Below are positions 1 through 64,000 of a stretch of DNA of 64,000 bases, piece by piece; within the stretch, counting starts at the first letter, position 1, and each line of letters opens with the position of its first letter. The notes beneath the pieces were generated by a model. It was given only the letters and a program-made list of their open reading frames with translations, did not search any database and had not been told where the DNA came from. The stretch is taken from assembly GCA_963774265.1 (NCBI GenBank), contig CAVZDU010000005.1:1-64000 (forward strand), read 5' to 3'. The position numbers were made by a program, and so were the translations under genes. Source of the stretch: an uncultured Chloroflexia bacterium (GTDB lineage: Bacteria; Chloroflexota; Anaerolineae; CG2-30-64-16).

Positions 1-575
1 GGGGGCTGGTTCTTTTGGCACTGGGCGCCCTGCTCCTGCTGGGCAATCTCGATATTATTTATTTTTCCTGGCACCGCTTCTGGCATACGTTCTGGCCGAT
101 TGTGCTGATCGTGATTGGCCTTTATATTATCTGGCATCACTATGCCGGGCCGGATAAATCGTCCTTCATATCGATAAACTGCGGCGGCGACCAATTGAAA
201 CAGGACGGCAACCGCTTCGCCCGCTCTTCGGTGACATTCAACTCGACGGCAAAGATATGGAGATCGACGGCCTTTCCGCCTCGGTCACGTTCGGCGACAC
301 CAATCTCAACTTGAGCGGCGGGAAATTGAAACCGGGGATAAATACGATTGGCGTCTCCTCGACCTTTGGTGATATCACGGTCATTGTGCCCAATAATGTC
401 GAGGTTATGATCAATGCCGCGACCACCTTTGGCGATATCAATGCTCTGGGTTGGGACAGCGAGCGGTATCTCGAATCGGGTCGTGCAGAAGACCGACGGT
501 ACGACGCCGCTTCGACCAAACTCTGATATCGCCGCCACCACGACATTCGGCGATGTGAAAATTTTCCGGGCTTGA
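1..575 (+). CDS. LiaF-like cell-envelope stress membrane protein (LiaI/LiaF-type TM region + DUF2154-like C-terminal domain), 5' partial, frameshifted
   Basis: ORF 15..314 has LLLLGNLDII...FWPIVLIVIGLYII; ORF 257..526 has repeated S/T-x-TFGD beta-solenoid motifs; a third frame continues ATTTFGDVKIFRA* to TGA at 575. Confidence 0.75.
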
Positions 576-593
576 TCGCCTGACATAATTTAT

Positions 594-620
594 GGCGGAA
601 CTCTGCGGTTCCGCCTTCCC
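594..620 (+). terminator. Hairpin, probable terminator
   Basis: GGCGGAAC-tctgcg-GTTCCGCC followed by a pyrimidine run just after the LiaF-like gene. Confidence 0.5.
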
Positions 621-771
621 CTCCTAACCTTCTTGCCTCACAACGAATGTAAAAAGGATTGTAAGAATATTCACTGATGATTGCCAACACATTAGTGAAT
701 TTGACGGGAGTCTGATGAAGTATCAATGGCCAGAAGCTTTAATCATTAACAACATTTACCGGGGTAAGGTT

Positions 772-1856
772 ATGAAATCAAAAATAACGGCGTTAATCGG
801 CATCATTTTCTAAGCGCGGCCCTGCCGTTATTCGCGACCATCTGCGGTGACGCCAACAATAATGGGGCAGTCAATATTCTGGATGTCTCGTATATAATCA
901 ATTTTCTATATAAGAGCGGCCCGGCCCCGGTACCCACGTAAAGCCGCCGATGTTAACAACAGCAATGCCGTCAACATCCTCGATGTTCTTATCTGATTAA
1001 TTCTCTTTACAAAAGGGGGCGAATCCCCTTACCGCTCTGTCTATCTGGGGCAGGTTCCCCCGGATTCGGTGCCACAGATCTTCGCTCCGGCATTTATCTC
1101 CACCGCCGATATGGAATTTACCGCCTCCTTTGATCCCACATTGCAGGAATTCTATTTCACCCGAAGAGGAAGCGACAACATAAACAAAATCTATTTTACG
1201 AAAATTCAGGATGGCTCCTGGACTGCCCCGGCTATCGCCCCTTTCTGTGGTTCTGTACATGAACATGGAGCCCCTTATTACCCCTGACGGACAGAAACTT
1301 CTCTTTGGCAGCGACCGGCCTTGTTCCGGCTGCGGTATAGCCAACTGGTATGTCACCAGATTCGGGTCGGACTGGTCGGAACCGCAGACCCAGGGGTCCT
1401 GTTGAATAGCGTCTTAATGATGTATTTCTACCCAGAGTTTCAACGGAATATATATTTCACCAATATTTTAGTTTTTCCCCCCGGCATTTATGTCTCGCAG
1501 CTATTTGAAGAAATTGTACCTAACACCGGTGAAACTGGGGACAGCCATTAACAAAGGATACAACGAGGCTCATCCGTGACATTGCTCCCGATGAAAGTTT
1601 TATGATATTCGATGCCCAAAACAGACCGGGCGGCTACGGTGGCTCCGATCTTTATATCAGTTATCATAATGAGGACGGTTCCTGGAACTGAGTCGGTGAA
1701 TCTCGGAAATCTTATCAATACTATCGGCGAAGAATTCTCGCCCCGACGGTATCGCCGGGACGGCCTTTATTTCTTCTTATGCCCGGCCCAATGGCGCGAA
1801 GCATGGTATTACTGGTGCAGTAACCGCTTTCATTGTAGACTGCGCCCCCCTCTTTG
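772..1856 (+). CDS. Secreted protein: N-terminal dockerin-type duplicated EF-hand module + WD40-like (PD40/TolB-type) beta-propeller, multiply frameshifted
   Basis: Signal peptide MKSKITALIGII; CGDANNNGAVNILDVSYIINFLYKSGPAP and ADVNNSNAVNILDV repeats; then YLGQVPP..PQIFAPAFIS, EFYFTRR, PLITPDGQKLLFGSDRP, NLGNLINT. Confidence 0.7.
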
Positions 1857-1894
1857 AAAAAAACCAAAAGCCTCGATAGTGACCGGTAGGCGGC

Positions 1895-2021
1895 GTAGGT
1901 CCGAACCCCTGAGTCCCGATTCATCGGGACGTGGTTCGGACTTTGCCAATCGCGATCGGCAGCAGCGTAGGTCAAGACCCCGATTGGGGTGGATGGGTAC
2001 AGGGCAGGGGGCGGTCTTGAC
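1895..2021. repeat. Two GTAG-type REP-like hairpins downstream of the RAYT fragment
   Basis: GTAG-GTCCGAACC...GGTTCGGAC (1895-1941, inner GTCCCGAT-tc-ATCGGGAC) and GTAG-GTCAAGACC...GGTCTTGAC (1967-2021). Confidence 0.65.
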
Positions 2022-2025
2022 TTCT

Positions 2026-2258
2026 TTATTCTCCACATTCCCCGGTAAATTTGGGTACTTTGGTCGCTCCCCATTCTTCTGAGTAAAATCCATTTTAATA
2101 TAATCCCTGAACGAGGAATATTCATATTCGGACGGGCGGGCTGCCATTTTATGCTTCACAGGATTGAAATGAATGTAATCGATATGACGATTCATGTCCG
2201 TTTCGTCCCGGATGATATGATCCCAAAAGGGTAATTGCCACAAGCGCCCTTCTCGCAT
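2026..2258 (-). pseudogene. REP-associated tyrosine transposase (RAYT/Y1_Tnp), C-terminal fragment only
   Basis: LWQLPFWDHIIRDETDMNRHIDYIHFNPVKH...YEYSSF; the HUH-containing N-terminal half is absent; probable true end GECGE* at 2026. Confidence 0.75.
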
Positions 2259-2299
2259 TTGACGCGAGTCCTGTCCCCACGAGAGAAGAGATGTGTGTT

Positions 2300-2640
2300 C
2301 CGTCAGGTCCTAAATTCCGACCAACGGTCGGGATGATGACCTGACGGTAAAAGAAGGCGTTAGTCGTCGTGAGGGCAGTAACCCCAGACGAAGTCTTGCG
2401 GTTCTGCCAAACCAGTAACTCACCCAACGTGTGGGCTTGTTGCATATCGCCTGATCTAACCCGATTATCATCCCTTCGTCCCGAACACCCAGGTGCCTGC
2501 TAAGTGCAACATATAGCATCATGAATTTAAAGGCAAGGGGAAAATGATACACGGAGACATTCGGAGCGCGGCGGCGGGTCACGCTTCCGCCTTCGGCGGA
2601 ATCTGAAACTCGGTAACCCATCCCCTTGGGGTGGGCGTTT
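2300..2640. repeat. Cluster of palindromic REP-like elements
   Basis: CCGTCAGGTC...GACCTGACGG (2300-2347, inner CCGACC-aac-GGTCGG); GGCAG-TAACC...GGTT-CTGCC; TTCCGCC-ttc-GGCGGAA; CCCATCCCCTTGGGGTGGG. Confidence 0.5.
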
Positions 2641-2728
2641 GGTCTGTACTCCTGATGTACATTTTTCCTACCAATTTGATGTTGTTTGGTGCATACGGCT
2701 CCTTTAGTAGAAAGGAGAAACAATATCT

Positions 2729-2983
2729 ATGCCTTGTTCCGAACGTCAACTTATCGCCAACCGGCTCAACGCCCAAAAATCGACCGGCCCCAAAACCTTT
2801 GCGGGCAAGTTTCGCTCCAGCTGTATTCTCAAGCATGGTCGTTACTCGTGCTTTGATGTTACCTCTGTTATTCCGTTGCTTCCCGCACGTTACCAATCCC
2901 GCCTGATATCATTACTGGTCAGGGGTTGCGCTCCGGCAAAATTGAAAGAAAATTCCTCGAGCAGGCCGTTATCAAAATTTTAG
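2729..2983 (+). CDS. Small hypothetical protein of the 'ANRxNAQKSTGPKT..GK..S...LKHG' family, probably truncated
   Basis: AAGGAG RBS upstream; recognisable conserved N-terminal motif. Confidence 0.55.
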   Translation: MPCSERQLIANRLNAQKSTGPKTFAGKFRSSCILKHGRYSCFDVTSVIPLLPARYQSRLISLLVRGCAPAKLKENSSSRPLSKF

Positions 2984-3381
2984 AAAGGGCCTTATGATCG
3001 CCCCCTGCCTGAAAACCAGAGCGAACCCGAATTTTCGCTTTTTCCGCCATTTTCCCCAACTTGCTTTAGTACAGTCTGTTACCGTGAAAATTCGCGCCTT
3101 TTACTGAGAGGAAATTTTTTCTAAAAAGGAACCCAACTTCCTCTATCCCGTTGCCGTTCATCATATTCGAAAATTGCTATTTGGGTTCGCTCTCTCGGCG
3201 GAAATTCAACCGACTGTCTTTCAACATCTTGCAATCCTGCGGGAGGCAGAACGATGTATGAGAGGGACGGCAGACTGAAAGTCTGCCGCGTACAATACCG
3301 GCGGGCGGATAGGATATCTGGCACGCTCGAAAAGATGTCGGAACCACGGGGATTCCAACCTACCCGGACTCAAGGGCCTGC

Positions 3382-3666
3382 TCAGAAGGATTTGGTTTCG
3401 ACCGCTTCGACTATTTGCGCTTTGGGATTCATTATGGCTTTCCCCTCGACTTGCCGCCAGACCCCGCGCAAGGCGCCGAGCAGGGATTCGGCTTGATCGG
3501 CTGAATCCAACTCAAGATCAACTATGACATATTTGGGATTGTCAACGGGCCGCATAATATGGTAGCGGCGCACCCCGGATTTTTGACGGCCCACGGGGTC
3601 GTTGTCGAAAGCCCTTTTCCAGCTGTCAAAGTCCATTACCGCATGCTCAATTCTCAGGATGAACAT
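3382..3666 (-). CDS. Small alpha/beta hypothetical protein (cyclase/ABM-like)
   Basis: LRIEHAVMDFDSWKRAFDNDPVGRQKSGVRRY motif; GGAGG RBS. Confidence 0.75.
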   Translation of the reverse strand: MFILRIEHAVMDFDSWKRAFDNDPVGRQKSGVRRYHIMRPVDNPKYVIVDLELDSADQAESLLGALRGVWRQVEGKAIMNPKAQIVEAVETKSF

Positions 3667-3861
3667 TTTGCCTCCAGCAGTTTAAAGAATATCCACTTTT
3701 GGTTTTGCAGAAATACGTATTCGTGATGATTCATGTGGGTCGTTTTCTTCGCCCTATTATTCTCCAGAAGGTATCGGGCCCACAATCGGGAGGGCGCACG
3801 GAATGAAATTTTATTGCGGCGGGAAGAGAATCGTATATATTGAGGATGGCCCGTCCGGACT

Positions 3862-3892
3862 GAAAAAAACAGGGGCCCCGCAAGGGGCCCCG
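3862..3892 (-). terminator. Rho-independent terminator of the ArsR/small-peptide unit
   Basis: Minus strand GGGGCCCC-ttgc-GGGGCCCC followed by TGTTTTTTT. Confidence 0.7.
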
Positions 3893-3916
3893 TGGTGCTG
3901 AAGTCGGATGGGCCTT

Positions 3917-3988
3917 TTATTGTCCTGCCCGGGACCTTCGGGCGCCGCCGCAACAATGAGCCACGCGGGGAGTACCGAACCGTTTCAT
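3917..3988 (-). CDS. Putative 23-aa Cys-containing peptide MKRFGTPRVAHCCGGARRSRAGQ
   Basis: Strong RBS AAAGGAGG just upstream; lies between arsR and a terminator; below the ORF-track cutoff. Confidence 0.5.
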   Translation of the reverse strand: MKRFGTPRVAHCCGGARRSRAGQ

Positions 3989-4060
3989 TTTAACCTCCTT
4001 TCTTTGGTTTTTTTTGTATCTACGGGTCCGGGCCCCTGCCGGAGCCCGGATACCTTGTTC

Positions 4061-4415
4061 TTATTCCGCTGAGGCACAGGCTGCCACGTATCCGTCAGCC
4101 GTCACGGTTATGCAACAACAGGGGAAACAGGCCACGAGATCGGTGCAGACCAGCCGGAGATTGTCGGCGTTGAGTTCATAGGCGACATGCTGTCCCTGCC
4201 GCCGCCGTCGGACCAGCCCGGCGGCAGTCAATGTCTGCAAATGCCGGGTGATGGTCGGCTGGGACAGGTTGAAAAACGAGACGATTTCCCCCACCGTCCG
4301 CGGCCGGGATTCCAGCATCAGGAGAATCTTGAGCCGGGTGGTGTCGGCCATGGCCCGGAAGGCCGGTCCAGCCGGGGATTGCGGTCGTTTCCTGATCTTT
4401 CTTTTTCATAGCCAT
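4061..4415 (-). CDS. ArsR/SmtB family transcriptional regulator with Cys-rich C-terminus, frameshift near the N-terminus
   Basis: AMADTTRLKIL...RTVGEIVSFFNLSQPTITRHLQTLTAAGLV wHTH; ends CFPCCC. Confidence 0.85.
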
Positions 4416-4463
4416 ATGTACATATACGTATATATGCATAAATTGGTTCCAATGATTTGTCAA
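4415..4463 (-). promoter_or_regulatory. Promoter and inverted-repeat operator of arsR
   Basis: 26-bp imperfect palindrome TATGTACATATAC|GTATATATGCATA (4415-4440) abutting the start codon; TTGACA at 4463-4458. Confidence 0.6.
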
Positions 4464-4626
4464 GATATTTCGAATCTTTTTTTCGGGAAAGCTAAAAAAA
4501 ACCGCCCGCTCCGCGATTAGGCCCGGGTCTTCGCGTGACCGGCGGGGGATTGGGCCCGTAAATCCGCCCTTGTAAATTCCGGCAAAATTGATTATTCTAT
4601 TTTCAACCTTTGATTGGAGGAGCAAG

Positions 4627-6796
4627 ATGTTCAGGTCCCTGAGAGTATGTTCTCATCGTTCCAGCCTTATTATTCATTTTTGCCTCTCCCCTTCTCGCCG
4701 ATGAGGGGATGTGGATGCTGGGGGATATCGATAAATTACCGTTCGATTCGCTCAAGATGATGGGGTGTCAACTGAGCGCCGAGGAGATTTACAATCCGGC
4801 CGGCGGAGGAATCGCGGACGCCGCGGTCAGTGTCAGCGGCAGCAGCGGGTCATTTATTTCGCCCGATGGACTGATTATAACCAACCACCATGTCGCCTTC
4901 AGCGGCCATTCAGCGGGCCAGCAGCCCGAACATAATTATCTGGAGAACGGATTTTACGCCAAGACCAAAGCCGACGAAATTCCGGCGATCGGGTATGATA
5001 TCCGGGTGGTCAAAGGGTTTTGAGGATGTACCAAAGAAGTTCTGGCATCGGTCAATGACAAAATGACCGGCCGGCAGAGACATGATGCGATCGAGAAAGT
5101 GACCAAGAAAATCATCGCCCGGGCCGAAAAAGGGAGGGATGTCAAGTGCAGTGTGGCGTCCTATTACAGCGGCTCCAAATATGTCCTGGTCACTTATTTC
5201 AAAATCCGGGATGTGCGGATTGTTTTTGCTCCTCCGCGCGCTATCGGCGATTACGGCGGCGAAACCGACAACTGGATGTGGCCCCGTCACGCCGGGGATT
5301 TTACGGTCCTTCGGGCGTATGTCGCTCCCGACGGCAAAGCGGCCGATTATTCCCCGCAGAATGTACCATACAAGACAAAGGCGTTATTTCAAGGTATCTT
5401 CGGCCGGGGTTAAGGAAAATGATTTTACGATGGTTATCGGTTTTCCGGGCCAAACCAACCGCTACATGAATACCAGTTTTCTCGATGACATGGTCAATTT
5501 CGATTATCCGCGCGATATCAGCACGCGGCTGGATGTAATCGCCATTCTGGAGGCCGAAGCGGCCAAAGATTCGGCGGATGCCATCAAGTTATCATCCGGC
5601 ATTAAAGGGCTGTATAATTACCTGAAGAAAAATCGCGGGATGATTGGATGGATTCAAGAAAACCAATTTGCTTCACAGTAAAATTAATGAAGAGAAGCGA
5701 TCTGATGGAATTTGTCAATTCCAAGCCGAATCTGAAAGCCAAATACGGGACGGTGCTGGCCACGATCGACAGTCTTTACCAGACCCATAAGACCTGGCGC
5801 GAGAAAGAGGACATTCAGGGATGGATGGGGTGTCGGGTCAGTTATCTGCAGGTTCGGATCGACTCGTCTATAAATGGGCGATCGAAAGAGAAAAGAAAGA
5901 TATGGATCGCGAACAGGGGTATCAGAATCGCGATACGCTCGATGAAATCGAGTCGCTTCGGGATGCCCAGACCAATCTGGTTCCGCCCGCGGATAAAGAA
6001 GTCTTTGTCTATTTCCTGAAACAGGCGCTGGCGCTTCCGCAGGGTCAGAAAATCGCAGCGGTTGAAAAAGTGCTGGCGGGCAAGAATGACGCCGCCATCA
6101 AGGCTTTCGCGGATAGTCTATACAGCAATACGCAATTGGGTACCGTCGAAGGACGGTTGAAAGCGTTCCATATGACCAAAGCGGAACTGGATAAATCAAA
6201 TGATGCCTTTATGGGATTTGCTCGTTCTTTCGAGGCTGACCGGGAAGAGATCCGCAATAAGGAAAAAGAGTATACGGCGATGGACCAATAAGCTGCAGGC
6301 AAAATTAATCGCCGCTCTGGAGATATGGAAGAACGGTCGGTTTTATCCCGACGCCAACGGCACTATTCGTTTCAATTACGGGACGGTCAAGGGATATAAA
6401 CCGCGGGATGCCGTCGGATACGACTGGGTGACAACATTCGCCGGGGTATTGGAAAAGAATTCGGGAGTTGATCCGTTCGATGCACCGAAGGAACTGGTGC
6501 AGGCGTACCAGAAAAAAGATTACGGCAATCATTTGGTTAATTCCATCGGAGATGTGCCGGTCGATTTCCTGACGACCAATGATATCACCAACGGCAATTC
6601 GGGCAGCCCGGTGCTGAACGGCAAAGGAGAATTGGTGGGACTGGCGTTTGACGGCAATTATGAAGCGATGACATCGGATTATCTCTTCGATCCGGCAATC
6701 ACGCGAACTATTGCGGTCGATATCAGGTATGTCTTATTCCTGCTCGACAAGGTATATCACGCCGATACGGTTCTGAAAGAAATGACCATTCAGTAA
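4627..6796 (+). CDS. S46 family dipeptidyl peptidase (DPP7-like), frameshifted into several ORFs
   Basis: DEGMWML, TNHHVA (His), NWMWPRHAGDF (Asp), TNDITNGNSGSP (Ser), GLAFDGNYE. Confidence 0.9.
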
Positions 6797-6815
6797 TTTC
6801 AAGTATGGAAATAAG

Positions 6816-6850
6816 AAAGCCGTCCCACATAGGCGGGACGGCTTTTTTTG
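6816..6850. terminator. Bidirectional terminator between convergent genes
   Basis: AAAGCCGTCCC-acataggc-GGGACGGCTTTTTTT. Confidence 0.8.
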
Positions 6851-6866
6851 ATTCGAATGAAGCAGA

Positions 6867-9540
6867 TTATTTGAGCAGTACCATCTTTTTGAGCATGACT
6901 CTGTCGCCGGCATTTAATCTGTAGAAATAAATGCCGCTGGCGACCGAATGGCCGGTCTGATTGGTACCGTCCCAGATCTTCAGCATACACTGCCCGCGGT
7001 GTATAGTCGCCCTGCGCCAGAGTCTTTACTTTCTGACCCAGAATATTATATATGCTCAGGTCAACCCGTGGATTGCACCGGCAGGGCGAAATCAATCCGG
7101 GTGGAAGTATTGAATGGATTAGGACTGTTCTGTGACAGGTTGAAGTCTTTCGGTACCGCCGAGACCCGGGTATTGTCACTGAGTCCGCTGGAGCGTAGGA
7201 GAAGTCGTGGGAGGCGGCAGTATCGTTTTCTCCACCAAAAGCGTGCTCCAGGTATCCGGCGAAAAATAGCCGGGCATATCGGGAGCCGTGAAGGTCCAGG
7301 AGCCGTCACAGAGATAGATATGATATTGGCCGGTGATACTGTCGATGGTAATGGAAGTGGTGTGATATCCATCGGGACAGGTATCGGGCTACGCGTTTAC
7401 ATGCAGGCTGTTGGAGGTAAGCGGAAGCGATACGCCGATTAGGTGACCGGATACATGAACATCTATTTGATTAAGGAACAGGCCCAGTCCGCCGGCGGTA
7501 TCTCCGGTAATATGGAGACTATAGGCGGTGGGAGTGGCAAGATAATTGTTGTAATAGGCGTTCATATTAAACAGGCCGGAATCGACATAGATATCATAAG
7601 ACACCGTTAACATCGGGATGACCGGTGAAAAAACCGCCCGGGCCGGACAAGGTAATATTGACATTGGTCATGATAACGGCCGGGTCGCCGGCGTCGACTT
7701 TCACGGTATCGTGCACCAGAAACATCGGTTGATACTCAAAATTGATGACCAGAGAAGTATCGCTTTCGATTACGGTAGCGCCCTGGCTGGTGGGAGTGTG
7801 GGCATTGGATATGGTGGGAGGATAAAACATCCAATCACCGTCGCAGACATACATGCTGTAAGTTCCGGTGGCGGGATCAACCTGAGTGCTGTATGTATAC
7901 TGATTGGGGGAAACACCCGATTGTGCATTAACCCATAAGCCGCTGTCGAGCGGCAGAGAAACGCCGCTAATTTGACCGGTCACATGACAAACGGAATAAT
8001 TCATCGTAAATCCCATACCGCCGACGGTATCACCGGTAACGTGGACGGTATAGCTTTGAGGGAGAACGCAATAGCGATTAGCGTTGACATTCAGACTATA
8101 TGTACCGGTGTCGGCATAGATTGAGAAAACGCCGTTGTTGTCCGGATTGACCCCGAAAAACTTGCCTGGCGACCAGAGACTTACCCAAACTTGACTCCAG
8201 TTCACACCGGGATCGGGCAGAGCGACTTTAATCGTATCCTGAACCAGGACTCCCATAATCAGATTGATGGTGGCGGTATCGCCGGGAGCGACATTCTGAA
8301 CCTCGCCCCCTTGCAGGATATATCCGGGCCGGGATAGGATAGCGGTCATCCCAGGTTTGCAGCATCAAATTATACGAATTATCGAGCGAAGAGACATGCA
8401 GAGCCAGGATATTATCCGCTCCGGTTCCCGGAAACACCATCGGTATAATTATAAAGGGTCGTGGAATAGGCCTGAATCCGATATTGATGGGCAGGTTCCC
8501 CGCCGGATTCGGTGACGCGGACATAAAGAACGGTATCGGCGGTGTAAGCGGTGAAATTATGTTCCACGCCATGATTGACGGAATTGTCATAGGTAAAATT
8601 CTGCGGCACCATGTAGGCGGGAATCAATAAATCACTGCTCACGCCGACATTCCACATGCCGAGTTCGGCGTCTCCGAAATAAATGACATAATGGCCGTCG
8701 GTGCTGTTATAATCTTTGGACTCGCCGCCGCCCTGCGGTTCGGCATAGAATCCGGCGTTATCGATGCTATTATCACCTTCATCGACAAGGTATCCATAAA
8801 CCGAATCGGCCGGAGCCTGATATTCGAAATCAATATTGTCAATTTGACCCGAAGCATAAAGATACTGGGGAGCCGGGGTCACAAAATCCGGGAGCACTTC
8901 GGCCGAAATCCGGAAAGGCATGCCGGTTCCGGAGTCGCCGATATTCAAAGAATAATAGCCGCTGTCATCGGTCAGGGCGCTCCACATCTGCATCCCCATA
9001 CTGTCGGACTCGGCCACTATCCAGATATTCTTCAAAAGTTCATCGGGAGCCGGATGACCGACGATGGTAATTGTAACCGGTGAATTTATTGGGGGCGGGC
9101 GGCATTTCGGAGATTGACAGCCAGTTTTCGGCGCTGGAAAAATCGCTGAAGTCGGTGGCCCGCATGATGTAATAGCCCGGCGTAAATCCCAAAAGAAGCG
9201 GAGAAACAATTATTTTGCCATCGGGGATACTGTCGCTATCGGAAGGGCCGTTATAGCCGCTGATATCGCCGTCGATGATATAAAAGCTAAACAGAAGTTT
9301 ATCGCCCGGATCATCAATGGTCTGACTGGAATCCACATCGAGATAAATCTCCCAGCCGGTTGTGGCACCGACCTCGCAGTTACCGGTCCAGCCGATATAA
9401 TCGCCCTGGATGGCGCTGTTCGTGGTCGTATCGCCATTGATGGAAAAATAAATGGTGTCGGTGACGGCATATCCCGGGACATTTGCGACAAGCGCGAAGG
9501 CCAACAGGAATAAAATGCCGGTCCATTTGCAGTGTTTCAT
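6867..9540 (-). CDS. Large secreted beta-rich protein with repeated carboxypeptidase-regulatory-like units and a C-terminal FlgD-Ig/T9SS-type-A-like sorting domain, frameshifted
   Basis: Signal peptide MKHCKWTGILFLLAFALVA; C-terminal VPKDFNLSQNSPNPFN..., SIYNILGQKVKTL, KKMVLLK*. Confidence 0.75.
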
Positions 9541-9789
9541 AAAAAAATCCTCAATGAAATATGGTTATAGATCGTGAAAATTGTCGATGGTGGAAATTTG
9601 CCCCTATTAATGAATCCATTCATGCCTCTTCTCTTTCCGGACAGCTTGTTGTCAAATGATATCCGTAGACTTTTATATCGGACTAATTTTCTAAACTTTT
9701 ACTAATTTTGGGGATATGAGCCAAGATAGCCTGGCAATTACTCTGACTTGACAGAGCGTAAAAAGAAACGGCGCCCTTTTCCGGCCCAT

Positions 9790-9812
9790 CGATATTCCAC
9801 TACAGGGCGGCA
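9790..9812. other. Probable contig junction/chimera between two organisms
   Basis: Abrupt rise in GC and change of codon usage; the TPR gene begins mid-repeat (HYRAALALSRELGD) with no start context. Confidence 0.75.
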
Positions 9813-11678
9813 TTGGCGTTGAGCCGCGAGCTGGGCGATGCACCGGCCGAGCTGCGTGCCCTGCTGGGGGTTGGTAAGCGGGACAGTGGCGCGCACACTT
9901 ACCTTACAGATGCTCTGGCGCTGGCGCGCTCGTTGGGTGACCGTCCGGGCGAGGCTGAGGCCGCGCTTGGACTGGTTGCAGCCGCGAGCAGTGAAGAGGA
10001 ACGCGGCTCGGCGCTCAGGTCCATGCCCCTCGCCCTGGTCGTCAGCCGAGAACGCGGCGACAGTCGCGGCGAACTGGTTGCCCTGATGGCGATGGCAGAG
10101 GAACAGGCCGCTGCCGGCGATGCACCGGGGGCGATTGCAGATTATCGCAGTGCGCTGGCCCTGGCGAACAAACTCACCGATCGAATGGCAGAGGTGCGAA
10201 TCCGAGCGGGGCTTGCCGCGCTATACGTGTCCATCGGCGATATCTCCAATGCGATCGAGCAGGACCGCTGGGCGCTTGTTCTGGCGCGGCAGTTTGGCGA
10301 CCGGTCTCAGGAGCTGGCGCTCCTCCGCCGACTGGGCGATGCGGAAGCCGGACTGGACGAGAACACCGAGGCCGCGCGCCACTACGACCAGGCCTTGTCG
10401 CTCGCGCGTGAGTTGAGCGACGAACAGAGTGAGATGGCCGTGCTGCTCGGCCTTGCGCCGGTGGTCACGCGCCTGGGCCAGCCGCGTCGCGCCGCCGATT
10501 GCTACCGCAATGCGTTGACGCTCAGCCGCGCTACCCATGATCCGGCCGTTGAGGTGAAGATCCTTCTGGCGCAAGGCGATGCGTGGCTGGCCGCGGGTGA
10601 GGCGAACGCCGCGATCGAGGGCTACCGCGCGGCCCTGCAGGTCCAGCGCGAAATGGGCGACGGTGCAGGCGAGGCGAACGTCCTGCGCCTGCTTGCCGCG
10701 GCTTGCGCCTCATCCGGCAAGGGTGAGGAAGCCGCGGCAAGCTACGAAGCCGCCGCCTCGCTCCTGAAGACGCTCGGCGATGATGTGGCCAGGATGGATG
10801 TCCTGCAGCGGCTGGGAGATGTTTACGCCGGACTGTCGCAGGTCCAGGACGCCATCCACTGCTACAACGAGGCGTTAGCAGCAGCCGTGGCCCAGGGTGA
10901 CCCCGCGACCGAAGCCGATGTTGCGGGCAAGCTCGGGATGGTCTACGCAAGCGCCGGCGACGCGCAGCAGGCAATCGCCTTCGGTGAACGTGCGATGGTG
11001 GCTGCACGCTCGGCCGTTTCGTGGCCGAACCGGGCGCCGGTGCTGCGCACCTTGGGCGATGCTTATACCGACTCAGGCGACCATGCCCAGGCGATGGTGT
11101 GCTACCGCCAGGCGCTGTTCCTGAGCCGGGCGGTGGGCGACCGGCGCACGGAAGCGGGGCTACTCAACAGCCTGGGCAACGCCTCCGCGCATCTCGGCAT
11201 GCCCAAGGATGCCATCGACTTCTATCACAAGGCGCTTGCCGCCAGCCGGGAGACCCGCGATCGACCGCTGGAGGGCAACGTGCTCGACGACCTCGGCAAC
11301 GCGTACGCCGACGTCAACAACATGCAGGCTGCGACCGAGAACTACCGCCAGGCGCTGGCCATCAGCCGCGCGCTGGGCGAACGCCGCAAAGAGGCAAATC
11401 GCCTTGCCAATCTTGGCCTGGCCCTGATGGAGCTGGAGGACACCCGCCGCACGATCGACCACTACAGCCAGGCCGTCGAGATCTTTGGTGAGCTGGGCGA
11501 CCACGCCAGCCGTGCGCGGCATTCCTGGATGCTCGGCATGTTGCTGCAGCGCACCGGCCAGCTCGCCCGCGCCGCAGAAGTCATGCAGGTCGCGGTGGAA
11601 TACGAGCAGGATACCGGTGCGCCTGATGCGGAAGAGCACGCCGCCCAGGTGGAGCGGCTGCGCCTGACGGTGGCGTAA
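9798..11678 (+). CDS. Tetratricopeptide repeat protein (TPR_12-type), 5' truncated
   Basis: Many ~40-aa repeats such as YRQALAISRALGERRKEANRLANLG. Confidence 0.9.
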   Translation, partial: HYRAALALSRELGDAPAELRALLGVGKRDSGAHTYLTDALALARSLGDRPGEAEAALGLVAAASSEEERGSALRSMPLALVVSRERGDSRGELVALMAMAEEQAAAGDAPGAIADYRSALALANKLTDRMAEVRIRAGLAALYVSIGDISNAIEQDRWALVLARQFGDRSQELALLRRLGDAEAGLDENTEAARHYDQALSLARELSDEQSEMAVLLGLAPVVTRLGQPRRAADCYRNALTLSRATHDPAVEVKILLAQGDAWLAAGEANAAIEGYRAALQVQREMGDGAGEANVLRLLAAACASSGKGEEAAASYEAAASLLKTLGDDVARMDVLQRLGDVYAGLSQVQDAIHCYNEALAAAVAQGDPATEADVAGKLGMVYASAGDAQQAIAFGERAMVAARSAVSWPNRAPVLRTLGDAYTDSGDHAQAMVCYRQALFLSRAVGDRRTEAGLLNSLGNASAHLGMPKDAIDFYHKALAASRETRDRPLEGNVLDDLGNAYADVNNMQAATENYRQALAISRALGERRKEANRLANLGLALMELEDTRRTIDHYSQAVEIFGELGDHASRARHSWMLGMLLQRTGQLARAAEVMQVAVEYEQDTGAPDAEEHAAQVERLRLTVA

Positions 11679-11679
11679 G

Positions 11680-13566
11680 TAGCGGATCCCTGACTGCGTC
11701 GCGCGTTCCAGCATCATCTGGATGCGCGGCGCCATCTTCGCTGGGTTCGGGTGTAGGCCCTCCAAAAGCAACAGGTTGTCGAAGAGCAATTCAATCGCGG
11801 GATCGATCAACGAAGCGGCCGGCTCGGTCGTAATCCGCGCAGCCAGGTTGCGCATCAGCGGATGCCGCCGGTTCAGCTCCATAATCTTGGGCGGCGCCTG
11901 ATAATCCTGCTCGACCAGCCGCCGCACGCGCTGCATGTCGCGCTCGAACCCCGCATTGGTTGATACGAGTCGCGCCGGGCTGCCGGTGAGCAATTGCGAC
12001 TCGCGGACCTCGGTCACCCGGTCGCCCAGCACCGTCTTGAAGCGCGCCACGACCTCCGCCCATTCGGCGTCGGCGACGGGTGCGGCTTCCTCCGTTTTTT
12101 CCTGCACCTCGCCCGGCAGCGCCAGGCCCGGATCGTCCACGTTTCGGAACACTTTGCCCTGGAACTCGTGAACGCTCTGCATCATGAACCCGTCGAAGGG
12201 ATCGCTCAACAGCAGGACCTCGATGCCGCGCGCCTTGAAGGGGTCCAGGTGTGGGCTGGTCGCCACCGAGACGGGGTCACTGCCCAGCAGATAGTAAATG
12301 TCGGTCTGTCCCTCAACCATCCGGCCGATGGTCTCGTTGAGTGAAACGGCCTTCCCCTCGGAGCGCGTCGACACAAAGCGCAGCAGCCCGAGCAACTCTT
12401 CTCGGTCCGCCGCACCGGACGCTACGCCCTGCTTGATGAACACGCCCATCTCCTTCCAGAAGGTGGCGTACTCTTCGGGCTTCTCCTCCGCCAACTCGGC
12501 CAGCACCTTGAACGACACGGCCCGCCAGCACCTTCTGCATCGCGCGCAGCACCCGGTTGCTCTGCACCGTCTCGCGCGACACGTTCAGCGGGATGTCCTC
12601 CGAGTCGACCACGCCCTCGACGAAGCGCAGGTGCTCGGGCAGCAGCTCCTTGTTGAACTCCTGGATCAACACCTTCCGCGAATACAGACGCAGCCCATAG
12701 TCCGAACGCAGGCTCAAGGCTCCGCGGTCCATTCTGCGAGGCACGTACAGGACGCTGCGGATTTCCACCGGCGCGTCGGTGACGATGTGCGTGTGGAGCA
12801 GCGGCGGCTCAGGGTCGAGCGTCAGTTGGCGGTAGAACTCGTCGTACTCTTCCGGCTTGACCTCGCTCATCGGCTTGCGCCACAAAGCGGTCTGCCGGTT
12901 TGCGACTTCCCCTCTGACATACACGGGGAAGGAAACGTAGTCGGAATGTTTCTTGACGATGCTTTCCAGTCTCCAGGGGGCTGTAAACTCCTTCGCGTCC
13001 TCCTTTAACCTGACCAGGATCTCCGTGCCTCGCGATGCTTTCTCGGCCGGCGTCAGCGTGAAGCGGCTGTCTCCCGTTGACCTCCAGCTCCACGCCTCGG
13101 AGCCGGGCCGGCAAGACCGGGAAGTCACCACTACTTCGTCCGCAACCATAAACACAGAGTGGAACCCCACGCCAAACTGGCCGATGATGTCCACCGGCTT
13201 CTGACCCTCGCCGATCTTCTGCAGGAACACCATCGCGCCGGAGTGTGCGATGGTTCCCAGATTCTCGATCAGCTCTTCGCGCGTCATGCCGATGCCCGTG
13301 TCGGTGATCGTCAGCGTGCGCGCCTCCTCGTCCGACTCGATGCGGACTGCCAGCTCCACATCGGGATCCACGACGTCGCGGTTGGTCAGCAGCTCGAATT
13401 GGATCCGATGCAACGCATCCGATGCGTTGGAGATGAGTTCGCGCAGGAAAATCTCGCGTTCGGTGTACAGGGAGTGCGCCAGGATGTTGAGCAGTTGCTG
13501 AACTTCCGCGCGAAACTCCAGGGTTTCAGGGACCTGTGTTTGGGCCGCCTGGTTTTCATCTGTCAT
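11680..13566 (-). CDS. htpG: Chaperone HtpG (Hsp90), frameshift at ~12518; exact 3' end uncertain
   Basis: [58 protein letters not shown]. Confidence 0.95.
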
Positions 13567-13679
13567 AACTTTGCCTCCTTGCTCGTGTTGCGCGAAGATA
13601 GGTTTACCCTACAGTGTTAGTTTGATGCAAATGCGACATTAGAGATGCGTTAGAAAACGGCGCACCGATGGGAGAGCGG

Positions 13680-14906
13680 ATGTCAGAGCAATCTATCTTC
13701 ACGCTGGCCGTGCATGCCGGCGAGCATTCGACCATCACCACGCCCTTGAGCGGCCCCGATGCCGGTCGCAGCTACAAGCCGGTCGTCACCCCGGTTCATC
13801 ACAGCGTGGGATACACCTATGAGGACACGGAAGATTTGGATGCGGTGTTTGCGGGAGCATCAGAGAACCCCGTGTACACCCGCTACGGCAACCCGACCGT
13901 CAACGCGTTTGAGGCCGCGGTCGCCGCGTTGGAAGGCGGCGCGGCTGCGCTGGCGTATAGTTCCGGCATGGCCGCGCTGCATGGCGCGCTCCTGGCTGCG
14001 GGTGTGCGCGCGGGCGCAGCTGTCGTCGCCGCACACGACGTCTACGGGGCAACCTACACCCTGCTCAACCGGCTGCTCACCAGCCAGGGCGTGACCGTCC
14101 GTTTCGTCGATGTGGCCGACCTGCACGCGGTCTCCCTGGCCCTGCAGGAGCTGAAGCCCGTGACGCTTTTGGCAGAAACGGTCTCGAATCCCCTGCTCAA
14201 AGTGGCTGACTTGTCTGCGCTCGCGCAGCTCAGCCATGCGGCCGGCGCGGCGTTCATTGTAGACAACACGTTCGCATCGCCGGTGCTTTGTCGCCCGCTC
14301 TCATTGGGCGCGGATTACGTGGTTCACAGCGCCACCAAATACCTGGGTGGCCACGGCGATGTCCTCGGCGGCATCGTGGCAGTCGGCAGGCCCGAGATGC
14401 GGCGTTCGCTCAACGAGATCAACAAGCTGTTGGGCGCAAACCTGGCCCCCCAGGAAGCCTGGCTCGCCCACCGCGGCCTGAAGACCCTGCCTTTGCGCGT
14501 AGAGCGCCAGTGCCATAACGCGGCGATCGTCGCCCAATGGCTGAGCGGGCGGCCGGAGGTAGCGAGGGTCAATTACCCGGGCCTGCCATCACACGAGCAG
14601 CATGCTCTCGCATCCGCTTTTTGGCGGCGATCTTTTCGGCGCGATGATCAGCTTCGACGTGGCCGATGCCGGCCCGCTGGGGTGTTCCGCTTCATGGATG
14701 CTCTCCGCCTGATCCAACCGGCCACGACGCTTGGCGACGTCTACACGTTGATGCTGTATCCCGCCATGTCATCCCATCGGGCGCTCGATCCCGAAACCCG
14801 GCGCCGCATCGGCATTGGTGACGGCCTCGTGCGCCTCTCCGTTGGCGTCGAGGACCCTGGGGACATCATCGTCGATCTGGAGCAGGCCCTGCATACCGTT
14901 GCATAG
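13680..14906 (+). CDS. Cys/Met metabolism PLP-dependent enzyme (cystathionine gamma-synthase/lyase or methionine gamma-lyase family)
   Basis: YTRYGNPT, SSGMAA, VDNTFASP, HSATKYLGGHGD (PLP Lys), LVRLSVGVED. Confidence 0.9.
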   Translation: MSEQSIFTLAVHAGEHSTITTPLSGPDAGRSYKPVVTPVHHSVGYTYEDTEDLDAVFAGASENPVYTRYGNPTVNAFEAAVAALEGGAAALAYSSGMAALHGALLAAGVRAGAAVVAAHDVYGATYTLLNRLLTSQGVTVRFVDVADLHAVSLALQELKPVTLLAETVSNPLLKVADLSALAQLSHAAGAAFIVDNTFASPVLCRPLSLGADYVVHSATKYLGGHGDVLGGIVAVGRPEMRRSLNEINKLLGANLAPQEAWLAHRGLKTLPLRVERQCHNAAIVAQWLSGRPEVARVNYPGLPSHEQHALASAFWRRSFRRDDQLRRGRCRPAGVFRFMDALRLIQPATTLGDVYTLMLYPAMSSHRALDPETRRRIGIGDGLVRLSVGVEDPGDIIVDLEQALHTVA

Positions 14907-15085
14907 ATACAATGGTGCAGTCCTGCAGAGGAATTTGAAGGCAAGTTGTGCCCGAAACTATGCTTGCGGGGCGAAGTGAAACCCGACGGTATTGTTGTCT
15001 CGCCCAATTCACGGTATAATAATGCCCTGATCAGCCAAAGGATATCAATCGCCCGCACCGTGTGGGCGAGGAGTGACCCGGTGCT

Positions 15086-15775
15086 ATGCGGATCCTGATT
15101 GTTGACGATGACCGCCCCAGCCTGAAGATGACTGCGTTCTTGCTGCGAGAGGAAGGATACACGGTATTTACTGCAGACAACGGGCAGGAAGCCTTGCGCC
15201 AAATCGACGAGAAGACCCCGGATCTGCTCATTCTGGACGTAATGATGCCCGGCATGGATGGGTGGGAAGTCACCCGCCATCTGCGGCGCACGACGACCCT
15301 CCCGATCCTGATCCTCTCCGCTAAGGGCGAAACCAGCGACCGGGTATTCGGCCTGGACCTGGGCGCCGATGATTATCTGGCCAAGCCATTCGAGCCGTCG
15401 GAGCTGCTTGCGCGCGTGCGCGCAGTCCTGCGTCGCGCGGAGGCCTTCACTTTCGGTGAGCCACCAACGCAGCTCTCAGTTGAGGGATTCCGCCTGGATC
15501 CGTTGAATAGCACCGTGACCACGCCCGGCGGCCGCACACTGGAGCTGACACCCATCGAGTTCCGTCTGCTGCACTACCTGATGCGCAATAATGGCCGGGT
15601 GCTGACGCACGAGCAACTGCTCAGCACGGTTTGGGGATATGACAACGAGGGGTATTCCAATCAGGTGGCCGTGTATGTGCGACGGCTGCGCTCCAAGCTG
15701 GAGCCCAACCCAGACGATCCCCACCACATCGTGACCGTGCGCGGCCTGGGCTACAAATTCGAAGTCGGTGGTTGA
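15086..15775 (+). CDS. OmpR/PhoB family response regulator
   Basis: ILIVDDD, LDVMMPGMDG, GADDYLAKPF, wHTH TVRGLGYKF. Confidence 0.95.
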   Translation: MRILIVDDDRPSLKMTAFLLREEGYTVFTADNGQEALRQIDEKTPDLLILDVMMPGMDGWEVTRHLRRTTTLPILILSAKGETSDRVFGLDLGADDYLAKPFEPSELLARVRAVLRRAEAFTFGEPPTQLSVEGFRLDPLNSTVTTPGGRTLELTPIEFRLLHYLMRNNGRVLTHEQLLSTVWGYDNEGYSNQVAVYVRRLRSKLEPNPDDPHHIVTVRGLGYKFEVGG

Positions 15776-15829
15776 TGGCGCGCCGGCGCTCATAATCCGG
15801 CGCTGGTATCTCCGGAGGTAATAGTAAGC

Positions 15830-18800
15830 ATGTTCCCCGTTTCAAAAGCTGTTTTTTCTGCGTGTGACGGCGCGCACGAGGTGCGCAGCGATGATGGCTG
15901 CACGCCGGTCACCGCGCTATGCTCGTTCTACGGCCCTCCCCGGTTGGCCGTCTGGACCATCCCCTTGCTTGCCCTGGTGCTGTGCCTGGCCTTGCCGGGT
16001 GCCGGTTGGGCGGCAATGCCGATCGACGAGCCCCCGGTGGGATCGCAAAGCGCGCCGCGTGCCATCCAGGCAGTGACGTGGAGCGGTTTCACGCCGACAG
16101 GTTGGGTGGCGGCGCCCTTTATGAGTACGATCACGGCAAGCTCGCCCGCTGGGCTCGAATCCGGCGATGCCTATCAGGTGAGCCAGGACGGCGGCGCCAC
16201 CTGGTCGGTGTGGTCGACCAGCGGACTCAGCACGAGCATTCCCGTCTCTTCCACGCACAACATTTCGGTGACCGGCCTGACTTTTCCAGATTCCGCAACC
16301 CAGAATCTGATTCGTTTTCGCACCTATGAAACCGGCAATATCGAGGCTCTCAGTCCCAGCTACATCGTGAAAGTGGATACGACACTGCCCGCGAGCACGG
16401 CAACCTGGACTCCACCGCTACCGGCCTCCGGCTGGTACACGACAAGCGTCACCTTCAGCTTTGCAGCCACCGACTTGCCTGAGGACCTGAGCTTTCCGCC
16501 ACTCGTCTACACATCGCTCAACGGAGGCGTCTGGAAGCCCTTTACCCAGCTGGTCGTGGCAACTGAAGGCTCACAAAGCCTGCGATACCAGGCCCGCGAC
16601 AAGGCCGGCAACATGGAGTCTATCACGACGATCGCCTTCGGCATCGACAAGACCCCCCCAACGGTCTCCCTGGCTGCGGACCGTTTGCCAAACGCCAGTG
16701 GCTGGTATACGGCCAGCGTCACCCACACACTGAGCCTGTCGGACTCTGTGTCCGGCGAGCCGGTGGGCTACTACCGCTTGAATGACGGTGACTGGCAGAC
16801 GGGAACAGGCTTCACGCTGGCGACCGATGGGAACTATCAGGTCGAAGCCTATGGACAGGATAAAGCGGGCAACCGCTCCGCAATTGTCACTAAAGCAGTG
16901 CATGTCGACGCCACTGCGCCAGTGACCGCTTGGGCGATTGATGGAACGCTCGGCGACAATGACTGGTACGTCTCTGACGTGACCGTCCGGTTGCTGCCCG
17001 CGGATAACGTCTCGGGCGTGGCCCAGACGCAGTATCGGATCAACGAGACCGGCTGGAAGACGGGCCTGCAGTTTTTGATGGCAGATGACGGCATCTACAA
17101 TGTGTCCTACGCCTCCGTGGACACAGCAGGCAATGCCGAGCTGCCTGTCACCCGGCAGGTCAAGATCGACACCACCGCGCCGGGTGCTCCGACCGCGATC
17201 CAGGCCTCGCCGGCCGTCTGGACTCGCACCAATGCCTTTGATGTGACCTGGACCCCACCAGGTGACCTGAGCGGTGTTGCCGGCGCATATTACAAGCTTG
17301 GCGCCGCGCCCACCGGGCCTCGCGATGGCGTCTTCATCTCAGGGACCGCCGGGATCGAGAATCTCGCCGTACCGGCTGAAGGCGTCTACCGGTTGTATCT
17401 GTGGTCCCGCGATAAGGCCGGCAACGTCGATCACACCACCGCTTCTGCTCAAGGCCCGCTCCTGCGGTACGATGCAACCGCGCCGACCACCGTCATCCAG
17501 GTGGATGGCAATGTGGGCTCGAACGGTTGGTATCGTTCACCTGTGGATGTCACACTGTCTGCGGCAGATAGTGCATCGGGTATCTCGGCGCTGCGCTACC
17601 GCGTCAACGGGGGTGAGTGGCAATTGACTTCGAATGCCACGGTCAGCCTCGCGTTTTCGGAGGCCGGCAATCACCTTGTAGAGTGTTACGCCCAGGACGT
17701 GGCAGGCAACGTGGAGGCGGTGAAGACGAGCGCTTTGAACCTGGACTTCACCGCACCTGTGCCCCTTCGGGTGAACGTGCTGCCCGAGCTCGGGAGCGCC
17801 ATCAACAGTTTCCGGCTGGAATGGCCCCCGGTTGAGGATCTCTCCGGGGTCGCGGGCGCTTACGTGCGATTTGGCTCGCCGCCATCCGGCCCGACCGATG
17901 GAACCTACTACGCGGGCGTCGATGCGGTGGAAGGCGTGGAGGTCCCGGGTGAGGGCCGGCACACAGCTTACGTCTGGTTGGTTGATGCTGCGGGCAACCT
18001 GGACCCCCTGAGGGCAGTTGTCTTGCGCGATGCACTGCGTTACGATACCCATCCCCCCGCCACCGTGGTCACGCCTACCGCTGCTTTAGGGCTGAACGGC
18101 TGGTATGTGGAACCGGTGACGTTTGCCATGTTTGCCACCGACGCGACGTCCGGTGTGCGGGAAGTCCTTCACGAAGTTGACGATGGAGGTTGGGTTTCGA
18201 GCGGGACGTTCATCTACGGCGAGGATGGTTACCACACGATCAGCATCAAGGCGATCGACAACGCCGGCAACGAGGAAATCCCCCGCGGTTACCCTGTGGC
18301 AATCGATCACACGCCGCCGCAGGCGTTCTTCACAGGGCCTGGCAGCACCCAATCTGACACGAGTTTCGAAGTCACCTGGTCCGGCGCGGATAGTGCGAAC
18401 GGCTCAGGGCTCGCGAGCTACGACGTTGAGGTGCGCGACGGCTATGATGCCGGCTGGGAGGCGTGGCTGCAGGAGACACAGCTGACATCCACCCAGTTCA
18501 ATGGGCAGCGGGGCCACACCCATTTCTTCCGGGTCTTTGCCCGGGATCGTGCTGGCAACCGGCAGTTGGTGGGAGGAACCACGCGTGTCCTGGTCCAGCC
18601 TGTTCTGAACGGCGGATTCGACAATGTTTTCGGGGATTGGACCACGGGCGGCCAGCTGCCAGAGGCCGTCGGGTGGACCCCTGGTCCTGATGGTGAGCCA
18701 ATCCAGGCCGCGCACCTTGGCTCAGAAGACTACTACGGTCCACAGTTCGAGGATCCTGGCTCGATACCGCAGGACAGCTCGACGATCAGCCAGGTGATCA

Positions 18801-19306
18801 CCATTCCTCCGCGCAGCCAGGTGCAGTGGCCTGCTTTGACTTTCTGGTACAGGGTCCAGACGTATGATGTCATGTACAGCCAGACACGTCAAAGGGACGG
18901 CGATACATTTGACGTGAAACTGTGCGCGGTTGGCACGCTCTGCACGGGCCCGTACGCTGGCAAGGAGACGAAGCTGCTGCTGCGCGACGGCAACCCGATG
19001 AACGGCTCCGTGTGGTGGGATTTGTACAAGGGCGCTCCACCCCTGTACGACACGGGATGGAAGGCCGCGCAGATCGATCTCAGGCAGTATGCGGGCCAGA
19101 CGCTGCAGTTCGTGTTTGCCAACGAGAACCGCATCGACAATAAGTACAACACCTGGAGCTACGTCGCCGAAATTCGGATCGTCGATCTCCGGCGCACCTT
19201 CGCGCCTCTTATCTCTGTGCCAGGTGTTCGCGCCGCCGCGGCGGCCATTGAGCCGCCTCAAGAGGCCGGGCCCCTGACCGTCGAGAGCGAAGAATCGGTC
19301 CGGTGA
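15830..19306 (+). CDS. Large secreted Ig-like repeat surface protein with FN3-like and carbohydrate-binding-like C-terminal domains
   Basis: Signal peptide; repeats G.nGWY.S.V.V.L...D..SGV...D.AGN.E; C-terminal TFAPLI motif; true start probably further downstream. Confidence 0.8.
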   Translation: MFPVSKAVFSACDGAHEVRSDDGCTPVTALCSFYGPPRLAVWTIPLLALVLCLALPGAGWAAMPIDEPPVGSQSAPRAIQAVTWSGFTPTGWVAAPFMSTITASSPAGLESGDAYQVSQDGGATWSVWSTSGLSTSIPVSSTHNISVTGLTFPDSATQNLIRFRTYETGNIEALSPSYIVKVDTTLPASTATWTPPLPASGWYTTSVTFSFAATDLPEDLSFPPLVYTSLNGGVWKPFTQLVVATEGSQSLRYQARDKAGNMESITTIAFGIDKTPPTVSLAADRLPNASGWYTASVTHTLSLSDSVSGEPVGYYRLNDGDWQTGTGFTLATDGNYQVEAYGQDKAGNRSAIVTKAVHVDATAPVTAWAIDGTLGDNDWYVSDVTVRLLPADNVSGVAQTQYRINETGWKTGLQFLMADDGIYNVSYASVDTAGNAELPVTRQVKIDTTAPGAPTAIQASPAVWTRTNAFDVTWTPPGDLSGVAGAYYKLGAAPTGPRDGVFISGTAGIENLAVPAEGVYRLYLWSRDKAGNVDHTTASAQGPLLRYDATAPTTVIQVDGNVGSNGWYRSPVDVTLSAADSASGISALRYRVNGGEWQLTSNATVSLAFSEAGNHLVECYAQDVAGNVEAVKTSALNLDFTAPVPLRVNVLPELGSAINSFRLEWPPVEDLSGVAGAYVRFGSPPSGPTDGTYYAGVDAVEGVEVPGEGRHTAYVWLVDAAGNLDPLRAVVLRDALRYDTHPPATVVTPTAALGLNGWYVEPVTFAMFATDATSGVREVLHEVDDGGWVSSGTFIYGEDGYHTISIKAIDNAGNEEIPRGYPVAIDHTPPQAFFTGPGSTQSDTSFEVTWSGADSANGSGLASYDVEVRDGYDAGWEAWLQETQLTSTQFNGQRGHTHFFRVFARDRAGNRQLVGGTTRVLVQPVLNGGFDNVFGDWTTGGQLPEAVGWTPGPDGEPIQAAHLGSEDYYGPQFEDPGSIPQDSSTISQVITIPPRSQVQWPALTFWYRVQTYDVMYSQTRQRDGDTFDVKLCAVGTLCTGPYAGKETKLLLRDGNPMNGSVWWDLYKGAPPLYDTGWKAAQIDLRQYAGQTLQFVFANENRIDNKYNTWSYVAEIRIVDLRRTFAPLISVPGVRAAAAAIEPPQEAGPLTVESEESVR

Positions 19307-21138
19307 AGCAGGGTGTCCTTCCAGGAGTTGGAGTGTTGGACAATCAAGTGATGGGACCCGCGGGGCAGGACGCAAAAGAAACGCAGGTTCCCGGGCTTTC
19401 CGGGGCAGGCGCGGCGAACGGCAGTGCGCCTGCTCGCCCGCGTGACGGCAGCATCAACGCCGTCCGCGGCCCACGCGCCGCCACCTTGCCGCCGCCTAAT
19501 CCCGTCGAAGCGTGGTATTACGAAGGCATGGCCGCGTACCAGCATCGTCATTGGGACGAGGCTCTTGAATGCTTCACGCGGCTCAAAGAACTCCAACCTA
19601 CGCGCCCGGGCCTGGACGCGCTTCTTGACGAGGTCAGCTGGTTCCTGCAGCTCCAGGCCGCGGCGCCGGCGTTCGATGGACAGGAGATGCCTGCCCCCGG
19701 CCGCAGCGTGAGAAGCTGGTGGCGCAGGCTGGCGCCCTTGCGTATAGCGCTGCTGGTCATCCTGGCGGTGTTCGGTGTTGCCAGCCTGTTGTTCGTCGCG
19801 TTTGAGGGCCGGCTTCCCTGGCAGAACGAGGCCAACAAGCAGGAGATCGAAACACTATTCGTCCAGGCGGAGGAGCGCAAGGCCGCTGGCGATTTCGACG
19901 GCTCGGAGATGGTGTTCGAGAAGATACTGCTCCTCTCGCCCGATTCGGCCCAGGCGAAGCATGGGATCGAGGATGTGCAGCGCGAACGGGAGCTGGCACA
20001 GCGGTACGCGGCGGCCAGCGCAGCCATTGCGGAAGAGTCCTGGGAACGCGCCAGGATCGAGCTGGAGGAGATCCTGGACACAGATCCCGGTTACAAAGAC
20101 GCACGTTCGCTGGCCGGCTTTGTCGCGCAGCGCCAGACACTGGACGGGCTCTATGAGGACGGCAACCGGCTGTATGGCGAGAGCAAGTGGGAGGAAGCCC
20201 TCGCGAAATTTGAGAAGATGCGCGAGATAGATGCCCGTTATCTCGAAGAGACTGTCTCTGACCGCCTGATCGCCTGCTATATCTTGGCCGGCCAGGACCT
20301 GATCGCCACGCGCGGCACGGACCTGGGCGCGGTGGAGCGGGCCGCGGGCTACTTCGACCGGGCCCTTGACCTGCAACCGGGCCATCTCGTGGCCTTCGAC
20401 ATGAGCCAGCGCAGCACGCTCTACCTGGCCGCCATGCGGGCCGCGGCCGGTGGTGAGGTGGAGCGTGCGCAGTCTCAGTTGAGCCTGTTGTTGACTCTGG
20501 ATCGTTCCTATGCGGGCGGGGAGGCGATGCGCCTGCTGTACAAGCTGTCGGTATCCCAGGGCCAGAAGGCGCTCGCGGGCGGCAATATTCCGGCCGCGCT
20601 GGCAATTTTCGAACAGGCGCAGGGCCTGCCGGTGAAAGACACCAGTGCTGCGCGAAACGGTTACCAGCTTGCGAGTGTCGCCGCGGCCACGCCTACCGCC
20701 ACCGCGGCGTTATCGCAGACGGTGGAGCCATCGCCGACGCCCGAGCCGGCGAGCCTTCCCGCCGTCGTCCCCGCGACGCCCCGGCCACCTGCCGCCGTGC
20801 GCGCCAGGCCGACCAATACACCTGTCCTGGTAAAATGCATTCACGGACGGTTGTACGATGCGGCCGGCGCCGTGTCGCTTCGGGAGTGGACCGTCACGCT
20901 GGCCCGTGCGACGGGCGCCGCGACCACAACCATCTCCGACGGTGCGGGGCAGTACCGGTTCGACAACCTTGCGCCCGGCGTGTACAAGGTCTGGGTCACC
21001 CTCCCCCCAGGCTGGCGCGCCCTCAGCCCGCAGCCGGCCTCGATCGAAGTGGCGCCGGCCGCGGCGTGTGTATCTGCAGATTTCTGGAGCGTGAGGGAAC
21101 GAGAGGACCGCGCGGCTCTGCCCACGCCCCCGCGATGA
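19303..21138 (+). CDS. Membrane-anchored TPR protein with Pro/Thr linker and C-terminal SdrD-B/carboxypeptidase-regulatory-like domain
   Basis: TM segment IALLVILAVFGVASLLFV; TPR helices; GQYRFDNLAPGVYKV. Confidence 0.75.
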   Translation: MKQGVLPGVGVLDNQVMGPAGQDAKETQVPGLSGAGAANGSAPARPRDGSINAVRGPRAATLPPPNPVEAWYYEGMAAYQHRHWDEALECFTRLKELQPTRPGLDALLDEVSWFLQLQAAAPAFDGQEMPAPGRSVRSWWRRLAPLRIALLVILAVFGVASLLFVAFEGRLPWQNEANKQEIETLFVQAEERKAAGDFDGSEMVFEKILLLSPDSAQAKHGIEDVQRERELAQRYAAASAAIAEESWERARIELEEILDTDPGYKDARSLAGFVAQRQTLDGLYEDGNRLYGESKWEEALAKFEKMREIDARYLEETVSDRLIACYILAGQDLIATRGTDLGAVERAAGYFDRALDLQPGHLVAFDMSQRSTLYLAAMRAAAGGEVERAQSQLSLLLTLDRSYAGGEAMRLLYKLSVSQGQKALAGGNIPAALAIFEQAQGLPVKDTSAARNGYQLASVAAATPTATAALSQTVEPSPTPEPASLPAVVPATPRPPAAVRARPTNTPVLVKCIHGRLYDAAGAVSLREWTVTLARATGAATTTISDGAGQYRFDNLAPGVYKVWVTLPPGWRALSPQPASIEVAPAAACVSADFWSVREREDRAALPTPPR

Positions 21139-21145
21139 TGTCCCG

Positions 21146-22589
21146 ATGAGCAGCCTACCTGGAGAGACGCCCTTGTTTCATCGTTTCCACCGGCTCAACC
21201 GGTGGTTCGGGCTGTTCTTTGCGTCGGTGCTGTTCCTGTCGCCGCTGCTGGCCCTGCCGCTTCTCGGTGCGGTGGACGCGAGCGCGTGGCAGCCGGTCGG
21301 GCTGCGCGGAGAGACCGTGCTGAGCCTGTCCGCGGCGGCCGGTCGGGATGGGACCATCCTGTACGCCGGGACGCCTGCGGGATTGTGGCGGAATGATGGC
21401 GGCGCCTGGCAGCGCATCGATACGGGCCTGCCCCATTCGCCCCTCGGCGCGCCGGATGTCGCCGCGTGGTGCACCGTGCCCGGTCATCCGCTCGGGATGT
21501 ATGCCCTGGCCGGTCCGCAAGATGCGCGGCAGTTGTATCGCACGGACGATGGCGGCGCATCCTGGCGGGCCATCGGTCCCGCGCCCGGCCAGTCGCAGTC
21601 GCCCGCCATGATCGTCCTGTCCGGCCCCCAAAGTTCGGCGGATACGATCCTGATCGCAACCTCGACGCGCGTGCAGCGCAGCACGAACGGCGGCGAGACA
21701 TGGGCGCCGGGCGGCGAGTGGCCCGAGGCTGTGGCGGAATCCGACGACCCCGTGGCCGTACTGCTGGCGGGGGCCGCTGTACCCAACCGGCTGGTGGCGC
21801 TTGCCCGTTCGGGCCGGGTGTGGGCCAGCGGTAACGGCGGTCTCTCCTGGCACGAGTCCGGTTTGCAGAGAGACGCCCGGGCAGTGGCTCTCGAACCGCG
21901 TGCTGGGTTGCACATCTGGGCCGCCGGCGATGCAGGCGCCGCCGCCAGCGCGGATGGCGGCGGGAGCTGGTCCGAGCTGCCCCTTCCGGGTGAGCCGGGC
22001 GGATGGTCGGGAAGCACTAGAGGTCATATCGTGGCGCTGCAAGTCGATCCGAGGGTGTCTGAGATGCTCTATGCCGCGGTGCGCGGCGGCGCGATCTATC
22101 GCAGCGACCGCGGTGGGCAAGATTGGCAGCTCCTCCATGCACCCGGCACAACAGAGATCACCGCCCTGGTCCTGGAGCCGGAGGGGCGCAGCATCCTGTA
22201 CGCCGCGACGGGTGATGGCGTCTGGGCCCGCCGCGTCGCCGCGCTGGAACCCACGCCGACGCCAACGTACACGGAGACACCCACGCCTACCCACACACCG
22301 ACTGCCACCGCCACGGTCCGGCCGACGCTGACGCCCACCGCGACCCGAACCCCGACCTTGACCAGCACGCCCACCCCAACGCCGACGAGCACAGCCACGC
22401 CGCCGCCGACCGCGACGCCGTCGGCCACCGCCGCGACCTACCCGCCGGCCGACGCTGACGCCCACCGCCACGCTCACGCCGACGACTGCACCGGCATGGG
22501 CGCCGCCGCCCACGCCTGGCGGAGACCCAGGTGGACCGGGCGTGGTGCCGACGGACGCGCCGCCGCCTCCGCCGCCACCGGAACGATGA
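21146..22589 (+). CDS. Secreted BNR/Asp-box (YCF48/VPS10-like) beta-propeller with PT-rich tail, frameshift at ~22440
   Basis: RTDDGGASW, RSTNGGETW, RSDRGGQDW Asp-boxes; ends PPPPPPER* overlapping the next ATG. Confidence 0.8.
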
Positions 22590-24971
22590 TGGACACGAGC
22601 GTTTCCCCCTCTGATGGTTCCGGCGCTGCGGGGCGCCTGCGCCCACTGTCCCTGGCGCGCATCCAGCGCCAGGTGGATGTGCCCACGCGCTGGACGCTGC
22701 TGATCTTCGGCATCTGGGTGCTTTACCGTACCGCGCGACGCAGGCCTGCAAGGCCCGTGGCCATGGCTGGCAGGGGCCTACGGGCTGCTTGCGCTGGGCA
22801 CGACCGTGTTCTGGCTCCGCCGGGTCGAGGATGCCGCACACAGCCAGCCAGCGGTGGCCGTTGCCTATGGATCCTATCTCGCCGATGCCATTTTTGTCTG
22901 CGCCCTGATCTGGCGCGACGGCGGGCTCAGCAGCCCCCTTTACATCCTGCTCGTTCTGCTGGCCGTCAAGGCGCTCGGCGCAAGTCCCCTGCTGCCCTCG
23001 TTGGTATGGCTATCATTTGCGTTCGGCCCCCTCTACGTCGTGGCGCTCTGGCTGGCTTCGGGGAGCCTGGGCTTTCTCAATGACAGCGGCTTTCTCGGCC
23101 GCTACATCCCGTTTTGGATCTGGCTGATCGGCGTCGTCCTCATCGGGCATGAGCTGGCCCGGCGCACACGGCAAGTGTACAGCCTGGATGTGGCCCTGGC
23201 CCAGCAACAGGCCGTCCTGGCGCAGAAGAGCGAAGTGCTCCAACGCACCGCCACCGACCTGGGCGACAGGCTCCTGGAGTTGCGGTCCTTGCAGGAAGTG
23301 GCGAAGGCGTTGGCGACCACCCTGAGAACCGAAGAGACGCTCCAACTGGTGGTCGCGACATTGGCTCAGGTGACTGGCAGCAGCCATTGCGCCGTGGCCT
23401 TGATCGACCGCGATAGCGCAGCCGCCGCACGCGAGGGCGCCGCACTCGAAGGTGCATTGATTAGCGACGACCTGCCGGAGCCTGTCGCTTTCCGTGTACT
23501 GCTCGCCGAAGAACCGGTGACGTTGGCAGCGTGCGAGAGCAGCCAACCATTGCGTGCACCGTCCGGAAGTGGTGGCAATCTCGGTGCACAACTGGGCGGC
23601 CACCCGTATTTCGTCACCGCGCTGGTCTCGCGCGGCCATGCCATCGGCGCATTGTACGTTGCTGAGCATGGCAGCGCGGCCGGCCGTCCGGATATGTCGC
23701 CCTCGCTGAACACATCCAAGGAGCTGCTCACCAGCTTTGCCTACTTCGCCGCAACCGCCACGGAGAACGCCCGCCTGTACCAGGATGCGTACGAGAAGCG
23801 CCGCGAGCTGGAGGCCGTGCTTGCCGGCATCGGCGACGGCGTGGTCGTGGTAGATACGGACCTCTCGTTGCTTCTGATGAATCCGGTGGCGCGCGATATC
23901 CTCGGCCTTGAATCGGAGCCGCCGGGCGGCGTGCCTTTGCGGCCCTACCTCGCCGCACCTGCGTTTGCGGACCTTCTCAGGGAGACATTGGCGAGCGTGC
24001 AAGAGCAAATTCGCGAGCTGGACTTGCCCGCGGTGCGCCGCCTGCCCGCCGGCGCTTACGAACGGACTGACGGCGAGCTTCGCACCTATGGCGCGTTGGC
24101 ATCGCCCATCCTGGACGCCGACGCGGAAGTCAGCGGTGTTGTGGCCGTGTTGCGCGACATCACCGCACAAAAGGAAGTGGAGCGCATGAAGTCCAACTTC
24201 CTTTCCGTAGTGAGCCACGAGCTGCGTACTCCGCTGCATTCCATCAAGGGCTTCGTCGAGATCATCCTGATGGGCAAAACCGGCCCGATGACGGAGTTGC
24301 AGGAGGATTTTCTCAAGACGGTGAGCACACAGACGACCGCGCTCCAACGGATGATCGACGACCTGTTGGAGTTTTCACGCATGGGAGCGGGGCGCATCAA
24401 GCTGAACCTGGAGGAGGTTTCGCTCCCCGCCATCGCGCAGGGCGTGGGGATGAAGCTCGCACCGTTGGCCGAGGAGGGGAAGCTGGCGCTCTACCTGAAC
24501 TTCCCCCATGATCTGCCCGCGATTCAGGGTGACAGAGCACGGCTGGAACAGGTGCTTACGAACCTGGTGGAAAATGCCATCAAATTCACGCCCCCACACG
24601 GCGAAATCGCGATCAGCGCCCTGCGGTATGGAGACCACGTGCGATTGACTGTCCAGGACACGGGCATCGGCATCCCGCCGGATGAGCAGGAGAAGATCTT
24701 CGACCAGTTCTACCAGGTGGATCGCGGTGAGAAGCGCGCCTACCGGGGAACGGGCCTGGGGCTGAGCATTTCGCGGCATATCGTCGAGCGTCACGACGGT
24801 TCCATTTGGGTTGAAAGCGATGGCATCTCCGGTCGCGGCAGCTCCTTCCATGTCGAGCTGCCCATTGATCTGCGGCCTGCCGAGGCGCCCACGATCGACT
24901 TCATGACGCCCCACCACCCGCCTTCGTTGCCTCTCGACGATGCAGGCCAGAGCGCGATGCAGGGTGCGTGA
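22586..24971 (+). CDS. Membrane sensor histidine kinase (TM-GAF-PAS-HisKA-HATPase), frameshift near the 5' end
   Basis: SVVSHELRTPL H-box, NLVENAIKFT, DTGIGI, GTGLGLSI. Confidence 0.92.
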
Positions 24972-25894
24972 GTCAAGACCCTGCCCATCTCAACCATCAA
25001 ATTCGGTATTGGGGGAACGAGTGCGTGTCTGAAAAGCTGAAGGTCGTGGTGGTCATGCCCGCGTACAACGCGGCCCGCACGCTAGAGCGAACCTACAACG
25101 ATATCCCGCCGAATACCGTGGATAAGGTCATCCTCGTCGATGACGTCAGTAAGGATGAGACCGTCGATATCGCGCGGCAGCTTGGGCTTCAGGTGATCAT
25201 CCATATTCAGAACCGCGGGTACGGCGGCAACCAGAAGACCTGCTACGTGGAAGCGTTACGCGAGGGCGCGGACATCGTCGTGATGCTGCACCCCGACTAC
25301 CAGTACGACTCCACGCGCATCCCCGCACTGATCGCACCGATCGAACGGGGCGAGGTCGACATGATGATCGGCTCGCGACTCCTGGGCGGCGACACGCTTG
25401 CAGGTGGCATGCCCATCTGGAAGTACATCTCCAACCGGTTCCTCACGACCGTCGAGAACGTGACCCTGGGCCAGCGCCTGTCCGAGATGCACAGCGGTTT
25501 TCGCGCTTACAGCCGCCGGATGCTGGAGACGATCCCCTTCCTGCTCAATTCGGACGATTTCGTTTTTGATACGGAGGTCATCGCCCAGGCGGTCGCGTTC
25601 GGATTCAAGATCGGCGAGGTTGGGGTGCCGACGCGGTACTTTGCCGAGGCATCCTCCGTCGATTTCCGCCGCAGTGTAACGTACGGCCTGAGCACGCTGG
25701 GTGTGATGTGGCGCTTCTTCTTACACCGGGCGGGGTTACGGCGCCACCGGCAGTTCCAGGTCCGGCTGGGAGATATCATTTCGCGCTATCATGCCGGTGA
25801 GGTGCTGCGCTCCGCTCCTTCGACTCCGCTTCCTTTCCGCTCCACTCAGGATGCGTATGACTCCGCCAAGCGTGAGCGAGGCGGCCCGGCATGA
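24968..25894 (+). CDS. Glycosyltransferase family 2 (DPM1-like polyprenol-phosphate glycosyltransferase)
   Basis: VVMPAYNAA, LVDDVSKD, NRGYGGNQK, HPDYQY, HSGFRAY. Confidence 0.9.
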   Translation: MSQDPAHLNHQIRYWGNECVSEKLKVVVVMPAYNAARTLERTYNDIPPNTVDKVILVDDVSKDETVDIARQLGLQVIIHIQNRGYGGNQKTCYVEALREGADIVVMLHPDYQYDSTRIPALIAPIERGEVDMMIGSRLLGGDTLAGGMPIWKYISNRFLTTVENVTLGQRLSEMHSGFRAYSRRMLETIPFLLNSDDFVFDTEVIAQAVAFGFKIGEVGVPTRYFAEASSVDFRRSVTYGLSTLGVMWRFFLHRAGLRRHRQFQVRLGDIISRYHAGEVLRSAPSTPLPFRSTQDAYDSAKRERGGPA

Positions 25895-26880
25895 CGGAGC
25901 GGAGGCCTGCCCGCGGCCGCCGGCCCTTGCGATGGGCGTTGGGCCTCGCGGTCAGCGCATTTTCCGTTTGGCTCCTCCTGCGCCAGGTTGATTTGCGACA
26001 GGTCGGCGCGGCATTATCCCAGGCCCGCGTCCCGTTGCTTGCGGTGGCCGTGGTCTTGTACTTCGTCAGCCTGTCGCTGCGCGCATGGCGTTGGGCGATC
26101 CTACTCCGGCCCATCAAACATCTCAGTTGGCGCCAGATTTGGCCTGTCACCGCCCTCGGCTACGCCGGCAACCTGGTGCTGCCCGCCCGGTTGGGTGAGC
26201 TGCTCCGCGCGGCGGCCTTGCGCTCGCGCGGTGTGCCGATGAGTGCTGGATTGGCCACGATTGCCGCCGAACGCATGATGGACGGGTTGGCCACGGTTGG
26301 GCTGATTCTGCTCACAAGCCACCTCTTGCCCGCGACCGCGCCCACCTGGCTGGTCACCGCGAGCCGGGTGGCGGGCGTCGTTTTCGGCGCCGGCATCCTC
26401 GGGCTCTGGCTCATGCTGATCGCCCGGCCCTGGGTGTCAACGCTTCTCGATCGCGTGGTCGCGCGCTTCCCGCTGCTCGCCCCCCTGTCGGCCTGGATTT
26501 TGCGCTTCCTCGATGGCCTTGCTGCGCTGCGTTCACCGGCGCTGCTGGCGCAGGTGGCCCTCGTCACTGCGTTGGCCTGGGCCGCGAGCGTGATTGAGTA
26601 TTGGCTGGCCATGGCTGCGATGGGCGCAGCGCTCAGCCCGGCCGGCGCTGCGTTCTGCGTCAGCGCCATCGGGCTCAGCAGCGCCATCCCCGCGGCGCCT
26701 GGCTACATTGGCACGCAGGAGCTGGCCGGCGTGACCGTGTTGGGGCTGTGGCATGTGCCGCCTGAGGCTGCGCTGGCCGCGAGCCTGGCGTTTCACGCCA
26801 TCGAGATCGTGCCGGTTGGCCTCGTCGGCCTCCTCGTGGCCTGGCGTGAGGGCCTTTTGGTGTATCTGAAAGAAAATTAA
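25891..26880 (+). CDS. Lysylphosphatidylglycerol synthase TM (UPF0104) flippase-like membrane protein
   Basis: RAWRW, LPARLGELLRA, ERMMD, PAAPGYIGT. Confidence 0.85.
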   Translation: MTERRPARGRRPLRWALGLAVSAFSVWLLLRQVDLRQVGAALSQARVPLLAVAVVLYFVSLSLRAWRWAILLRPIKHLSWRQIWPVTALGYAGNLVLPARLGELLRAAALRSRGVPMSAGLATIAAERMMDGLATVGLILLTSHLLPATAPTWLVTASRVAGVVFGAGILGLWLMLIARPWVSTLLDRVVARFPLLAPLSAWILRFLDGLAALRSPALLAQVALVTALAWAASVIEYWLAMAAMGAALSPAGAAFCVSAIGLSSAIPAAPGYIGTQELAGVTVLGLWHVPPEAALAASLAFHAIEIVPVGLVGLLVAWREGLLVYLKEN

Positions 26881-26993
26881 TCTTTCTCGTCATAGATTTC
26901 ATAGCGGCTTCATTTGGACACGTTACGATAAGCACAACTTGCCGAACTTGAAGGTGCAGATCCAACACTGCTTTTCCCGGACCCCACGACAGC

Positions 26994-27022
26994 TTGACAA
27001 TTTACGGAACAAGCAATAGGAT
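26994..27022 (+). promoter_or_regulatory. Sigma70-type promoter ahead of a ~280-nt 5' leader
   Basis: TTGACA-N17-TAGGAT. Confidence 0.65.
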
Positions 27023-27305
27023 GGGCATTGTCCGAAAAAGCGCAATCTTTGTCACTTCTGTTCCTTCCTGCTACTTTGTGAGTTGAAGCCATCAAACGAT
27101 CGGGGCGGCTCTCGCAAGTGCACAATTCGGACGATCGAATTCTCCAGGACTTGTGAACACCAGGAACCACCGAAAGGGGGTGATCCAGCGGCACGCAGAA
27201 GTCGACCATCTGCATTTTTGTGGCTCCCAACCCGGGCTCTCCGCAAGCCACGATGGGACCCATCGCAAAGTTCTTACATCCATATCAGAACCTGAGGAGG
27301 ACGAA

Positions 27306-28787
27306 ATGTTTAACGGACGCAAGAGCCTCATGATCGCCTTGAGCGTGGTCATGATGCTGGCGATGGTGGTGCCGGCCGCAATGGCCGCGCCAGAAGTGTT
27401 GCATGGGATCTCGGTCGTCTCCCCGACCACCGGCAAGCCGGCCTATATCGGCGCAGGCGCGAGTGGCACCCTGTACGTCGAGTTCGACGTCACCATCGGC
27501 CTTTATCAGGTGGACGATGTTTGGGTGAAGGCCGAGCTTATCGACAAGTCCAAGGACGTGAAGGCGTGGGACTATTCTTCGAACAACGTGCTCGCGAACC
27601 AACTGCTGAACGATGGCGTAGTCAAGTACAGGAAGGCGGCAGCCGCCCCTGACACCGGCCTGACCCCGCTCACGTTCGACAAGGCGGTTCTGGCGGGTTT
27701 GAACGAAGGCTGGTACGACTTGAAGGTCTGCGCGATGGAGGCCGATATCTGGCCCGAGACTTGGCTGTGGTGCGACACCGAGGAGAACGCGTTTCTCGTC
27801 GATACGCACGCACCCGGGGCCTGGCTGGACAAGCCGGGCGTCGTCTGGCCGCCCACGGGTAATCCTGCAAAGGGCGTCTGGCTGACGGACCAGGAATACC
27901 TGGTCGGCGGCGGCCAGGACGTTTGGGGCCTCAAGGGGGCCGAGTTCCAGTACTGCGCCATCACCAACTTCATCACCTTCCAGGATGATCTTGGGAAGTG
28001 GGATTGGAAGTGCGGTGCCAATGACGCGAGCTGGATCAAGGTTTCCGACGGCGCGGTGAGCGGCGTCATCAACGAGTACGGCGGGACCGAGTACACGGGG
28101 AACTTTGACACGACCATGGTTCCGGATGATGAGGGCGTGGTCCGCATCTGCGTGTGGGATCTGGCCGGCAACAAGAGCTGTGATTACAGCGTGGTCTGGA
28201 TCGACAACGAATTCAGCATCAATCTCCGGCCCGGCTGGAACCTGATCTCCACGCCGACCGCGCTGTACGATGACGACATCGAGGATGTCCTGCATCACCT
28301 GCTCGTCCTGAACAAGGTGGGCGTGGTCTATTCCTACGACAAGTGCGGCGGCTGCGGCGGCTGGAAGATGTTCGATCCCGGGGCTGGCCCGGACTCTCTG
28401 ACGACCATCGAGCCTGGCAAGGGCTACTGGATCTGGATGAACGGCGAAGCCACTGGGCAGCTCCCCTTGACCTTCTGGGGCACCTGGAAGCAGGTCGGCA
28501 ACAACCTGCCGCAGTCGATCTCGGTGTTCAAGGGCTGGAACCTGCTTGGTTACGTGCAGTGGGGCCGGCCGACCGCGCCGTTCTTCGCACCCAGCCTGGC
28601 AGGCGACTACCTGGCCAACATCATGACCCCGATCCCCGGTGTGGGTGGGGGCGTGCAGGCGCTGGTGAAGTACAATGCCTTGACCGGGCTCTACGAGGCC
28701 GCGCAATACTGGGATCCCATGGAGCTGGGCAAGGGCTACTGGATGGCGACCGACACCGACGGGACGATCTACCCCGCGCAGTGGTAA
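27306..28787 (+). CDS. Abundant-looking secreted surface (S-layer-like) protein with tandem C-terminal 'GWNLIS...GKGYW' domains
   Basis: GAGGAGG RBS; signal peptide MFNGRKSLMIALSVVMMLAMVVPAAMA; LRPGWNLIS...PGKGYWI and FKGWNLLG...LGKGYWM; strongly biased codon use; own promoter and terminator. Confidence 0.65.
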   Translation: MFNGRKSLMIALSVVMMLAMVVPAAMAAPEVLHGISVVSPTTGKPAYIGAGASGTLYVEFDVTIGLYQVDDVWVKAELIDKSKDVKAWDYSSNNVLANQLLNDGVVKYRKAAAAPDTGLTPLTFDKAVLAGLNEGWYDLKVCAMEADIWPETWLWCDTEENAFLVDTHAPGAWLDKPGVVWPPTGNPAKGVWLTDQEYLVGGGQDVWGLKGAEFQYCAITNFITFQDDLGKWDWKCGANDASWIKVSDGAVSGVINEYGGTEYTGNFDTTMVPDDEGVVRICVWDLAGNKSCDYSVVWIDNEFSINLRPGWNLISTPTALYDDDIEDVLHHLLVLNKVGVVYSYDKCGGCGGWKMFDPGAGPDSLTTIEPGKGYWIWMNGEATGQLPLTFWGTWKQVGNNLPQSISVFKGWNLLGYVQWGRPTAPFFAPSLAGDYLANIMTPIPGVGGGVQALVKYNALTGLYEAAQYWDPMELGKGYWMATDTDGTIYPAQW

Positions 28788-28835
28788 GATCGGTTAGGTC
28801 CTCGACCGGTATCTAGCGCCGAGGTCTATGCTGGT

Positions 28836-28875
28836 GAACTGGCAGGAGCCTTCTGGCACCTGCCAGTTCTTGGTT
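28836..28875 (+). terminator. Terminator hairpin
   Basis: GAACTGGCAGG...CCTGCCAGTTC-TTGGTT. Confidence 0.7.
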
Positions 28876-28963
28876 ACTGAAGGTCTCACCCTGGGGTGAA
28901 AAAGACTGGGCGAACGGGAAAGCCGGCCTGGTGGCGCTTTCCTCGCTGAAGGAGTCGAAAACT

Positions 28964-30376
28964 ATGAGACATGCAGCTGGCAGACTCGCCGGGAAACTGG
29001 GCCTGGCCCTGATCGTGACCCTGCTCCTCTCGCTGTCGCTGGGTACGGTTGCCTTCGCACAACCGGCCACTCCCGATGCTCCGGACATTCCGGGCTTCCC
29101 GCACTTCTTCTGGGGGAAGGTTTTCACGGATAAGGGCATCCAGGTCTCGGAGGGCGCCGAGGTGCTTGCGCGGAGCACGCGGGCTGCTACAGGTGGTTGG
29201 ACCGGCACGATGACCGGCGCCGTGGATGCGGACGGCAACTATGGCTATGGGGACACGGGCTTCTACGTTCCCGGATTGGATGGTGATCAGCCTGGAAGCG
29301 GCGCGGTATCGGGCGAGCCGATCGCGTTCTATGTGCTCGGCGTGCAGGCGCGGGTGCGTAACGTAGCGACAGGCGTCTGGTCATCTACGTACCCCTTCAG
29401 TCCGGGCGGGCACACCAATCTGGACCTCGAGGCAGCCATCAAGCAGACGATCACGGCCACGGCCGGCCCTAACGGCAGTATCTCGCCGTCGGGCGCGGTA
29501 TCGGTGGATTATGGCTTCAACCAGAAGTTCACGTTCACACCAGCCGACAACTACCTGATCCTCGATGTCCTGGTGGATGGGGTGTCCAAACCCGCGGCGG
29601 TGACTGTGGGCGAGTACACATTCCAGAACGTGAGAGCGAACCACACCATCCACGTCACCTTCGTGCGCGCGAACTACTACTTCACGGTGAACGCGGGCGC
29701 GGGCTGCACCATCACGCCGCCTGGCCCGACTGTGACCGTGCCCTACAAGGGAAACATCACGTTCACGATCGTCGCCAACACCGGCTATGACCTGGTCGAC
29801 GTGTTGAAGGACGGCGTGTCACAGGGCCCCGTAACCAGCGTGACGTTCTCCAACGTCGATGCGGATCATACCATTGCCGCGACCTGCGCACGGAAGCAGT
29901 TCACGATCACGCCCACCTGGGCCTCGGGCGGCTCCATCAACCCGGGAACGATCCAGACGGTGTTCTACGGCGACAGCCTCACCTTCAACATCGTGCCTGA
30001 CACCGGCTTCCTGGTCGACAATGTGCTCGTGGATGGCGCCCCGCAGGGTGCGATCACGAGCTACACCTTCAGCAACGTGACTGCCAACCACACCATCTTT
30101 GCATCCTTCAAGGTGCAGACCTTCGTGATCACGGCGGTGGCCGGCGCCAACGGCGTCATCGCGCCCGCAGGCGCGGTGACGGTGAACTACGGCGGCAGCC
30201 AGACATTCACCATCACGCCCAACAGCGGCTACCGTGTGGCCGATGTGAAGGTGGATGGCGTCTCCGTCGGTGCGGTTTCGGTCTATCTCTTCAACAATGT
30301 GACGTCCAACCACACGATCGAGGCCACCTTCGCGAAGGCGGCGTACAAGCTGTTCCTTCCGATCATCATGAAGTAG
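28964..30376 (+). CDS. Secreted protein: N-terminal 'PHxFxG' domain + four divergent InlB B-repeat (Flg_new-like) units + LFLPIIMK tail
   Basis: Repeats ITA.AG.NG.I.P.G.V.V.YG....FTITP..GY.V.DV.VDGVS....YTF.NV..NHTI.A.F. Confidence 0.8.
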   Translation: MRHAAGRLAGKLGLALIVTLLLSLSLGTVAFAQPATPDAPDIPGFPHFFWGKVFTDKGIQVSEGAEVLARSTRAATGGWTGTMTGAVDADGNYGYGDTGFYVPGLDGDQPGSGAVSGEPIAFYVLGVQARVRNVATGVWSSTYPFSPGGHTNLDLEAAIKQTITATAGPNGSISPSGAVSVDYGFNQKFTFTPADNYLILDVLVDGVSKPAAVTVGEYTFQNVRANHTIHVTFVRANYYFTVNAGAGCTITPPGPTVTVPYKGNITFTIVANTGYDLVDVLKDGVSQGPVTSVTFSNVDADHTIAATCARKQFTITPTWASGGSINPGTIQTVFYGDSLTFNIVPDTGFLVDNVLVDGAPQGAITSYTFSNVTANHTIFASFKVQTFVITAVAGANGVIAPAGAVTVNYGGSQTFTITPNSGYRVADVKVDGVSVGAVSVYLFNNVTSNHTIEATFAKAAYKLFLPIIMK

Positions 30377-30548
30377 ACGGAAGACACGTTCTTCGCGCGG
30401 TTGAGCAGCGCCAGGCAGCGTTGCTGGAAGGCGGAAACCTGACCGCCTCGCTGATCACGACAGCCTCTCAACCGCGTACTACCACGTAGTTTCCGAAGCA
30501 GGGAGGCAGGACCTCCTTGCTTCGGAGCGTGTGACTCAGCAGGGACCC

Positions 30549-30985
30549 ATGATAAGGCAACTAGCCAAACTGTTGATCCTGTTTCTTGTCGCTGCTTTGG
30601 CGGCGACCACGGTGTACGCTCAAGAACCCCCTCCTCCGCCCCAGGCCTACTATGGCACCGTATTGGTTTACGGCCGCCCCGCGCCTGTCGGCGCGCAGGT
30701 CGAGGCGCGTGTGGCGAGGGCGTAGTGATCGACATATCAGGCAACCCCCTGGCTGTGACCGTGACGGGGCAGTTCGGCGGTCCCGGGTGGGCCGACGGCA
30801 AGCTTTTCGTCCAGGGCAACATACAGGAGGGTGCGGCCATCGAGTTCTATGTCGATGGCGTGAAGGCCGAGTGCGCCGCTCCGGGCGGCTTGTGGGCAAG
30901 CAGCTATCCGTTTGCATCCGGGGTTGTCACCGAGCTCAACCTCAGAGTGGGCTACTACGCGTACCTCCCCTTGTTGATGCGTTAG
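30549..30985 (+). CDS. Small secreted protein ('YGxVxxxGxPAP' domain) with YLPLLMR tail, frameshift at ~30720
   Basis: Paralogous to the N-domain of 31125..32123 (IEFYVxGVKAECAxPxGxWxSSxPF...LNLRVG). Confidence 0.75.
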
Positions 30986-31124
30986 GGGAGATTCGACGCG
31001 CCTAACCTCACATTCGATACCGGGGAAGCAAGGGTTTGATGAGTATTTGCAGACTAACCGAGTCCGTTAGAATGCGAGTTTTCACAAAACCCTTGCTTCA
31101 GATATAGTGTTCAAGTAGGGACTT

Positions 31125-32123
31125 ATGAGCAGGCAATTGTTCTTATTGTTGATTCTGGTCTTGGTCGCCGTTTTCGGTGCGACCGCTACATACGCGCAAG
31201 GTCTTCCGCCTGTGTTTCAGTTCTTTTACGGCTCCGTAGAGATCAACGGCCAACCGGCGCCTGTGGATACAAGAGTTGAAGCCAGGGGCGCGGGCGTGAT
31301 AACCCTGAGCGACAACCCCGAACTCAAAGACAACCCGGTGATCGCGAAGGTTGCAGGAGAGTACGGTGGGGGCACCGAGCCGAAGCTGTTGATCCAGGGT
31401 CAGATCGCAGATGGGACACCCATTGAGTTTTATGTCAATGGCGTCAAGGCTGAGTGCGCGACGCCTGATGGCGTATGGCAGAGCAGCTTCCCGTTCGCGT
31501 TCGAGAGGGTTACCCGACTGAACCTGAGAGTGGGCGCCCCGGTGCAGCCTGCCGAGACGTCCACCGCCACGCCCACGACCGGCGTCGTGGGTGCAGCCAC
31601 CGCTAGCCCGACGATCAGGGCCCAGGTTGGCATCACTGACCCAACACCGACTCCAGGCCCCGCGCCTACGGCCACGCGGCTGACCACCGGACCCACCAAC
31701 ACGCCGGTCCAGGGGGCAACCGCTGTCCAGACCGCTGCACCCATCGCCACGGCCAGGCCGGGCTCTACAGCCACCACATTGCCGGGCGCGGTCGTGGCCA
31801 CGCCGACCGGCCCCCCACCGCAGGCTGCCGGACCTGCAGTCTCCGGCACGCCGGAAACCGCGCCCGCGGCTGCCGTTTCTGCCGCACCCACGGAGGCGCA
31901 GGCCGCTGCAGTGGCGACCCCGCTGCCCACCCGGACGCCGGCCACGGTGGCAGGGGTCGTGACCTCGGAGCCGATTCTGAAGGAGGGAACGCCTCCCGCC
32001 CTGGGTGATGCTGCTCCGACCAACACCGGTGCCGGCCCCGGCCGGTCGGTTGCGCTGTGGGGCGGGCTGGGCGCGCTGCTGGTCGCTATAGCCGTGGGCG
32101 TGCTCATCAAAGTGCGCCACTGA
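31125..32123 (+). CDS. Secreted protein with the same N-domain, Pro/Thr/Ala linker and C-terminal TM anchor
   Basis: Signal peptide; PTNTG...ALWGGLGALLVAIAVGVLIKVRH. Confidence 0.8.
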   Translation: MSRQLFLLLILVLVAVFGATATYAQGLPPVFQFFYGSVEINGQPAPVDTRVEARGAGVITLSDNPELKDNPVIAKVAGEYGGGTEPKLLIQGQIADGTPIEFYVNGVKAECATPDGVWQSSFPFAFERVTRLNLRVGAPVQPAETSTATPTTGVVGAATASPTIRAQVGITDPTPTPGPAPTATRLTTGPTNTPVQGATAVQTAAPIATARPGSTATTLPGAVVATPTGPPPQAAGPAVSGTPETAPAAAVSAAPTEAQAAAVATPLPTRTPATVAGVVTSEPILKEGTPPALGDAAPTNTGAGPGRSVALWGGLGALLVAIAVGVLIKVRH

Positions 32124-32197
32124 GGGGTCTTCGACCCAAGGGCGAGACATGCGACCTACACATCATACCGCCCTCTCAGAGGCAAGGAGCAATCGAA

Positions 32198-33784
32198 ATG
32201 ACTCACTGGAAAAGATCGCCGAGGGCCGGCCTGGGGGTGCTGGCCTTGGCATTGGCGCTCGCAATGATTGCGCCAGGGACGCAGTATTCCCTGGCGGCGG
32301 GCACCACCATCTATGTCGATGCCGATGCAACCGGAACCCAAACCGGGATGTCGTGGGCGAATGCCTTCACTAACCTGCAAGATGGCCTGGATGCAGCCGC
32401 AACCTCACCCGCTGAGATCTGGGTGGCGGAGGGAACCTACAAGCCAACAACTACATACGGCGGCACGGGCGACCGCTACAAGTCTTTCCAGCTGCGGAAC
32501 GGCGTGGCCCTCTACGGCGGGTTCGACCCGAGCGTGGGCCACGACACCTTCCCGGAACGCAACTGGGTGGCTCACCCCACCATCCTCAGCGGCGACCTGG
32601 GGACTCCCGCCGACAACGCTGATAACAGCTACCACGTCTTCTACCACCCGAGCGGCACGAATCTCGACAGCAGCGCCATCCTGGACGGCTTTACGATCAC
32701 GGGCGGCAACGCAAACGGCAGCAGCGGCCCCGAGTCCTCGGGCGGTGGGATGTACAACACCGGCTCGCCGACGCTGACCCGCTGCATCTTCGTAGGCAAC
32801 AACGCGGCAGCCAACGGCGGCGGGATTTACAACACCGGATCGCCGGTGCTGACTAACTGCGTTTTTGCCGGCAATTCAGCCGGCGCAAACGGGGACGGGG
32901 GCGGGATGTCCAACCACAATTCCGCCGTGCCTCGACTTATCAACTCCATTTTCACGGGCAACTCGGCCAGAGACGGCGGCGGGATGTACAACGCCGGCTC
33001 CGCGCCTCAATTGGTTGGCTGCACCTTCTGGGGCAACTCGACCCCTGGACTTGGCACTGGGGGGATGATCAACTACGCCTCCCGACTTACAACACTGACT
33101 AACTGCATCCTGTGGGGCAACAAGAATAGCCAGATCCTCTCCAGCCCCAAGTTGGCGGATGGAGCCGTTCGATACAGCGATATTCAGGGCGGGTACGCGT
33201 CTCCAGGGTTCAACATCAACCAGGATCCGTTGTTTGTGGATCCGGACGGTGCGGATGGTGTTCTCGGCACCGCAGACGATGATGTGCGGCTGGGTGCGGG
33301 CTCGCCGGCCATGAACGCGGGCAGCAACAGCTTGCTGCCCGCCGATACGACCGATCTGGACAGAGACGGCAACGCGACAGAAGCGATCCCCCTGGACCTG
33401 GACAGCTACCCGCGTGTCGTCAACGGTGCGGTCGATATGGGCGCTTACGAGCGCCAGAATCCGCCGCCCGCGCTGAACGTGGGTTCGTCGAATAGCGGAA
33501 ACAACGTCCTCTTGACTTTCGCGCACGCGGGAGAAGGCGTCACCTATCAGGTCTGGCGCGGGGCACATCCTGATTTTGTCGTGTTGAGCGAGGGGACCAA
33601 CCTGGGGAACGTCTGCAAGATCTCCGGCGCCTCCGTCACGTGCACACTCGTGGACGCCATCACCAACCCGCCAATCACCTCTTTCTACGTGGTGCGCGCG
33701 TCCTACGCGGCACAAGGCGGCGCGTTCTCGGATTCCGATCGCACCGGGGTGATCGGTTTTATCCTGGCGCCGGGCAGTAGTTAG
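32198..33784 (+). CDS. Right-handed parallel beta-helix (pectin-lyase-like / choice-of-anchor Q) secreted protein
   Basis: YVDADATG...SWANAF..LQ, IWVAEGTYKP, GGGMYN/F.GNSA repeats, DLDSYPRV...VDMGAYE. Confidence 0.85.
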   Translation: MTHWKRSPRAGLGVLALALALAMIAPGTQYSLAAGTTIYVDADATGTQTGMSWANAFTNLQDGLDAAATSPAEIWVAEGTYKPTTTYGGTGDRYKSFQLRNGVALYGGFDPSVGHDTFPERNWVAHPTILSGDLGTPADNADNSYHVFYHPSGTNLDSSAILDGFTITGGNANGSSGPESSGGGMYNTGSPTLTRCIFVGNNAAANGGGIYNTGSPVLTNCVFAGNSAGANGDGGGMSNHNSAVPRLINSIFTGNSARDGGGMYNAGSAPQLVGCTFWGNSTPGLGTGGMINYASRLTTLTNCILWGNKNSQILSSPKLADGAVRYSDIQGGYASPGFNINQDPLFVDPDGADGVLGTADDDVRLGAGSPAMNAGSNSLLPADTTDLDRDGNATEAIPLDLDSYPRVVNGAVDMGAYERQNPPPALNVGSSNSGNNVLLTFAHAGEGVTYQVWRGAHPDFVVLSEGTNLGNVCKISGASVTCTLVDAITNPPITSFYVVRASYAAQGGAFSDSDRTGVIGFILAPGSS

Positions 33785-34073
33785 CCTGGGTCGATCTGCC
33801 GTCGTGGGCCGGCGAAGAGGGCCGTCCACGACGGCATTCAGCATGTAGCCAGGAATTCCAATCGCGGGGAAGGTGCCGAACACCAAGTGGGATGCGGCCA
33901 AACGTGTCATGGCGATCCGTGCGGGTCGATCGGGCGGAAAACGAAGAGCGGACCTGCCACACTACCGGCAGATCCGCTCCCTACCTGGAGAGGCCGAGCT
34001 AGTCTCTCGGCCCCCGCAACTCAACGCCCCGGCACTGCCCGCGCCGCCTGGCGCAGCAGACCCGTCCCAGGCA

Positions 34074-35764
34074 TCACGGCCTGAAGATCAGCGGCGCGAA
34101 GAGCTTCATCGAAACCACTGTGATCGTAAACTCCGTGCTGCCAATGCCCCCGTCACCGTCGCTGACGGTTACCTTCAGGACGTAGGTCCCCACCGCCAGC
34201 TTCGATCCCGGCAGGGTCGCCATCGTACAAGTGGTCTTGGCGCCACTCGGCGTGCAGGTGGGCAGGGGCGTTACCCCCAGCCCCGAAGGCAGCCCTGGCT
34301 GCGACGCGCCGCCATTCTTGGTCCAACTGGTCACCACGGAGAGCGGCATATCGACTGTCACATCCGTGGCCGACACCGTGACCACCGCGACCGCACCTGG
34401 ATACTGCACCGTCTGCGTCGGTCGATCATTGGTCACGACTGGGGCCACGTTGGCGATGGTGATCGTGGCAGTTGCCGTATCACACCCACCCCGGTCGTCA
34501 CACACCTGCAGCGTCACCGTCTGCGTGTCCGGCCCGTCGCGGATGAGCGCGGAGAAGACGGGGTTCTGGCCGGTCGTTTCGAAGGTGCCGTCGTTGTTCA
34601 GGTCCCAGACGTACGTCAACGGGTCCGCCTTCCGGGTCGGTGGCCGTGCCGGCCAGCGTGATCTGCTCGCCCTCGTTCACGACGTAGGGGCCGCCGGCGT
34701 CGGCCGTCGGCAATTCATTGGGGACGGTGATCTCGATGGCGGTCGAGCTCGACGCCGCCATCGTGATCGTCGAAGGAGATCGTCACGCGGTAGAGGCCGC
34801 GCCCCATCTGCGCCACGCCGCCCAGGAGCCAGGTGCACGTGGTCAACGGGTCGCCCGGAGTGCAGCTGCCCGCGGTCAGCGTCAGGCCGGCCGGCAGCCC
34901 GCTGTTGGCAGCGCCGCCATCTTTGGTCCACGTGGTCGAGACGCCGAAGGGTATATCGCCCGGCACATCGGCCGCGGAGATGGTGACCACCTGGAGCGCG
35001 GTGTAGCGCGGAACAAGCTGCGCCGGGCAGGTTGTTGGTCACCAGCGGCGCCACGTTGGTGATGGTGATCGTCGTCGTGTCTTCGTCACACTCGCCCAGG
35101 TCGTCACACACCTGCAGCACCACGACCCGCTCTGCAGGCCCATCGTCGCCGTAGAAGGTCACGTTCTGGCCGGCCGTCTCGAAGCTGCCGTTGTTGTCGA
35201 GGTCCCAGAAGTAGGTCAGCGTGTCGCCGTCCGGGTCGGTGCCCGTGCCGGTCAAGGTAATCTGATGGCCCTCGGCCACCGTGTAGGGGCCGCCGGCCTC
35301 AGCCGTGGGCGGGTAGTTCGGGTCGATGAACACGACCGTGATCGTGATGTCTGTGTACCCGACACCCTCCTGGGGGTCGGTGACCGTGACGCGCACGATG
35401 TACGTGCCCGGCGGCGACCGCCATCGTGCCGGACAGCATCCAGGTGCAGGTGGTCTCACCGCCGCTCGGCGTACAGCCGCTGGGCGCCAGGGCCAGCTCC
35501 GGTGGCAGCCCAACCTGCAGCGGCCCGCCGTTCGCCGACCAGGCGGTCGTGACGAAAGCGTGTTCCATGTCGGCCGTGACATCGGTGGCCCAAATCGTGA
35601 CCGGGGAAGATCGGCTTGAAGTACAGCACGACCTGCGCCGGTCGACTATTGGTCACGGCGATCGCTGATGCCGGCGATGCCGGCGCGGCGGTCAGTGGCA
35701 GGGGCACAAGCAGCCCCTGGGCCAGGAGGATCAGGGTCAGAGCGATGGCGAAAGTTCGTTTCAT
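34074..35764 (-). CDS. Secreted PKD-domain repeat protein with LFAPLIFRP tail, several frameshifts
   Basis: AAAGGAG RBS; PTA.AGGPY.V.EG..ITL.GT.TDP.G...TY.WDL.N.G.FET.GQN twice; GLP..L.L....CTP....TTCT unit three times. Confidence 0.8.
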
Positions 35765-36019
35765 GGGGTCTCCTTTGCTGGTTGGTGCGGCCGCCGGGAG
35801 CAGCCGCGAGAATAATGACTTGCGCAGGTGATCACACTTCATTTGTCAGCGGCCGCGAGATCGAGACAAGAAGACCTGCTGCTCTATCTACCGATCGATG
35901 AAGTCCGCCTGCAGGTGACGGATTACTCAGCGGGACAGGCGGTCACGTGGCCTTGACGCGGATAATTATACCAGACTCTACAAAAAGCAACAAGTCATCG
36001 AATTGACGCGCCAGGATTT

Positions 36020-36298
36020 CCAACTGCGAGTCCCCTATAAGAGAAGGGGGCCGAACTCGCGTTCTTAAGGAACTCGGTACAATCGTAGCTGTAAGCGTGC
36101 AGCAGTCGATCACGGGGTTGAAGTAGCCTGTATCGTGCGAACAGGCGGCATCTGCAACCGGCGCACATCAGCAATGTGAATGAGTTGCCCGAGAAGCGGC
36201 GGCAACGTCTCGAGACATCGTGGGCCGGGATGTTTCGGCGCGAGTTTCTCAGCCGGCTCAACCAAGACGCGTTTGAGAAGCCCTTCAGCGGCAGCTAA
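36020..36298 (+). pseudogene. Remnant of an IS transposase 5' end (DDE, IS4/IS5/IS1182-like)
   Basis: Frame 36128-36298 reads LYRANRRHLQPAHISNVNELPEKRRQRLETSWAGMFRREFLSRL*, resembling N-termini of Chloroflexota transposases as recalled; no start codon. Confidence 0.55.
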
Positions 36299-36503
36299 GC
36301 GAGGCGGATCGCCTGCAATATGCGGAGTTGGGCATGTATGTCGGCGAAACGGCACAACGCCATCGTCGCTGTTCACCCCGAGATGCAGTTGGTAGTTGTC
36401 CCTTCTTTTAGGAGACACACATGTGGACTTCCTGTCGCCAGTCCGTTTGGTTTGCGGCGCTTGATGTGATATTCTGAATCAACCACGGTCTGGAGTACGC
36501 CCG

Positions 36504-37592
36504 TTGAGTCATCGCCCCCTGGTTCGCTTGATCGCCGCGCTGGTGTTTTTGCTCGCCGGCGGCGCGCTTGGGGGCTGCCGGGGGGGAACCGATACGCCGC
36601 AGCCGGCGCCAACCGCGACTGCCACCTCTGAGGCTACTCACACCCCCTCTCCCATACCGACCGCGCAGCCGACCTCCACGCCTAGCCCGACCGCCTCGCC
36701 CGCGCCAGAGGCGACGGTCCCGCGGCCGTCGCGGCCGGCAACGCCGGACGTGGTGCGCCCGAAGATCGAGATCGTCTGGCCCCACGGCGGCGCGGCCGTC
36801 GAGGAGGCGGACCTCGCGAACATCACCGTTTACCTGTTGGCCGGGGACGGTACGGCTCCCACGCCCGCGCTGCTCGATTCGTCGCGGTGCGATTGGAGCC
36901 CGACCGTGCGCCTGTGGTCCGCGGTCAACAACCAGCCGATGCGGCAGGTAGGCATCGGGGAGAAGCGCATGGTGACCGCGTCAGGTCGTACGTTCCGCGC
37001 ATGGGACTTCAATGACGTCGACGTGAAGGCCGCGCGCGATCCGGCCAACAAGCTCGCATTCTATGTCACGGTGGATGGCGTGCGGACCCTATCCAATGTC
37101 TGGGCCCACGCGGCGGACGCGCGCACCCTCTTCCCCCAGCAGGACAATCCGACCAGCGTCCTGCGCGTCCGGCCCCCAGCCGTCGATGCCCGCATCCAGA
37201 TCGTGTGGCCTAAGGATGGCTTGCCCGTGCAGCAGGCGCAGGCGGCCAATATCACCGTCTATCTCTTCACCGTGGGCACGATGCAGGCTGTCGCCCCTGA
37301 CACCGGGTGGTCGCCGGGTGTGCGGCTGCACTGGAGCGTTGGCAACGAGGCGGAGGCCGCGCCGGGGCAGGGCGTGTTGGGCGCACCGCGCGTGGTGAGC
37401 GGCGCGAACGGTGTGAGCTTCCTTGCGTGGGACTTCAACGATGTGGATGTCAGCGCGGCGAACGATTCGCTGAACCGGCTTTTCTTCTGGGTGACGGTCG
37501 ACGGGGTGCCGACCTATAGCAATATCTGGGCGCACGCGGTCGATGCGCGCACCTTGTTCCCTCAGCCCGAAGTGCTCAACTCCTGCAAGTGA
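36504..37592 (+). CDS. Lipoprotein with PT linker and two tandem ~140-aa uncharacterised repeats
   Basis: LGGC lipobox; IxIVWP...ANITVYL...WDFNDVDV.AA.D..N.L.F.VTVDGV.T.SN.WAHA.DARTLFPQ twice. Confidence 0.8.
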   Translation: MSHRPLVRLIAALVFLLAGGALGGCRGGTDTPQPAPTATATSEATHTPSPIPTAQPTSTPSPTASPAPEATVPRPSRPATPDVVRPKIEIVWPHGGAAVEEADLANITVYLLAGDGTAPTPALLDSSRCDWSPTVRLWSAVNNQPMRQVGIGEKRMVTASGRTFRAWDFNDVDVKAARDPANKLAFYVTVDGVRTLSNVWAHAADARTLFPQQDNPTSVLRVRPPAVDARIQIVWPKDGLPVQQAQAANITVYLFTVGTMQAVAPDTGWSPGVRLHWSVGNEAEAAPGQGVLGAPRVVSGANGVSFLAWDFNDVDVSAANDSLNRLFFWVTVDGVPTYSNIWAHAVDARTLFPQPEVLNSCK

Positions 37593-37605
37593 GGGGCGGC
37601 TGAGC

Positions 37606-39591
37606 TCAGCGCGCGAGTTTGAGTGACGGATCGCCCAACAGATTGAACGTCAGCAGGATGTCGCGCACGCCACCGGCCTGATCGGGCAGCGCCATTTGCG
37701 CGTCGAGCACGATATCGCCCAACGAGCGCGTGCCTGGCCTGGCCAGCGCATCGGCCAGCCCCAGCGCCAACAGCCGCTGATCAGTCAGCACCGCCGCACT
37801 GCTCGGCACCAGCGCTGCGACCGCGCCTCCGCCCGCGCGGCGTAGCAGCACCTCGCTCAACGAGACCGTGGTGGGGTGCTCGAAGAAGCCGCTCAGGCAG
37901 GTCACCGTGAAGACGATCGGCAGGCGCCCGGAATTGTCCAGTTTCGCCGCATCCTCTACGTCGAACACCTTTTCCTTGGCCCACAGCGTCACGCTGCCGT
38001 GTCCGAAGTAGCCGATCAATCCGGCGCCGTCCCGAAAGCTGGCCCCCAAAGCTGCGCGGGCGTTCGCGCCGTCGCCCTCGATGGTCACCTGCTGCGAGGT
38101 GTAGCCCAGGCGGTTGGCGAACGCGGCCGCTTCCTCGGCGAAGCCCGGCTCATCGTTGTCCGCGACCAGCAACACGTCCGATCGCCACCTCAGGTCGCCG
38201 GCCTGGCGCTCGTAGGCCAGCGTCTTCTGCACCATAATCGCCAACTGCTCGGCGGTCTGCGCCGGGAAGCGCCCCACGGCGAAAGCGGGTCTTGTTGTCG
38301 GCCCGTCGTCGGGCAGCGCGTACCACACATCCGAGCCGGTCCAGCCCGAGAAGGTCGTGTAGACGCTCCGGGTCGGCACGAGATCGCTTTCAGTCCCCTT
38401 CAGCCAGCCCATCGGATCGTAGCTCGCGTCGCCGGCCAACAACAGGTAGGCTGGGGCCGGCGCAGTCCACTTCTGCCGGGCGTGCCGCATGAGCGCCTGG
38501 AGGGCTGCGGGATCGATGCGCCCGTGGCTGAACGCGTCGTAGACCTGCTCGACATCGAGCACCGCGACGCGCAGCCCCTGCGCCGTGCGCGCTGCAACCA
38601 ATGGCTTGAGGGTATCGCGGAACTGGGGCACGGTGATGATGACGAGGTCCGCGCCGCCGGGCCAGTCGGGCAGCGGATTCTCTGTGGTGGCCGCGATGGC
38701 GACTGGGGTCAGCACCGCGGCCGCATTGGCGGCCGCATCATCCGGCGCGGGCGTGCGGGGGTAGGCTATTTCCACCCACCGCAGATGCAGCGAGTCCGCG
38801 GCCGCGCCGGTGTCGCCCGGTGCGTCGATGACCAATTGATTCTCGTCCGGCTTCAGCACGCCGGCCGGGATGAGGGCGGTGACAAGGTGCGGACGCGCGC
38901 CATCCCACGCAGCATCAGAAATAAGCGTTCCGTTGAGGCTGATGAGGAGCCGGTGATCCGGGTCAACAGGCGCAGACGACTTGCTGATGACGAAGACCCG
39001 CAGCTCGCCGGGTCCCGCAGTCATGCCCGGGGCAGCGAGTGTGATTTTCGCTTCGGCCGGGGCGAAGAGCGTCTGCCAGTACCAGCGATCGGAGATCGCT
39101 TCGGCCTGGCCATCGTAAGCCAGGTCTCGTTCAAGACGGACGGTGGCAGTGACGACGCCGGTCGTTGAAACCGGCGTTGGCGTCGCTTGCGGGCGAGGCG
39201 CGGTCTCTGCTGCGCCCTGGGTTGCCCCTGTGACGCGACGCAGCCAGTAGACGTTGCGGGGCGTATAGGAATCGGAAGAAAGCCGCAGGCCATGAAAACG
39301 CACGGCAGCGTCACGGCCCTGGCCCACCAACTCGAACGCGATGGGCTGCCCTCCGACCGATAGCGCGAGCTGATCGGCGGTGGCTGACGCCAGGTCGAAT
39401 CCAGCCCTGGCCAGCTCCGCGGCCGTCACCTGGTAAATGCCATCTTCCTCCAGGCTGATCTTGACCGCGGACACGCTCTCTGCCGGCGGCGCAACGCACC
39501 CCGAGAGGAGGGCGACAAGCGCCAGGCCAAGGAACGCAAGGCCGATCGGGATCGAGCGGGAGTAAGTTCGGACATTGACCATAGAACTCAA
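37606..39591 (-). CDS. C25 (gingipain/PorU-like) cysteine peptidase, lipoprotein
   Basis: LSGC lipobox; EDGIYQVT...L; YDAFSHG, YLLLAGDASYD, VGRFP, YFGHGS (His), TCLSGFF (Cys), LLGDP. Confidence 0.88.
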   Translation of the reverse strand: MSSMVNVRTYSRSIPIGLAFLGLALVALLSGCVAPPAESVSAVKISLEEDGIYQVTAAELARAGFDLASATADQLALSVGGQPIAFELVGQGRDAAVRFHGLRLSSDSYTPRNVYWLRRVTGATQGAAETAPRPQATPTPVSTTGVVTATVRLERDLAYDGQAEAISDRWYWQTLFAPAEAKITLAAPGMTAGPGELRVFVISKSSAPVDPDHRLLISLNGTLISDAAWDGARPHLVTALIPAGVLKPDENQLVIDAPGDTGAAADSLHLRWVEIAYPRTPAPDDAAANAAAVLTPVAIAATTENPLPDWPGGADLVIITVPQFRDTLKPLVAARTAQGLRVAVLDVEQVYDAFSHGRIDPAALQALMRHARQKWTAPAPAYLLLAGDASYDPMGWLKGTESDLVPTRSVYTTFSGWTGSDVWYALPDDGPTTRPAFAVGRFPAQTAEQLAIMVQKTLAYERQAGDLRWRSDVLLVADNDEPGFAEEAAAFANRLGYTSQQVTIEGDGANARAALGASFRDGAGLIGYFGHGSVTLWAKEKVFDVEDAAKLDNSGRLPIVFTVTCLSGFFEHPTTVSLSEVLLRRAGGGAVAALVPSSAAVLTDQRLLALGLADALARPGTRSLGDIVLDAQMALPDQAGGVRDILLTFNLLGDPSLKLAR

Positions 39592-40532
39592 GGTTGTCGG
39601 GAACGCATATACAGCAGCGCCGCAGCCAACAGCCCGGCCAGCCCGATGGCGCTGCCGCCGATCACCCAGGCAAGTGCTGTGTTCCTTCCACTCTGCGCCG
39701 CTGCCTGCGAGGCTGCGTCCGGCGACGGTGTGGCGCTCGGGCCCGAGGCCTCGAAGATGCTTGGCGTGCTTTCGCGTGGCGGCCGCGGCGTCGCGGTTTC
39801 CAGGCCTGCAGGCTGGACCTGGGGCGTTGGGGTCAGCGCCGGCAGTTGAGTGGGCGCCGGCTCAATTGGAGCGGGAACGACGCTGGCCGGCGCTTGTGGG
39901 GCTGTGCCGGTGGGCGTCTTCACCGACGCAGCCGGCAGGGACGTTGCCGTTCGCCGCACGACGGGGGGCGCGGTAGACTGAACGCCTGGAAGCGGCGTGC
40001 CGGATGGAACGGCCGGGGTGTTTGTGAACTGCCGTGTTGCCGTCGGCGGCGGCGTGTCAGTCAGAGGGATGCCAGTTATCGTAGGGCGCGAGGTCGCGGT
40101 CGGATTCCTGGTGACCGTGGCCGTGGCGGTAGATGTTGAGGTGTCGGCGGGCAGATCAATCCCGGCCCAGATTGGCCCGAATTGTGACGTGCCCGCGTTT
40201 GACAGTTCCTCCAGGAGGTAGAAGTACCTGACCCCACTCGTCACTGTCAGATCAGTGTACTCGTAGATTGCGCCGGTGACGACGTTGCCTTTTGGACCTT
40301 GAGCATCGATGGGCGTCCCCCAACTGGATGGCGAAGCGATCTGAGCGCGAAAGAGCCGAAAGCCAGAGGTATCCAGTTCGGTTGCAGTCTCCCACACGAC
40401 CAGGATGGAATTGCCTTGGTGCGCGCTTGCCTCAAAGCGCACCAGGGTTACGGCGGCCAGAACGGTGTGAACAGGCACGACCAGACACAACACAGCCATG
40501 ATCATGACGGCCAGTAGATGTTTACGGTGCAT
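39588..40532 (-). CDS. Secreted protein: AVTLVRFEA + 'WETATELDTSGFRLFR' Ig/FN3-like domain, PT-rich linker, C-terminal TM
   Basis: Signal peptide MHRKHLLAVMIMAVLCLVVPVHTVLA; TM followed by RSRQP. Confidence 0.8.
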   Translation of the reverse strand: MHRKHLLAVMIMAVLCLVVPVHTVLAAVTLVRFEASAHQGNSILVVWETATELDTSGFRLFRAQIASPSSWGTPIDAQGPKGNVVTGAIYEYTDLTVTSGVRYFYLLEELSNAGTSQFGPIWAGIDLPADTSTSTATATVTRNPTATSRPTITGIPLTDTPPPTATRQFTNTPAVPSGTPLPGVQSTAPPVVRRTATSLPAASVKTPTGTAPQAPASVVPAPIEPAPTQLPALTPTPQVQPAGLETATPRPPRESTPSIFEASGPSATPSPDAASQAAAQSGRNTALAWVIGGSAIGLAGLLAAALLYMRSRQP

Positions 40533-40561
40533 GTCGATGTTTCTACTCCCGGGCGCGAACA

Positions 40562-42964
40562 TCACCGCGTGACCACCGGCAAGAACAGTCTCGTTGGCGA
40601 GGCCGGCAACCGCATGGCGGGATCGCCAAACAAGGTCATCGTGTCGATCAGGTAGTGCTTGCCATACACTTGGCTGAACTGCTGCTTTGCGATGGTCAAC
40701 GCAACACCAACCTCTCGTATGTTGTCTTTGAACATAACGTCGAGAAGGATCTTCCGGAATGCCAGCTGGTGCGACGTTGTGCCCAAGCCGGACGGCGAGA
40801 CGGCGGCAATGGAGCCGCCCCCGGCGTGGCGCTGCATCAGTTCCGCGATGCTGAACCTCGCAGGGTCCGGATGTGCGAAGTAGCCATCGAGACAGTTGAA
40901 GGTCATGATCAGGGGCAGCTTCTCGCCATTTACGAGGGCAGGGATGTGGGAGCTGCGCCAGATGCTTTCGTGAGTCCATCGCTCCGGCGCGCCGTGTCCG
41001 GTGAATTGAACCATGAAGGCGCCGGCCTGGAGCGCGTCCGCGAGGGTCGAGTGGGTTGCCGCGATCTGCTCGGGAGTGGCAGGTGTGACGGCATCGCCGG
41101 GCAGGTACGCACGCACCACCTGGAGATCCGTTGGGGTATAGCCGGCGATGATCTCGTCGGACACTGCGGGAAAGTCGCCGGAAGAGTCCGGATTGTCGGC
41201 CACGAATAGCGCGCGGCGCTGCCAGTCCGCAATGCGCAGGTTTTCGTCGTAAGAAACGATCTTGTCCACCACGGTTCGCGCCTCGGCCAGTGTATTCACG
41301 GCGAGCCGGCCCACCGCAATCTCAGGCACCCTGTCGTCATCGATATCACCGAACTGGGCATCTGCCGGCACCTCGCCCTGCCATGGGTCCACCCACGCTA
41401 AGAAGGGCGGAATGTGCTGGGGCTGCAGGGGGTAGACTGCTTGATTGTTACCCTTGAAGTTCCAATGGCCGTCGCCGACGAGGGTCAAGTAAGCCGGCGC
41501 AGGCGACTGCCAATTGGCCACGGCCCATTTCATCATCACCTGCACGGCCTTTGGATGGAAGATGCCGTCGTTAAACTCATCGTACGCGTCCTGGATATCG
41601 ACCACCAGGGCACGGCGGTCATGAGCGCGATGCCACCCTGCCAGTTGCTCTGCCGCGACCCTTAGTTCAGCCGAAGTAACGATAACTGCGTCGGCGCCTC
41701 CCGCGGGATTGCGTAACCCGGTGGGGGGCCGTATCCGGATCGAAGCTGGCGCCTCAGCGGTGGTTGCGGTTTGTATCCAATACCGGCTGCCGACGGTGGT
41801 ATTGACGCGGAACCGGACGGTCACATCGGGACCTGATGCGGGTGGAGCGGATAGACGTACAGGATGCTTTGTGTCGGTGATATCCCAAATGAGCGTCTCA
41901 GGGCTTGACCAGCCTGATGCGGCGTACTCCTGGATTCCTCCCTCCTCCGATCGGAAGTCTAGCCGGTCCCCCCACGCGCGGAAAAGGCGACGATAATCCA
42001 GCTCCCAATAGTTCACATAAATGTCGTCATTGGGGACGCCGGGAAGCAGCATGGCGCTCACTGTCAGCGTGTTGGTTCCATGTGTCAGACCTCCTGCGGG
42101 AACAGGAGCGTTGAACACCTTTCGTACGGAGAGGCCATCCCAATTCTCGTCGAGGATTGTCGCACCGTTTAGCGTCGCCACCGTGCGATGGTCGGGGTTC
42201 AGATTCCACACGTATGCGTTGCTGATTTCCTCCAGGCGCAGCGTGGCGGCCGCGGCCGCCGGATATGGCACCACGTAGGGCAAATCGGCGGTGGCCGTCT
42301 GAGCCAGGATCCCGTTCCAGATTTGATCGGGTTCGGATCGCCTCTCGACGGCCGGTGCTGCGGCCCCTGCAGATAATGCCACCGGGCTCAAGCGGCTCCA
42401 AAACCACGTGTCCTGTGTATCCAAGCCCAGGGTGTATAATGTCCACCAAACATTCGACTCCTCGGCTCGTAACGTGGTCGCAAAATCCGTAGGCGGGGTG
42501 CGATCGTATTGAGGTGTGGCATCCCGCACCTCGATGCGCGGCCCCGTGGCGCCCCCGATGTCCAGCCAATACACGCGTTCATCCGTGTACTTCTGGTCCA
42601 TTTCTGGCCCGCGGAACTTCTCGCCGAAGAAATAGAGCGCATCACCCCCGTCGAATATCCCGTTGCCATCATCCGTCACATGGATTGCGACAGGTTGCCC
42701 CAGGCTCGACAGGGCGAAAGTGTTTGGGTTGGCGCCCGCGAGATTTGGATCGGCGTTCGCCAGATCGGCCGGCGTGACCTTTGTGATGCCGTCTTTGACG
42801 ACGCCAATGCGGACGCGGACAGGCCCTGCGGCCTCGGTACGCCGCGCGGTTGCGGGCGGCAGCATGGCAGTCAGGGCCAGAAGCAGGGCCAGGACAAGGG
42901 ATGCGGACCGGGAAAAGCGAACGGCCGGCCGCACCTTGGAGTGCATGATCGGTGTTAGTTGCAT
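40562..42964 (-). CDS. C25 (gingipain/PorU-like) cysteine peptidase with LFLPVVTR tail
   Basis: VKDGITKVT..DL; YDEFNDG, LVGDG, VGRL, FTGHG (His), NCLDGYF (Cys), LFGDP. Confidence 0.9.
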   Translation of the reverse strand: MQLTPIMHSKVRPAVRFSRSASLVLALLLALTAMLPPATARRTEAAGPVRVRIGVVKDGITKVTPADLANADPNLAGANPNTFALSSLGQPVAIHVTDDGNGIFDGGDALYFFGEKFRGPEMDQKYTDERVYWLDIGGATGPRIEVRDATPQYDRTPPTDFATTLRAEESNVWWTLYTLGLDTQDTWFWSRLSPVALSAGAAAPAVERRSEPDQIWNGILAQTATADLPYVVPYPAAAAATLRLEEISNAYVWNLNPDHRTVATLNGATILDENWDGLSVRKVFNAPVPAGGLTHGTNTLTVSAMLLPGVPNDDIYVNYWELDYRRLFRAWGDRLDFRSEEGGIQEYAASGWSSPETLIWDITDTKHPVRLSAPPASGPDVTVRFRVNTTVGSRYWIQTATTAEAPASIRIRPPTGLRNPAGGADAVIVTSAELRVAAEQLAGWHRAHDRRALVVDIQDAYDEFNDGIFHPKAVQVMMKWAVANWQSPAPAYLTLVGDGHWNFKGNNQAVYPLQPQHIPPFLAWVDPWQGEVPADAQFGDIDDDRVPEIAVGRLAVNTLAEARTVVDKIVSYDENLRIADWQRRALFVADNPDSSGDFPAVSDEIIAGYTPTDLQVVRAYLPGDAVTPATPEQIAATHSTLADALQAGAFMVQFTGHGAPERWTHESIWRSSHIPALVNGEKLPLIMTFNCLDGYFAHPDPARFSIAELMQRHAGGGSIAAVSPSGLGTTSHQLAFRKILLDVMFKDNIREVGVALTIAKQQFSQVYGKHYLIDTMTLFGDPAMRLPASPTRLFLPVVTR

Positions 42965-43062
42965 CGTGAAACCTTCGAAGGAAAAATACGCCAGACGCAC
43001 GCCCGGATCAAGGCGAGGCGTCTGGCGCAACAGTGCGAACGTAGGGCTGGATCGTTAGCACA

Positions 43063-43091
43063 AGTATATCGGTCGCAGGGGGGGTTGTCAA
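43063..43091 (-). promoter_or_regulatory. Sigma70-type promoter for the C25 operon
   Basis: TTGACA-N17-TATACT. Confidence 0.65.
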
Positions 43092-43096
43092 ATGAT

Positions 43097-45419
43097 TTAC
43101 GGGATGGCCTGGCCTCGCCACACGCCCTGGCCGGCCGCATAGTTGCTGGTCCAGGCATAGATGTCCCCCCCGAAGGCCGTGAGCTCTGCAGCATTGTTCG
43201 CCGGGCTACCGAAACCGGTCGGCCCCACCTGCTCCCAGGCTGAACCATCGCGCGTTCGCCACACGCTTGTGCCGAGCGTGCTGTCGAGCGCGGCCACGTA
43301 CAGCCCATCGCCAGTGGCGACAGCGGCATCGGAGATGAAGCGGCCCGTGCTGCGCGCACCGAAGCTGACGGGGCTGGACAGCTGCCAGGATCCGCGGTCG
43401 CCCGTGGTGCTGCGCCAGATCCTGCGCGCCCTTGCCGGGCAGCGAAAACCCAATGTAGAGCGCGCCATCGTAGCTGTCCAGTACATCCACGCGAGCGATG
43501 TCATTTCCCAGACCGGCGTCCACGGGAGAAAACACCTTTTCCCACGCGGCGGGGTCATCGACGTTGCGCGTGCGCCAGATGGATCCTGGCTTCGTCATCG
43601 CAGTGACCGGCTGGGCCTCCACGCCGAAATAGAGCGCGCCGTCGAACTCGGCCGACGACCAGATTTTGACGTTGTTCGGGTCCCCGAAACCGTCCGCGTT
43701 TCGCTGCCGCCACTGGAGGAGGGTCGGATCCTGCGGATCGCGCGTGACCCCGTCGGTGCACCACACCTGCGCGCCGGGCGCCTGGCCTGGCCCGCCCCAA
43801 TTGCTCGTGCCCCCGCACAGCCGGCTGCGGAAGACGATCATATCCTTGAAGTTTTCGTTGCTCTGTTGCCCGAATCCCGGTTGGTTCACGCGTTCCCAGC
43901 TTCGGGGATCGCCCGTTGCGCTGCGCCACACCTGCGACCCGCGCTTATCGCCCGTCTGCATGGCGGTGGACGCGTACAGGAAGCCGTCGAACGGCTCGAT
44001 GCTGTCAATGTGGTCGTTGTCGGTGGTGGGCGGCAGCACCGCACAGTCGGTGGACCCGTCGAAGCCGTCGGAGACAACCTGTTCCCAATCCTCCTGGCTT
44101 GCCGGCGCCAGGACGCCCGCCTTGCTGCGCCAGATTCGCGCGCACGCCCTGCCCTCCATGCCCAGGTAGAGCTGATCCCTGAACACGGTCAGCTCGAAAC
44201 CCTCCTGACCGGTGTATTCGTCCACGTGTTCGCCAAACCCGGGCCTGTTGACCTGCGTCCATGCCAACGCGCACTTATCCAACGTGACCGCGTCGAACGG
44301 CTCGCGCTGGTCGTCGATGGCGGTGAGGGTGAGACTGCAACCTCGCACATCGGCTGCAACGAAGCTGTACCTGGACGCACTGAAGGCTGTCCACGCGCTG
44401 TGGCCAACGCTGTCGAGGAGTGCACCGCCGCCGCCGGTTACGATGTAGGTGACGCCCGGTTGGTCGGGGGCCGCGGGCTGCTCCTGCCACAGCGGCACGG
44501 TGCGCTCGTAGTCGCGGTCGTGGCCCGCGAAGACGACGTCCACGCCGCCCTGCTCGAACAGGGGACCCAGCGCATGGCGCACCTCGAGATCGCTTCCCTG
44601 TGCCCCGGAACTGTACGGCGGCTCGTGCAGGGTGACGAACTTCCACGGCTGCCTGCTCGCGGCCAGGTCGGCGGCCAACCACGCGTGCTGCGGTGATCCC
44701 GCGCCGAACGGCGCAGACGTATCCAACGCGACAAAATGTGCTGCGCCCCAGTCGAAGGAGTATACACGCTCGGCCAAGCCGGCCGGCCCGTTTTGGGGAA
44801 GATAGAACGCTTGCAGATAGGCGGCGGGCGGATCGACCTTCAGATCCCCGTCGCCGGCCGCCGGATAGATGGGTGCAAATGACATCAGGTCACGATACAC
44901 GGCGAAGACATCCGTGTCATGCTCCGCGGTCGTGCCGCCCCTCGTGAGGTCGCCCGTGTGAAGGACGAACGCGGGCCGCCTGGCGGCCATGCCTGTCGCG
45001 ATGGCGACCGCGGCAGTGGATGCACCCTGGCTTTCACCCGTCACCGCAAAGGTGAACGTCCCTCCCAGGGTCGCGGTGGTGAACGTCTGCGGGGGTGCTG
45101 CGGGCTGGAATCCGCGCCATGCCTGGTAAGTGACCTGTTGCTCGGGTTCAAGACCGGTCAGGGTGGCGAAGTAGTCGGTCCGGCCATTTGCCGTATGTTC
45201 TTGGGCGGCCGCGCGGCGGGTCAGCGCACCATCCAAGCCATAGCGCACCTCAGCCGCCCCGCCCACGAGCGTCGCCCAGGCTACCACCGCCGAAGTCTGC
45301 GTCACGTCCTGCACGTAGGGCGCGGTCAGAAGGAACGGATCGGTGGCGGGCGGGCCGGCCATCACGATGGGCAGATAGATGCCGAGCCAAATTGCCAGGC
45401 AGAGGCGTAAGTAGAACAT
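43097..45419 (-). CDS. Purple-acid-phosphatase-like metallophosphoesterase (FN3-like N-domain) fused to a beta-propeller, frameshift at ~43440
   Basis: HTGDL, YSFDWGAAHFVALD, HEPPYS, FAGH.RDYER, YIVTGGGG; then W.QV...GFG repeats. Confidence 0.8.
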
Positions 45420-45535
45420 CGTCGCGCTCGATCATACCCTTGGTTGGCCGAACGGACAAAGTCCGGTCTGCCGCGCGATCCACACGCGGGGGCTGCATCG
45501 CGACCTACACGTGGGGGCCGTGGCGCAATCCACAC

Positions 45536-45809
45536 GTAGGGGCGAGTGTGGCGCCGGCGAGAAGACCGGCATCCAGGCGTCCCACATCGGACCACATACA
45601 TCCGCTACCACAAACCTTTCTACGCCGCACTCGCCCTGGTCGGTCGCCGCGAACAGTGCATGGACGGCGTGCGCGATACGTGGTTCGATGCGGCACGCGC
45701 CGCCAACAAGGGCGAGTGCGGCGCACAGATGTTTGTCGTGGCGCATGTTTGCGATCCCATCCACCACGCGCCGTATCGTGGGTCGCGCCGGCGCCACACT
45801 CGCCCCTAC
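45536..45809. repeat. REPIN/BIME-like unit A bounded by inverted 24-bp GTAG REPs
   Basis: GTAGGGGCGAGTGTGGCGCCGGCG at 45536 and its exact reverse complement at 45786-45809. Confidence 0.85.
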
Positions 45810-45813
45810 GCAA

Positions 45814-46338
45814 TTACGCACCGGGGATTTGGGGGTGGTGTTCGTCGTGCGGCCAGTTGAGGGGGTTGTCGTGGATGTATTTGCGAATCGCGTCCAGATT
45901 GGCGTCGGAGCGGATGATGCGTTCGTAGTAGTTTCTCTGCCAGACCTGGCGGCCGGTCACGCCTCGGATCCGGTTTATGCGTTGGGTCGTGGTTGATTTG
46001 TATGCGCCAATGATGGCGCCCAGGGAGCCGGTCGGCGCGCCGGCGGGAGGCGTGGACGGAAGGGATGGGGCGTGAACGGGGTTGAGCCTGGCTTGGTTGA
46101 TGATCAGGATGCCGTGCAAGTGATTGGGCATCACCACCCACGCATCGAGGGACACGTGCGAGAAGCGCTTTGGTAGTCGCAGCCAGAAGGATTCCGCGAT
46201 CCCCTGCAGGATGGCATCATCAAACAGGCATTCTCGCCCCTGTGTTACGATCGTCACGAAATAGGCGCCGCTCTGCGCATAATCATATCCTGGCAGCCGG
46301 ATCGAATGACGATCGTGTTTATCAGGATCGTACCTCAT
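45814..46338 (-). mobile_element. REP-associated tyrosine transposase (RAYT, Y1_Tnp)
   Basis: SIRLPGYDYAQSGAYFVTI, VVMPNHLHGI (HUH), WQRNYYERIIR...YIHDNP..W. Confidence 0.92.
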
Positions 46339-46396
46339 TTCTGGCGCTCCTCCGGCAGGACCACAGCATCACATTTGGGGGCGGCGAGAACCACGC

Positions 46397-46730
46397 GTAG
46401 GGGCGAGTGTGGCGCCGGCGAGAAGGCCAACATCCCGGAGCCCTACATCGGACCACGCACATTCTCTACCACGAACCTTTTTGCGCCGCACGCGCCCTGG
46501 TCCGGTCACCGCGAACGATGCATCGGCGGCGTGCGCGATGCCTGGTTCGATGCGACATGCGTCTCGCCCTTGTGGCGTGACGTTCGGCGTGTGCGATGCG
46601 TGGTTCCATTCGACGCGCGCCGCAACGAGAGGGCGAGTGCAGCGTACGGACGTTCGCCGTCACACATGTGCGTGATCCCATGCACGGCGCGCCGCCGACA
46701 GAATCGCGCCGGCGCCACACTCGCCCCTAC
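46397..46730. repeat. REPIN/BIME-like unit B bounded by the same inverted REPs
   Basis: GTAGGGGCGAGTGTGGCGCCGGCG at 46397 and reverse complement at 46707-46730; interior homologous to unit A. Confidence 0.85.
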
Positions 46731-46836
46731 ATGATGACGCGGCGCGGACGGTGTGCGTGGATGACGGAACAAAAAACGCACGGTGGCTGCCTTGATGGCA
46801 ACGCACCGTGCACCGGTAATCAGGAGATGTTATACG

Positions 46837-47548
46837 TCAGGCCGTGCGGCGGCGGCTGATGGCCAGGCCGGCCACGACGAGCAACGCCACGGCGCCGAGG
46901 CCGGCATATAGCGGCCAGGTGGGGACGGGATCGCCGGCGGCGAAGGTGGAGAGTGTGACAGAGTTGGCATCGTACATGCTGAGATCGGCACTGCTGAACG
47001 TCGCATTCGCTCCGCCAAATGGGCAGCCCGTCATCATGACGAACAATGTCCCGCCCGAGCTGGCAGGTTTGGCATTCAAATAGTTGATCAAGCCCGGAGC
47101 ATTAGTACTGCTATCAAATACAAGTTGGCTACCGGAAATCGACGCGGTTCCAAGAGTCCCATTTGAAGCGATCGGGGGGAAAGTTGTACCACCATTCAAG
47201 CTGGCCTTGGCCCAATTCTCACCAGAATCGGCGATTCCATACAGCGTAAACGACACCCCCGCTCCAGGATCAACTCCTGCCAGAGCGAGTGTTAATTTGG
47301 TAGGCTTTGGGGTGCCGCTGATTGACCCGTTCGACATGCTCCATTGCATGTAGACCGCCGTCTTGGGGTTGCATGCAGAAAAAGAACCTGTCGCCGTCGC
47401 GCTCAGCACGTCGGGATAGGGAGTGGAGTCACCAGAGGCTGCAGTTGCAGCCTGATCAGGGCCACCAGAATTGAGCTGAGCCAGCACGTGTCCCCGCGGA
47501 GAGAACCAAGAGACTTATGATGGCGAAAAGAAGAATTCGTTTGTACAT
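46837..47548 (-). CDS. Secreted protein with a C-terminal VTLSTFAA-linker-TM-RRR anchor, frameshift near the N-terminus
   Basis: AAGGAG RBS, MYKRILLFA...; ends NSVTLSTFAAGDPVPTWPLYAGLGAVALLVVAGLAISRRRTA. Confidence 0.75.
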
Positions 47549-47589
47549 GTTCGACTCCTTATCTAGTTCGCGTTAGAAGAAGCCTGGGT

Positions 47590-48306
47590 CTAGGGCCAGG
47601 AAGTGTTGGCTTTTAAACAGACCATGTAAGGATACCCGGGCTGTACTGCAAAATCCGTTCCATGCGGGATGACGTTCGGCAGCCAGTAGTCCGTAAAATC
47701 CTGGTCGGCGGCCTGCCACTGTAGCACTTGGTCCACCACAGAGGGCCCACCCATCGCAGTAACCAGATCCGATGCGTGACTGATACCAGCGTTCCATTGG
47801 TCCAGTGGAATGATGATGTTGTTGTAGGCACAATTCGGACTCGCGCCGACCAAATTATTGTACTTTACATCTCCAACCGGAGGAACGTCGCCAACAATCG
47901 AGAATACGGATGGTGCAGTCGAATCAAGCCGGATCCAGTATACGCCTCCTACCTCAAGCGAGAAGTTAGCTCCATGAGGAATAGTATTGGGTAAGTAGTA
48001 ATCGGTGAAGTCCTGAGCAGCAGCATTCCAATGCAGGACCTGATCCACTGTCTTGGGCTGTCCAACTGGCGCCTTGTTGAGGTAATCCACCAGCGCGACA
48101 GCATTCGGAATGGAACCTGTGGCATCCAGGGGAAGGGCAACAACGTTATATCTATACGTTACATCCGGCGCGTCCGGCGCAGCCGCCGCGGACACAACCG
48201 GCGCGGCCGCCAGGGGCGCACCCGCGTTGGGCAGCGCCAACACGGCCAGTGCGCCCAGCCCAAGGAGCAGGGCGACGGCGAGGACTGTGGTCAAAACTCG
48301 TTTCAT
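47590..48306 (-). CDS. Secreted protein with two tandem 'YNxxxxPLD...VDQVL.W.AA.QDFTDY.LPN.IPHG..F...G..Y' repeats
   Basis: AAGGAGG RBS, signal peptide, clear internal duplication. Confidence 0.8.
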   Translation of the reverse strand: MKRVLTTVLAVALLLGLGALAVLALPNAGAPLAAAPVVSAAAAPDAPDVTYRYNVVALPLDATGSIPNAVALVDYLNKAPVGQPKTVDQVLHWNAAAQDFTDYYLPNTIPHGANFSLEVGGVYWIRLDSTAPSVFSIVGDVPPVGDVKYNNLVGASPNCAYNNIIIPLDQWNAGISHASDLVTAMGGPSVVDQVLQWQAADQDFTDYWLPNVIPHGTDFAVQPGYPYMVCLKANTSWP

Positions 48307-48387
48307 AAGAAGTTACCTCCTTGAGCCGGTCGATCGGCCATCGCAGGGCCGCGTAAAGTTGAGATGCGCCTAGGTGAGGTATGATAG

Positions 48388-48416
48388 ATTGTACATCCCC
48401 CCGCGGTGGTTGTCAA
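48388..48416 (-). promoter_or_regulatory. Sigma70-type promoter
   Basis: TTGACA-N17-TACAAT. Confidence 0.7.
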
Positions 48417-48571
48417 TTGGCATTAAGTAGCATAAGTCGGGATGACTTCGGCATTCCTCGGAAGGGAACCAGCAAGGGCTACTGCTCGTGAATGCGGCCC
48501 AGTCCATGGGAGTGGCGCCGGCCTGGCAACCAGGGAATCCATCGTCCCGAAGGGGACGGTCACAATGTGGA

Positions 48572-48603
48572 ATAGGGCTGCACAATTGAGGTGCAGCCCT
48601 TAA
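48572..48603. terminator. Hairpin terminator downstream of the peptide gene
   Basis: AGGGCTGCAC-aattgag-GTGCAGCCCT. Confidence 0.65.
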
Positions 48604-48721
48604 CCTCTACCGGAAGTTGAGATCGCCCGCGACCACGGAGGCATATACGTCCCACCTGCGGGCTCTCTTGCCACCTCGAAAGGCGAGCGGAACAACGAGA
48701 AATTTCGCAGGTGATGGCGTC

Positions 48722-48850
48722 CTACTTGTTGGCGCCCGTCAGATCAAGCGGATCCTCGATGCCAAGGCGAGTACCCGCCCGGACTTCCAGCACTGACTCG
48801 TAGACCACCGCGGGCTCCTCGTATGGCTTGCGCTCCAGTTTCTGCTCCAT
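48722..48850 (-). CDS. Putative RiPP precursor peptide, 42 aa: MEQKLERKPYEEPAVVYESVLEVRAGTRLGIEDPLDLTGANK
   Basis: AGGAGG RBS; RKPYEEPAV leader of the YxxP type recognised by RREs; immediately downstream of a PqqD gene; absent from the ORF track. Confidence 0.8.
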   Translation of the reverse strand: MEQKLERKPYEEPAVVYESVLEVRAGTRLGIEDPLDLTGANK

Positions 48851-48883
48851 AAATTCCTCCTAAAACTGATTGTGACACTACAA

Positions 48884-49168
48884 CTACAAAAGCGGTTCGT
48901 CGAGGCTCAGCAGCCCTCGTCCGGCCAGGTCACGGCAGAAAGCCAGGGCATCCGCCTCTGCCTTGTCCAGGCTGACCTCGTACTCGACGGCGATCACCCG
49001 GGCCATGCCGGTCACCGTGTGTTGGCCATCGGCCAGTTCCCACAGCCTGGCGCCGACTCCGTTCAACACGACAACTTTGCCCTGCACCGGATGAACCAGG
49101 ACCGCCTCACCGTCGAGCGTGCGGCTGGCAACGCCCGATACACGGCGGGGATGGTCGCTCAACACCAT
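48884..49168 (-). CDS. PqqD family RiPP recognition element (RRE)
   Basis: RTLDGEAVLV...VLNGVGARLWELADG..TV..MA..I..EYEV...A..D...F..DL..RGLL. Confidence 0.9.
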   Translation of the reverse strand: MVLSDHPRRVSGVASRTLDGEAVLVHPVQGKVVVLNGVGARLWELADGQHTVTGMARVIAVEYEVSLDKAEADALAFCRDLAGRGLLSLDEPLL

Positions 49169-49172
49169 GCCT

Positions 49173-50030
49173 CTACCCATCTCGACGGTTCGTTCCGGCG
49201 TTGATGACATCCCAAAACGAGTCGTCTTTGCGGAAGTGCAACCGCTCTACACCTACAGTTACGACAATGTCCCGGCATCGGTCGAGCAGGCCGGGCAACA
49301 GGGCTGGCTGACTGTTGATAATCGGGCAATTGGCCGTCAGCTCTGCTGTTGCCGCCCCGGCGCTCATCGGCGAAACAAAGACGTCCGGGTCCTGAGCTAG
49401 CTTGTAAATCGCGCGAATCGAACCGTTGTCAAGTTGCCCGTCGTGGTCCCCGGTCTCCAGGTTCCAAAAGGGCGTGCCGTATGCCCACCAGCCTTGAGCC
49501 TCTCGACGTAAGAGGATCAAGTCGTCCCCTAGCGCTGTCGCTCGCCGGCTTGCTCTTGAAAGCGAAACAACGGTTGACTTGCCGCTGCCGCTCTGTCCGA
49601 TGAACAGATAGATGCCTGCGCCTGCTTTGAGGGCCGCACAGTGAACCAACAGGCCGCCGGCATGATAGGCGAACAGCGCCAACGCGACACGCAGGAAATA
49701 CTCGATTTCACGCGTCAAAGCATCGGAGCGCACGCGCAACGATGCACGTGCTTCGAATGGGGCAATCATACCACAGAAATTGCTGCCGTCAAGTAGGAAT
49801 TTGTCCCCACTCGTCCTTAAGATGGCGTCCAGGAGACTGGCGCTCGCCTCGGTGCTCGCCTCAGCGCCCGCCTCAGCGGCGATCTCAACGATCAGGTCTG
49901 CCGCCTGGCCCTCATCCGGGCTGCAAAAAGGCGCATAGCGCGGCGCGATGGCTGCGCCAAGCGCCGGCGGATGAAGTTCCAGCCTGAGGCGCCAGCCGGC
50001 CAAATTCAAATACATCGTGTGGTGGTCCAT
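49173..50030 (-). CDS. HPr kinase-related P-loop protein (ScmC-like)
   Basis: GLLVHCAAL, LFIGQSGSGKST (Walker A), LGDDLILL, AYGTPFW. Confidence 0.82.
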   Translation of the reverse strand: MDHHTMYLNLAGWRLRLELHPPALGAAIAPRYAPFCSPDEGQAADLIVEIAAEAGAEASTEASASLLDAILRTSGDKFLLDGSNFCGMIAPFEARASLRVRSDALTREIEYFLRVALALFAYHAGGLLVHCAALKAGAGIYLFIGQSGSGKSTVVSLSRASRRATALGDDLILLRREAQGWWAYGTPFWNLETGDHDGQLDNGSIRAIYKLAQDPDVFVSPMSAGAATAELTANCPIINSQPALLPGLLDRCRDIVVTVGVERLHFRKDDSFWDVINAGTNRRDG

Positions 50031-50048
50031 CGCATCGCGCAAACGCGT

Positions 50049-50512
50049 TCAGCCGGTATGGGCGCGCGTCTTCTGCAGCAGCCGGCCACCGCGCCACCAG
50101 ACCACGAGCACGAGCAGCGCAAGTCCCCCCAGCACCAGGCCGTGGCGCCAGTCCAGCCCGCCGGCGCGCACGCTGATGGGGCCGAATTTGTTGATCGCGC
50201 CGTTGCGCTCGACCTCCTGCAATTCGTAATAGTAAGTCACACCCGCCTGGGCCGTGCGGTCGACGTAGCTGTACTCTCCGCCGGTCATCGGATCTGCTGA
50301 CGGCGGTATCAGCGCATCATTGATCTTGGCCTCGAACGGCCCATCGGGCGAGAGGCCGCGGTAGAGGTTGAAGCCGGCCGTGTTCATCTCGGTTTCGGTC
50401 TTCCAGGTGACGCGCACCGGCGCACTGCAGCCCCCGAGCACCAGGACGAAGATCAGCACGGCCAGTAGGGTGGAGGGTGAGCGGTGGGTGGCGAATGACC
50501 TATGGACACTCA
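50049..50512 (-). CDS. Lipoprotein-like protein with 'WKTETEMNTAGFNLYR' Ig/FN3-like domain and C-terminal TM
   Basis: LGGC lipobox; YSYVD...GVTYYYELQEVE; same domain as 39588..40532. Confidence 0.75.
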
Positions 50513-52392
50513 AAGCGAAAATCCCTTTCCAGTGTGGTTTCCTCACGGCATGCACCGGCTGCCACTGAAAGAGCGCTGCCCATGGCGCCGGCCTGTTTGC
50601 GCACGAAAAGGCGGTAGGGCCTGGCCGGCACGCCCGGCGGCAGGCGGTAATGAAGCGCCACCAGGTGCTGTTCGCCAGGTTTGAGCACGAAATCGCCCGT
50701 GAAAATGGTCGTGTCGCGCACGCCGGCCTCGGTTGCCGGGTCGTTGAGCCCTTCGATCGAAATCAACTCGCTGCCGCCCGGCGCGTAGATGCGCACGTAA
50801 CTCCAGTAGCAGCGCCGCGCCAGGTCATCATACGTCGCACCGTAGCGCGGGCGCGGTCGCAAATCGGCTCGGAACCGATGGGGGCCGTGTGGGTGTAGGT
50901 CAGCTTCAGCGAGGCCACCAGGCGGCCGTCCTGCTCCTCGACCGTGTAGTCGATCCGCTGCTGCACGAGCAGGTTTGCCTTGTTGAAGCCAACGTTGCTG
51001 TCGACCACAAGCAGAAAGTCGCTGTCATCCGGCGGACGCACACCGCCATCCCAGCGTCGCTCGGCCAGCAGCGCGGCCAGAGCCGGGTCGTCCACCGCCA
51101 CTTGCAGATTGCGCGCCTCGAGCGCGGTGTAGAGCGCCCGTGCGAGGGCCGCCATGTCTATATCCGCGCCGCTTTGCAGCGGTCCGCCTTGCACCCGGCC
51201 CAACGCGGCCTTGACCAGCTCGCCCATGAAGTCCTTGCGCTGCTCCCACCAGGCCGTGCCGCCGCCGGTCTCCGGCCCGGTTTCACTGCCCACGGGCGCC
51301 TGCCAGGCGGCTTTCATCCACTGAATGGCGTTATCGCCCGTCACGGGTTCATTGATGCCGGGCACCTGGAGAGGTCCCACTGCGCCCACGAGCAGGCGCA
51401 CCGCCTCGAGATCCAGCGCAACCGCACCATCGGTCTGTATGCCACGATCCTGCAAGTACAGCGCGCGCGCCACGTCGGCAGCTTCGGGGAAATCGGGCGA
51501 CCAGTTGCTGTCACGCAGCAGCCAGAGATCCGCGGCCATGTACTTGGCCAGCGGCGCTGGCGGCGCGGTGTGGGGCTGCTCGAAGTTATCGACCGCATAG
51601 CTGTCTGCCAGCGTCAGGTCGGTGATTTTCCCCCGGTCGAACGTCACGTGTCCGGCGCCGCTGATGAAGCCGCCTGTGCCGCGCAGCTCATCGTTATTCT
51701 GGGCGAGCACGAGGTAGGTGCGCGGGCCATCGACGCCGAGGAGCGCGGGCGATCTCCGCAAGCTCCAGCCCATCGATCGCCAGCGGCAACAGCGCGTCGA
51801 GTTTCGTGAGCTGATCCGCCAGCTTCGGTTCGGTCAGCGGCGGCAGCGCTGCGCGGAGTTCGGCTGCGCGGGCCATGCCCGCGCGTGCAGCCTGCAGTTG
51901 AGGCTGCGCGGCCTGGAGCGCGTCGACCGCCTGCGGCAGCGCGTCCAGCCCGCCGCCACCGGCCACCATTTCGCCGATCGGCGCGAGCGCGTCCACCGCG
52001 GTGCGGCCCGCCGTCGACAGCGCCCCCGCCATATCGAGCAGCTGGGGCGCGATGACGATGTCCGGGCCAAAGCGCGGCGCCCAGCCCAGGTGCGGCGCGA
52101 GGCGGAGGAACGGGCCGGCCGCGGCTTGAGCCTCTTTGAGATGGGTGTCCAGGCTGGCGATATCGGCCTGAACGTGGGACAGCGATTCGAGGGAAGGCTG
52201 CGCCATGGCGGCCTGCAGCCGATCAAGGTCGGCCAGCGCAGCGCGCGCGTAGATGCCGGCGCGCGCCGCGCGCCAGCCCAGCCATCCCACCAGCGCGAGC
52301 GTCGTGACGATGAGCGCTACGGCCAGCCATCGCCGGAGGGTTTGCTCTCGAGTTTGTTCCCCCTGTGCTTCGATCATCGAGCCATGTGTCAT
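50500..52392 (-). CDS. DUF4012 domain membrane-anchored protein, frameshifted
   Basis: PRTYLVLAQNNDELRGTGGF, RDSNWSPDFP, DSNVGFNK, YRLFVRKQAG. Confidence 0.85.
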
Positions 52393-52403
52393 TCAGCGAT
52401 GTG

Positions 52404-53967
52404 TCATCGTATGACGGATAGGTCGTTGCGTGCAGGGCGCAGGCGCACCAGCACGCCGGTCTGTTCTTCGACGATGCCAGGCAGGGCTAATGCCAGGTCA
52501 TCGGCCCGATATACCGGTCGTTGAGCGGCCCATGCCGCTTGAAGTGATTCTTCCAGTGGCGCCTTCGATGGCAGCACACCCGGGTGCGTCTCGGCGAAGG
52601 TCGCGTCGTACCAGTCAAAGCCGTAGAGGTTCACGTTCAACACGGCCACATCATTCCGCTGGCGCAAACCATAGACGCCATACCACAGCGCAAATGTGGT
52701 CCGGTCGCCGGTTGTCAGGATGAGCGAGTCCGGCTCGGCCTCCGCCAGCGCAGCGGAGAGGAAATCACGTGCCTCACGGTCGCTTCGCAGATCATGGGCC
52801 GCCCAGTTGCGCACCAGCGACGCGGCCGGCAGTGCGGCCAGCAATACGATCACCGCAGCTGCACGCCATGCCGTCCCGCGCAGTCGTTCGATCGCCCAGT
52901 CGATGGCCAGGGCGGCCCACAATGCGACCGCGGCCCACGCCGGGATCAGATAGACGTTCGAATCGGTCGTATTATAGCCGATCCCGTAAATTGTGAAGGC
53001 CAGGAAGACGAGCAGCGTCGCGCGCCACCACGCGCGATCCCGCCACCGGAGCCGCCAGAGCCCGGCCAGCGCCAGCAGCAGTCCCCACGGTCCGCCGAAC
53101 TGCCACATGGCCTCGCTGATCCAGCCGAGTAGGCGTGCGGGTGCATCGACCAGGGGCAGCCCGAACGGCAGCCCTGCGTACAGCCGGCCTGAGACCGTCC
53201 ACAGGAAGCGCCCCGGCGTGACAGGATCGCCCCAGTTGATTGGCGGGCGACCTGCCGCGGCGAGGGGCAAGTAGCCGTACACGAACAGGCCGAGGAGGGT
53301 GCAAAGGCCCGCAACGGCCAGTATCCCGTCCGCCCCGAGGGATGCCCCGCCTATTCGCCCAAACCCAGGCCGCCAACCCGGGCAGGATCAGGGCCAGCGT
53401 CAGGTGGTTGCCCAGCCCCAGCCCAAGGACCAGGCCCGCGGCCTGCAGCGAACGGCCATCGGCGTCCTCAGCCCAGCGCCACATCAGCCATAATAGCGCC
53501 ACGGAGGCCAGCGCGTTGAGCGCATAGACCTCGGTGATGGTCGCCTGTCCCCACACGGCAGGTGCTGCAGCCCACGCGAGCGCGGCGACTGTACTGGCAA
53601 TCGCTGCCGGCCATGGGGCCTTCCCGATCTGGGTGACCTTCGAGGTCTCCGGCACCTCGATGGTGCCGGGAGCCGCGAGCATCCGCTGGGCCAGGTCAGC
53701 CAGAAGCGCGGCTGCCAACGCGGCGCAGATGGCCGAGAGCCAGGCCCCCGCGCGGGCGGGATCGCCGCCAAGGATAGCAATGGCCGCTCGGAGGGCAAGT
53801 TGATAGGTCGGATAGCCGGTGGGATGAGGTACACCGTGGGTTAGCGCTGCAGCGAGCAGATCGCCGCCGTCCGCGCCACCGTGCGCCCAGGTGAGCCCCG
53901 GCGCAAGCGTCAAGCCGTAAAGGGCGAACGCACCGAGGCCTGCAATGAGTGCGGGCCAGCGCCTCAC
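52404..53967 (-). CDS. DUF2723 / TMEM260-like GT-C membrane glycosyltransferase (putative protein O-mannosyltransferase), frameshifted
   Basis: TLAPGLTW..GGADGGDL.AA....GVPHPTGYPTY, QATITEVYAL, GNHLT, INWGDP. Confidence 0.85.
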
Positions 53968-53979
53968 GTCATCATCCCC

Positions 53980-54318
53980 TTACGGCTGGAGGCAGCCTCC
54001 TGTGGCCGGTAGCTCGACCGGTGCAGGGCCCAAGCCGCCGCGAACCACCGTCGCCACGACGATTCTCGTCACGCGGGGAACGACCGTCGGAACGGCCGTT
54101 GTCCCCGGCTGAGGCGAAACGGACGCGGCCGGGACCGGGGTGTCGGCCGGCGGGCGATCCGTCGGCTCGATCGGAGCCGGCACGGGGGTGCGAGTGGGCA
54201 CCGTTTGCGCGTGGTTGCTTTGGCCGGTCGTGGCCCAGACGCCCGGTGCGGCGATCAGCACAATCAACAGAGCAGCCCCCACCGCTCCATACACGGCAAG
54301 ATGTCCCTTTTGCTTCAT
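53980..54318 (-). CDS. Small secreted Pro/Thr-rich protein ending in LPATG (sortase substrate candidate)
   Basis: Signal peptide; C-terminus VELPATGGCLQP*; directly downstream of the sortase. Confidence 0.7.
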   Translation of the reverse strand: MKQKGHLAVYGAVGAALLIVLIAAPGVWATTGQSNHAQTVPTRTPVPAPIEPTDRPPADTPVPAASVSPQPGTTAVPTVVPRVTRIVVATVVRGGLGPAPVELPATGGCLQP

Positions 54319-54342
54319 CTCTTCATATCTCCCTGCCTACAC

Positions 54343-55272
54343 TCAATCCTTGGGTTCGGCGATGACAATCAGGCGGTGGGTATTGTTGGTCGGCGGCCAG
54401 CAGGTCACAATGGTAAGGCGCTCGTCCTCAGTAGGCAGTATGTACTTGCCGTTGGCGATGCGTTGCGCCTGCGAGACGCCAGTGTCCTTCAACCGGTAGA
54501 ACCCGGTGATGGTGTAGGAATACTGCTTCCCCTGCGCGTCGAACAGCTCGATGGTTCGCCCGTTCAGGATATCCGACTTGTCGGTGAAGTTGTCGACCTT
54601 GACGCGTGTGTCATTGTCCCACGCCAGGCTGATCGGCTTGAACACCTGGCCGTAAATGTTGTTGTGCCCCGAGATGACCAGGTTGCCGGGCTCGCCGATG
54701 CCTGCGCTGTTAATGTGGTGTCCGGCAGCAGCCTCTGGGATCATCCATTGCGTGACCGGGCCGCTCGGTGTCTGAACGACCTTCCAACCCATGGGCACAA
54801 CTGCGGCATCTATCTTCAGATCGGGAATCGTCATCCGCACCGGGTCGATCGACGAAGTGCCGGTCGGTGGAGGTGCGGCCGCTGAAGCGCCTGCGGCTGA
54901 GCTTTTCGGCGGTGCTGCCGTGGCGCTCGGCGCGAGAGTCGCCGTGGCAGGCCGGCGGGTGGCAGTGACCTGCACCGGTTTGCGCGTGGCAGTCCGCGTG
55001 GCCTCAGCGACCACCGCTGCCTGGGCTGATTTGGTTTGGGTCGCCTTGGGGGCGGCCTGAGTGGGCGCCGGCGCGGTGGATTCCGCTGCAGGATCGGCGG
55101 CGACCGCTGCCGCATGGACGGTCGCGCCGGACGCGGTTTTCCGCAGCTGCGCACGCACCTGTGCGCTCTGAATCTCGGACCAGGCAAAGTAGCCGGCCAC
55201 CACCAAAACCAGGATCAGGCCCAGGCCCAGCAGGGCGGTGCCGAAGCTGCGACGTGCGGTGTGTTGCCCCAT
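54343..55272 (-). CDS. Sortase
   Basis: N-terminal TM; IPDLKIDAAV, GNLVISGHNN (His), LTIVTCWP (Cys), HRLIV (Arg). Confidence 0.9.
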   Translation of the reverse strand: MGQHTARRSFGTALLGLGLILVLVVAGYFAWSEIQSAQVRAQLRKTASGATVHAAAVAADPAAESTAPAPTQAAPKATQTKSAQAAVVAEATRTATRKPVQVTATRRPATATLAPSATAAPPKSSAAGASAAAPPPTGTSSIDPVRMTIPDLKIDAAVVPMGWKVVQTPSGPVTQWMIPEAAAGHHINSAGIGEPGNLVISGHNNIYGQVFKPISLAWDNDTRVKVDNFTDKSDILNGRTIELFDAQGKQYSYTITGFYRLKDTGVSQAQRIANGKYILPTEDERLTIVTCWPPTNNTHRLIVIAEPKD

Positions 55273-55452
55273 TAGTGCCTCCACTTGTCATTATAGCATG
55301 AATGCCGGGGTGCGCCGCAAGCGCGACCGAGATGCTCGCGACGCCGCCTTTCAGCGTGATCGCGAATTCCTCCGGATTTGACGATATGTTATCGATAAGT
55401 TGGGTTATGTTCTATTGCGGATGCCCTCGGAACGTGGTACGATTCCTGGTTG

Positions 55453-55466
55453 AGAACAGATGTACT
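55453..55466 (+). promoter_or_regulatory. Candidate LexA (Cheo-type) box
   Basis: AGAAC-agat-GTACT, just downstream of the extended -10-like TGGTACGAT. Confidence 0.5.
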
Positions 55467-55537
55467 ATATCGCAGGATATCGCAGAGATATCGCAAGGCG
55501 AGCCAGGTGCTCGCTTTAGCCGTTTGGAGAGCTAGCG

Positions 55538-56614
55538 ATGGCCAATAAGTACGAGCTCCAGGCCGCTCGCATTGAGACGGTGCTCGGTGCGCACAAAGTT
55601 CCCGCACGAGTGTTGCAGGCGAACGTGACTCCCCGGTTCGTGCGCTTCGACATCATTACCGCGCTTGGAACGAAACTGACGAAAGTCAGCAACCTGGCCG
55701 AAGAGTTGGCCTTCTCACTGGGAGTGCGGTCCGCGCGGGTGTACCGTGAAGGTGGTGTGCTGCACGTCGAGGTGCCAAGGGAGGTCTCGCGCGCGGTGGA
55801 CCTGGCTGGGGTGTGCGGGGGACTCAACTCCGTGCCCGCGAACTGCGCGGTGCTGGGTGTGGACGAGGGGGGCGCGCCCTTGCTGCTCAGGCTGGACAGC
55901 CCCGATGTCGCCCATGTTCTTCTTGCCGGCACCACCGGCAGCGGCAAGACCGCGCTTCTGCGCACGCTGCTTGCATCACTGGCCATGCACAACCACGCCG
56001 GCATGTTGCAGATCGCCCTCATCGACCCCAAAGGCCGTGGTTTCGGTCCGCTCGGCGCGCTGCCTCACATCTGGGGCGGCCGGGGCGTGGTGCAGGAACC
56101 GGCCGCGGCAGCAAAACTGCTCGAGGCGCTGGTAATGGAGATGGAGCGTCGCGACCGGCTGAATCGAAGCCTGCCGCACATCGTGATCGCGATCGATGAG
56201 CTGGCTGACCTCCTGCAAAGCGGCGGCAAGACGGTGGGGGATGCCCTGCAGCGGCTGACGCAGCGCGGCCGGGAGGCAGGGCTGCACGTGATCGCCGCAA
56301 CCCAGCGCCCCGCCGCAACCCAGGTGGGCGGGATGGTGAAGGCGAACTTTCCGGTGCGCCTGGTGGGCAGCGTGGTCAGCGCCGAGGATGCGAAAGTGGC
56401 GTCGGGCCTCGCCGGCTCCAATGCCGAACGACTCCTGGGGCGAGGGGACTTCCTGCTGGTCGCAAAGGGCCAGGTGATCCGGTTCCAGGCCGCGTATGCG
56501 GACAACCGTGAGTTGGCGGGGCTGGTTGCGCAGGTGCGCGCCGGCGGACGCCGCAGGCGATCGTGGAGCGGACAGGGCACGCTCGCTCTGCCGGCACGCG
56601 GCGTGAGCGTTTAG
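55538..56614 (+). CDS. Stand-alone FtsK/SpoIIIE-like ATPase (alpha/beta domains, no TM or gamma domain)
   Basis: HVLLAGTTGSGKT, IDPKG, IDELADL, GREAGLHVIAATQRP, AERLLGRGDFL. Confidence 0.88.
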   Translation: MANKYELQAARIETVLGAHKVPARVLQANVTPRFVRFDIITALGTKLTKVSNLAEELAFSLGVRSARVYREGGVLHVEVPREVSRAVDLAGVCGGLNSVPANCAVLGVDEGGAPLLLRLDSPDVAHVLLAGTTGSGKTALLRTLLASLAMHNHAGMLQIALIDPKGRGFGPLGALPHIWGGRGVVQEPAAAAKLLEALVMEMERRDRLNRSLPHIVIAIDELADLLQSGGKTVGDALQRLTQRGREAGLHVIAATQRPAATQVGGMVKANFPVRLVGSVVSAEDAKVASGLAGSNAERLLGRGDFLLVAKGQVIRFQAAYADNRELAGLVAQVRAGGRRRRSWSGQGTLALPARGVSV

Positions 56615-56656
56615 TCGCGGCGCGGCGTCGACACAAATGATATCGGAGAGAACACC

Positions 56657-57058
56657 GTGAAACGTCTCATACCACTGATCTTACTTGGTTTTGGGGTGGC
56701 GCTGGCCATCGTCATCGGGCAACGGATGAGCACCGACGCCATGGCCGTCGTCATCGGCGTGGCGGTGGGTGTGGCTGCGAGTGTGCCGACCAGCCTCTTG
56801 CTGGTGGCGCTCCTGCGAAAGGAGCGGACAAGCAACGACCACCGGGTGCAGGATATGCCGCGCGAGGCAAGCTGGAATCCCTATGGCGCCTTGCCGCAGC
56901 AGCCCAATGTCATCGTGTTGGACCCCTCGCAATTCGCTATGGGGCGCAACCCCCAGTTCCAGATGCCGTTGCCTCCGGCTGAGTACGCGGCTGATGCCGG
57001 GATGCGTCGTCTGCGGGTGGTTGGCTCCGACGACGAATGGAACGGACGCGATTGGTAG
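56657..57058 (+). CDS. Hypothetical membrane protein
   Basis: GGAG RBS; two N-terminal hydrophobic segments. Confidence 0.7.
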   Translation: MKRLIPLILLGFGVALAIVIGQRMSTDAMAVVIGVAVGVAASVPTSLLLVALLRKERTSNDHRVQDMPREASWNPYGALPQQPNVIVLDPSQFAMGRNPQFQMPLPPAEYAADAGMRRLRVVGSDDEWNGRDW

Positions 57059-57122
57059 GATGGCGCTGCCCGGAATGACTGCCCGGGCGGTTGCCTCAGG
57101 CGATTTTTCGGTGGAGGATCAA

Positions 57123-57503
57123 ATGGCAGATTCGGTTGATCAGGTGCGGGTGACGCTGGCTGGGGATGGTTTCTATCCGCAGGCATTCCGCTGGGCGGGG
57201 CGAGACTTACGCGTGCTGTACGTCGAAGGGTTGCGGACACGTGGTCCCGAGCGTTGGTTCCGCGTGCGCACGGTTGAAGGAGTTTATGAGCTGGCGCAGC
57301 AGACTCGCACCGGGTTATGGCAGATGCGGCGTAGCCCATCATGGTTTGGTCGCACGATGGCGCAGATGGCGCGCAGGCCGCGCTACTCGCTCCCTGCCAC
57401 GCTCCGGCGGGCTGGATGCACCCGGACGGCGCCGGAGGAGATCAAGAAGTCGCCGTCTTCACAGGGAGGTGGACATGCAAGCAGGCTTGCTCTGGTTCGA
57501 TAG
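57123..57503 (+). CDS. Hypothetical protein, DUF6504-like
   Basis: PQAFRWAGR......WFRVRT..GVYEL.....W motif; GGAGG RBS. Confidence 0.55.
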   Translation: MADSVDQVRVTLAGDGFYPQAFRWAGRDLRVLYVEGLRTRGPERWFRVRTVEGVYELAQQTRTGLWQMRRSPSWFGRTMAQMARRPRYSLPATLRRAGCTRTAPEEIKKSPSSQGGGHASRLALVR

Positions 57504-57714
57504 CGAACCTGGCCGCTCGACGATCATCAAGGCCACGGCCGCGGCGGAGCGCTTTGAGGAGAAGTACGGCATCACGCCCGATGTCTGCTATGTCAGCGAG
57601 CGGTCATTGAAAGATGGAGAGATGAGCATACCCTTTCATGAGGGTGAGTTGCGCCTCGTGCCGGCCAGCAACATGCTGGTCAACCATTTCTGGATCGGGC
57701 GAAACGACGGTTAG
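57475..57714 (+). CDS. Conserved small hypothetical protein (GLLWFD...KYG..PD.C.V family)
   Basis: GGAGGT RBS; MQAGLLWFDSEP...NHFWIG. Confidence 0.75.
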   Translation: MQAGLLWFDSEPGRSTIIKATAAAERFEEKYGITPDVCYVSERSLKDGEMSIPFHEGELRLVPASNMLVNHFWIGRNDG

Positions 57715-58751
57715 GACGGCATAAGTTCGGCCAGCAACACGTCCATAGCTTCGCGATCGGTCATCTTGCCGGTCTTGATGGATTCATCCGCTGCCAGGAT
57801 GCGCTCCATCGCCTGCTCCAACCGGGCGAAGCTATGGCGGTTGGCCTGGTTGGCCAACCCCGTCATCTTCCACTCGAAGATCCCCAACGTGCGAGCGACC
57901 TCCGGCGCGCGCACCCCCTGGGCTTGCAGCGCCTTTAGCTGGATCAACTGCCGGTAGTGCCATGCGATCATGCCCAGCAGCCGCAAAGGCGGCTCGCCGT
58001 CGATGTCCAGCGCGTGTGTCATCAGCCGCGCCGCGACAGGCCCGTTGCCTCCTCCTAACGCGTCGACCAGTTCGAACACGCTCGCAGCGCGCGTTGCCGG
58101 CGTGAGTTTGCGCACGTCCTCGCGCGTCACCGTCCGGCCGCCCGCATAATCGCCGAGCTTGATGAGTTCCTGGTCGAGCTGGCGCAACTCATCGCCCACG
58201 AACTCGGCCAGATCCATCACCGCCCCGGCGTCCAGCTTCACCTTGCGCTGCTGTGTGCGCGCCCGAATCCAGTTCGGCAGGTCGTTGCGCTTGGGTTTTT
58301 CGCAGGTGATGACCTTCGCGCGGCCGTCACGGCTCATTTCCTGCAACTTGCGCAGCGCCTGGCCGCCGGCCGTGTCTTCTTCAATGAGCACCAGGAGGGT
58401 GGTGGAAGGTATATGATCCAGGTAAGCCAGGATCGCCCTGGCATGGCCCCTGGGCGCCTCGGCCGCAGGCCCGTCGCCAGGTTCGTCCGCAGGCGCCTCG
58501 CCGGCCCGCGCCTTCGCCTTCGAGGGAGCGGCGAGTCGCGCCAACAACCCGTCGACCACGACGAGCCGTCGCTCGGCCAGGAAAGGCAGCGTGCCGCACG
58601 CGTTCTCCAGCTCGGCTGGCGACACCGTGCGGCCGTCAAGCCGCGTCGTGTTCAGGTCGACCAGCTCCAGGTCGTCGCCACACGCGGCGGCCAGCTCGAC
58701 CAGCGCCTCTGCGCGCAACAGCTCCGCGGGGCCATGGATGAGGGTGATCAT
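57711..58751 (-). CDS. holA: DNA polymerase III delta subunit
   Basis: TLPFLAERRLVVV, L.QEL.KL..Y, SVFELVDA, ADESIKTG. Confidence 0.9.
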   Translation of the reverse strand: MITLIHGPAELLRAEALVELAAACGDDLELVDLNTTRLDGRTVSPAELENACGTLPFLAERRLVVVDGLLARLAAPSKAKARAGEAPADEPGDGPAAEAPRGHARAILAYLDHIPSTTLLVLIEEDTAGGQALRKLQEMSRDGRAKVITCEKPKRNDLPNWIRARTQQRKVKLDAGAVMDLAEFVGDELRQLDQELIKLGDYAGGRTVTREDVRKLTPATRAASVFELVDALGGGNGPVAARLMTHALDIDGEPPLRLLGMIAWHYRQLIQLKALQAQGVRAPEVARTLGIFEWKMTGLANQANRHSFARLEQAMERILAADESIKTGKMTDREAMDVLLAELMPS

Positions 58752-58761
58752 GGCCGCACCC

Positions 58762-59250
58762 TCATCCGATTGCGACCCGGTGCCGAGCGACCCGGTCGCC
58801 TTTGAGCTGGGTGACACCCTTGATGTGCAGCCCATGGACATGGGGACTGGTCGTGACGTTTTGCTGCATCCATCGCCCCGCGGGTACGGCGAAGATCAGC
58901 GCAAGCGTGGCGGCTAAAAGTGACGAAGGGATGCGATCCGCCCAGGAGCGTTTGCGGTCGTTGGCTACCAGCAGGACGGCCATGCCCGACAACATGCCCG
59001 AAGTGACAAGATTGGTGCCGCAGTTCGGGTGCACGGCCAGCCCGGCCTCGCCCGCCTGAAGCCGGCTGAGTGCCTCCAGGGCAACCTCCGCGACGAGATG
59101 GGTGTCCGCGTCGCCGAACAGGATGAACCCCTGCAGATCGCTGCGAGCCATGAGGGGCACGCCGGGCAGCCGCTGGCTCAAGAGCGTGACGGTCGCATGC
59201 TCGATCGCGTGGTGTTGGCGCAGCATCTGCGCAAAAGAACGCTTTGCCAT
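58762..59250 (-). CDS. DUF6391-like conserved protein
   Basis: RQHHAIEHAT, LAVHPNCGTN. Confidence 0.7.
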   Translation of the reverse strand: MAKRSFAQMLRQHHAIEHATVTLLSQRLPGVPLMARSDLQGFILFGDADTHLVAEVALEALSRLQAGEAGLAVHPNCGTNLVTSGMLSGMAVLLVANDRKRSWADRIPSSLLAATLALIFAVPAGRWMQQNVTTSPHVHGLHIKGVTQLKGDRVARHRVAIG

Positions 59251-59325
59251 TTCACTTTCCTTCCACTACCAGGTCACGAGGACACAAAGGCTCATCGGGT
59301 TGAGGGAGTCCCGGAGCCTTTGTGG

Positions 59326-61806
59326 TTAGCGCTGCACTAACTTCGCGACGGTGACGCCTTCGCCGCCTTCGTTGTTTTCGCCTGCGCGGAACTCGCCGAC
59401 CAGGGGATGCCCCCGAAGTTCCTCGCGCACGGCCTGTCGCAGCGCCCCGGTGCCCTTGCCGTGGATGATCCGCACGAAGGGCAGGCCGGCCAGGTACGCC
59501 TGATCCAGGTAATGATCCAACTCGATGAGCATGTCGTCGACCGTCAGGCCTCGCAGATCCAACTCCATGCCCGGACTGGGCGGTCGGGGGGTCTTGCCGC
59601 TCGATTGGATCTGTACGGCCAGTTGCTCGCCGCGCTGCTGGAGCTCCACGCGGCTTTGGCCGAGCTTCATACGGAACCCCCCGACTCTCACCTCGACGTC
59701 ATGCGGCCCGACCGCGACCACCTCGCCGCTGGCCTGGAGCGAAGGCACCCATACCTTGTCGCCGGGTTGCAGTGGACCGTCTATCACGACGGGTTGGGGC
59801 GTCTCCATGCGAGGTGGCGCCTGGAACTGGGCGCTGCGCTGAGCCAATACGTCTTGGGCTTCCGCCATCCATTGTTCGTGCAGGCTCCTGGCCGCCTGGC
59901 CGCGTTCACGCGGCGCCAGCGCCAGTTGTCCCCGCACCCCCTCAATCTCCTCGCGGATGGCCGTCAATTCCGCTTCAGCAGCCTGGCGCGTTTCGGCGAG
60001 CACCTCGCGGCGTGCTTCTTCGACCTTCGACAGCCGGTAATTGAGGTCAGCCCTGAGCGCCTCGATTCGGCGCAGTGCGGTCTTCGCCTCCTGTTCGGCT
60101 GTCAGTGCGGCCTCGCGCGCCCGTTTGATCTCGGCCAACATCGCCTCGGCCTCCGCGGACTGGGGCGACACGAGCGCCTCAGCCTGGCCGACGATCTCCT
60201 GGGCAAGGCCGAGCCGGCGCGCGATCGCGAAGGCGTTCGAGCGGCCCGGCAGCCCGATGCTGAGATGATAGGTGGGACTGAGCGTTTCAATGTCGAACTC
60301 GACCGATGCGTTGGCGACGTAGGCCGTCGTGTGTGCGAACACCTTCAGCTCAGAGTAATGGGTCGTGGCCAGGGTTGTGATGCCGGCCTGCAACAGGGTC
60401 TTGAGGATGGCCTGTGCCAGCGCGGCGCCTTCCTCGGGATCCGTGCCCGCGCCGAGTTCATCCAGCAGCACCAGCGAGCGATTGTCTGCGCGTGCCAGGA
60501 TGTCGACGATGTGCGTCATGTGCGAAGAGAACGTCGACAGGCTCTGTTCGATGCTCTGCTCGTCACCGATGTCGGCGAACACCTGCTCGAAAACCGATGT
60601 CTTGGACCCCTCATCGGCCGGAATCGCCAGGCCGGCCTGTGCCATGAGGATCAGCAGGCCGGTTGTCTTAAGCGACACCGTCTTGCCCCCGGTGTTTGGG
60701 CCGGTGATCAGGATGATGAAGTAGTCGTCCTCAATATAGATGTCGACCGGGACTACGGTGAGCGGGTCGAGAAGCGGGTGACGCGCCTTGATGAAGGCGA
60801 GTGTCGAGCCGGGATGGGTGACGGTCGGCTCGGAACCCGCCGAGGTCACCGCCAGGTCCGCGCCTTCGACGGCGGCTTTGTGACGCGAAGCACGCCCGGA
60901 TGGTTTGGCCCCCGTCTTGAACGGGATCAGCTCCGGCTCGACCCCATTCAGTGCGTACGCATAGCGTGCTCTCGCAAAGATCAGGTCCAGGTCGCCCAGG
61001 GCATCCACAGTGCGGACGATGATGCCGCCCGCCGCGGCGATCAGCCCGGTGAGTGCAGCCAGGATGCGCTGGATCTCTTCCTGTTCCGCGAGTTGCGCCT
61101 GGCGCCAGCGGTTGTTCAGGTCTACGATGGCCAGGGGCTCGATGAATAAGGTGGCGCCCGAACCCGACTGGTCGTGGATAAGCCCGGGGATGCGCCCTTT
61201 GAACTCGGCGCGCAGCGGGATGACATAACGCCCCTGGCGCTGCGTGATGATGGCTTCCTGCAAGAATTGCGCATTGGTGGAGGTCCCGATGATCCGCTGA
61301 AGGCGCTCCATCAGGTGGGCGTGCGCCTCCCGCAACTCCCGGCGGATGCGCAGCAACGCGTCGCTGGCCGAGTCCAGCACCTCCCCGCGTTCGTCGATGC
61401 AGCGGCCGATCTCGTCCACCACGTCATTGGGGACGGCGATGCGCTGCGCCACGTCGGCGATGTTCGGGAACCCTTCGGACAGCCGGCCAAGCGTCCGGCT
61501 CAGCGTGCGCGCGCGGACCAGGGTCGAGCGGATTGTGAGCAGGTCCATGGGAGTGAGGGTGCTCCCGATGGTCGCCTGCTCCACGAACGGGCGCAGGTCG
61601 TGAACGCCGTCCAGGTGCACGTCGCTCTTCTCGTCGAGCAGCCGTCGGGCCTCGCGTGTTTCGGCCTGCCAGACGACGGCCTGGCGAATGTCGTCCGTGG
61701 GCGCCAGCGCGCGCGCGCGCTCCCGCCCGAGTGAAAAGGAGGTGTGCCCTGCGAGCCGGTCCCGGATCTTGTCGAACTCCAGCACGCGCAAAGTTCTTGC
61801 GTCCAT
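59326..61806 (-). CDS. mutS2: Endonuclease MutS2
   Basis: LEFDKI, HDQSGSGATLFIEP, ITGPNTGGKT, DIGDEQSIEQSLSTFS, Smr domain IIHGKGTG. Confidence 0.95.
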   Translation of the reverse strand: MDARTLRVLEFDKIRDRLAGHTSFSLGRERARALAPTDDIRQAVVWQAETREARRLLDEKSDVHLDGVHDLRPFVEQATIGSTLTPMDLLTIRSTLVRARTLSRTLGRLSEGFPNIADVAQRIAVPNDVVDEIGRCIDERGEVLDSASDALLRIRRELREAHAHLMERLQRIIGTSTNAQFLQEAIITQRQGRYVIPLRAEFKGRIPGLIHDQSGSGATLFIEPLAIVDLNNRWRQAQLAEQEEIQRILAALTGLIAAAGGIIVRTVDALGDLDLIFARARYAYALNGVEPELIPFKTGAKPSGRASRHKAAVEGADLAVTSAGSEPTVTHPGSTLAFIKARHPLLDPLTVVPVDIYIEDDYFIILITGPNTGGKTVSLKTTGLLILMAQAGLAIPADEGSKTSVFEQVFADIGDEQSIEQSLSTFSSHMTHIVDILARADNRSLVLLDELGAGTDPEEGAALAQAILKTLLQAGITTLATTHYSELKVFAHTTAYVANASVEFDIETLSPTYHLSIGLPGRSNAFAIARRLGLAQEIVGQAEALVSPQSAEAEAMLAEIKRAREAALTAEQEAKTALRRIEALRADLNYRLSKVEEARREVLAETRQAAEAELTAIREEIEGVRGQLALAPRERGQAARSLHEQWMAEAQDVLAQRSAQFQAPPRMETPQPVVIDGPLQPGDKVWVPSLQASGEVVAVGPHDVEVRVGGFRMKLGQSRVELQQRGEQLAVQIQSSGKTPRPPSPGMELDLRGLTVDDMLIELDHYLDQAYLAGLPFVRIIHGKGTGALRQAVREELRGHPLVGEFRAGENNEGGEGVTVAKLVQR

Positions 61807-61921
61807 GCGGCCGAGTATAGCACAGCCGCGCGATCCGGCCAATGTTTTCGCCCTTTGGGGTCCTGTGATATCATGTCTAAAAGGCTCCATTTTCGCAGAC
61901 GTTAAATGTTGAGGTAGGCGG

Positions 61922-64000
61922 ATGAAAGCGGTTGTGATGGCCGGCGGAGAGGGCTCGCGTCTCCGCCCTCTGACGTTAACGCGTCCCAAACCGATGTTGC
62001 CGGTGGTCAATCGTCCGGTCCTCGGCCATATCCTCCACCTGCTCAAGCAACACAACATCACTGACGTGATCCTGACCGTCCAGTACCTGGCCGCGCAAAT
62101 CCAGGATTATTTCGGCGATGGACGGTCGTTCGGCATGAACATCGAGTATGTCGTGGAGGAGTCTCCTCTCGGCACAGCCGGCAGCGTGCGCAACGCGGCC
62201 GACCGCCTGTGCACAGATGAGTCGCTCCTGGTGATCAGCGGAGACGCCCTCACCGATTTCGACCTGACCCAGCTTGCTGTGATTCATCGACAGCGCGGGG
62301 CAGCTATGACGATGGCGTTGACGCACGTGCCCAACCCCCTCGAATACGGCGTGATCAACACCGAAGATGATGGACGCGTCCTCCAGTACCTGGAAAAGCC
62401 AAGCTGGGCCGAGGTGACCTCTGACACGGTCAACACCGGCATCTATGTGATTGAGCATGAGGCGTTGGAGGGCATTCCAGCGAATGTGCGATTGGACTGG
62501 AGCCAAGACGTGTTTCCCGGCATGCTCAGGACAGGCTCACCCTTGTACGGCCATGTAGCGGAGGGCTATTGGTGTGACATCGGCACGCTGTCGGAATATC
62601 AGAGGGCCAGCGCCGACCTGCTCAACGGCAGGTTGAATTTGGGTGACCTGGGGGAGCGGATCGGGCCGGATATCTGGGCCGGGGGGCCGGTGACCATCGA
62701 GCCGGACGCGCAACTCATCGGGCCGGTCTACCTTGGCGAAGAGGTAAAGATCATGCGCGGCGTCGTCGTGGCAGGCCCCTCGGTGGTTCGCGACTACACT
62801 ATCCTGGACAACCGGGCGCGCGTCCATCACAGCATTATCTGGCGCAACTGCTACATCGGCGAGGGAGTGACTTTGCACGGTGCGGTGATTGGCCGGCAGT
62901 GCAGCCTGAAGTCGCGTGCGACGGTGTTTGAAGGTGCGGTGGTGGGTGACGGCACAGTGGTCGGCGAAGATGCGATCATCCAGGCCGGCGTCAAGGTGTG
63001 GCCGAACAAGGAAGTCGAGAACGGGGCCAAGATCAATCACAGCGTGATCTGGGGATCGCAGGGCCGCAAGGTGCTGTTCGGCCGTTACGGCGTCACGGGT
63101 GTGGTAAACGTTGACCTGACCCCGGATTTTGTCGCGCGGCTGGGTGCGGCTTTCGGATCTGTGTTGCCCAAGGGGAGCACGGTGACTATTAATCGCGACC
63201 CTCACCGCAGCCCACGCATGATCAAGCGTGCGCTGATTTCAGGCCTTCCTTCCGCGGGCAACAATGTCATGGACCTGCGCAGCTTGCCGATCCCCGTAGC
63301 CCGGTACTACACCCGCAAGATTGGGGCGGCCGGCGGTGTCCATGTGCGCCTCTCGCCTTACGACCCCCGTGTTGTAGACATACGTTTCATGGGCACCGAC
63401 GGGCTGAACCTGACGCGCGAGCAGGAACGTGCCATCGAACGTGTTTTCTTTCGGGAAGACTACCGGCGAGTTTACCTGGATGATATCGGCAATATCGATT
63501 ATGCAGTCGATGCTGTGGATGTTTATGCGAAGGGCTATTTGCAGTCGTTGGACGTGGCAGCCATCCAGGGCGCCGGTTTCAAGATTGTGGTGGACTATGC
63601 CCATGCGCCAGCTGCCGAGGTATTGCCCGATCTGCTGAACCGGCTTTCGGTCGGCGTGACGCCTCTGAACGGGGTTGTCGATGCCGCCAGGCTTTCAGTA
63701 GCCCAGGACGAACTCCGTGCTGGCCGGGCGCAAATGGCGCGCATCGTGCAGGCATTGGACGCCGTTTCGCTCGGTGTACGGTTGGATGTAGGTGGCGAAA
63801 AGCTGTTTGTGGCCGACGACACCGGGGCCGACGTGCCGGATCGCGTGATGGCAGCCGCCATGGCCGCTCTGGTCTTTCGCGACTATCCGGGCTGCACCGT
63901 TGCTGTGACGGTCGATCAGCCCCAAGTGTATGAGCAGCTAGCCCAGCAGTATGGTGGGCAGATACACTGGACGCAGGTCGATCTACAGGCACTTATGTCC
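61922..64000 (+). CDS. Bifunctional mannose-1-phosphate guanylyltransferase / phosphomannomutase-like fusion, 3' partial
   Basis: [37 protein letters not shown], LbH hexapeptides, then LFGRYGVTG and a PGM/PMM domain; open to the window end, so missing from the ORF track. Confidence 0.9.

Follow-up and report, generated by a model that had tools for sequence, protein, structure and literature searches.

Four described systems come closest to the locus analysed here. PorU, the C-terminal signal peptidase and sortase of the T9SS of Bacteroidota (6za2, NF033707), is an extracytoplasmic enzyme with a C25 domain and a His/Cys dyad, and excerpts of PMC11285876 and PMC4804311 describe the T9SS C-terminal domains (CTDs) as 3+4 beta-sandwiches that are cleaved sequence-independently. 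The gingipains RgpB and Kgp (1cvr, 4ief) share the C25 fold and the dyad. Gram-positive sortases are surface cysteine transpeptidases of unrelated fold, whose LPXTG substrates are encoded alongside and carry a C-terminal membrane anchor and a basic tail, a logic that they share with the system proposed here. The LPP clusters of Bacillota contain, according to the partial text of PMC13381572, an HprK-like kinase, a discrete PqqD RRE and a short precursor whose leader is of YxxPxV type, inside a glycan/envelope locus; in that paper the terms C25, gingipain, PorU and Chloroflex* have 0 occurrences. We compared these systems with a locus in a window of 64,000 nucleotides (contig CAVZDU010000005.1, positions 1 to 64,000) from an uncultured Chloroflexia bacterium, whose genome assembly is 84% complete. 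The features of the locus are as follows.

36504..37592, plus strand: convergent lipoprotein with internal duplication; no Pfam family; conserved beside C25a
37606..39591, minus strand: C25a, PorU-like C25 cysteine peptidase, predicted lipoprotein (PF01364, E 6.1e-77)
39588..40532, minus strand: membrane-anchored FN3-like domain protein between C25a and C25b (translation, AF2 model)
40562..43030, minus strand: C25b, PorU-like C25 cysteine peptidase with signal peptide (PF01364, E 7.8e-78)
43097..45419 (ORF 43206-45419), minus strand: secreted metallophosphoesterase (PF00149, PF16656) with purple-acid-phosphatase-like N domain and repeat-rich C part
45814..46338, minus strand: RAYT, REP-associated tyrosine transposase (PF01797, E 3.8e-07)
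46837..47487, minus strand: surface protein with conserved C-terminal anchor WPLYAGLGAVAL...SRRRTA
47590..48306, minus strand: secreted protein with internal duplication, no family
48722..48850, minus strand: precursor-like peptide of 42 aa, MEQKLERKPYEEPAVVYESVLEVRAGTRLGIEDPLDLTGANK
48884..49210, minus strand: PqqD-type RiPP recognition element (PF05402, E 1.9e-16)
49173..50042, minus strand: HprK-related P-loop kinase with GQSGSGKST (weak TIGR04249 and TIGR04355 matches)
50049..50555, minus strand: lipoprotein with FN3-like domain lacking strand A (domain E 3e-32) and C-terminal TM
50503..52392, minus strand: DUF4012 protein (PF13196, E 2.2e-35)
52404..53967, minus strand: DUF2723/TMEM260-like GT-C glycosyltransferase (PF11028, E 2.1e-24; PF13231)
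53980..54318, minus strand: small secreted Pro-rich (LPATG) protein, ending in VELPATGGCLQP
54343..55284, minus strand: sortase, nearest to class E (PF04203, E 1.2e-17)

Family matches and translations bear out the minus-strand run (37606-55284) laid out in the preliminary description, with every gene named there present. The RAYT gene has no counterpart in any of 16 related loci, and it is an insertion outside the system. Three of the genes are present but frame-shifted relative to intact orthologues: the DUF4012 gene has two frameshifts in the assembly (its intact orthologue in L001, of 639 aa, is spread over frames -2/-3/-2 here), and the glycosyltransferase gene (637 aa in L001, spanning two frames here) and the metallophosphoesterase gene (781 aa in L014, mapping onto two frames, with the shift near 43400-43450) have one each. 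The surface protein earlier drawn as 46837..47548 exists, but its ORF ends at 47487; it matches NF058571 GVDTG_CTERM weakly (16.5 bits versus a cut-off of 29). The LPATG protein was likewise found, but nothing hydrophobic or charged follows its motif, and it has no orthologue among the 16 related loci. Surface proteins with Ig-like, PKD and BNR domains are abundant in the window.

The gene order C25b, domain protein, C25a is retained in 10 of the 16 related Chloroflexota loci. Copies of the convergent lipoprotein, 57-73% identical, follow C25a in six of them (L001, L007, L011, L012, L013 and L014), and the metallophosphoesterase also lies upstream of C25b in L007, L012, L013 and L014. The 47590..48306 protein is kept in L001 and L002, where it adjoins the peptide cassette, and the 50049..50555 lipoprotein has a 73% identical orthologue in L001. 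The sortase (43.3 bits against NF033747, cut-off 160) is a true one, but its conservation does not follow that of the C25 trio, since it has no counterpart in the syntenic locus L001 in the 16-locus comparison.

By sequence, C25a and C25b are PorU-like, cell-surface cysteine peptidases, the former with the lipobox LLSGC and the latter ending in RLFLPVVTR. The claimed kinship to PorU holds: the PorU model NF033707 is the top NCBIfam match of both (194.6 bits for C25a and 232 bits for C25b, under the cut-off of 420), the PorU2 N-terminal model covers residues 73-809 of C25b, and PorU 6za2 (E 1.5e-20 and 1.1e-16) outscores the gingipains (1e-12 to 1e-13). Both dyads, reported earlier as intact, align with those of PorU and RgpB, the C25a alignment to 6za2 and RgpB spanning the GHG and C motifs, and they are invariant in 12/12 C25b-type (H679/C713) and 7/7 C25a-type sequences (H531/C565). 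Unlike PorU, the two enzymes are accompanied by none of the T9SS components sought, and a domain library search that detected PF18962 in relatives found no T9SS CTD in either. They differ from gingipains in that they match them less well than PorU, in the Gly that C25a has at the RgpB S1 residue Asp163, in lacking haemagglutinin and CTD regions, and in a partner domain that is separately encoded or carried on other proteins.

This partner is where our results depart from the preliminary description, which had treated VTLxxFxA and WxTxxE..GFxLxR as two motifs and the former as a linear tag. Both belong to one folded domain of about 100 residues, in which they form, respectively, the A strand and the hairpin of strands B and C; no Pfam or NCBIfam model, including any CTD model, matches this domain. 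Its AF2 model (pLDDT 96.6) has seven strands, the first being VTLVRFEAS, and structure comparison identifies an FN3 fold (Z 9-11.2, with about 90 residues aligned at an rmsd of 2.2-3.0 A). The 39588..40532 protein consists of a signal peptide, the domain (40155-40457, AAVTLVRFEA..WETATELDTSGFRLFR), a Pro/Thr stalk of ~170 aa with a conserved PTATRQFTNTP, a TM segment and the end RSRQP. Among 62,311 ORFs from all six frames of the genome, the pattern W.T..E....GF.[LIVMF].R occurs 5 times, placed in a way that exceeds chance: twice in the run and twice 5-9 kb from the third C25 gene of the genome; about 6 proteins of the host carry the domain. The family has 4765 representatives at E <= 0.001, with up to 25 matched stretches in tandem within one protein, and in 2/8 relatives scanned the domain is located ahead of a T9SS CTD. 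Just before V-T-L, P stands at -3 in 49/104 copies and A at -1 in 45/104; P-T-A is also the usual start of an FN3 domain. The NSVTLSTFAA of the 46837 protein, once counted as a VTL tag, was rejected as a chance likeness, its F.A being lost in 2/2 orthologues with complete C-termini.

Across the Chloroflexota sampled, domain and C25 peptidases are closely associated, as had been proposed for the VTL/WxTxxE element. Among 401 genomes, counted with related genomes included and thus not as independent samples, 54 contain a strong C25 match (E <= 1e-30, a threshold chosen after the list was seen), 63 contain the domain and 51 contain both, one of the searches having scored 10 candidates per genome. 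The 12 domain-only genomes have weak domain matches throughout (best E 3.2e-12 or worse), and three strong-C25 genomes (G016, G052 and G105) lack the domain. The domain lies within 10 kb of 43/93 strong C25 matches, where roughly 1 is expected by chance, and in each of the 43 pairs, which represent 32 genomes and 11 families, both members share one strand. In 12 regions picked for C25, domain-terminated proteins of 3023, 1411 and 3915 aa lie immediately upstream of the peptidase. Natural fusions occur in both orders, domain-then-C25 in L052 and L056 and C25-then-domain in L009.

The earlier proposal that these enzymes operate without a T9SS is also upheld. SprA, the T9SS CTD, GldM and PorV were not found in searches for T9SS genes of the host; nor were LpxC and Omp85, whose search controls were positive in 4 and 7 of 14 genomes. 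The failure to find SprA, PorV, GldM, LpxC and Omp85, another difference from PorU systems, indicates that both an outer membrane and an A-LPS acceptor are absent. Judging from this gene content, the C25 enzymes work without a T9SS in a bacterium without an outer membrane.

Predicted complexes suggest that the peptidases probably grip the folded domain of the small membrane protein at their active site. C25b (66-822) with the domain scored 0.75 (runs 0.75, 0.16 and 0.79), a mark reached by 58/80 solved complexes and 2/110 mismatched pairs, whereas the best of 3 controls scored 0.00; at least 70% of the contacts agreed between runs, and the partner pLDDT was at least 80. The predicted interface comprises residues 678-684 (GHG) and 712-714 (NCL, with the catalytic C713) of C25b and residues 1-6, 25-34 and 52-62 of the domain, so placed that the domain turns its N-terminal pole, the entry point of the preceding chain, towards the catalytic residues. 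A beta-sandwich on the active site recalls the gingipains, whose prodomain sits on the active site. Because 4ief is a solved gingipain complex containing the prodomain, the score may lean on this likeness.

We give a probability of about one half to the reading that the locus encodes a T9SS-independent, PorU-like surface-protein processing module. In such a module, C25a as a lipoprotein, C25b as a secreted enzyme and the intervening domain protein would be exported by Sec, the last holding its single FN3-like domain above the C-terminal membrane anchor on the long Pro/Thr stalk, which is probably O-glycosylated by the adjacent TMEM260-like transferase. The domain would be the recognition element, docking over the His/Cys active site with its N-terminal pole, to which the first residues of strand A (VTL) and the WETATE..GF hairpin belong. 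Proteins with a C-terminal domain would be cut in the linker just ahead of it, as in PorU cleavage of T9SS CTDs, and then released or handed to an amine acceptor, and the membrane-anchored domain protein may be a dedicated partner, namely a dock, a regulator or an acceptor. The target proposed here resembles that of T9SS cargo in being a folded, C-terminally located beta-sandwich of seven strands, although its fold is FN3; Gram-positive sortases instead recognize a pentapeptide. Against processing, a general sorting signal would be expected on many more proteins than the roughly 6 carriers in the genome, and a cut ahead of the domain would free nothing from the trio protein, where it occupies the N-terminal position. 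Tandem arrays of up to 25 stretches are odd for a leaving group.

An alternative, which we consider possible but rather doubtful, is that the domain binds C25 as a docking module or prodomain-like lid rather than as a cleavage signal. Large surface proteins and peptidases might then be brought together on the stalked membrane protein in a cohesin-dockerin fashion, or the domain might act in trans and hold the peptidases inactive until they are required. As an inhibitor would, the domain is predicted to cover the very active site, its N-terminal position on a membrane stalk is easier to reconcile with an anchor or regulator than with a leaving group, and tandem arrays and C25-domain fusions exist. 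However, the intact, invariant dyads imply that the enzymes do cut something, the pairing of a large domain-terminated protein with a following C25 gene in 11 families resembles substrate and enzyme, and the pole facing the catalytic residues is the one at which the preceding chain enters. It is very improbable, and already disfavoured, that the neighbours are unrelated, the C25 enzymes being ordinary secreted feeding proteases and the domain a common extracellular module: the wealth of surface proteins in the window and the size of the domain family would allow it, but co-occurrence in 51/54 genomes, same-strand adjacency in 43/43 pairs, the fusions and the predicted active-site interface speak against it.

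The kinase cassette raises a further alternative, which we regard as unlikely: C25 enzymes as leader peptidases or maturases of a phosphorylated ribosomal peptide, taking the place that LppS, which is signal-peptidase-like, has in the LPP clusters of Bacillota, with the domain proteins as bystanders. The 42-aa peptide has 70-74% identical copies in L001 and L002, and its YxxPxV leader resembles the LPP motif given in the partial text of PMC13381572; the PqqD protein matches TIGR04248 ScmD at E 4e-11 and the lasso PqqD model at E 3.1e-08, each short of its cut-off. As the suggested profiling of the kinase bears out, the cassette recurs beside C25, in other lineages as well: by hand count, 15/26 strong HprK-like matches (E <= 1e-20) have a strong C25 match no more than 10 kb away, and PqqD or HprK-like genes adjoin C25 in L050, L051, L053 and L058. 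No S26/SpI-like peptidase was found among the scanned ORFs of 37.6-55.3 kb, which leaves room for a C25 maturase, and the NTP transferase and MsbA-like exporter of the Bacillota clusters were not found there either. Yet the kinase is present in only 17/54 strong-C25 genomes as against 51/54 for the domain, both C25 enzymes are extracytoplasmic although the peptide lacks a signal peptide and the run a transporter gene, and the adjacency and predicted binding of domain and C25 would go unexplained. Under the processing reading, kinase, PqqD and peptide would make up a linked module of the type known for linear phosphopeptides.

Taken together, the interpretation in the preliminary description is partly supported, and the locus holds a genuine, conserved and apparently undescribed PorU-like system that operates without a T9SS, with cleavage or transpeptidation as its inferred activity.

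ORF and family searches recovered every gene that the preliminary description had listed for the minus-strand run at 37606-55284, all of them on the minus strand. Two of these genes encode C25 peptidases (C25a and C25b), and between them lies the gene of a membrane-anchored protein, hereafter the stalk protein. We refer to the peptide, PqqD and kinase genes of the run as the cassette.

Genes of the minus-strand run and frameshift positions in the window
37606-39591, minus strand: C25a (PF01364, E 6.1e-77)
39588-40532, minus strand: stalk protein, 314 aa, between the two C25 genes
40562-43030, minus strand: C25b (PF01364, E 7.8e-78)
48722-48850, minus strand: 42-aa peptide (cassette)
48884-49210, minus strand: PqqD recognition protein (cassette)
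49173-50042, minus strand: HprK-related P-loop kinase (cassette)
Also in the run: metallophosphoesterase, inserted RAYT transposase, two surface proteins without a family
Also in the run: lipoprotein bearing the WxTxxE..GFxLxR signature
Remaining members of the run: DUF4012, DUF2723/TMEM260-like glycosyltransferase, small protein with the C-terminal end VELPATGGCLQP, sortase
43400-43450, 50850, 51750 and 53300-53350: frameshifts

Both C25a and C25b contain the C25 catalytic domain with its His/Cys dyad, and their GHG and C motifs align with those of PorU and RgpB. The dyads had been described as intact, and this holds throughout the alignment, where they are invariant in 12/12 C25b-type and 7/7 C25a-type orthologues. 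The PorU model NF033707 gives the two enzymes 194.6 and 232 bits, thereby not reaching its curated equivalog cut-off of 420, and the gingipains (Rgp/Kgp) match them at E 1e-12 to 1e-13, more weakly than PorU does. The enzymes share with PorU the C25 domain and the dyad, whereas PorU's own T9SS C-terminal domain (CTD) is missing from both; their sole Pfam match at E <= 0.01 is Peptidase_C25, and the same Pfam library detects PF18962 in two relatives that carry the partner domain described below (P0085 and P0058). Opposite D163 of RgpB, the S1-pocket residue of Arg specificity, C25a has Gly in a phmmer alignment that is gapped just before this site. The C25b-type paralogues of two related loci (L004 and L010) end in another extension, ..GYH/EVWRG/S..P.F..YFYVV/WLVRAA..VGEF(D/E)(F/Y)(L/A)L(V/T)R, apparently a further beta-sandwich module that has a tail of its own.

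The stalk protein carries AVTLVRFEA and WETATELDTSGFRLFR, which are 13 residues apart within this one protein. VTLxxFxA and WxTxxE..GFxLxR had been treated as separate motifs; instead, both fall within a single domain of about 100 residues (the partner domain, or the domain), whose structure, predicted from 26 aligned sequences with a pLDDT of 96.6, has seven strands, VTLVRFEAS being strand 1. The predicted structure matches FN3 domains (VIA Z 9-11.2, with 82-96 aligned residues at an rmsd of 2.2-3.0 A), and the top Foldseek matches are Fn3 domains at E about 1e-3, so that the fold, as modelled, is fibronectin type III. No Pfam or NCBIfam model matches the domain, Pfam fn3 giving no match at E <= 1, nor is there a sequence match to PF18962/TIGR04183; solved T9SS CTD structures are absent from the 50 matches listed by Foldseek and the 50 listed by VIA. 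The ESM Atlas returned unnamed clusters only, the closest named ones (fn3 and Por_Secre_tail) at 0.82 being a lead at most.

In a six-frame set of 62,311 ORFs from the genome, the strict WxTxxE..GFxLxR signature is found five times, with VxLxxFxA upstream in 3/5, and the family numbers 4765 cluster representatives at E <= 0.001, or 164 at E <= 1e-10. The domain lies right behind a signal peptide, forms the final domain of large secreted proteins, or occurs in tandem arrays (up to 25 matched stretches per protein), and in two of the eight relatives scanned it immediately precedes a T9SS CTD. It is followed by nothing, by a TM segment and basic tail, or by a short YLPLVxR/K tail at the extreme C-terminus. 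Internal copies have P at position -3 from V-T-L in 49/104 cases and A at -1 in 45/104; P-T-A ahead of V-T-L is also the usual start of FN3 domains.

The order C25b, domain protein, C25a is kept in 10 of 16 related loci on Chloroflexota MAG contigs. Among the other six, L005 and L016 stop at a contig edge, L008 has only 1.3 kb downstream, and L004, L010 and L015 lack a domain protein downstream, the C25b-type protein of L004 and L010 having its own C-terminal beta-rich extension. When 401 Chloroflexota genomes were searched, C25 was matched in 69, with 93 strong matches (E <= 1e-30, a cut-off picked after the list was seen) in 54 genomes, and the domain was matched at E <= 1e-5 in 63; since 10 candidates per genome were scored in the domain search, its copy numbers are lower bounds. 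Profiling of the two across the phylum, as had been proposed, bore out their co-occurrence, with 51 of the 54 strong-C25 genomes also holding the domain and three (G016, G052 and G105) having a strong C25 match alone, while the 12 genomes with the domain and no strong C25 match gave weak matches only (best E 3.2e-12 or worse). The domain lies within 10 kb of 43 of the 93 strong C25 matches, on the same strand in 43/43 and upstream in 32, in 32 genomes of 11 families, where chance would give about 1 (a rough expectation, taking a genome of 4.5 Mb to hold some 2.5 copies of the domain and the span to be 21 kb); these figures are counts, not probabilities, because related genomes are not independent. 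The C25 gene is at a contig end in many of the genomes lacking such adjacency. In 12 regions chosen because each held a C25 gene, proteins of 3023, 1411 and 3915 aa with a C-terminal domain are encoded directly upstream of the C25 gene. Two giant ORFs, in L052 and L056, have the domain just ahead of the C25 part, and in L009 it stands behind the C25 part. The C25-domain system is real and conserved.

The system occurs once more in this genome, in a smaller version at G000:C1:1004861-1014428, where a C25 gene has a kinase 2 kb from it and two domain proteins at a distance of 5-9 kb. The third C25 gene of the genome is split over three frames, and the two domain proteins beside it are fragmented as well. 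In the window, four frameshifts relative to intact orthologues affect three genes (two in the DUF4012 gene, one each in the glycosyltransferase and phosphoesterase genes); the genome assembly consists of 10 contigs and is 84% complete, and the frameshifted genes reflect either assembly indel errors or decay. Positions 1-10000 of the window have a G+C content of 0.50 vs 0.61-0.69 in the remainder and hold short ORFs only, and no RNA families, rRNA included, were found in the first 12 kb, nor tRNAs in the whole window; this low-G+C stretch of about 10 kb may have come from foreign DNA or from a mobile element that has decayed, or may mark a join in the assembly. A lipoprotein gene at 36504-37592 on the plus strand, convergent to C25a, has no Pfam family and has 57-73% identical copies in six related loci. 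Its product is duplicated internally, with two units of ..IVWPH/KxG..ANITVYL..WDFNDVDV..VTVDGV.T.SN.WAHA.DARTLFPQ, and may belong to the C25 system.

We predicted a complex of C25b (residues 66-822) with the domain, using a separate alignment for each. The score was 0.75 (runs 0.75, 0.16 and 0.79) against 0.00 for the best of three controls, part of which may be owed to likeness, because a gingipain-prodomain complex, which we take PDB 4ief to be, is among the solved structures. In calibration, 58/80 solved complexes attained this mark, as did 2/110 mismatched pairs; at least 70% of contacts are shared between the runs, and the partner has a pLDDT of at least 80. The predicted interface comprises residues 678-684 (G-H679-G), 712-714 (N-C713-L) and parts of the PorU-like N-terminal region of C25b, and residues 1-6, 25-34 and 52-62 of the domain, that is, the pole with its N-terminus and the family signature hairpin. 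The model supports binding of the domain to C25b at the active site.

The preliminary interpretation, in which C25 enzymes act on VTLxxFxA-tagged proteins, is supported in part, the tag and NSVTLSTFAA being the portions not upheld. As a C-terminal sorting signal of general use, VTLxxFxA was rejected. The genome has 375 matches to a loose regular expression, and of those located no more than 60 residues from the end of an ORF, the one in the surface protein at 46837-47487 (minus strand) alone is accompanied by both a TM segment and a basic tail. NSVTLSTFAA in this protein does not hold as a motif either, F.A being kept in 0/2 orthologues with complete C-termini, where its counterparts are AVTVATSSAE and SVTLTDSSAQ; the conserved part of the C-terminus is the anchor WPLYAGLGAVAL..SRRRTA.

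A further extreme C-terminal tail, [YF][LA]P[LIVM][LIVM]x[RK] plus 0-3 residues, ends about 23 large ORFs of the genome, including in the window C25b (ending RLFLPVVTR) and three others (30353-30376, 30455-30982 and 34074-34619). By hand count, at least three matches to the tail DNA pattern occur in 36/54 strong-C25 genomes vs about 8/347 others; the tail is missing from 6/13 C25b-type orthologues, and G242 and G266 have at least three matches despite having no strong C25 match. We did not adopt the YLPLVxR tail as a real tag, because several C25b orthologues lack it and some genomes have it but no strong C25 match. The tail may serve in surface anchoring or sorting in Chloroflexota, as a type so far undescribed.

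The 42-aa peptide of the cassette (KPYEEPAVVYESVLEVRAG..GIEDPLDLTG) has copies of 70-74% identity in L001 and L002. An HprK-like kinase, a discrete RRE and a YxxPxV-leader precursor are all present, as in LPP-type RiPP clusters, and the leader, compared by eye, resembles YxxPxVLxHQxIxFETxxS, the leader motif that a 2026 paper gives for linear polyphosphorylated peptides (PMC13381572). C25, gingipain, PorU and Chloroflex* are terms with 0 occurrences in the available text of that paper. The scanned ORFs of 37.6-55.3 kb gave no Pfam match to an SpI-like peptidase, an NTP transferase or an MsbA-like exporter, and no further precursor peptides (YxxP regular expression, ATG starts) were found beside the PqqD/HprK-like genes of four of the C25-selected regions (L050, L051, L053 and L058). 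Profiling of the kinase alongside C25 across Chloroflexota had also been proposed. Over the 401 genomes its profile is matched 26 times at E <= 1e-20. By hand count, a strong C25 match is no more than 10 kb away in 15 of these 26, one being the second kinase of this genome (C1:1007992-1008618, E 1.5e-48), at a distance of 2 kb from the third C25 gene, and two more adjoin a domain match. Such a kinase is present in only 17/54 strong-C25 genomes, which makes the cassette a common addition to the system rather than part of the core. As for the conventional sorting genes of the run, the sortase scores below the class E cut-off (NF033747, 43.3 bits vs 160), and the LPATG protein, with five residues left after the motif, is not a substrate of the type with motif, hydrophobic stretch and basic tail.

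The system had been reported to stand without T9SS genes in the window, and in the whole genome (84% complete), too, SprA, GldM and PorV (controls weak or silent) and the TIGR04183 CTD (control silent) gave no match. Because the SprA, CTD and GldM searches had no responding positive control, LpxC and Omp85 were added; they too had no match in the genome, with controls detected in 4 and 7 of 14 genomes, respectively. The T9SS is described in the available text of PMC5445135 as occurring in some Bacteroidetes only, and the usual acceptor of PorU is given as anionic LPS (PMC8545088). Since no outer-membrane or LPS markers were found, this acceptor would not be usable here.

The most likely mode of action of the C25 enzymes can be outlined as follows. 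Both would be exported, C25a as a lipoprotein, and the stalk protein would hold the domain far off the membrane on a Pro/Thr stalk, which the adjacent TMEM260-like O-glycosyltransferase likely glycosylates. In the stalk protein and its L001-L014 orthologues, the low-complexity stalk contains conserved islands, PTATRQF(T/P/Q)NTP and, roughly 45-60 residues before the TM segment, ..TP(V/I)(V/I)F(A/G/E).., and (G/A)RN(T/S) is conserved just ahead of the TM segment; all of these could be recognition, cleavage or glycosylation sites. The domain is predicted to dock on the C25 active site, and proteins with a C-terminal domain would, by analogy with PorU, be cut in front of it, after which they would be released or transferred; the stalk protein could be a dock, a regulator or an acceptor. 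In 10/10 stalk-protein orthologues the signal-peptide cleavage site lies 1-2 residues ahead of V-T-L, so that the mature protein starts as a cut cargo domain would, which leads to a more specific reading, namely, that the C25 pair is a protein-to-protein sortase. The ordinary FN3 start with P-T-A ahead of V-T-L, noted above, speaks against making too much of this likeness. Cargo would be cut around P-T-A|V-T-L before its C-terminal domain, the mature stalk protein, starting A-V-T-L, would dock in the same way as the cargo domain, and its free N-terminal amine would resolve the acyl-enzyme, thereby swapping the cargo domain for an identical, membrane-tethered one on a glycosylated stalk; the cassette phosphopeptide would serve as another acceptor in place of the stalk protein or have a regulatory role. 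We consider this sortase reading unlikely as it stands, with a probability of roughly 0.12.

Searches of the literature on PorU/C25 in Chloroflexota and on PorU with HprK/PqqD, covering main texts, gave no description of such a system among the papers listed, and the C25-domain system is, as far as these searches show, undescribed. In it, a PorU-like enzyme is linked to its own partner domain within a phylum in which outer-membrane/LPS markers were not found, and the link spans 11 Chloroflexota families. If the proposal is true, a large domain family without a model (4765 cluster representatives) would gain a function, the phosphopeptide cassette recurring beside C25 peptidases a concrete hypothesis, and the processing and anchoring of giant Chloroflexota surface proteins would become directly testable in culturable strains; if the swap of cargo domain for stalk protein is also true, it would be a new mode of surface-protein anchoring in bacteria without an outer membrane.

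What the first reader, a model, noticed from the sequence alone, without database searches (positions are those of the whole stretch)
48722..50030. Unannotated 42-aa RiPP-like precursor with RRE and HprK-like kinase but no recognisable maturase
Seen: kinase -> PqqD -> peptide -> hairpin on one strand, with a strong RBS. The peptide reads leader RKPYEEPAVVYESVLEVRA | GTRLGIEDPLDLTGANK (cleavage point inferred). Known: YxxP leaders are bound by PqqD-like RREs in lasso and radical-SAM RiPP pathways, and the SynChlorMet cassette pairs a PqqD protein with an HprK-like protein. Unusual: the window has no lasso cyclase, transglutaminase-like protease or radical SAM, and the core has no Cys. The core does have Gly1 with Glu7/Asp8 (lasso-ring spacing) but lacks the leader Thr(-2). 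Inference: a novel phosphorylated (core Thr2/Thr13) or otherwise modified peptide linked to cell-surface biogenesis rather than antibiosis.
Basis: partly seen in the sequence, partly recalled or inferred. Interest (0 to 1): 0.9.

Follow-up and report, generated by a model that had tools for sequence, protein, structure and literature searches.

The report
Kinase-and-chaperone peptide cassette in Anaerolineae
A small conserved peptide gene sits behind a peptide-binding chaperone and a kinase, most likely so that the peptide gets phosphorylated, and the set lies inside a cell-surface gene cluster of a Chloroflexota bacterium, resembling a peptide family described in 2026 only from Bacillota.

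Summary
Three genes lie on the minus strand: an HprK/PEPCK-fold P-loop kinase (Pfam ScmC), a stand-alone PqqD-type RRE, and a 42-aa peptide with a strong RBS.

The peptide gene is under purifying selection (dN/dS 0.04-0.26 in 15 of 15 pairs). Its family has 288 database members. Kinase, RRE and peptide are adjacent in 12 of 22 related loci.

It is not a lasso peptide. No B2 protease was found in 6 of 6 genomes searched, and no cyclase lies in any of the 13 loci.

The closest known system is the linear polyphosphorylated peptides (LPP; Popov et al. 2026, Bacillota). LPP shares the kinase, the discrete RRE and the YxxP leader, and has a Ser just after the cleavage register. Here Ser/Thr at Tyr+17 is invariant (120 of 120).

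Differences from LPP:
- the phylum;
- a conserved rather than variable core;
- no signal-peptidase-like protease, nucleotidyltransferase or exporter in this locus;
- a recurrent link to PorU-like C25 peptidases. All 3 C25 genes of this genome lie 2-11 kb from such cassettes.

Phosphorylation at Thr27 is inferred, not shown. I rate it a new variant of a known kind.

The parts
49173..50042 (-). HprK/PEPCK-fold P-loop kinase, Pfam ScmC family (PF27840). The ORF runs from TTG at 50042; the likely start is the ATG at 50015 (280 aa).
   Evidence: precomputed PF27840 on most of the 110 homologues. One search names PF27840 as ScmC. AF2 pLDDT is 94.3. Foldseek gives PEPCK at 1e-8 and HPr kinase/phosphatase 1knx at 4e-6. 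H134, the GxSGxGKxT P-loop (149-157) and D173-D174 are invariant in 44 sequences.
48884..49210 (-). Stand-alone PqqD-type RiPP recognition element (RRE). The likely start is Met15 at 49168 (94 aa).
   Evidence: Pfam PF05402 at 1.9e-16. A profile of 15 homologues hits lasso TbiB1 5v1u at 5e-13, LppB 9x8z_B at 1.5e-10 and PbaB1 9x90_B at 3e-10. N50 is invariant and D87 nearly invariant.
48722..48850 (-). 42-aa precursor-like peptide MEQKLERKPYEEPAVVYESVLEVRAGTRLGIEDPLDLTGANK. The YxxP leader motif is at 10-13. Ala25 is the putative -1 residue. Thr27 is the putative phospho-acceptor.
48855..48861 (-). Shine-Dalgarno AGGAGGA, 4 nt upstream of the peptide ATG.
   Evidence: Read.
48575..48599 (-). 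GC-rich hairpin about 120 nt after the peptide stop, with no U-tract.
   Evidence: fold; 0 terminator-like sites.
50049..50555 (-). Conserved upstream membrane protein ('c3' family: N-terminal TM segment, WxTxTE..GF.hhR beta domain, C-terminal TM anchor).
   Evidence: Found in 10 of 13 trio loci. Homologous to the Ardenticatena 388-aa protein at 1e-7.
50500..52392 (-). DUF4012 protein, split into three ORFs here but intact (611-637 aa) in relatives.
52404..53967 (-). TMEM260-like / PMT_2 glycosyltransferase, split into two ORFs here.
54343..55284 (-). Sortase.
   Evidence: PF04203, 1.2e-17. Conserved in 7 of 13 loci.
47590..48306 (-). Secreted two-repeat protein 'c2' directly downstream, with a nearly invariant signal peptide. 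A promoter-like site lies at 48416-48388.
   Evidence: No Pfam hit and no fold match.
46837..47487 (-). Surface protein 'c4' with a C-terminal TM segment and basic-tail anchor.
   Evidence: CBM96-like in the homologue.
40562..43030 (-). PorU-like Peptidase_C25, copy 1.
   Evidence: 7.8e-78; NF033707 T9SS sortase PorU at 1.1e-68, below the curated cut-off.
39588..40979 (-). c3-like anchored protein between the two C25 genes. The ORF start is over-extended.
   Evidence: 2e-54 to the L027 homologue.
37606..39591 (-). PorU-like Peptidase_C25, copy 2.
   Evidence: (6.1e-77).

Best explanation
This is a Chloroflexota relative of the kinase/RRE module of linear polyphosphorylated peptides (LPP) and paeninodin-type lasso clusters.

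Proposed mechanism:
1. The PqqD-type RRE binds the YExPAV leader motif of the 42-aa peptide (inferred; weak model support).
2. The RRE presents the peptide to the ScmC/HprK-like kinase.
3. The kinase transfers one or more phosphates from ATP to the invariant Ser/Thr two residues after the leader end, Thr27 here (inferred by analogy with LppK acting on Ser3 of LppA).
4. The leader is probably cut after the invariant Ala25. That is the register of LPP cleavage and fits a signal-peptidase -3/-1 site. [quoted passage not shown] This locus has none, so the enzyme is open; it could be a C25 peptidase or a peptidase acting in trans.

The product has a conserved, Cys-free core. That points to a housekeeping or structural role rather than an antibiotic one. 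The role is tied to the surrounding cell-surface cluster (sortase, DUF4012, TMEM260-like glycosyltransferase, anchored proteins, two PorU-like C25 peptidases).
For: Shown:
- The three genes and their tight spacing.
- Purifying selection on the peptide.
- A family of 288 peptides.
- In 120 of 120 peptides examined: YxxP, Ala at Tyr+15 and Ser/Thr at Tyr+17. Arg at Tyr+14 in 118 of 120.
- Trio synteny in 12 of 22 loci. Window-type kinases form one branch with 100% local support (11 rows).
- Kinase fold and an intact P-loop.
- The RRE is closest to lasso B1 and LppB structures. Invariant N50 and near-invariant D87 align with an Asn and an Asp 37 residues apart in the LppB chain, the same spacing as the leader-binding N33 and D70 named in PMC13381572.
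- Complex model: score 0.53 against a best control of 0.04, verdict 'weak support', partner pLDDT at least 57, runs agree in at least 95% of contacts. The mark was reached by 58 of 80 solved complexes and 2 of 110 mismatched pairs, but a score of 0.60 or under is a weak pass.
- In a 401-genome class sample: peptide in 81, kinase in 79, both in 58.

From the literature (PMC13381572, sections 6, 7 and 12 read):
- LppK phosphorylates Ser3 of the core.
- The LPP leader motif is YxxPxVLxHQxIxFETxxS, with cleavage after Thr at Tyr+15.
- LPP clusters sit in capsule loci.

Context:
- Conserved surface-cluster synteny.
- All 3 C25 genes of the genome lie 2-11 kb from HprK-like/PqqD cassettes.
- C25 lies beside the cassette in 14 of 15 further loci.
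Against: - No phosphorylation, binding or cleavage has been measured.
- The acceptor is at Tyr+17, not Tyr+18 as in LppA.
- In LPP an S3T variant was not phosphorylated, whereas Thr occurs here and in 23 of 120 family members.
- The window peptide departs from the consensus at two otherwise conserved prolines: Arg28 (Arg in 2 of 120 at that column) and Glu32.
- Neighbouring genes are split by frameshifts, so decay cannot be excluded.
- The LPP hallmarks (SpI-like peptidase, NTP-transferase, exporter) are missing from 13 of 13 window-type loci.
- The core is conserved, unlike LPP.
- NCBIfam scores for ScmC (23.9 against 125) and ScmD (43 against 100) are far below their cut-offs.
- The function of ScmC-family proteins has never been tested, to my knowledge. 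The term SynChlorMet occurs in none of the 15 top-ranked papers listed.
- 23 peptide-positive genomes lack a kinase hit and 21 kinase-positive genomes lack a peptide hit.
- The same-genus genome G744 (89% complete) has neither.
Confidence: 0.55

Rival explanations
1. The kinase phosphorylates Ser/Thr27 only as an activation step. The phosphate is then eliminated or displaced, giving a dehydro-amino acid, a glycosyl-phosphate or a cross-link. The mature product would then not be a phosphopeptide.
For: The nucleotidyltransferase NTP_transf_5 accompanies the kinase in 4 of 15 sister loci and in paralogue loci of this genome. Phosphoglycosylation is known for pseudomycoidin (PMC8498205, passages). 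Ser and Thr are both accepted at the site.
Against: No lyase, glycosyltransferase of that kind or NTP-transferase lies in the 13 window-type loci.
Confidence: 0.12
2. The peptide is an unmodified small protein, for example a regulator, chaperone partner or inhibitor of the PorU-like C25 peptidases or of the kinase. The PqqD protein would merely bind it.
For: The whole length is conserved, which is unusual for RiPP cores. Orphan copies lie beside surface proteins without a kinase or RRE. The peptide occurs without a kinase hit in 23 of 81 genomes.
Against: The leader-like YxxP motif and the RRE architecture are those of RiPP pathways. Sister cassettes attach the same leader to Cys-rich cores with a radical SAM/SPASM enzyme, which is classic RiPP logic. 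The Ser/Thr next to the leader end is invariant.
Confidence: 0.12
3. The peptide is matured in trans by the radical SAM/SPASM locus on contig C1 of the same genome, as a SynChlorMet-like or ranthipeptide-like product.
For: That locus exists (rSAM/SPASM, HprK-like kinase, PqqD fragment, SpI-like fragment, C25). The leader family is shared with rSAM-type cassettes.
Against: The C1 locus has its own kinase, RRE and a YxxP-bearing N-terminal stretch. The window core has no Cys. 0 of 13 window-type loci carry an rSAM. Window-type kinases form a branch separate from rSAM-type ones. The C1 locus is itself broken by frameshifts.
Confidence: 0.06
4. It is a lasso peptide precursor (Gly26-Asp33 ring) whose B2 protease and cyclase are encoded elsewhere.
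For: The leader is lasso-like and the RRE is B1-like. Gly at Tyr+16 occurs in 119 of 120 and Asp at Tyr+23 in 92 of 120. HprK-type kinases decorate paeninodin-type lasso peptides (PMC8498205).
Against: PF13471 (lasso B2) is absent above cut-off from the own genome, which is 84% complete, and from 5 of 5 other trio genomes. The best own Asn_synthase hit is 24 bits on a 276-aa ORF. There is no Thr at -2. Asn replaces the would-be ring acid in 11 of 120, and two prolines sit inside the would-be ring.
Confidence: 0.03

Closest known systems
Linear polyphosphorylated peptides (LPP; LppA/K/B/S/D/N), Popov et al., Nat Commun 2026 (PMC13381572)
   Same: Both have an HprK-like kinase, a discrete PqqD-type RRE and a precursor with a YxxPxV leader, and neither has a macrolactam cyclase. 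A hydroxyl residue sits just after the cleavage register (Tyr+15). Both are embedded in cell-envelope polysaccharide or surface loci. Sister cassettes in the same bacterial class also carry the archaeal-type signal peptidase I (TIGR02228, 64 bits, above cut-off) and NTP_transf_5.
   Different: The phylum differs: the paper calls LPP restricted to Bacillota. The window-type locus lacks the SpI-like peptidase, NTP-transferase and MsbA-like exporter (0 of 13 loci). The core is short (17 aa) and conserved rather than variable. The acceptor is at core position 2, not 3, and may be Thr. PorU-like C25 peptidases are the recurrent neighbours.
Paeninodin-type phosphorylated lasso peptides (HPr-kinase homologue plus B1 RRE)
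   Same: A kinase of the HprK superfamily acts on a linear, leader-bearing precursor recognised by a B1-type RRE. Polyphosphorylation of one Ser is documented (PMC8498205, passages).
   Different: Those kinases target the C-terminal Ser, whereas this peptide ends in Lys. Here there is no B2, no cyclase and no lasso fold.
SynChlorMet cassette (NCBIfam ScmC/ScmD/ScmE/ScmF)
   Same: The kinase belongs to Pfam ScmC (PF27840). The RRE's best NCBIfam hit is ScmD. An HprK-like protein is paired with a PqqD protein.
   Different: Scores are far below the equivalog cut-offs. There are no ScmE/ScmF radical SAM genes here. No precursor or chemistry is known for the cassette (this last point is recalled, not from a call).
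PorU, the C25-family sortase of type IX secretion
   Same: The two C25 proteins downstream match NF033707 (PorU) at 1e-68 to 1e-89. They sit among proteins with C-terminal anchor-like tails.
   Different: The bit scores are below the curated cut-off. I did not search these genomes for type IX secretion components. Any link to the peptide rests on gene neighbourhood alone.

Membership tests
LPP (linear polyphosphorylated peptides) | Discrete PqqD-type RRE encoded next to the precursor | tested here: met
   Pfam PqqD at 1.9e-16. The profile hits LppB 9x8z_B at 1.5e-10.
LPP (linear polyphosphorylated peptides) | HprK-like kinase in the cluster | tested here: met
   PEPCK/HprK fold, invariant P-loop, Pfam ScmC. 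Homology to LppK itself was not tested because no LppK sequence was at hand.
LPP (linear polyphosphorylated peptides) | Precursor with a YxxPxV leader and a Ser three residues after the cleavage site | tested here: inconclusive
   YxxP with Val or Ile at +5 occurs in 120 of 120. The hydroxyl residue is at Tyr+17 (core position 2), not Tyr+18, and is Thr in 23 of 120.
LPP (linear polyphosphorylated peptides) | Archaeal-type signal peptidase I (LppS) as leader peptidase | tested here: not met
   0 of 13 window-type loci by phmmer. The own genome has only a 17.5-bit fragment at the C1 locus. It is present in 6 of 15 sister loci.
LPP (linear polyphosphorylated peptides) | NTP-transferase (LppN) and MsbA-like exporter (LppD) in the cluster | tested here: not met
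   0 of 13 loci with one query each. Three NTP_transf_5 genes lie elsewhere in the genome. Two ABC exporters lie beside the Ardenticatena peptide.
LPP (linear polyphosphorylated peptides) | Highly variable C-terminal core | tested here: not met
   The core is conserved over its whole length.
LPP (linear polyphosphorylated peptides) | Polyphosphate on the acceptor Ser | not testable with these tools
   Needs mass spectrometry.
Lasso peptides | B2 transglutaminase-like leader protease (PF13471) | tested here: not met
   The own genome has no hit over cut-off; the best is 13.8 bits. 0 of 5 other trio genomes have a hit.
Lasso peptides | Asn-synthetase-like macrolactam cyclase near the precursor | tested here: not met
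   None in 13 loci. The own genome's best is 24.2 bits. The other genomes have unlinked Asn_synthase genes.
Lasso peptides | Thr at leader position -2 and an acidic residue at core position 7-9 | tested here: not met
   Position -2 is Arg or Ala, depending on the cut. Asp at Tyr+23 occurs in 92 of 120 and Asn in 11 of 120.
SynChlorMet cassette | ScmC and ScmD at equivalog level | tested here: not met
   TIGR04249 scores 23.9 bits against a cut-off of 125. TIGR04248 scores 43 against 100. Pfam ScmC PF27840 is nevertheless assigned.
SynChlorMet cassette | Two radical SAM/SPASM maturases (ScmE, ScmF) | tested here: not met
   0 of 13 window-type loci.

The most novel reading that the evidence does not exclude
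The matured peptide is not a secreted natural product. It is a ribosomally made linker or acceptor for a PorU-like (C25) protein-sorting system in monoderm Chloroflexota.

After cleavage at Ala25/Gly26, the invariant N-terminal Gly would serve as the transpeptidation nucleophile for surface proteins that carry C-terminal anchor tails. The neighbouring phospho-Ser/Thr would tie the conjugate to a wall glycopolymer. This would be a peptide counterpart of the A-LPS linker in type IX secretion or of the Gly cross-bridge used by sortase A.
Probability: 0.1. Interest if true: 0.88.

Novelty: new variant of a known kind. Interest (0 to 1): 0.62.

Why it matters
LPP and phosphorylated lasso peptides have no known biological role. 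The 2026 paper calls them restricted to Bacillota.

A class-wide family in Anaerolineae differs in ways that bear on function:
- The peptide occurs in 81 of 401 sampled genomes and 50 of 215 genera.
- The core is conserved.
- The gene context is fixed: sortase, DUF4012, glycosyltransferase and PorU-like C25 peptidases.

These features argue that kinase/RRE peptide modules serve cell-envelope biology rather than antibiosis.

It also offers a concrete, testable site: Ser/Thr at Tyr+17, with cleavage after Ala at Tyr+15. A cultured organism, Ardenticatena maritima, carries the peptide, RRE, C25 genes and kinase.

Finally, it ties the uncharacterised Pfam ScmC / SynChlorMet family to an identifiable precursor family.

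Tried and rejected
- **Lasso reading.** Rejected.
- **Neighbour 'c2'.** The AF2 model reached only pLDDT 68.7. Foldseek against the PDB gave no match at E<=0.001, so its fold stays unknown.
- **Kinase against PDB sequences.** Sequence searches gave only P-loop matches to ABC transporters. Only the fold search was informative.
- **Peptide profile against PDB chains.** 0 hits, so no direct alignment with the LppA leader was obtained.
- **Expression.** No RNA holder was listed.
- **Terminator scan.** 0 sites.
- **Literature.**
  - A search for SynChlorMet, HprK-related kinase, HPr-rel-A and ScmC listed only unrelated 'SCMC' papers among its 15 top-ranked rows.
  - A search for PorU, peptidase C25, RiPP, PqqD, Chloroflexi and Anaerolineae found nothing on this system.
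  - PMC12710340 does not mention kinases or Chloroflexi.
  - PMC11748557 only counts 24 'RRE' clusters in Anaerolineae MAGs (passages).
  - The supplementary data of PMC13381572 (Supplementary Data 1-2, Supplementary Fig. 1 on phylum distribution) could not be seen. They may list non-Bacillota relatives, which bears on novelty.
- **Single-peptide phylum search.** It found only 4 of 401 genomes. The profile search was far more sensitive.
Full report
**What is there.**

Three ORFs lie on the minus strand.
- A 289-aa ORF at 49173-50042; the likely gene is 280 aa from 50015.
- A 108-aa ORF at 48884-49210; the likely start is Met15 at 49168, 4 nt after the upstream stop. Homologues begin there.
- A 42-aa ORF at 48722-48850, preceded by AGGAGGA four bases before its ATG.

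A GC-rich hairpin lies at about 48575-48599. It is roughly 120 nt past the stop and has no U-tract, and the terminator scan reports nothing. A promoter-like site (11 of 12 matches) follows at 48416-48388, in front of the next gene.

**The three proteins.**

The middle protein is a PqqD domain (Pfam 1.9e-16). A profile of 15 homologues matches solved RREs: lasso TbiB1 (5e-13), LppB (9x8z_B, 1.5e-10), PbaB1 (9x90_B, 3e-10) and TfuB1 (9e-8).

The first protein has an invariant GxSGxGKxT P-loop. His134 and Asp173-Asp174 are also invariant among 44 sequences. Its AF2 model is confident (pLDDT 94.3). The model superposes on ATP-dependent PEP carboxykinases (E 1e-8) and on HPr kinase/phosphatase 1knx (4e-6). 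The protein database assigns its homologues to PF27840, which the ESM Atlas names ScmC. NCBIfam ScmC, HprK_rel_B and ScmD hits are real but far below the curated cut-offs.

**The peptide is a real, conserved gene.**

- A profile search found 288 proteins at E<=0.01. None of the 120 listed carries a Pfam domain, and those that carry a name are called hypothetical.
- In the 120 sequences I read, four features hold in 120 of 120: the YxxP motif, Val or Ile at Tyr+5, Ala at Tyr+15 and Ser/Thr at Tyr+17 (97 Ser, 23 Thr).
- Arg at Tyr+14 holds in 118 of 120 and Gly at Tyr+16 in 119 of 120.
- The tail is also conserved, which is unusual for a RiPP core.
- Six gap-free orthologues give dN/dS of 0.04-0.26 in 15 of 15 pairs.
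- The window's copy is a mild outlier. It has Arg28 and Glu32 where most members have Pro.
- A second, orphan copy (54 aa) lies on contig C3, beside an ice-binding-like surface protein.

**Conservation of the cassette.**

A scan of species-representative genomes gave 22 loci. Their record titles call them Anaerolineae, Anaerolineales, Chloroflexi or Chloroflexia MAGs, except one 3.5-kb contig binned as Planctomycetaceae. Twelve carry kinase, PqqD and peptide in that order; ten are orphan peptide copies.

Around the trio the gene order is conserved:

sortase, LPG_synthase_TM protein, DUF11 protein, TMEM260-like glycosyltransferase, DUF4012 protein, a small anchored protein (c3), kinase, RRE, peptide, sometimes a large amylase-like protein, a secreted two-repeat protein (c2), an anchored CBM96-like protein (c4), then C25 peptidase, c3-like protein, C25 peptidase.

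In a 401-genome sample of the class, the counts were as follows.

| Feature | Genomes |
|---|---|
| Peptide profile hit | 81 (50 of 215 genera) |
| Kinase profile hit at E<=1e-35 | 79 |
| Both | 58 |
| Peptide only | 23 |
| Kinase only | 21 |

These genomes are relatives of one another, so I give counts and no test. By my reading of the tables, peptide and kinase lie within 1 kb in 17 genomes, within 1-3 kb in 15, and are unlinked in 26.

**A wider family of cassettes.**

I fetched 15 of those 32 linked cases and annotated them.
- Eight have kinase, RRE, radical SAM/SPASM enzyme, then a peptide with the same leader but a Cys-containing core.
- Seven others have no rSAM, and four of them have NTP_transf_5.
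- A C25 peptidase lies beside the cassette in 14 of 15. The fifteenth locus is cut by a contig end.
[quoted passage not shown] One scores 64 bits against TIGR02228, above its 51.85 cut-off.
- The C25 proteins match the PorU sortase model NF033707 at 1e-68 to 1e-89, below its curated cut-off.

The own genome has only three C25 genes. Two lie 5.7-11 kb downstream of the trio. One (frameshifted) lies about 2 kb from a second HprK-like/rSAM/PqqD locus on C1. A third HprK-like paralogue on C7 sits next to NTP_transf_5 and has no C25.

In Ardenticatena maritima the order is two ABC exporters, peptide, C25, PqqD, c3-like protein, C25. Its kinase is on another contig.

On a FastTree of 31 kinases, the 11 window-type rows form one branch (100% local support) and the 8 rSAM-type rows another (98%).

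**What it is not.**

The lasso B2 family PF13471 has no hit over cut-off in the own genome, which is 84% complete, and none in 5 of 5 other trio genomes. The own genome's best Asn_synthase hit is 24 bits. There is no cyclase, rSAM, SpI-like peptidase, NTP_transf_5 or ABC exporter in any of the 13 window-type loci, within the flanks held.

**Closest known system.**

Popov et al. 2026 (PMC13381572; I read the abstract, sections 6 and 12, and passages of sections 7-11) describe linear polyphosphorylated peptides in Bacillota.
- The cluster has an HprK-like kinase LppK, a discrete RRE LppB, an archaeal-type SpI LppS, the NTP-transferase LppN and an MsbA-like pump.
- The precursors bear the motif YxxPxVLxHQxIxFETxxS.
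- The leader is cut after Thr-1 (Tyr+15).
- Ser3 carries up to four phosphates.
- The clusters sit in capsule loci, and their function is unknown.

The window's peptide has the same Tyr/Pro anchor. It has an invariant small residue at Tyr+15, with Val or Thr two positions before it, which is a signal-peptidase-like -3/-1 site (my inference from the general rule). Its invariant Ser/Thr lies one position closer to that site than in LppA.

The RRE keeps an Asn and an Asp 37 residues apart. These align with an Asn and an Asp of the LppB chain. The paper names N33 and D70 as the residues that hold the YxxP motif. The chain-to-paper numbering offset is my inference.

A complex model of RRE and peptide gave 'weak support': 0.53 against a best control of 0.04. 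Similar RRE-leader complexes are solved, so this shows likeness at most.

**Reading.**

Most likely (about 0.55) this is an LPP-like, RRE-guided phosphorylation of Thr27 on a peptide used in cell-envelope biology. The steps of binding, phosphotransfer and cleavage are inferred. The gene content, conservation and context are shown.

The main doubts:
- the missing leader peptidase in this locus;
- Thr at the acceptor site, since LPP's S3T variant was inactive;
- the divergent prolines;
- the frameshift-split neighbours (DUF4012, the glycosyltransferase, and the C1-locus genes), which may be assembly errors or decay.

**Novelty.**

It is a new variant of a known kind. Three features are not in the literature I could search: the phylum, the conserved core and the systematic PorU-like C25 association.

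Noticed in passing
G000 contig C3:52356-52520 (-), = L002 1489-1653: A second, orphan 54-aa copy of the peptide (67% identical over residues 9-38). It has no kinase or RRE nearby and lies just downstream of a 294-aa ice-binding-like (PF11999) anchored surface protein.
   Followed up: partly
G000 contig C1:1004500-1011000 (L064 2500-9000): A second RiPP-like locus: SpI-like fragment, PqqD fragment, radical SAM/SPASM, HprK-like kinase, a 199-aa protein, C25 peptidase and an M23 peptidase. NTP_transf_5 lies 5 kb away. Several genes are split by frameshifts. The kinase ORF has an N-terminal extension that carries its own YxxP motif.
   Followed up: partly
G000 contig C7:454087-456454 (L065 7087-9454): A third HprK-like paralogue directly downstream of an NTP_transf_5 gene. 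No PqqD or C25 was seen nearby.
   Followed up: partly
window 50500-53967: The DUF4012 gene is in three overlapping ORFs and the TMEM260-like glycosyltransferase in two, whereas homologues are single genes of about 610-640 aa. With the split genes at the C1 locus, this suggests indel errors in the assembly or gene decay.
   Followed up: partly
window 45522-46748: Two copies of a palindromic repeat of about 300 nt (84% identical; arms 93-97% complementary) flank a 174-aa IS200-like Y1 transposase ORF (45814-46338). This is a REP/RAYT-like arrangement inserted between the anchored protein c4 and a purple-acid-phosphatase-like gene.
   Followed up: partly
window 47590-48306 and homologues (alignment A6): The secreted protein c2 has an almost invariant signal or anchor segment across genera and two tandem repeats of about 90 aa. 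It has no Pfam family and no fold match. It also follows orphan peptide copies in L040 and L041.
   Followed up: partly
L031, L036, L037, L039, L043: A second recurrent context for orphan peptide copies. The peptide gene abuts the 3' end of a giant SdrD_B/SpaA-repeat surface protein and is followed by a SAF+SH3_3 protein and a protein of about 277 aa with unknown function.
   Followed up: partly
L066, L068, L070, L078-L080 and L014 (G052): The same YxxP leader family is fused to Cys-containing cores in cassettes with a radical SAM/SPASM enzyme. One leader and RRE type therefore serves at least two chemistries.
   Followed up: partly
window 39588-40979, 50049-50555, 46837-47487: Several proteins of the cluster end in a hydrophobic segment plus a basic tail (sorting-signal-like). 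They sit beside a sortase and two PorU-like C25 peptidases, which suggests a dedicated protein-anchoring system.
   Followed up: no
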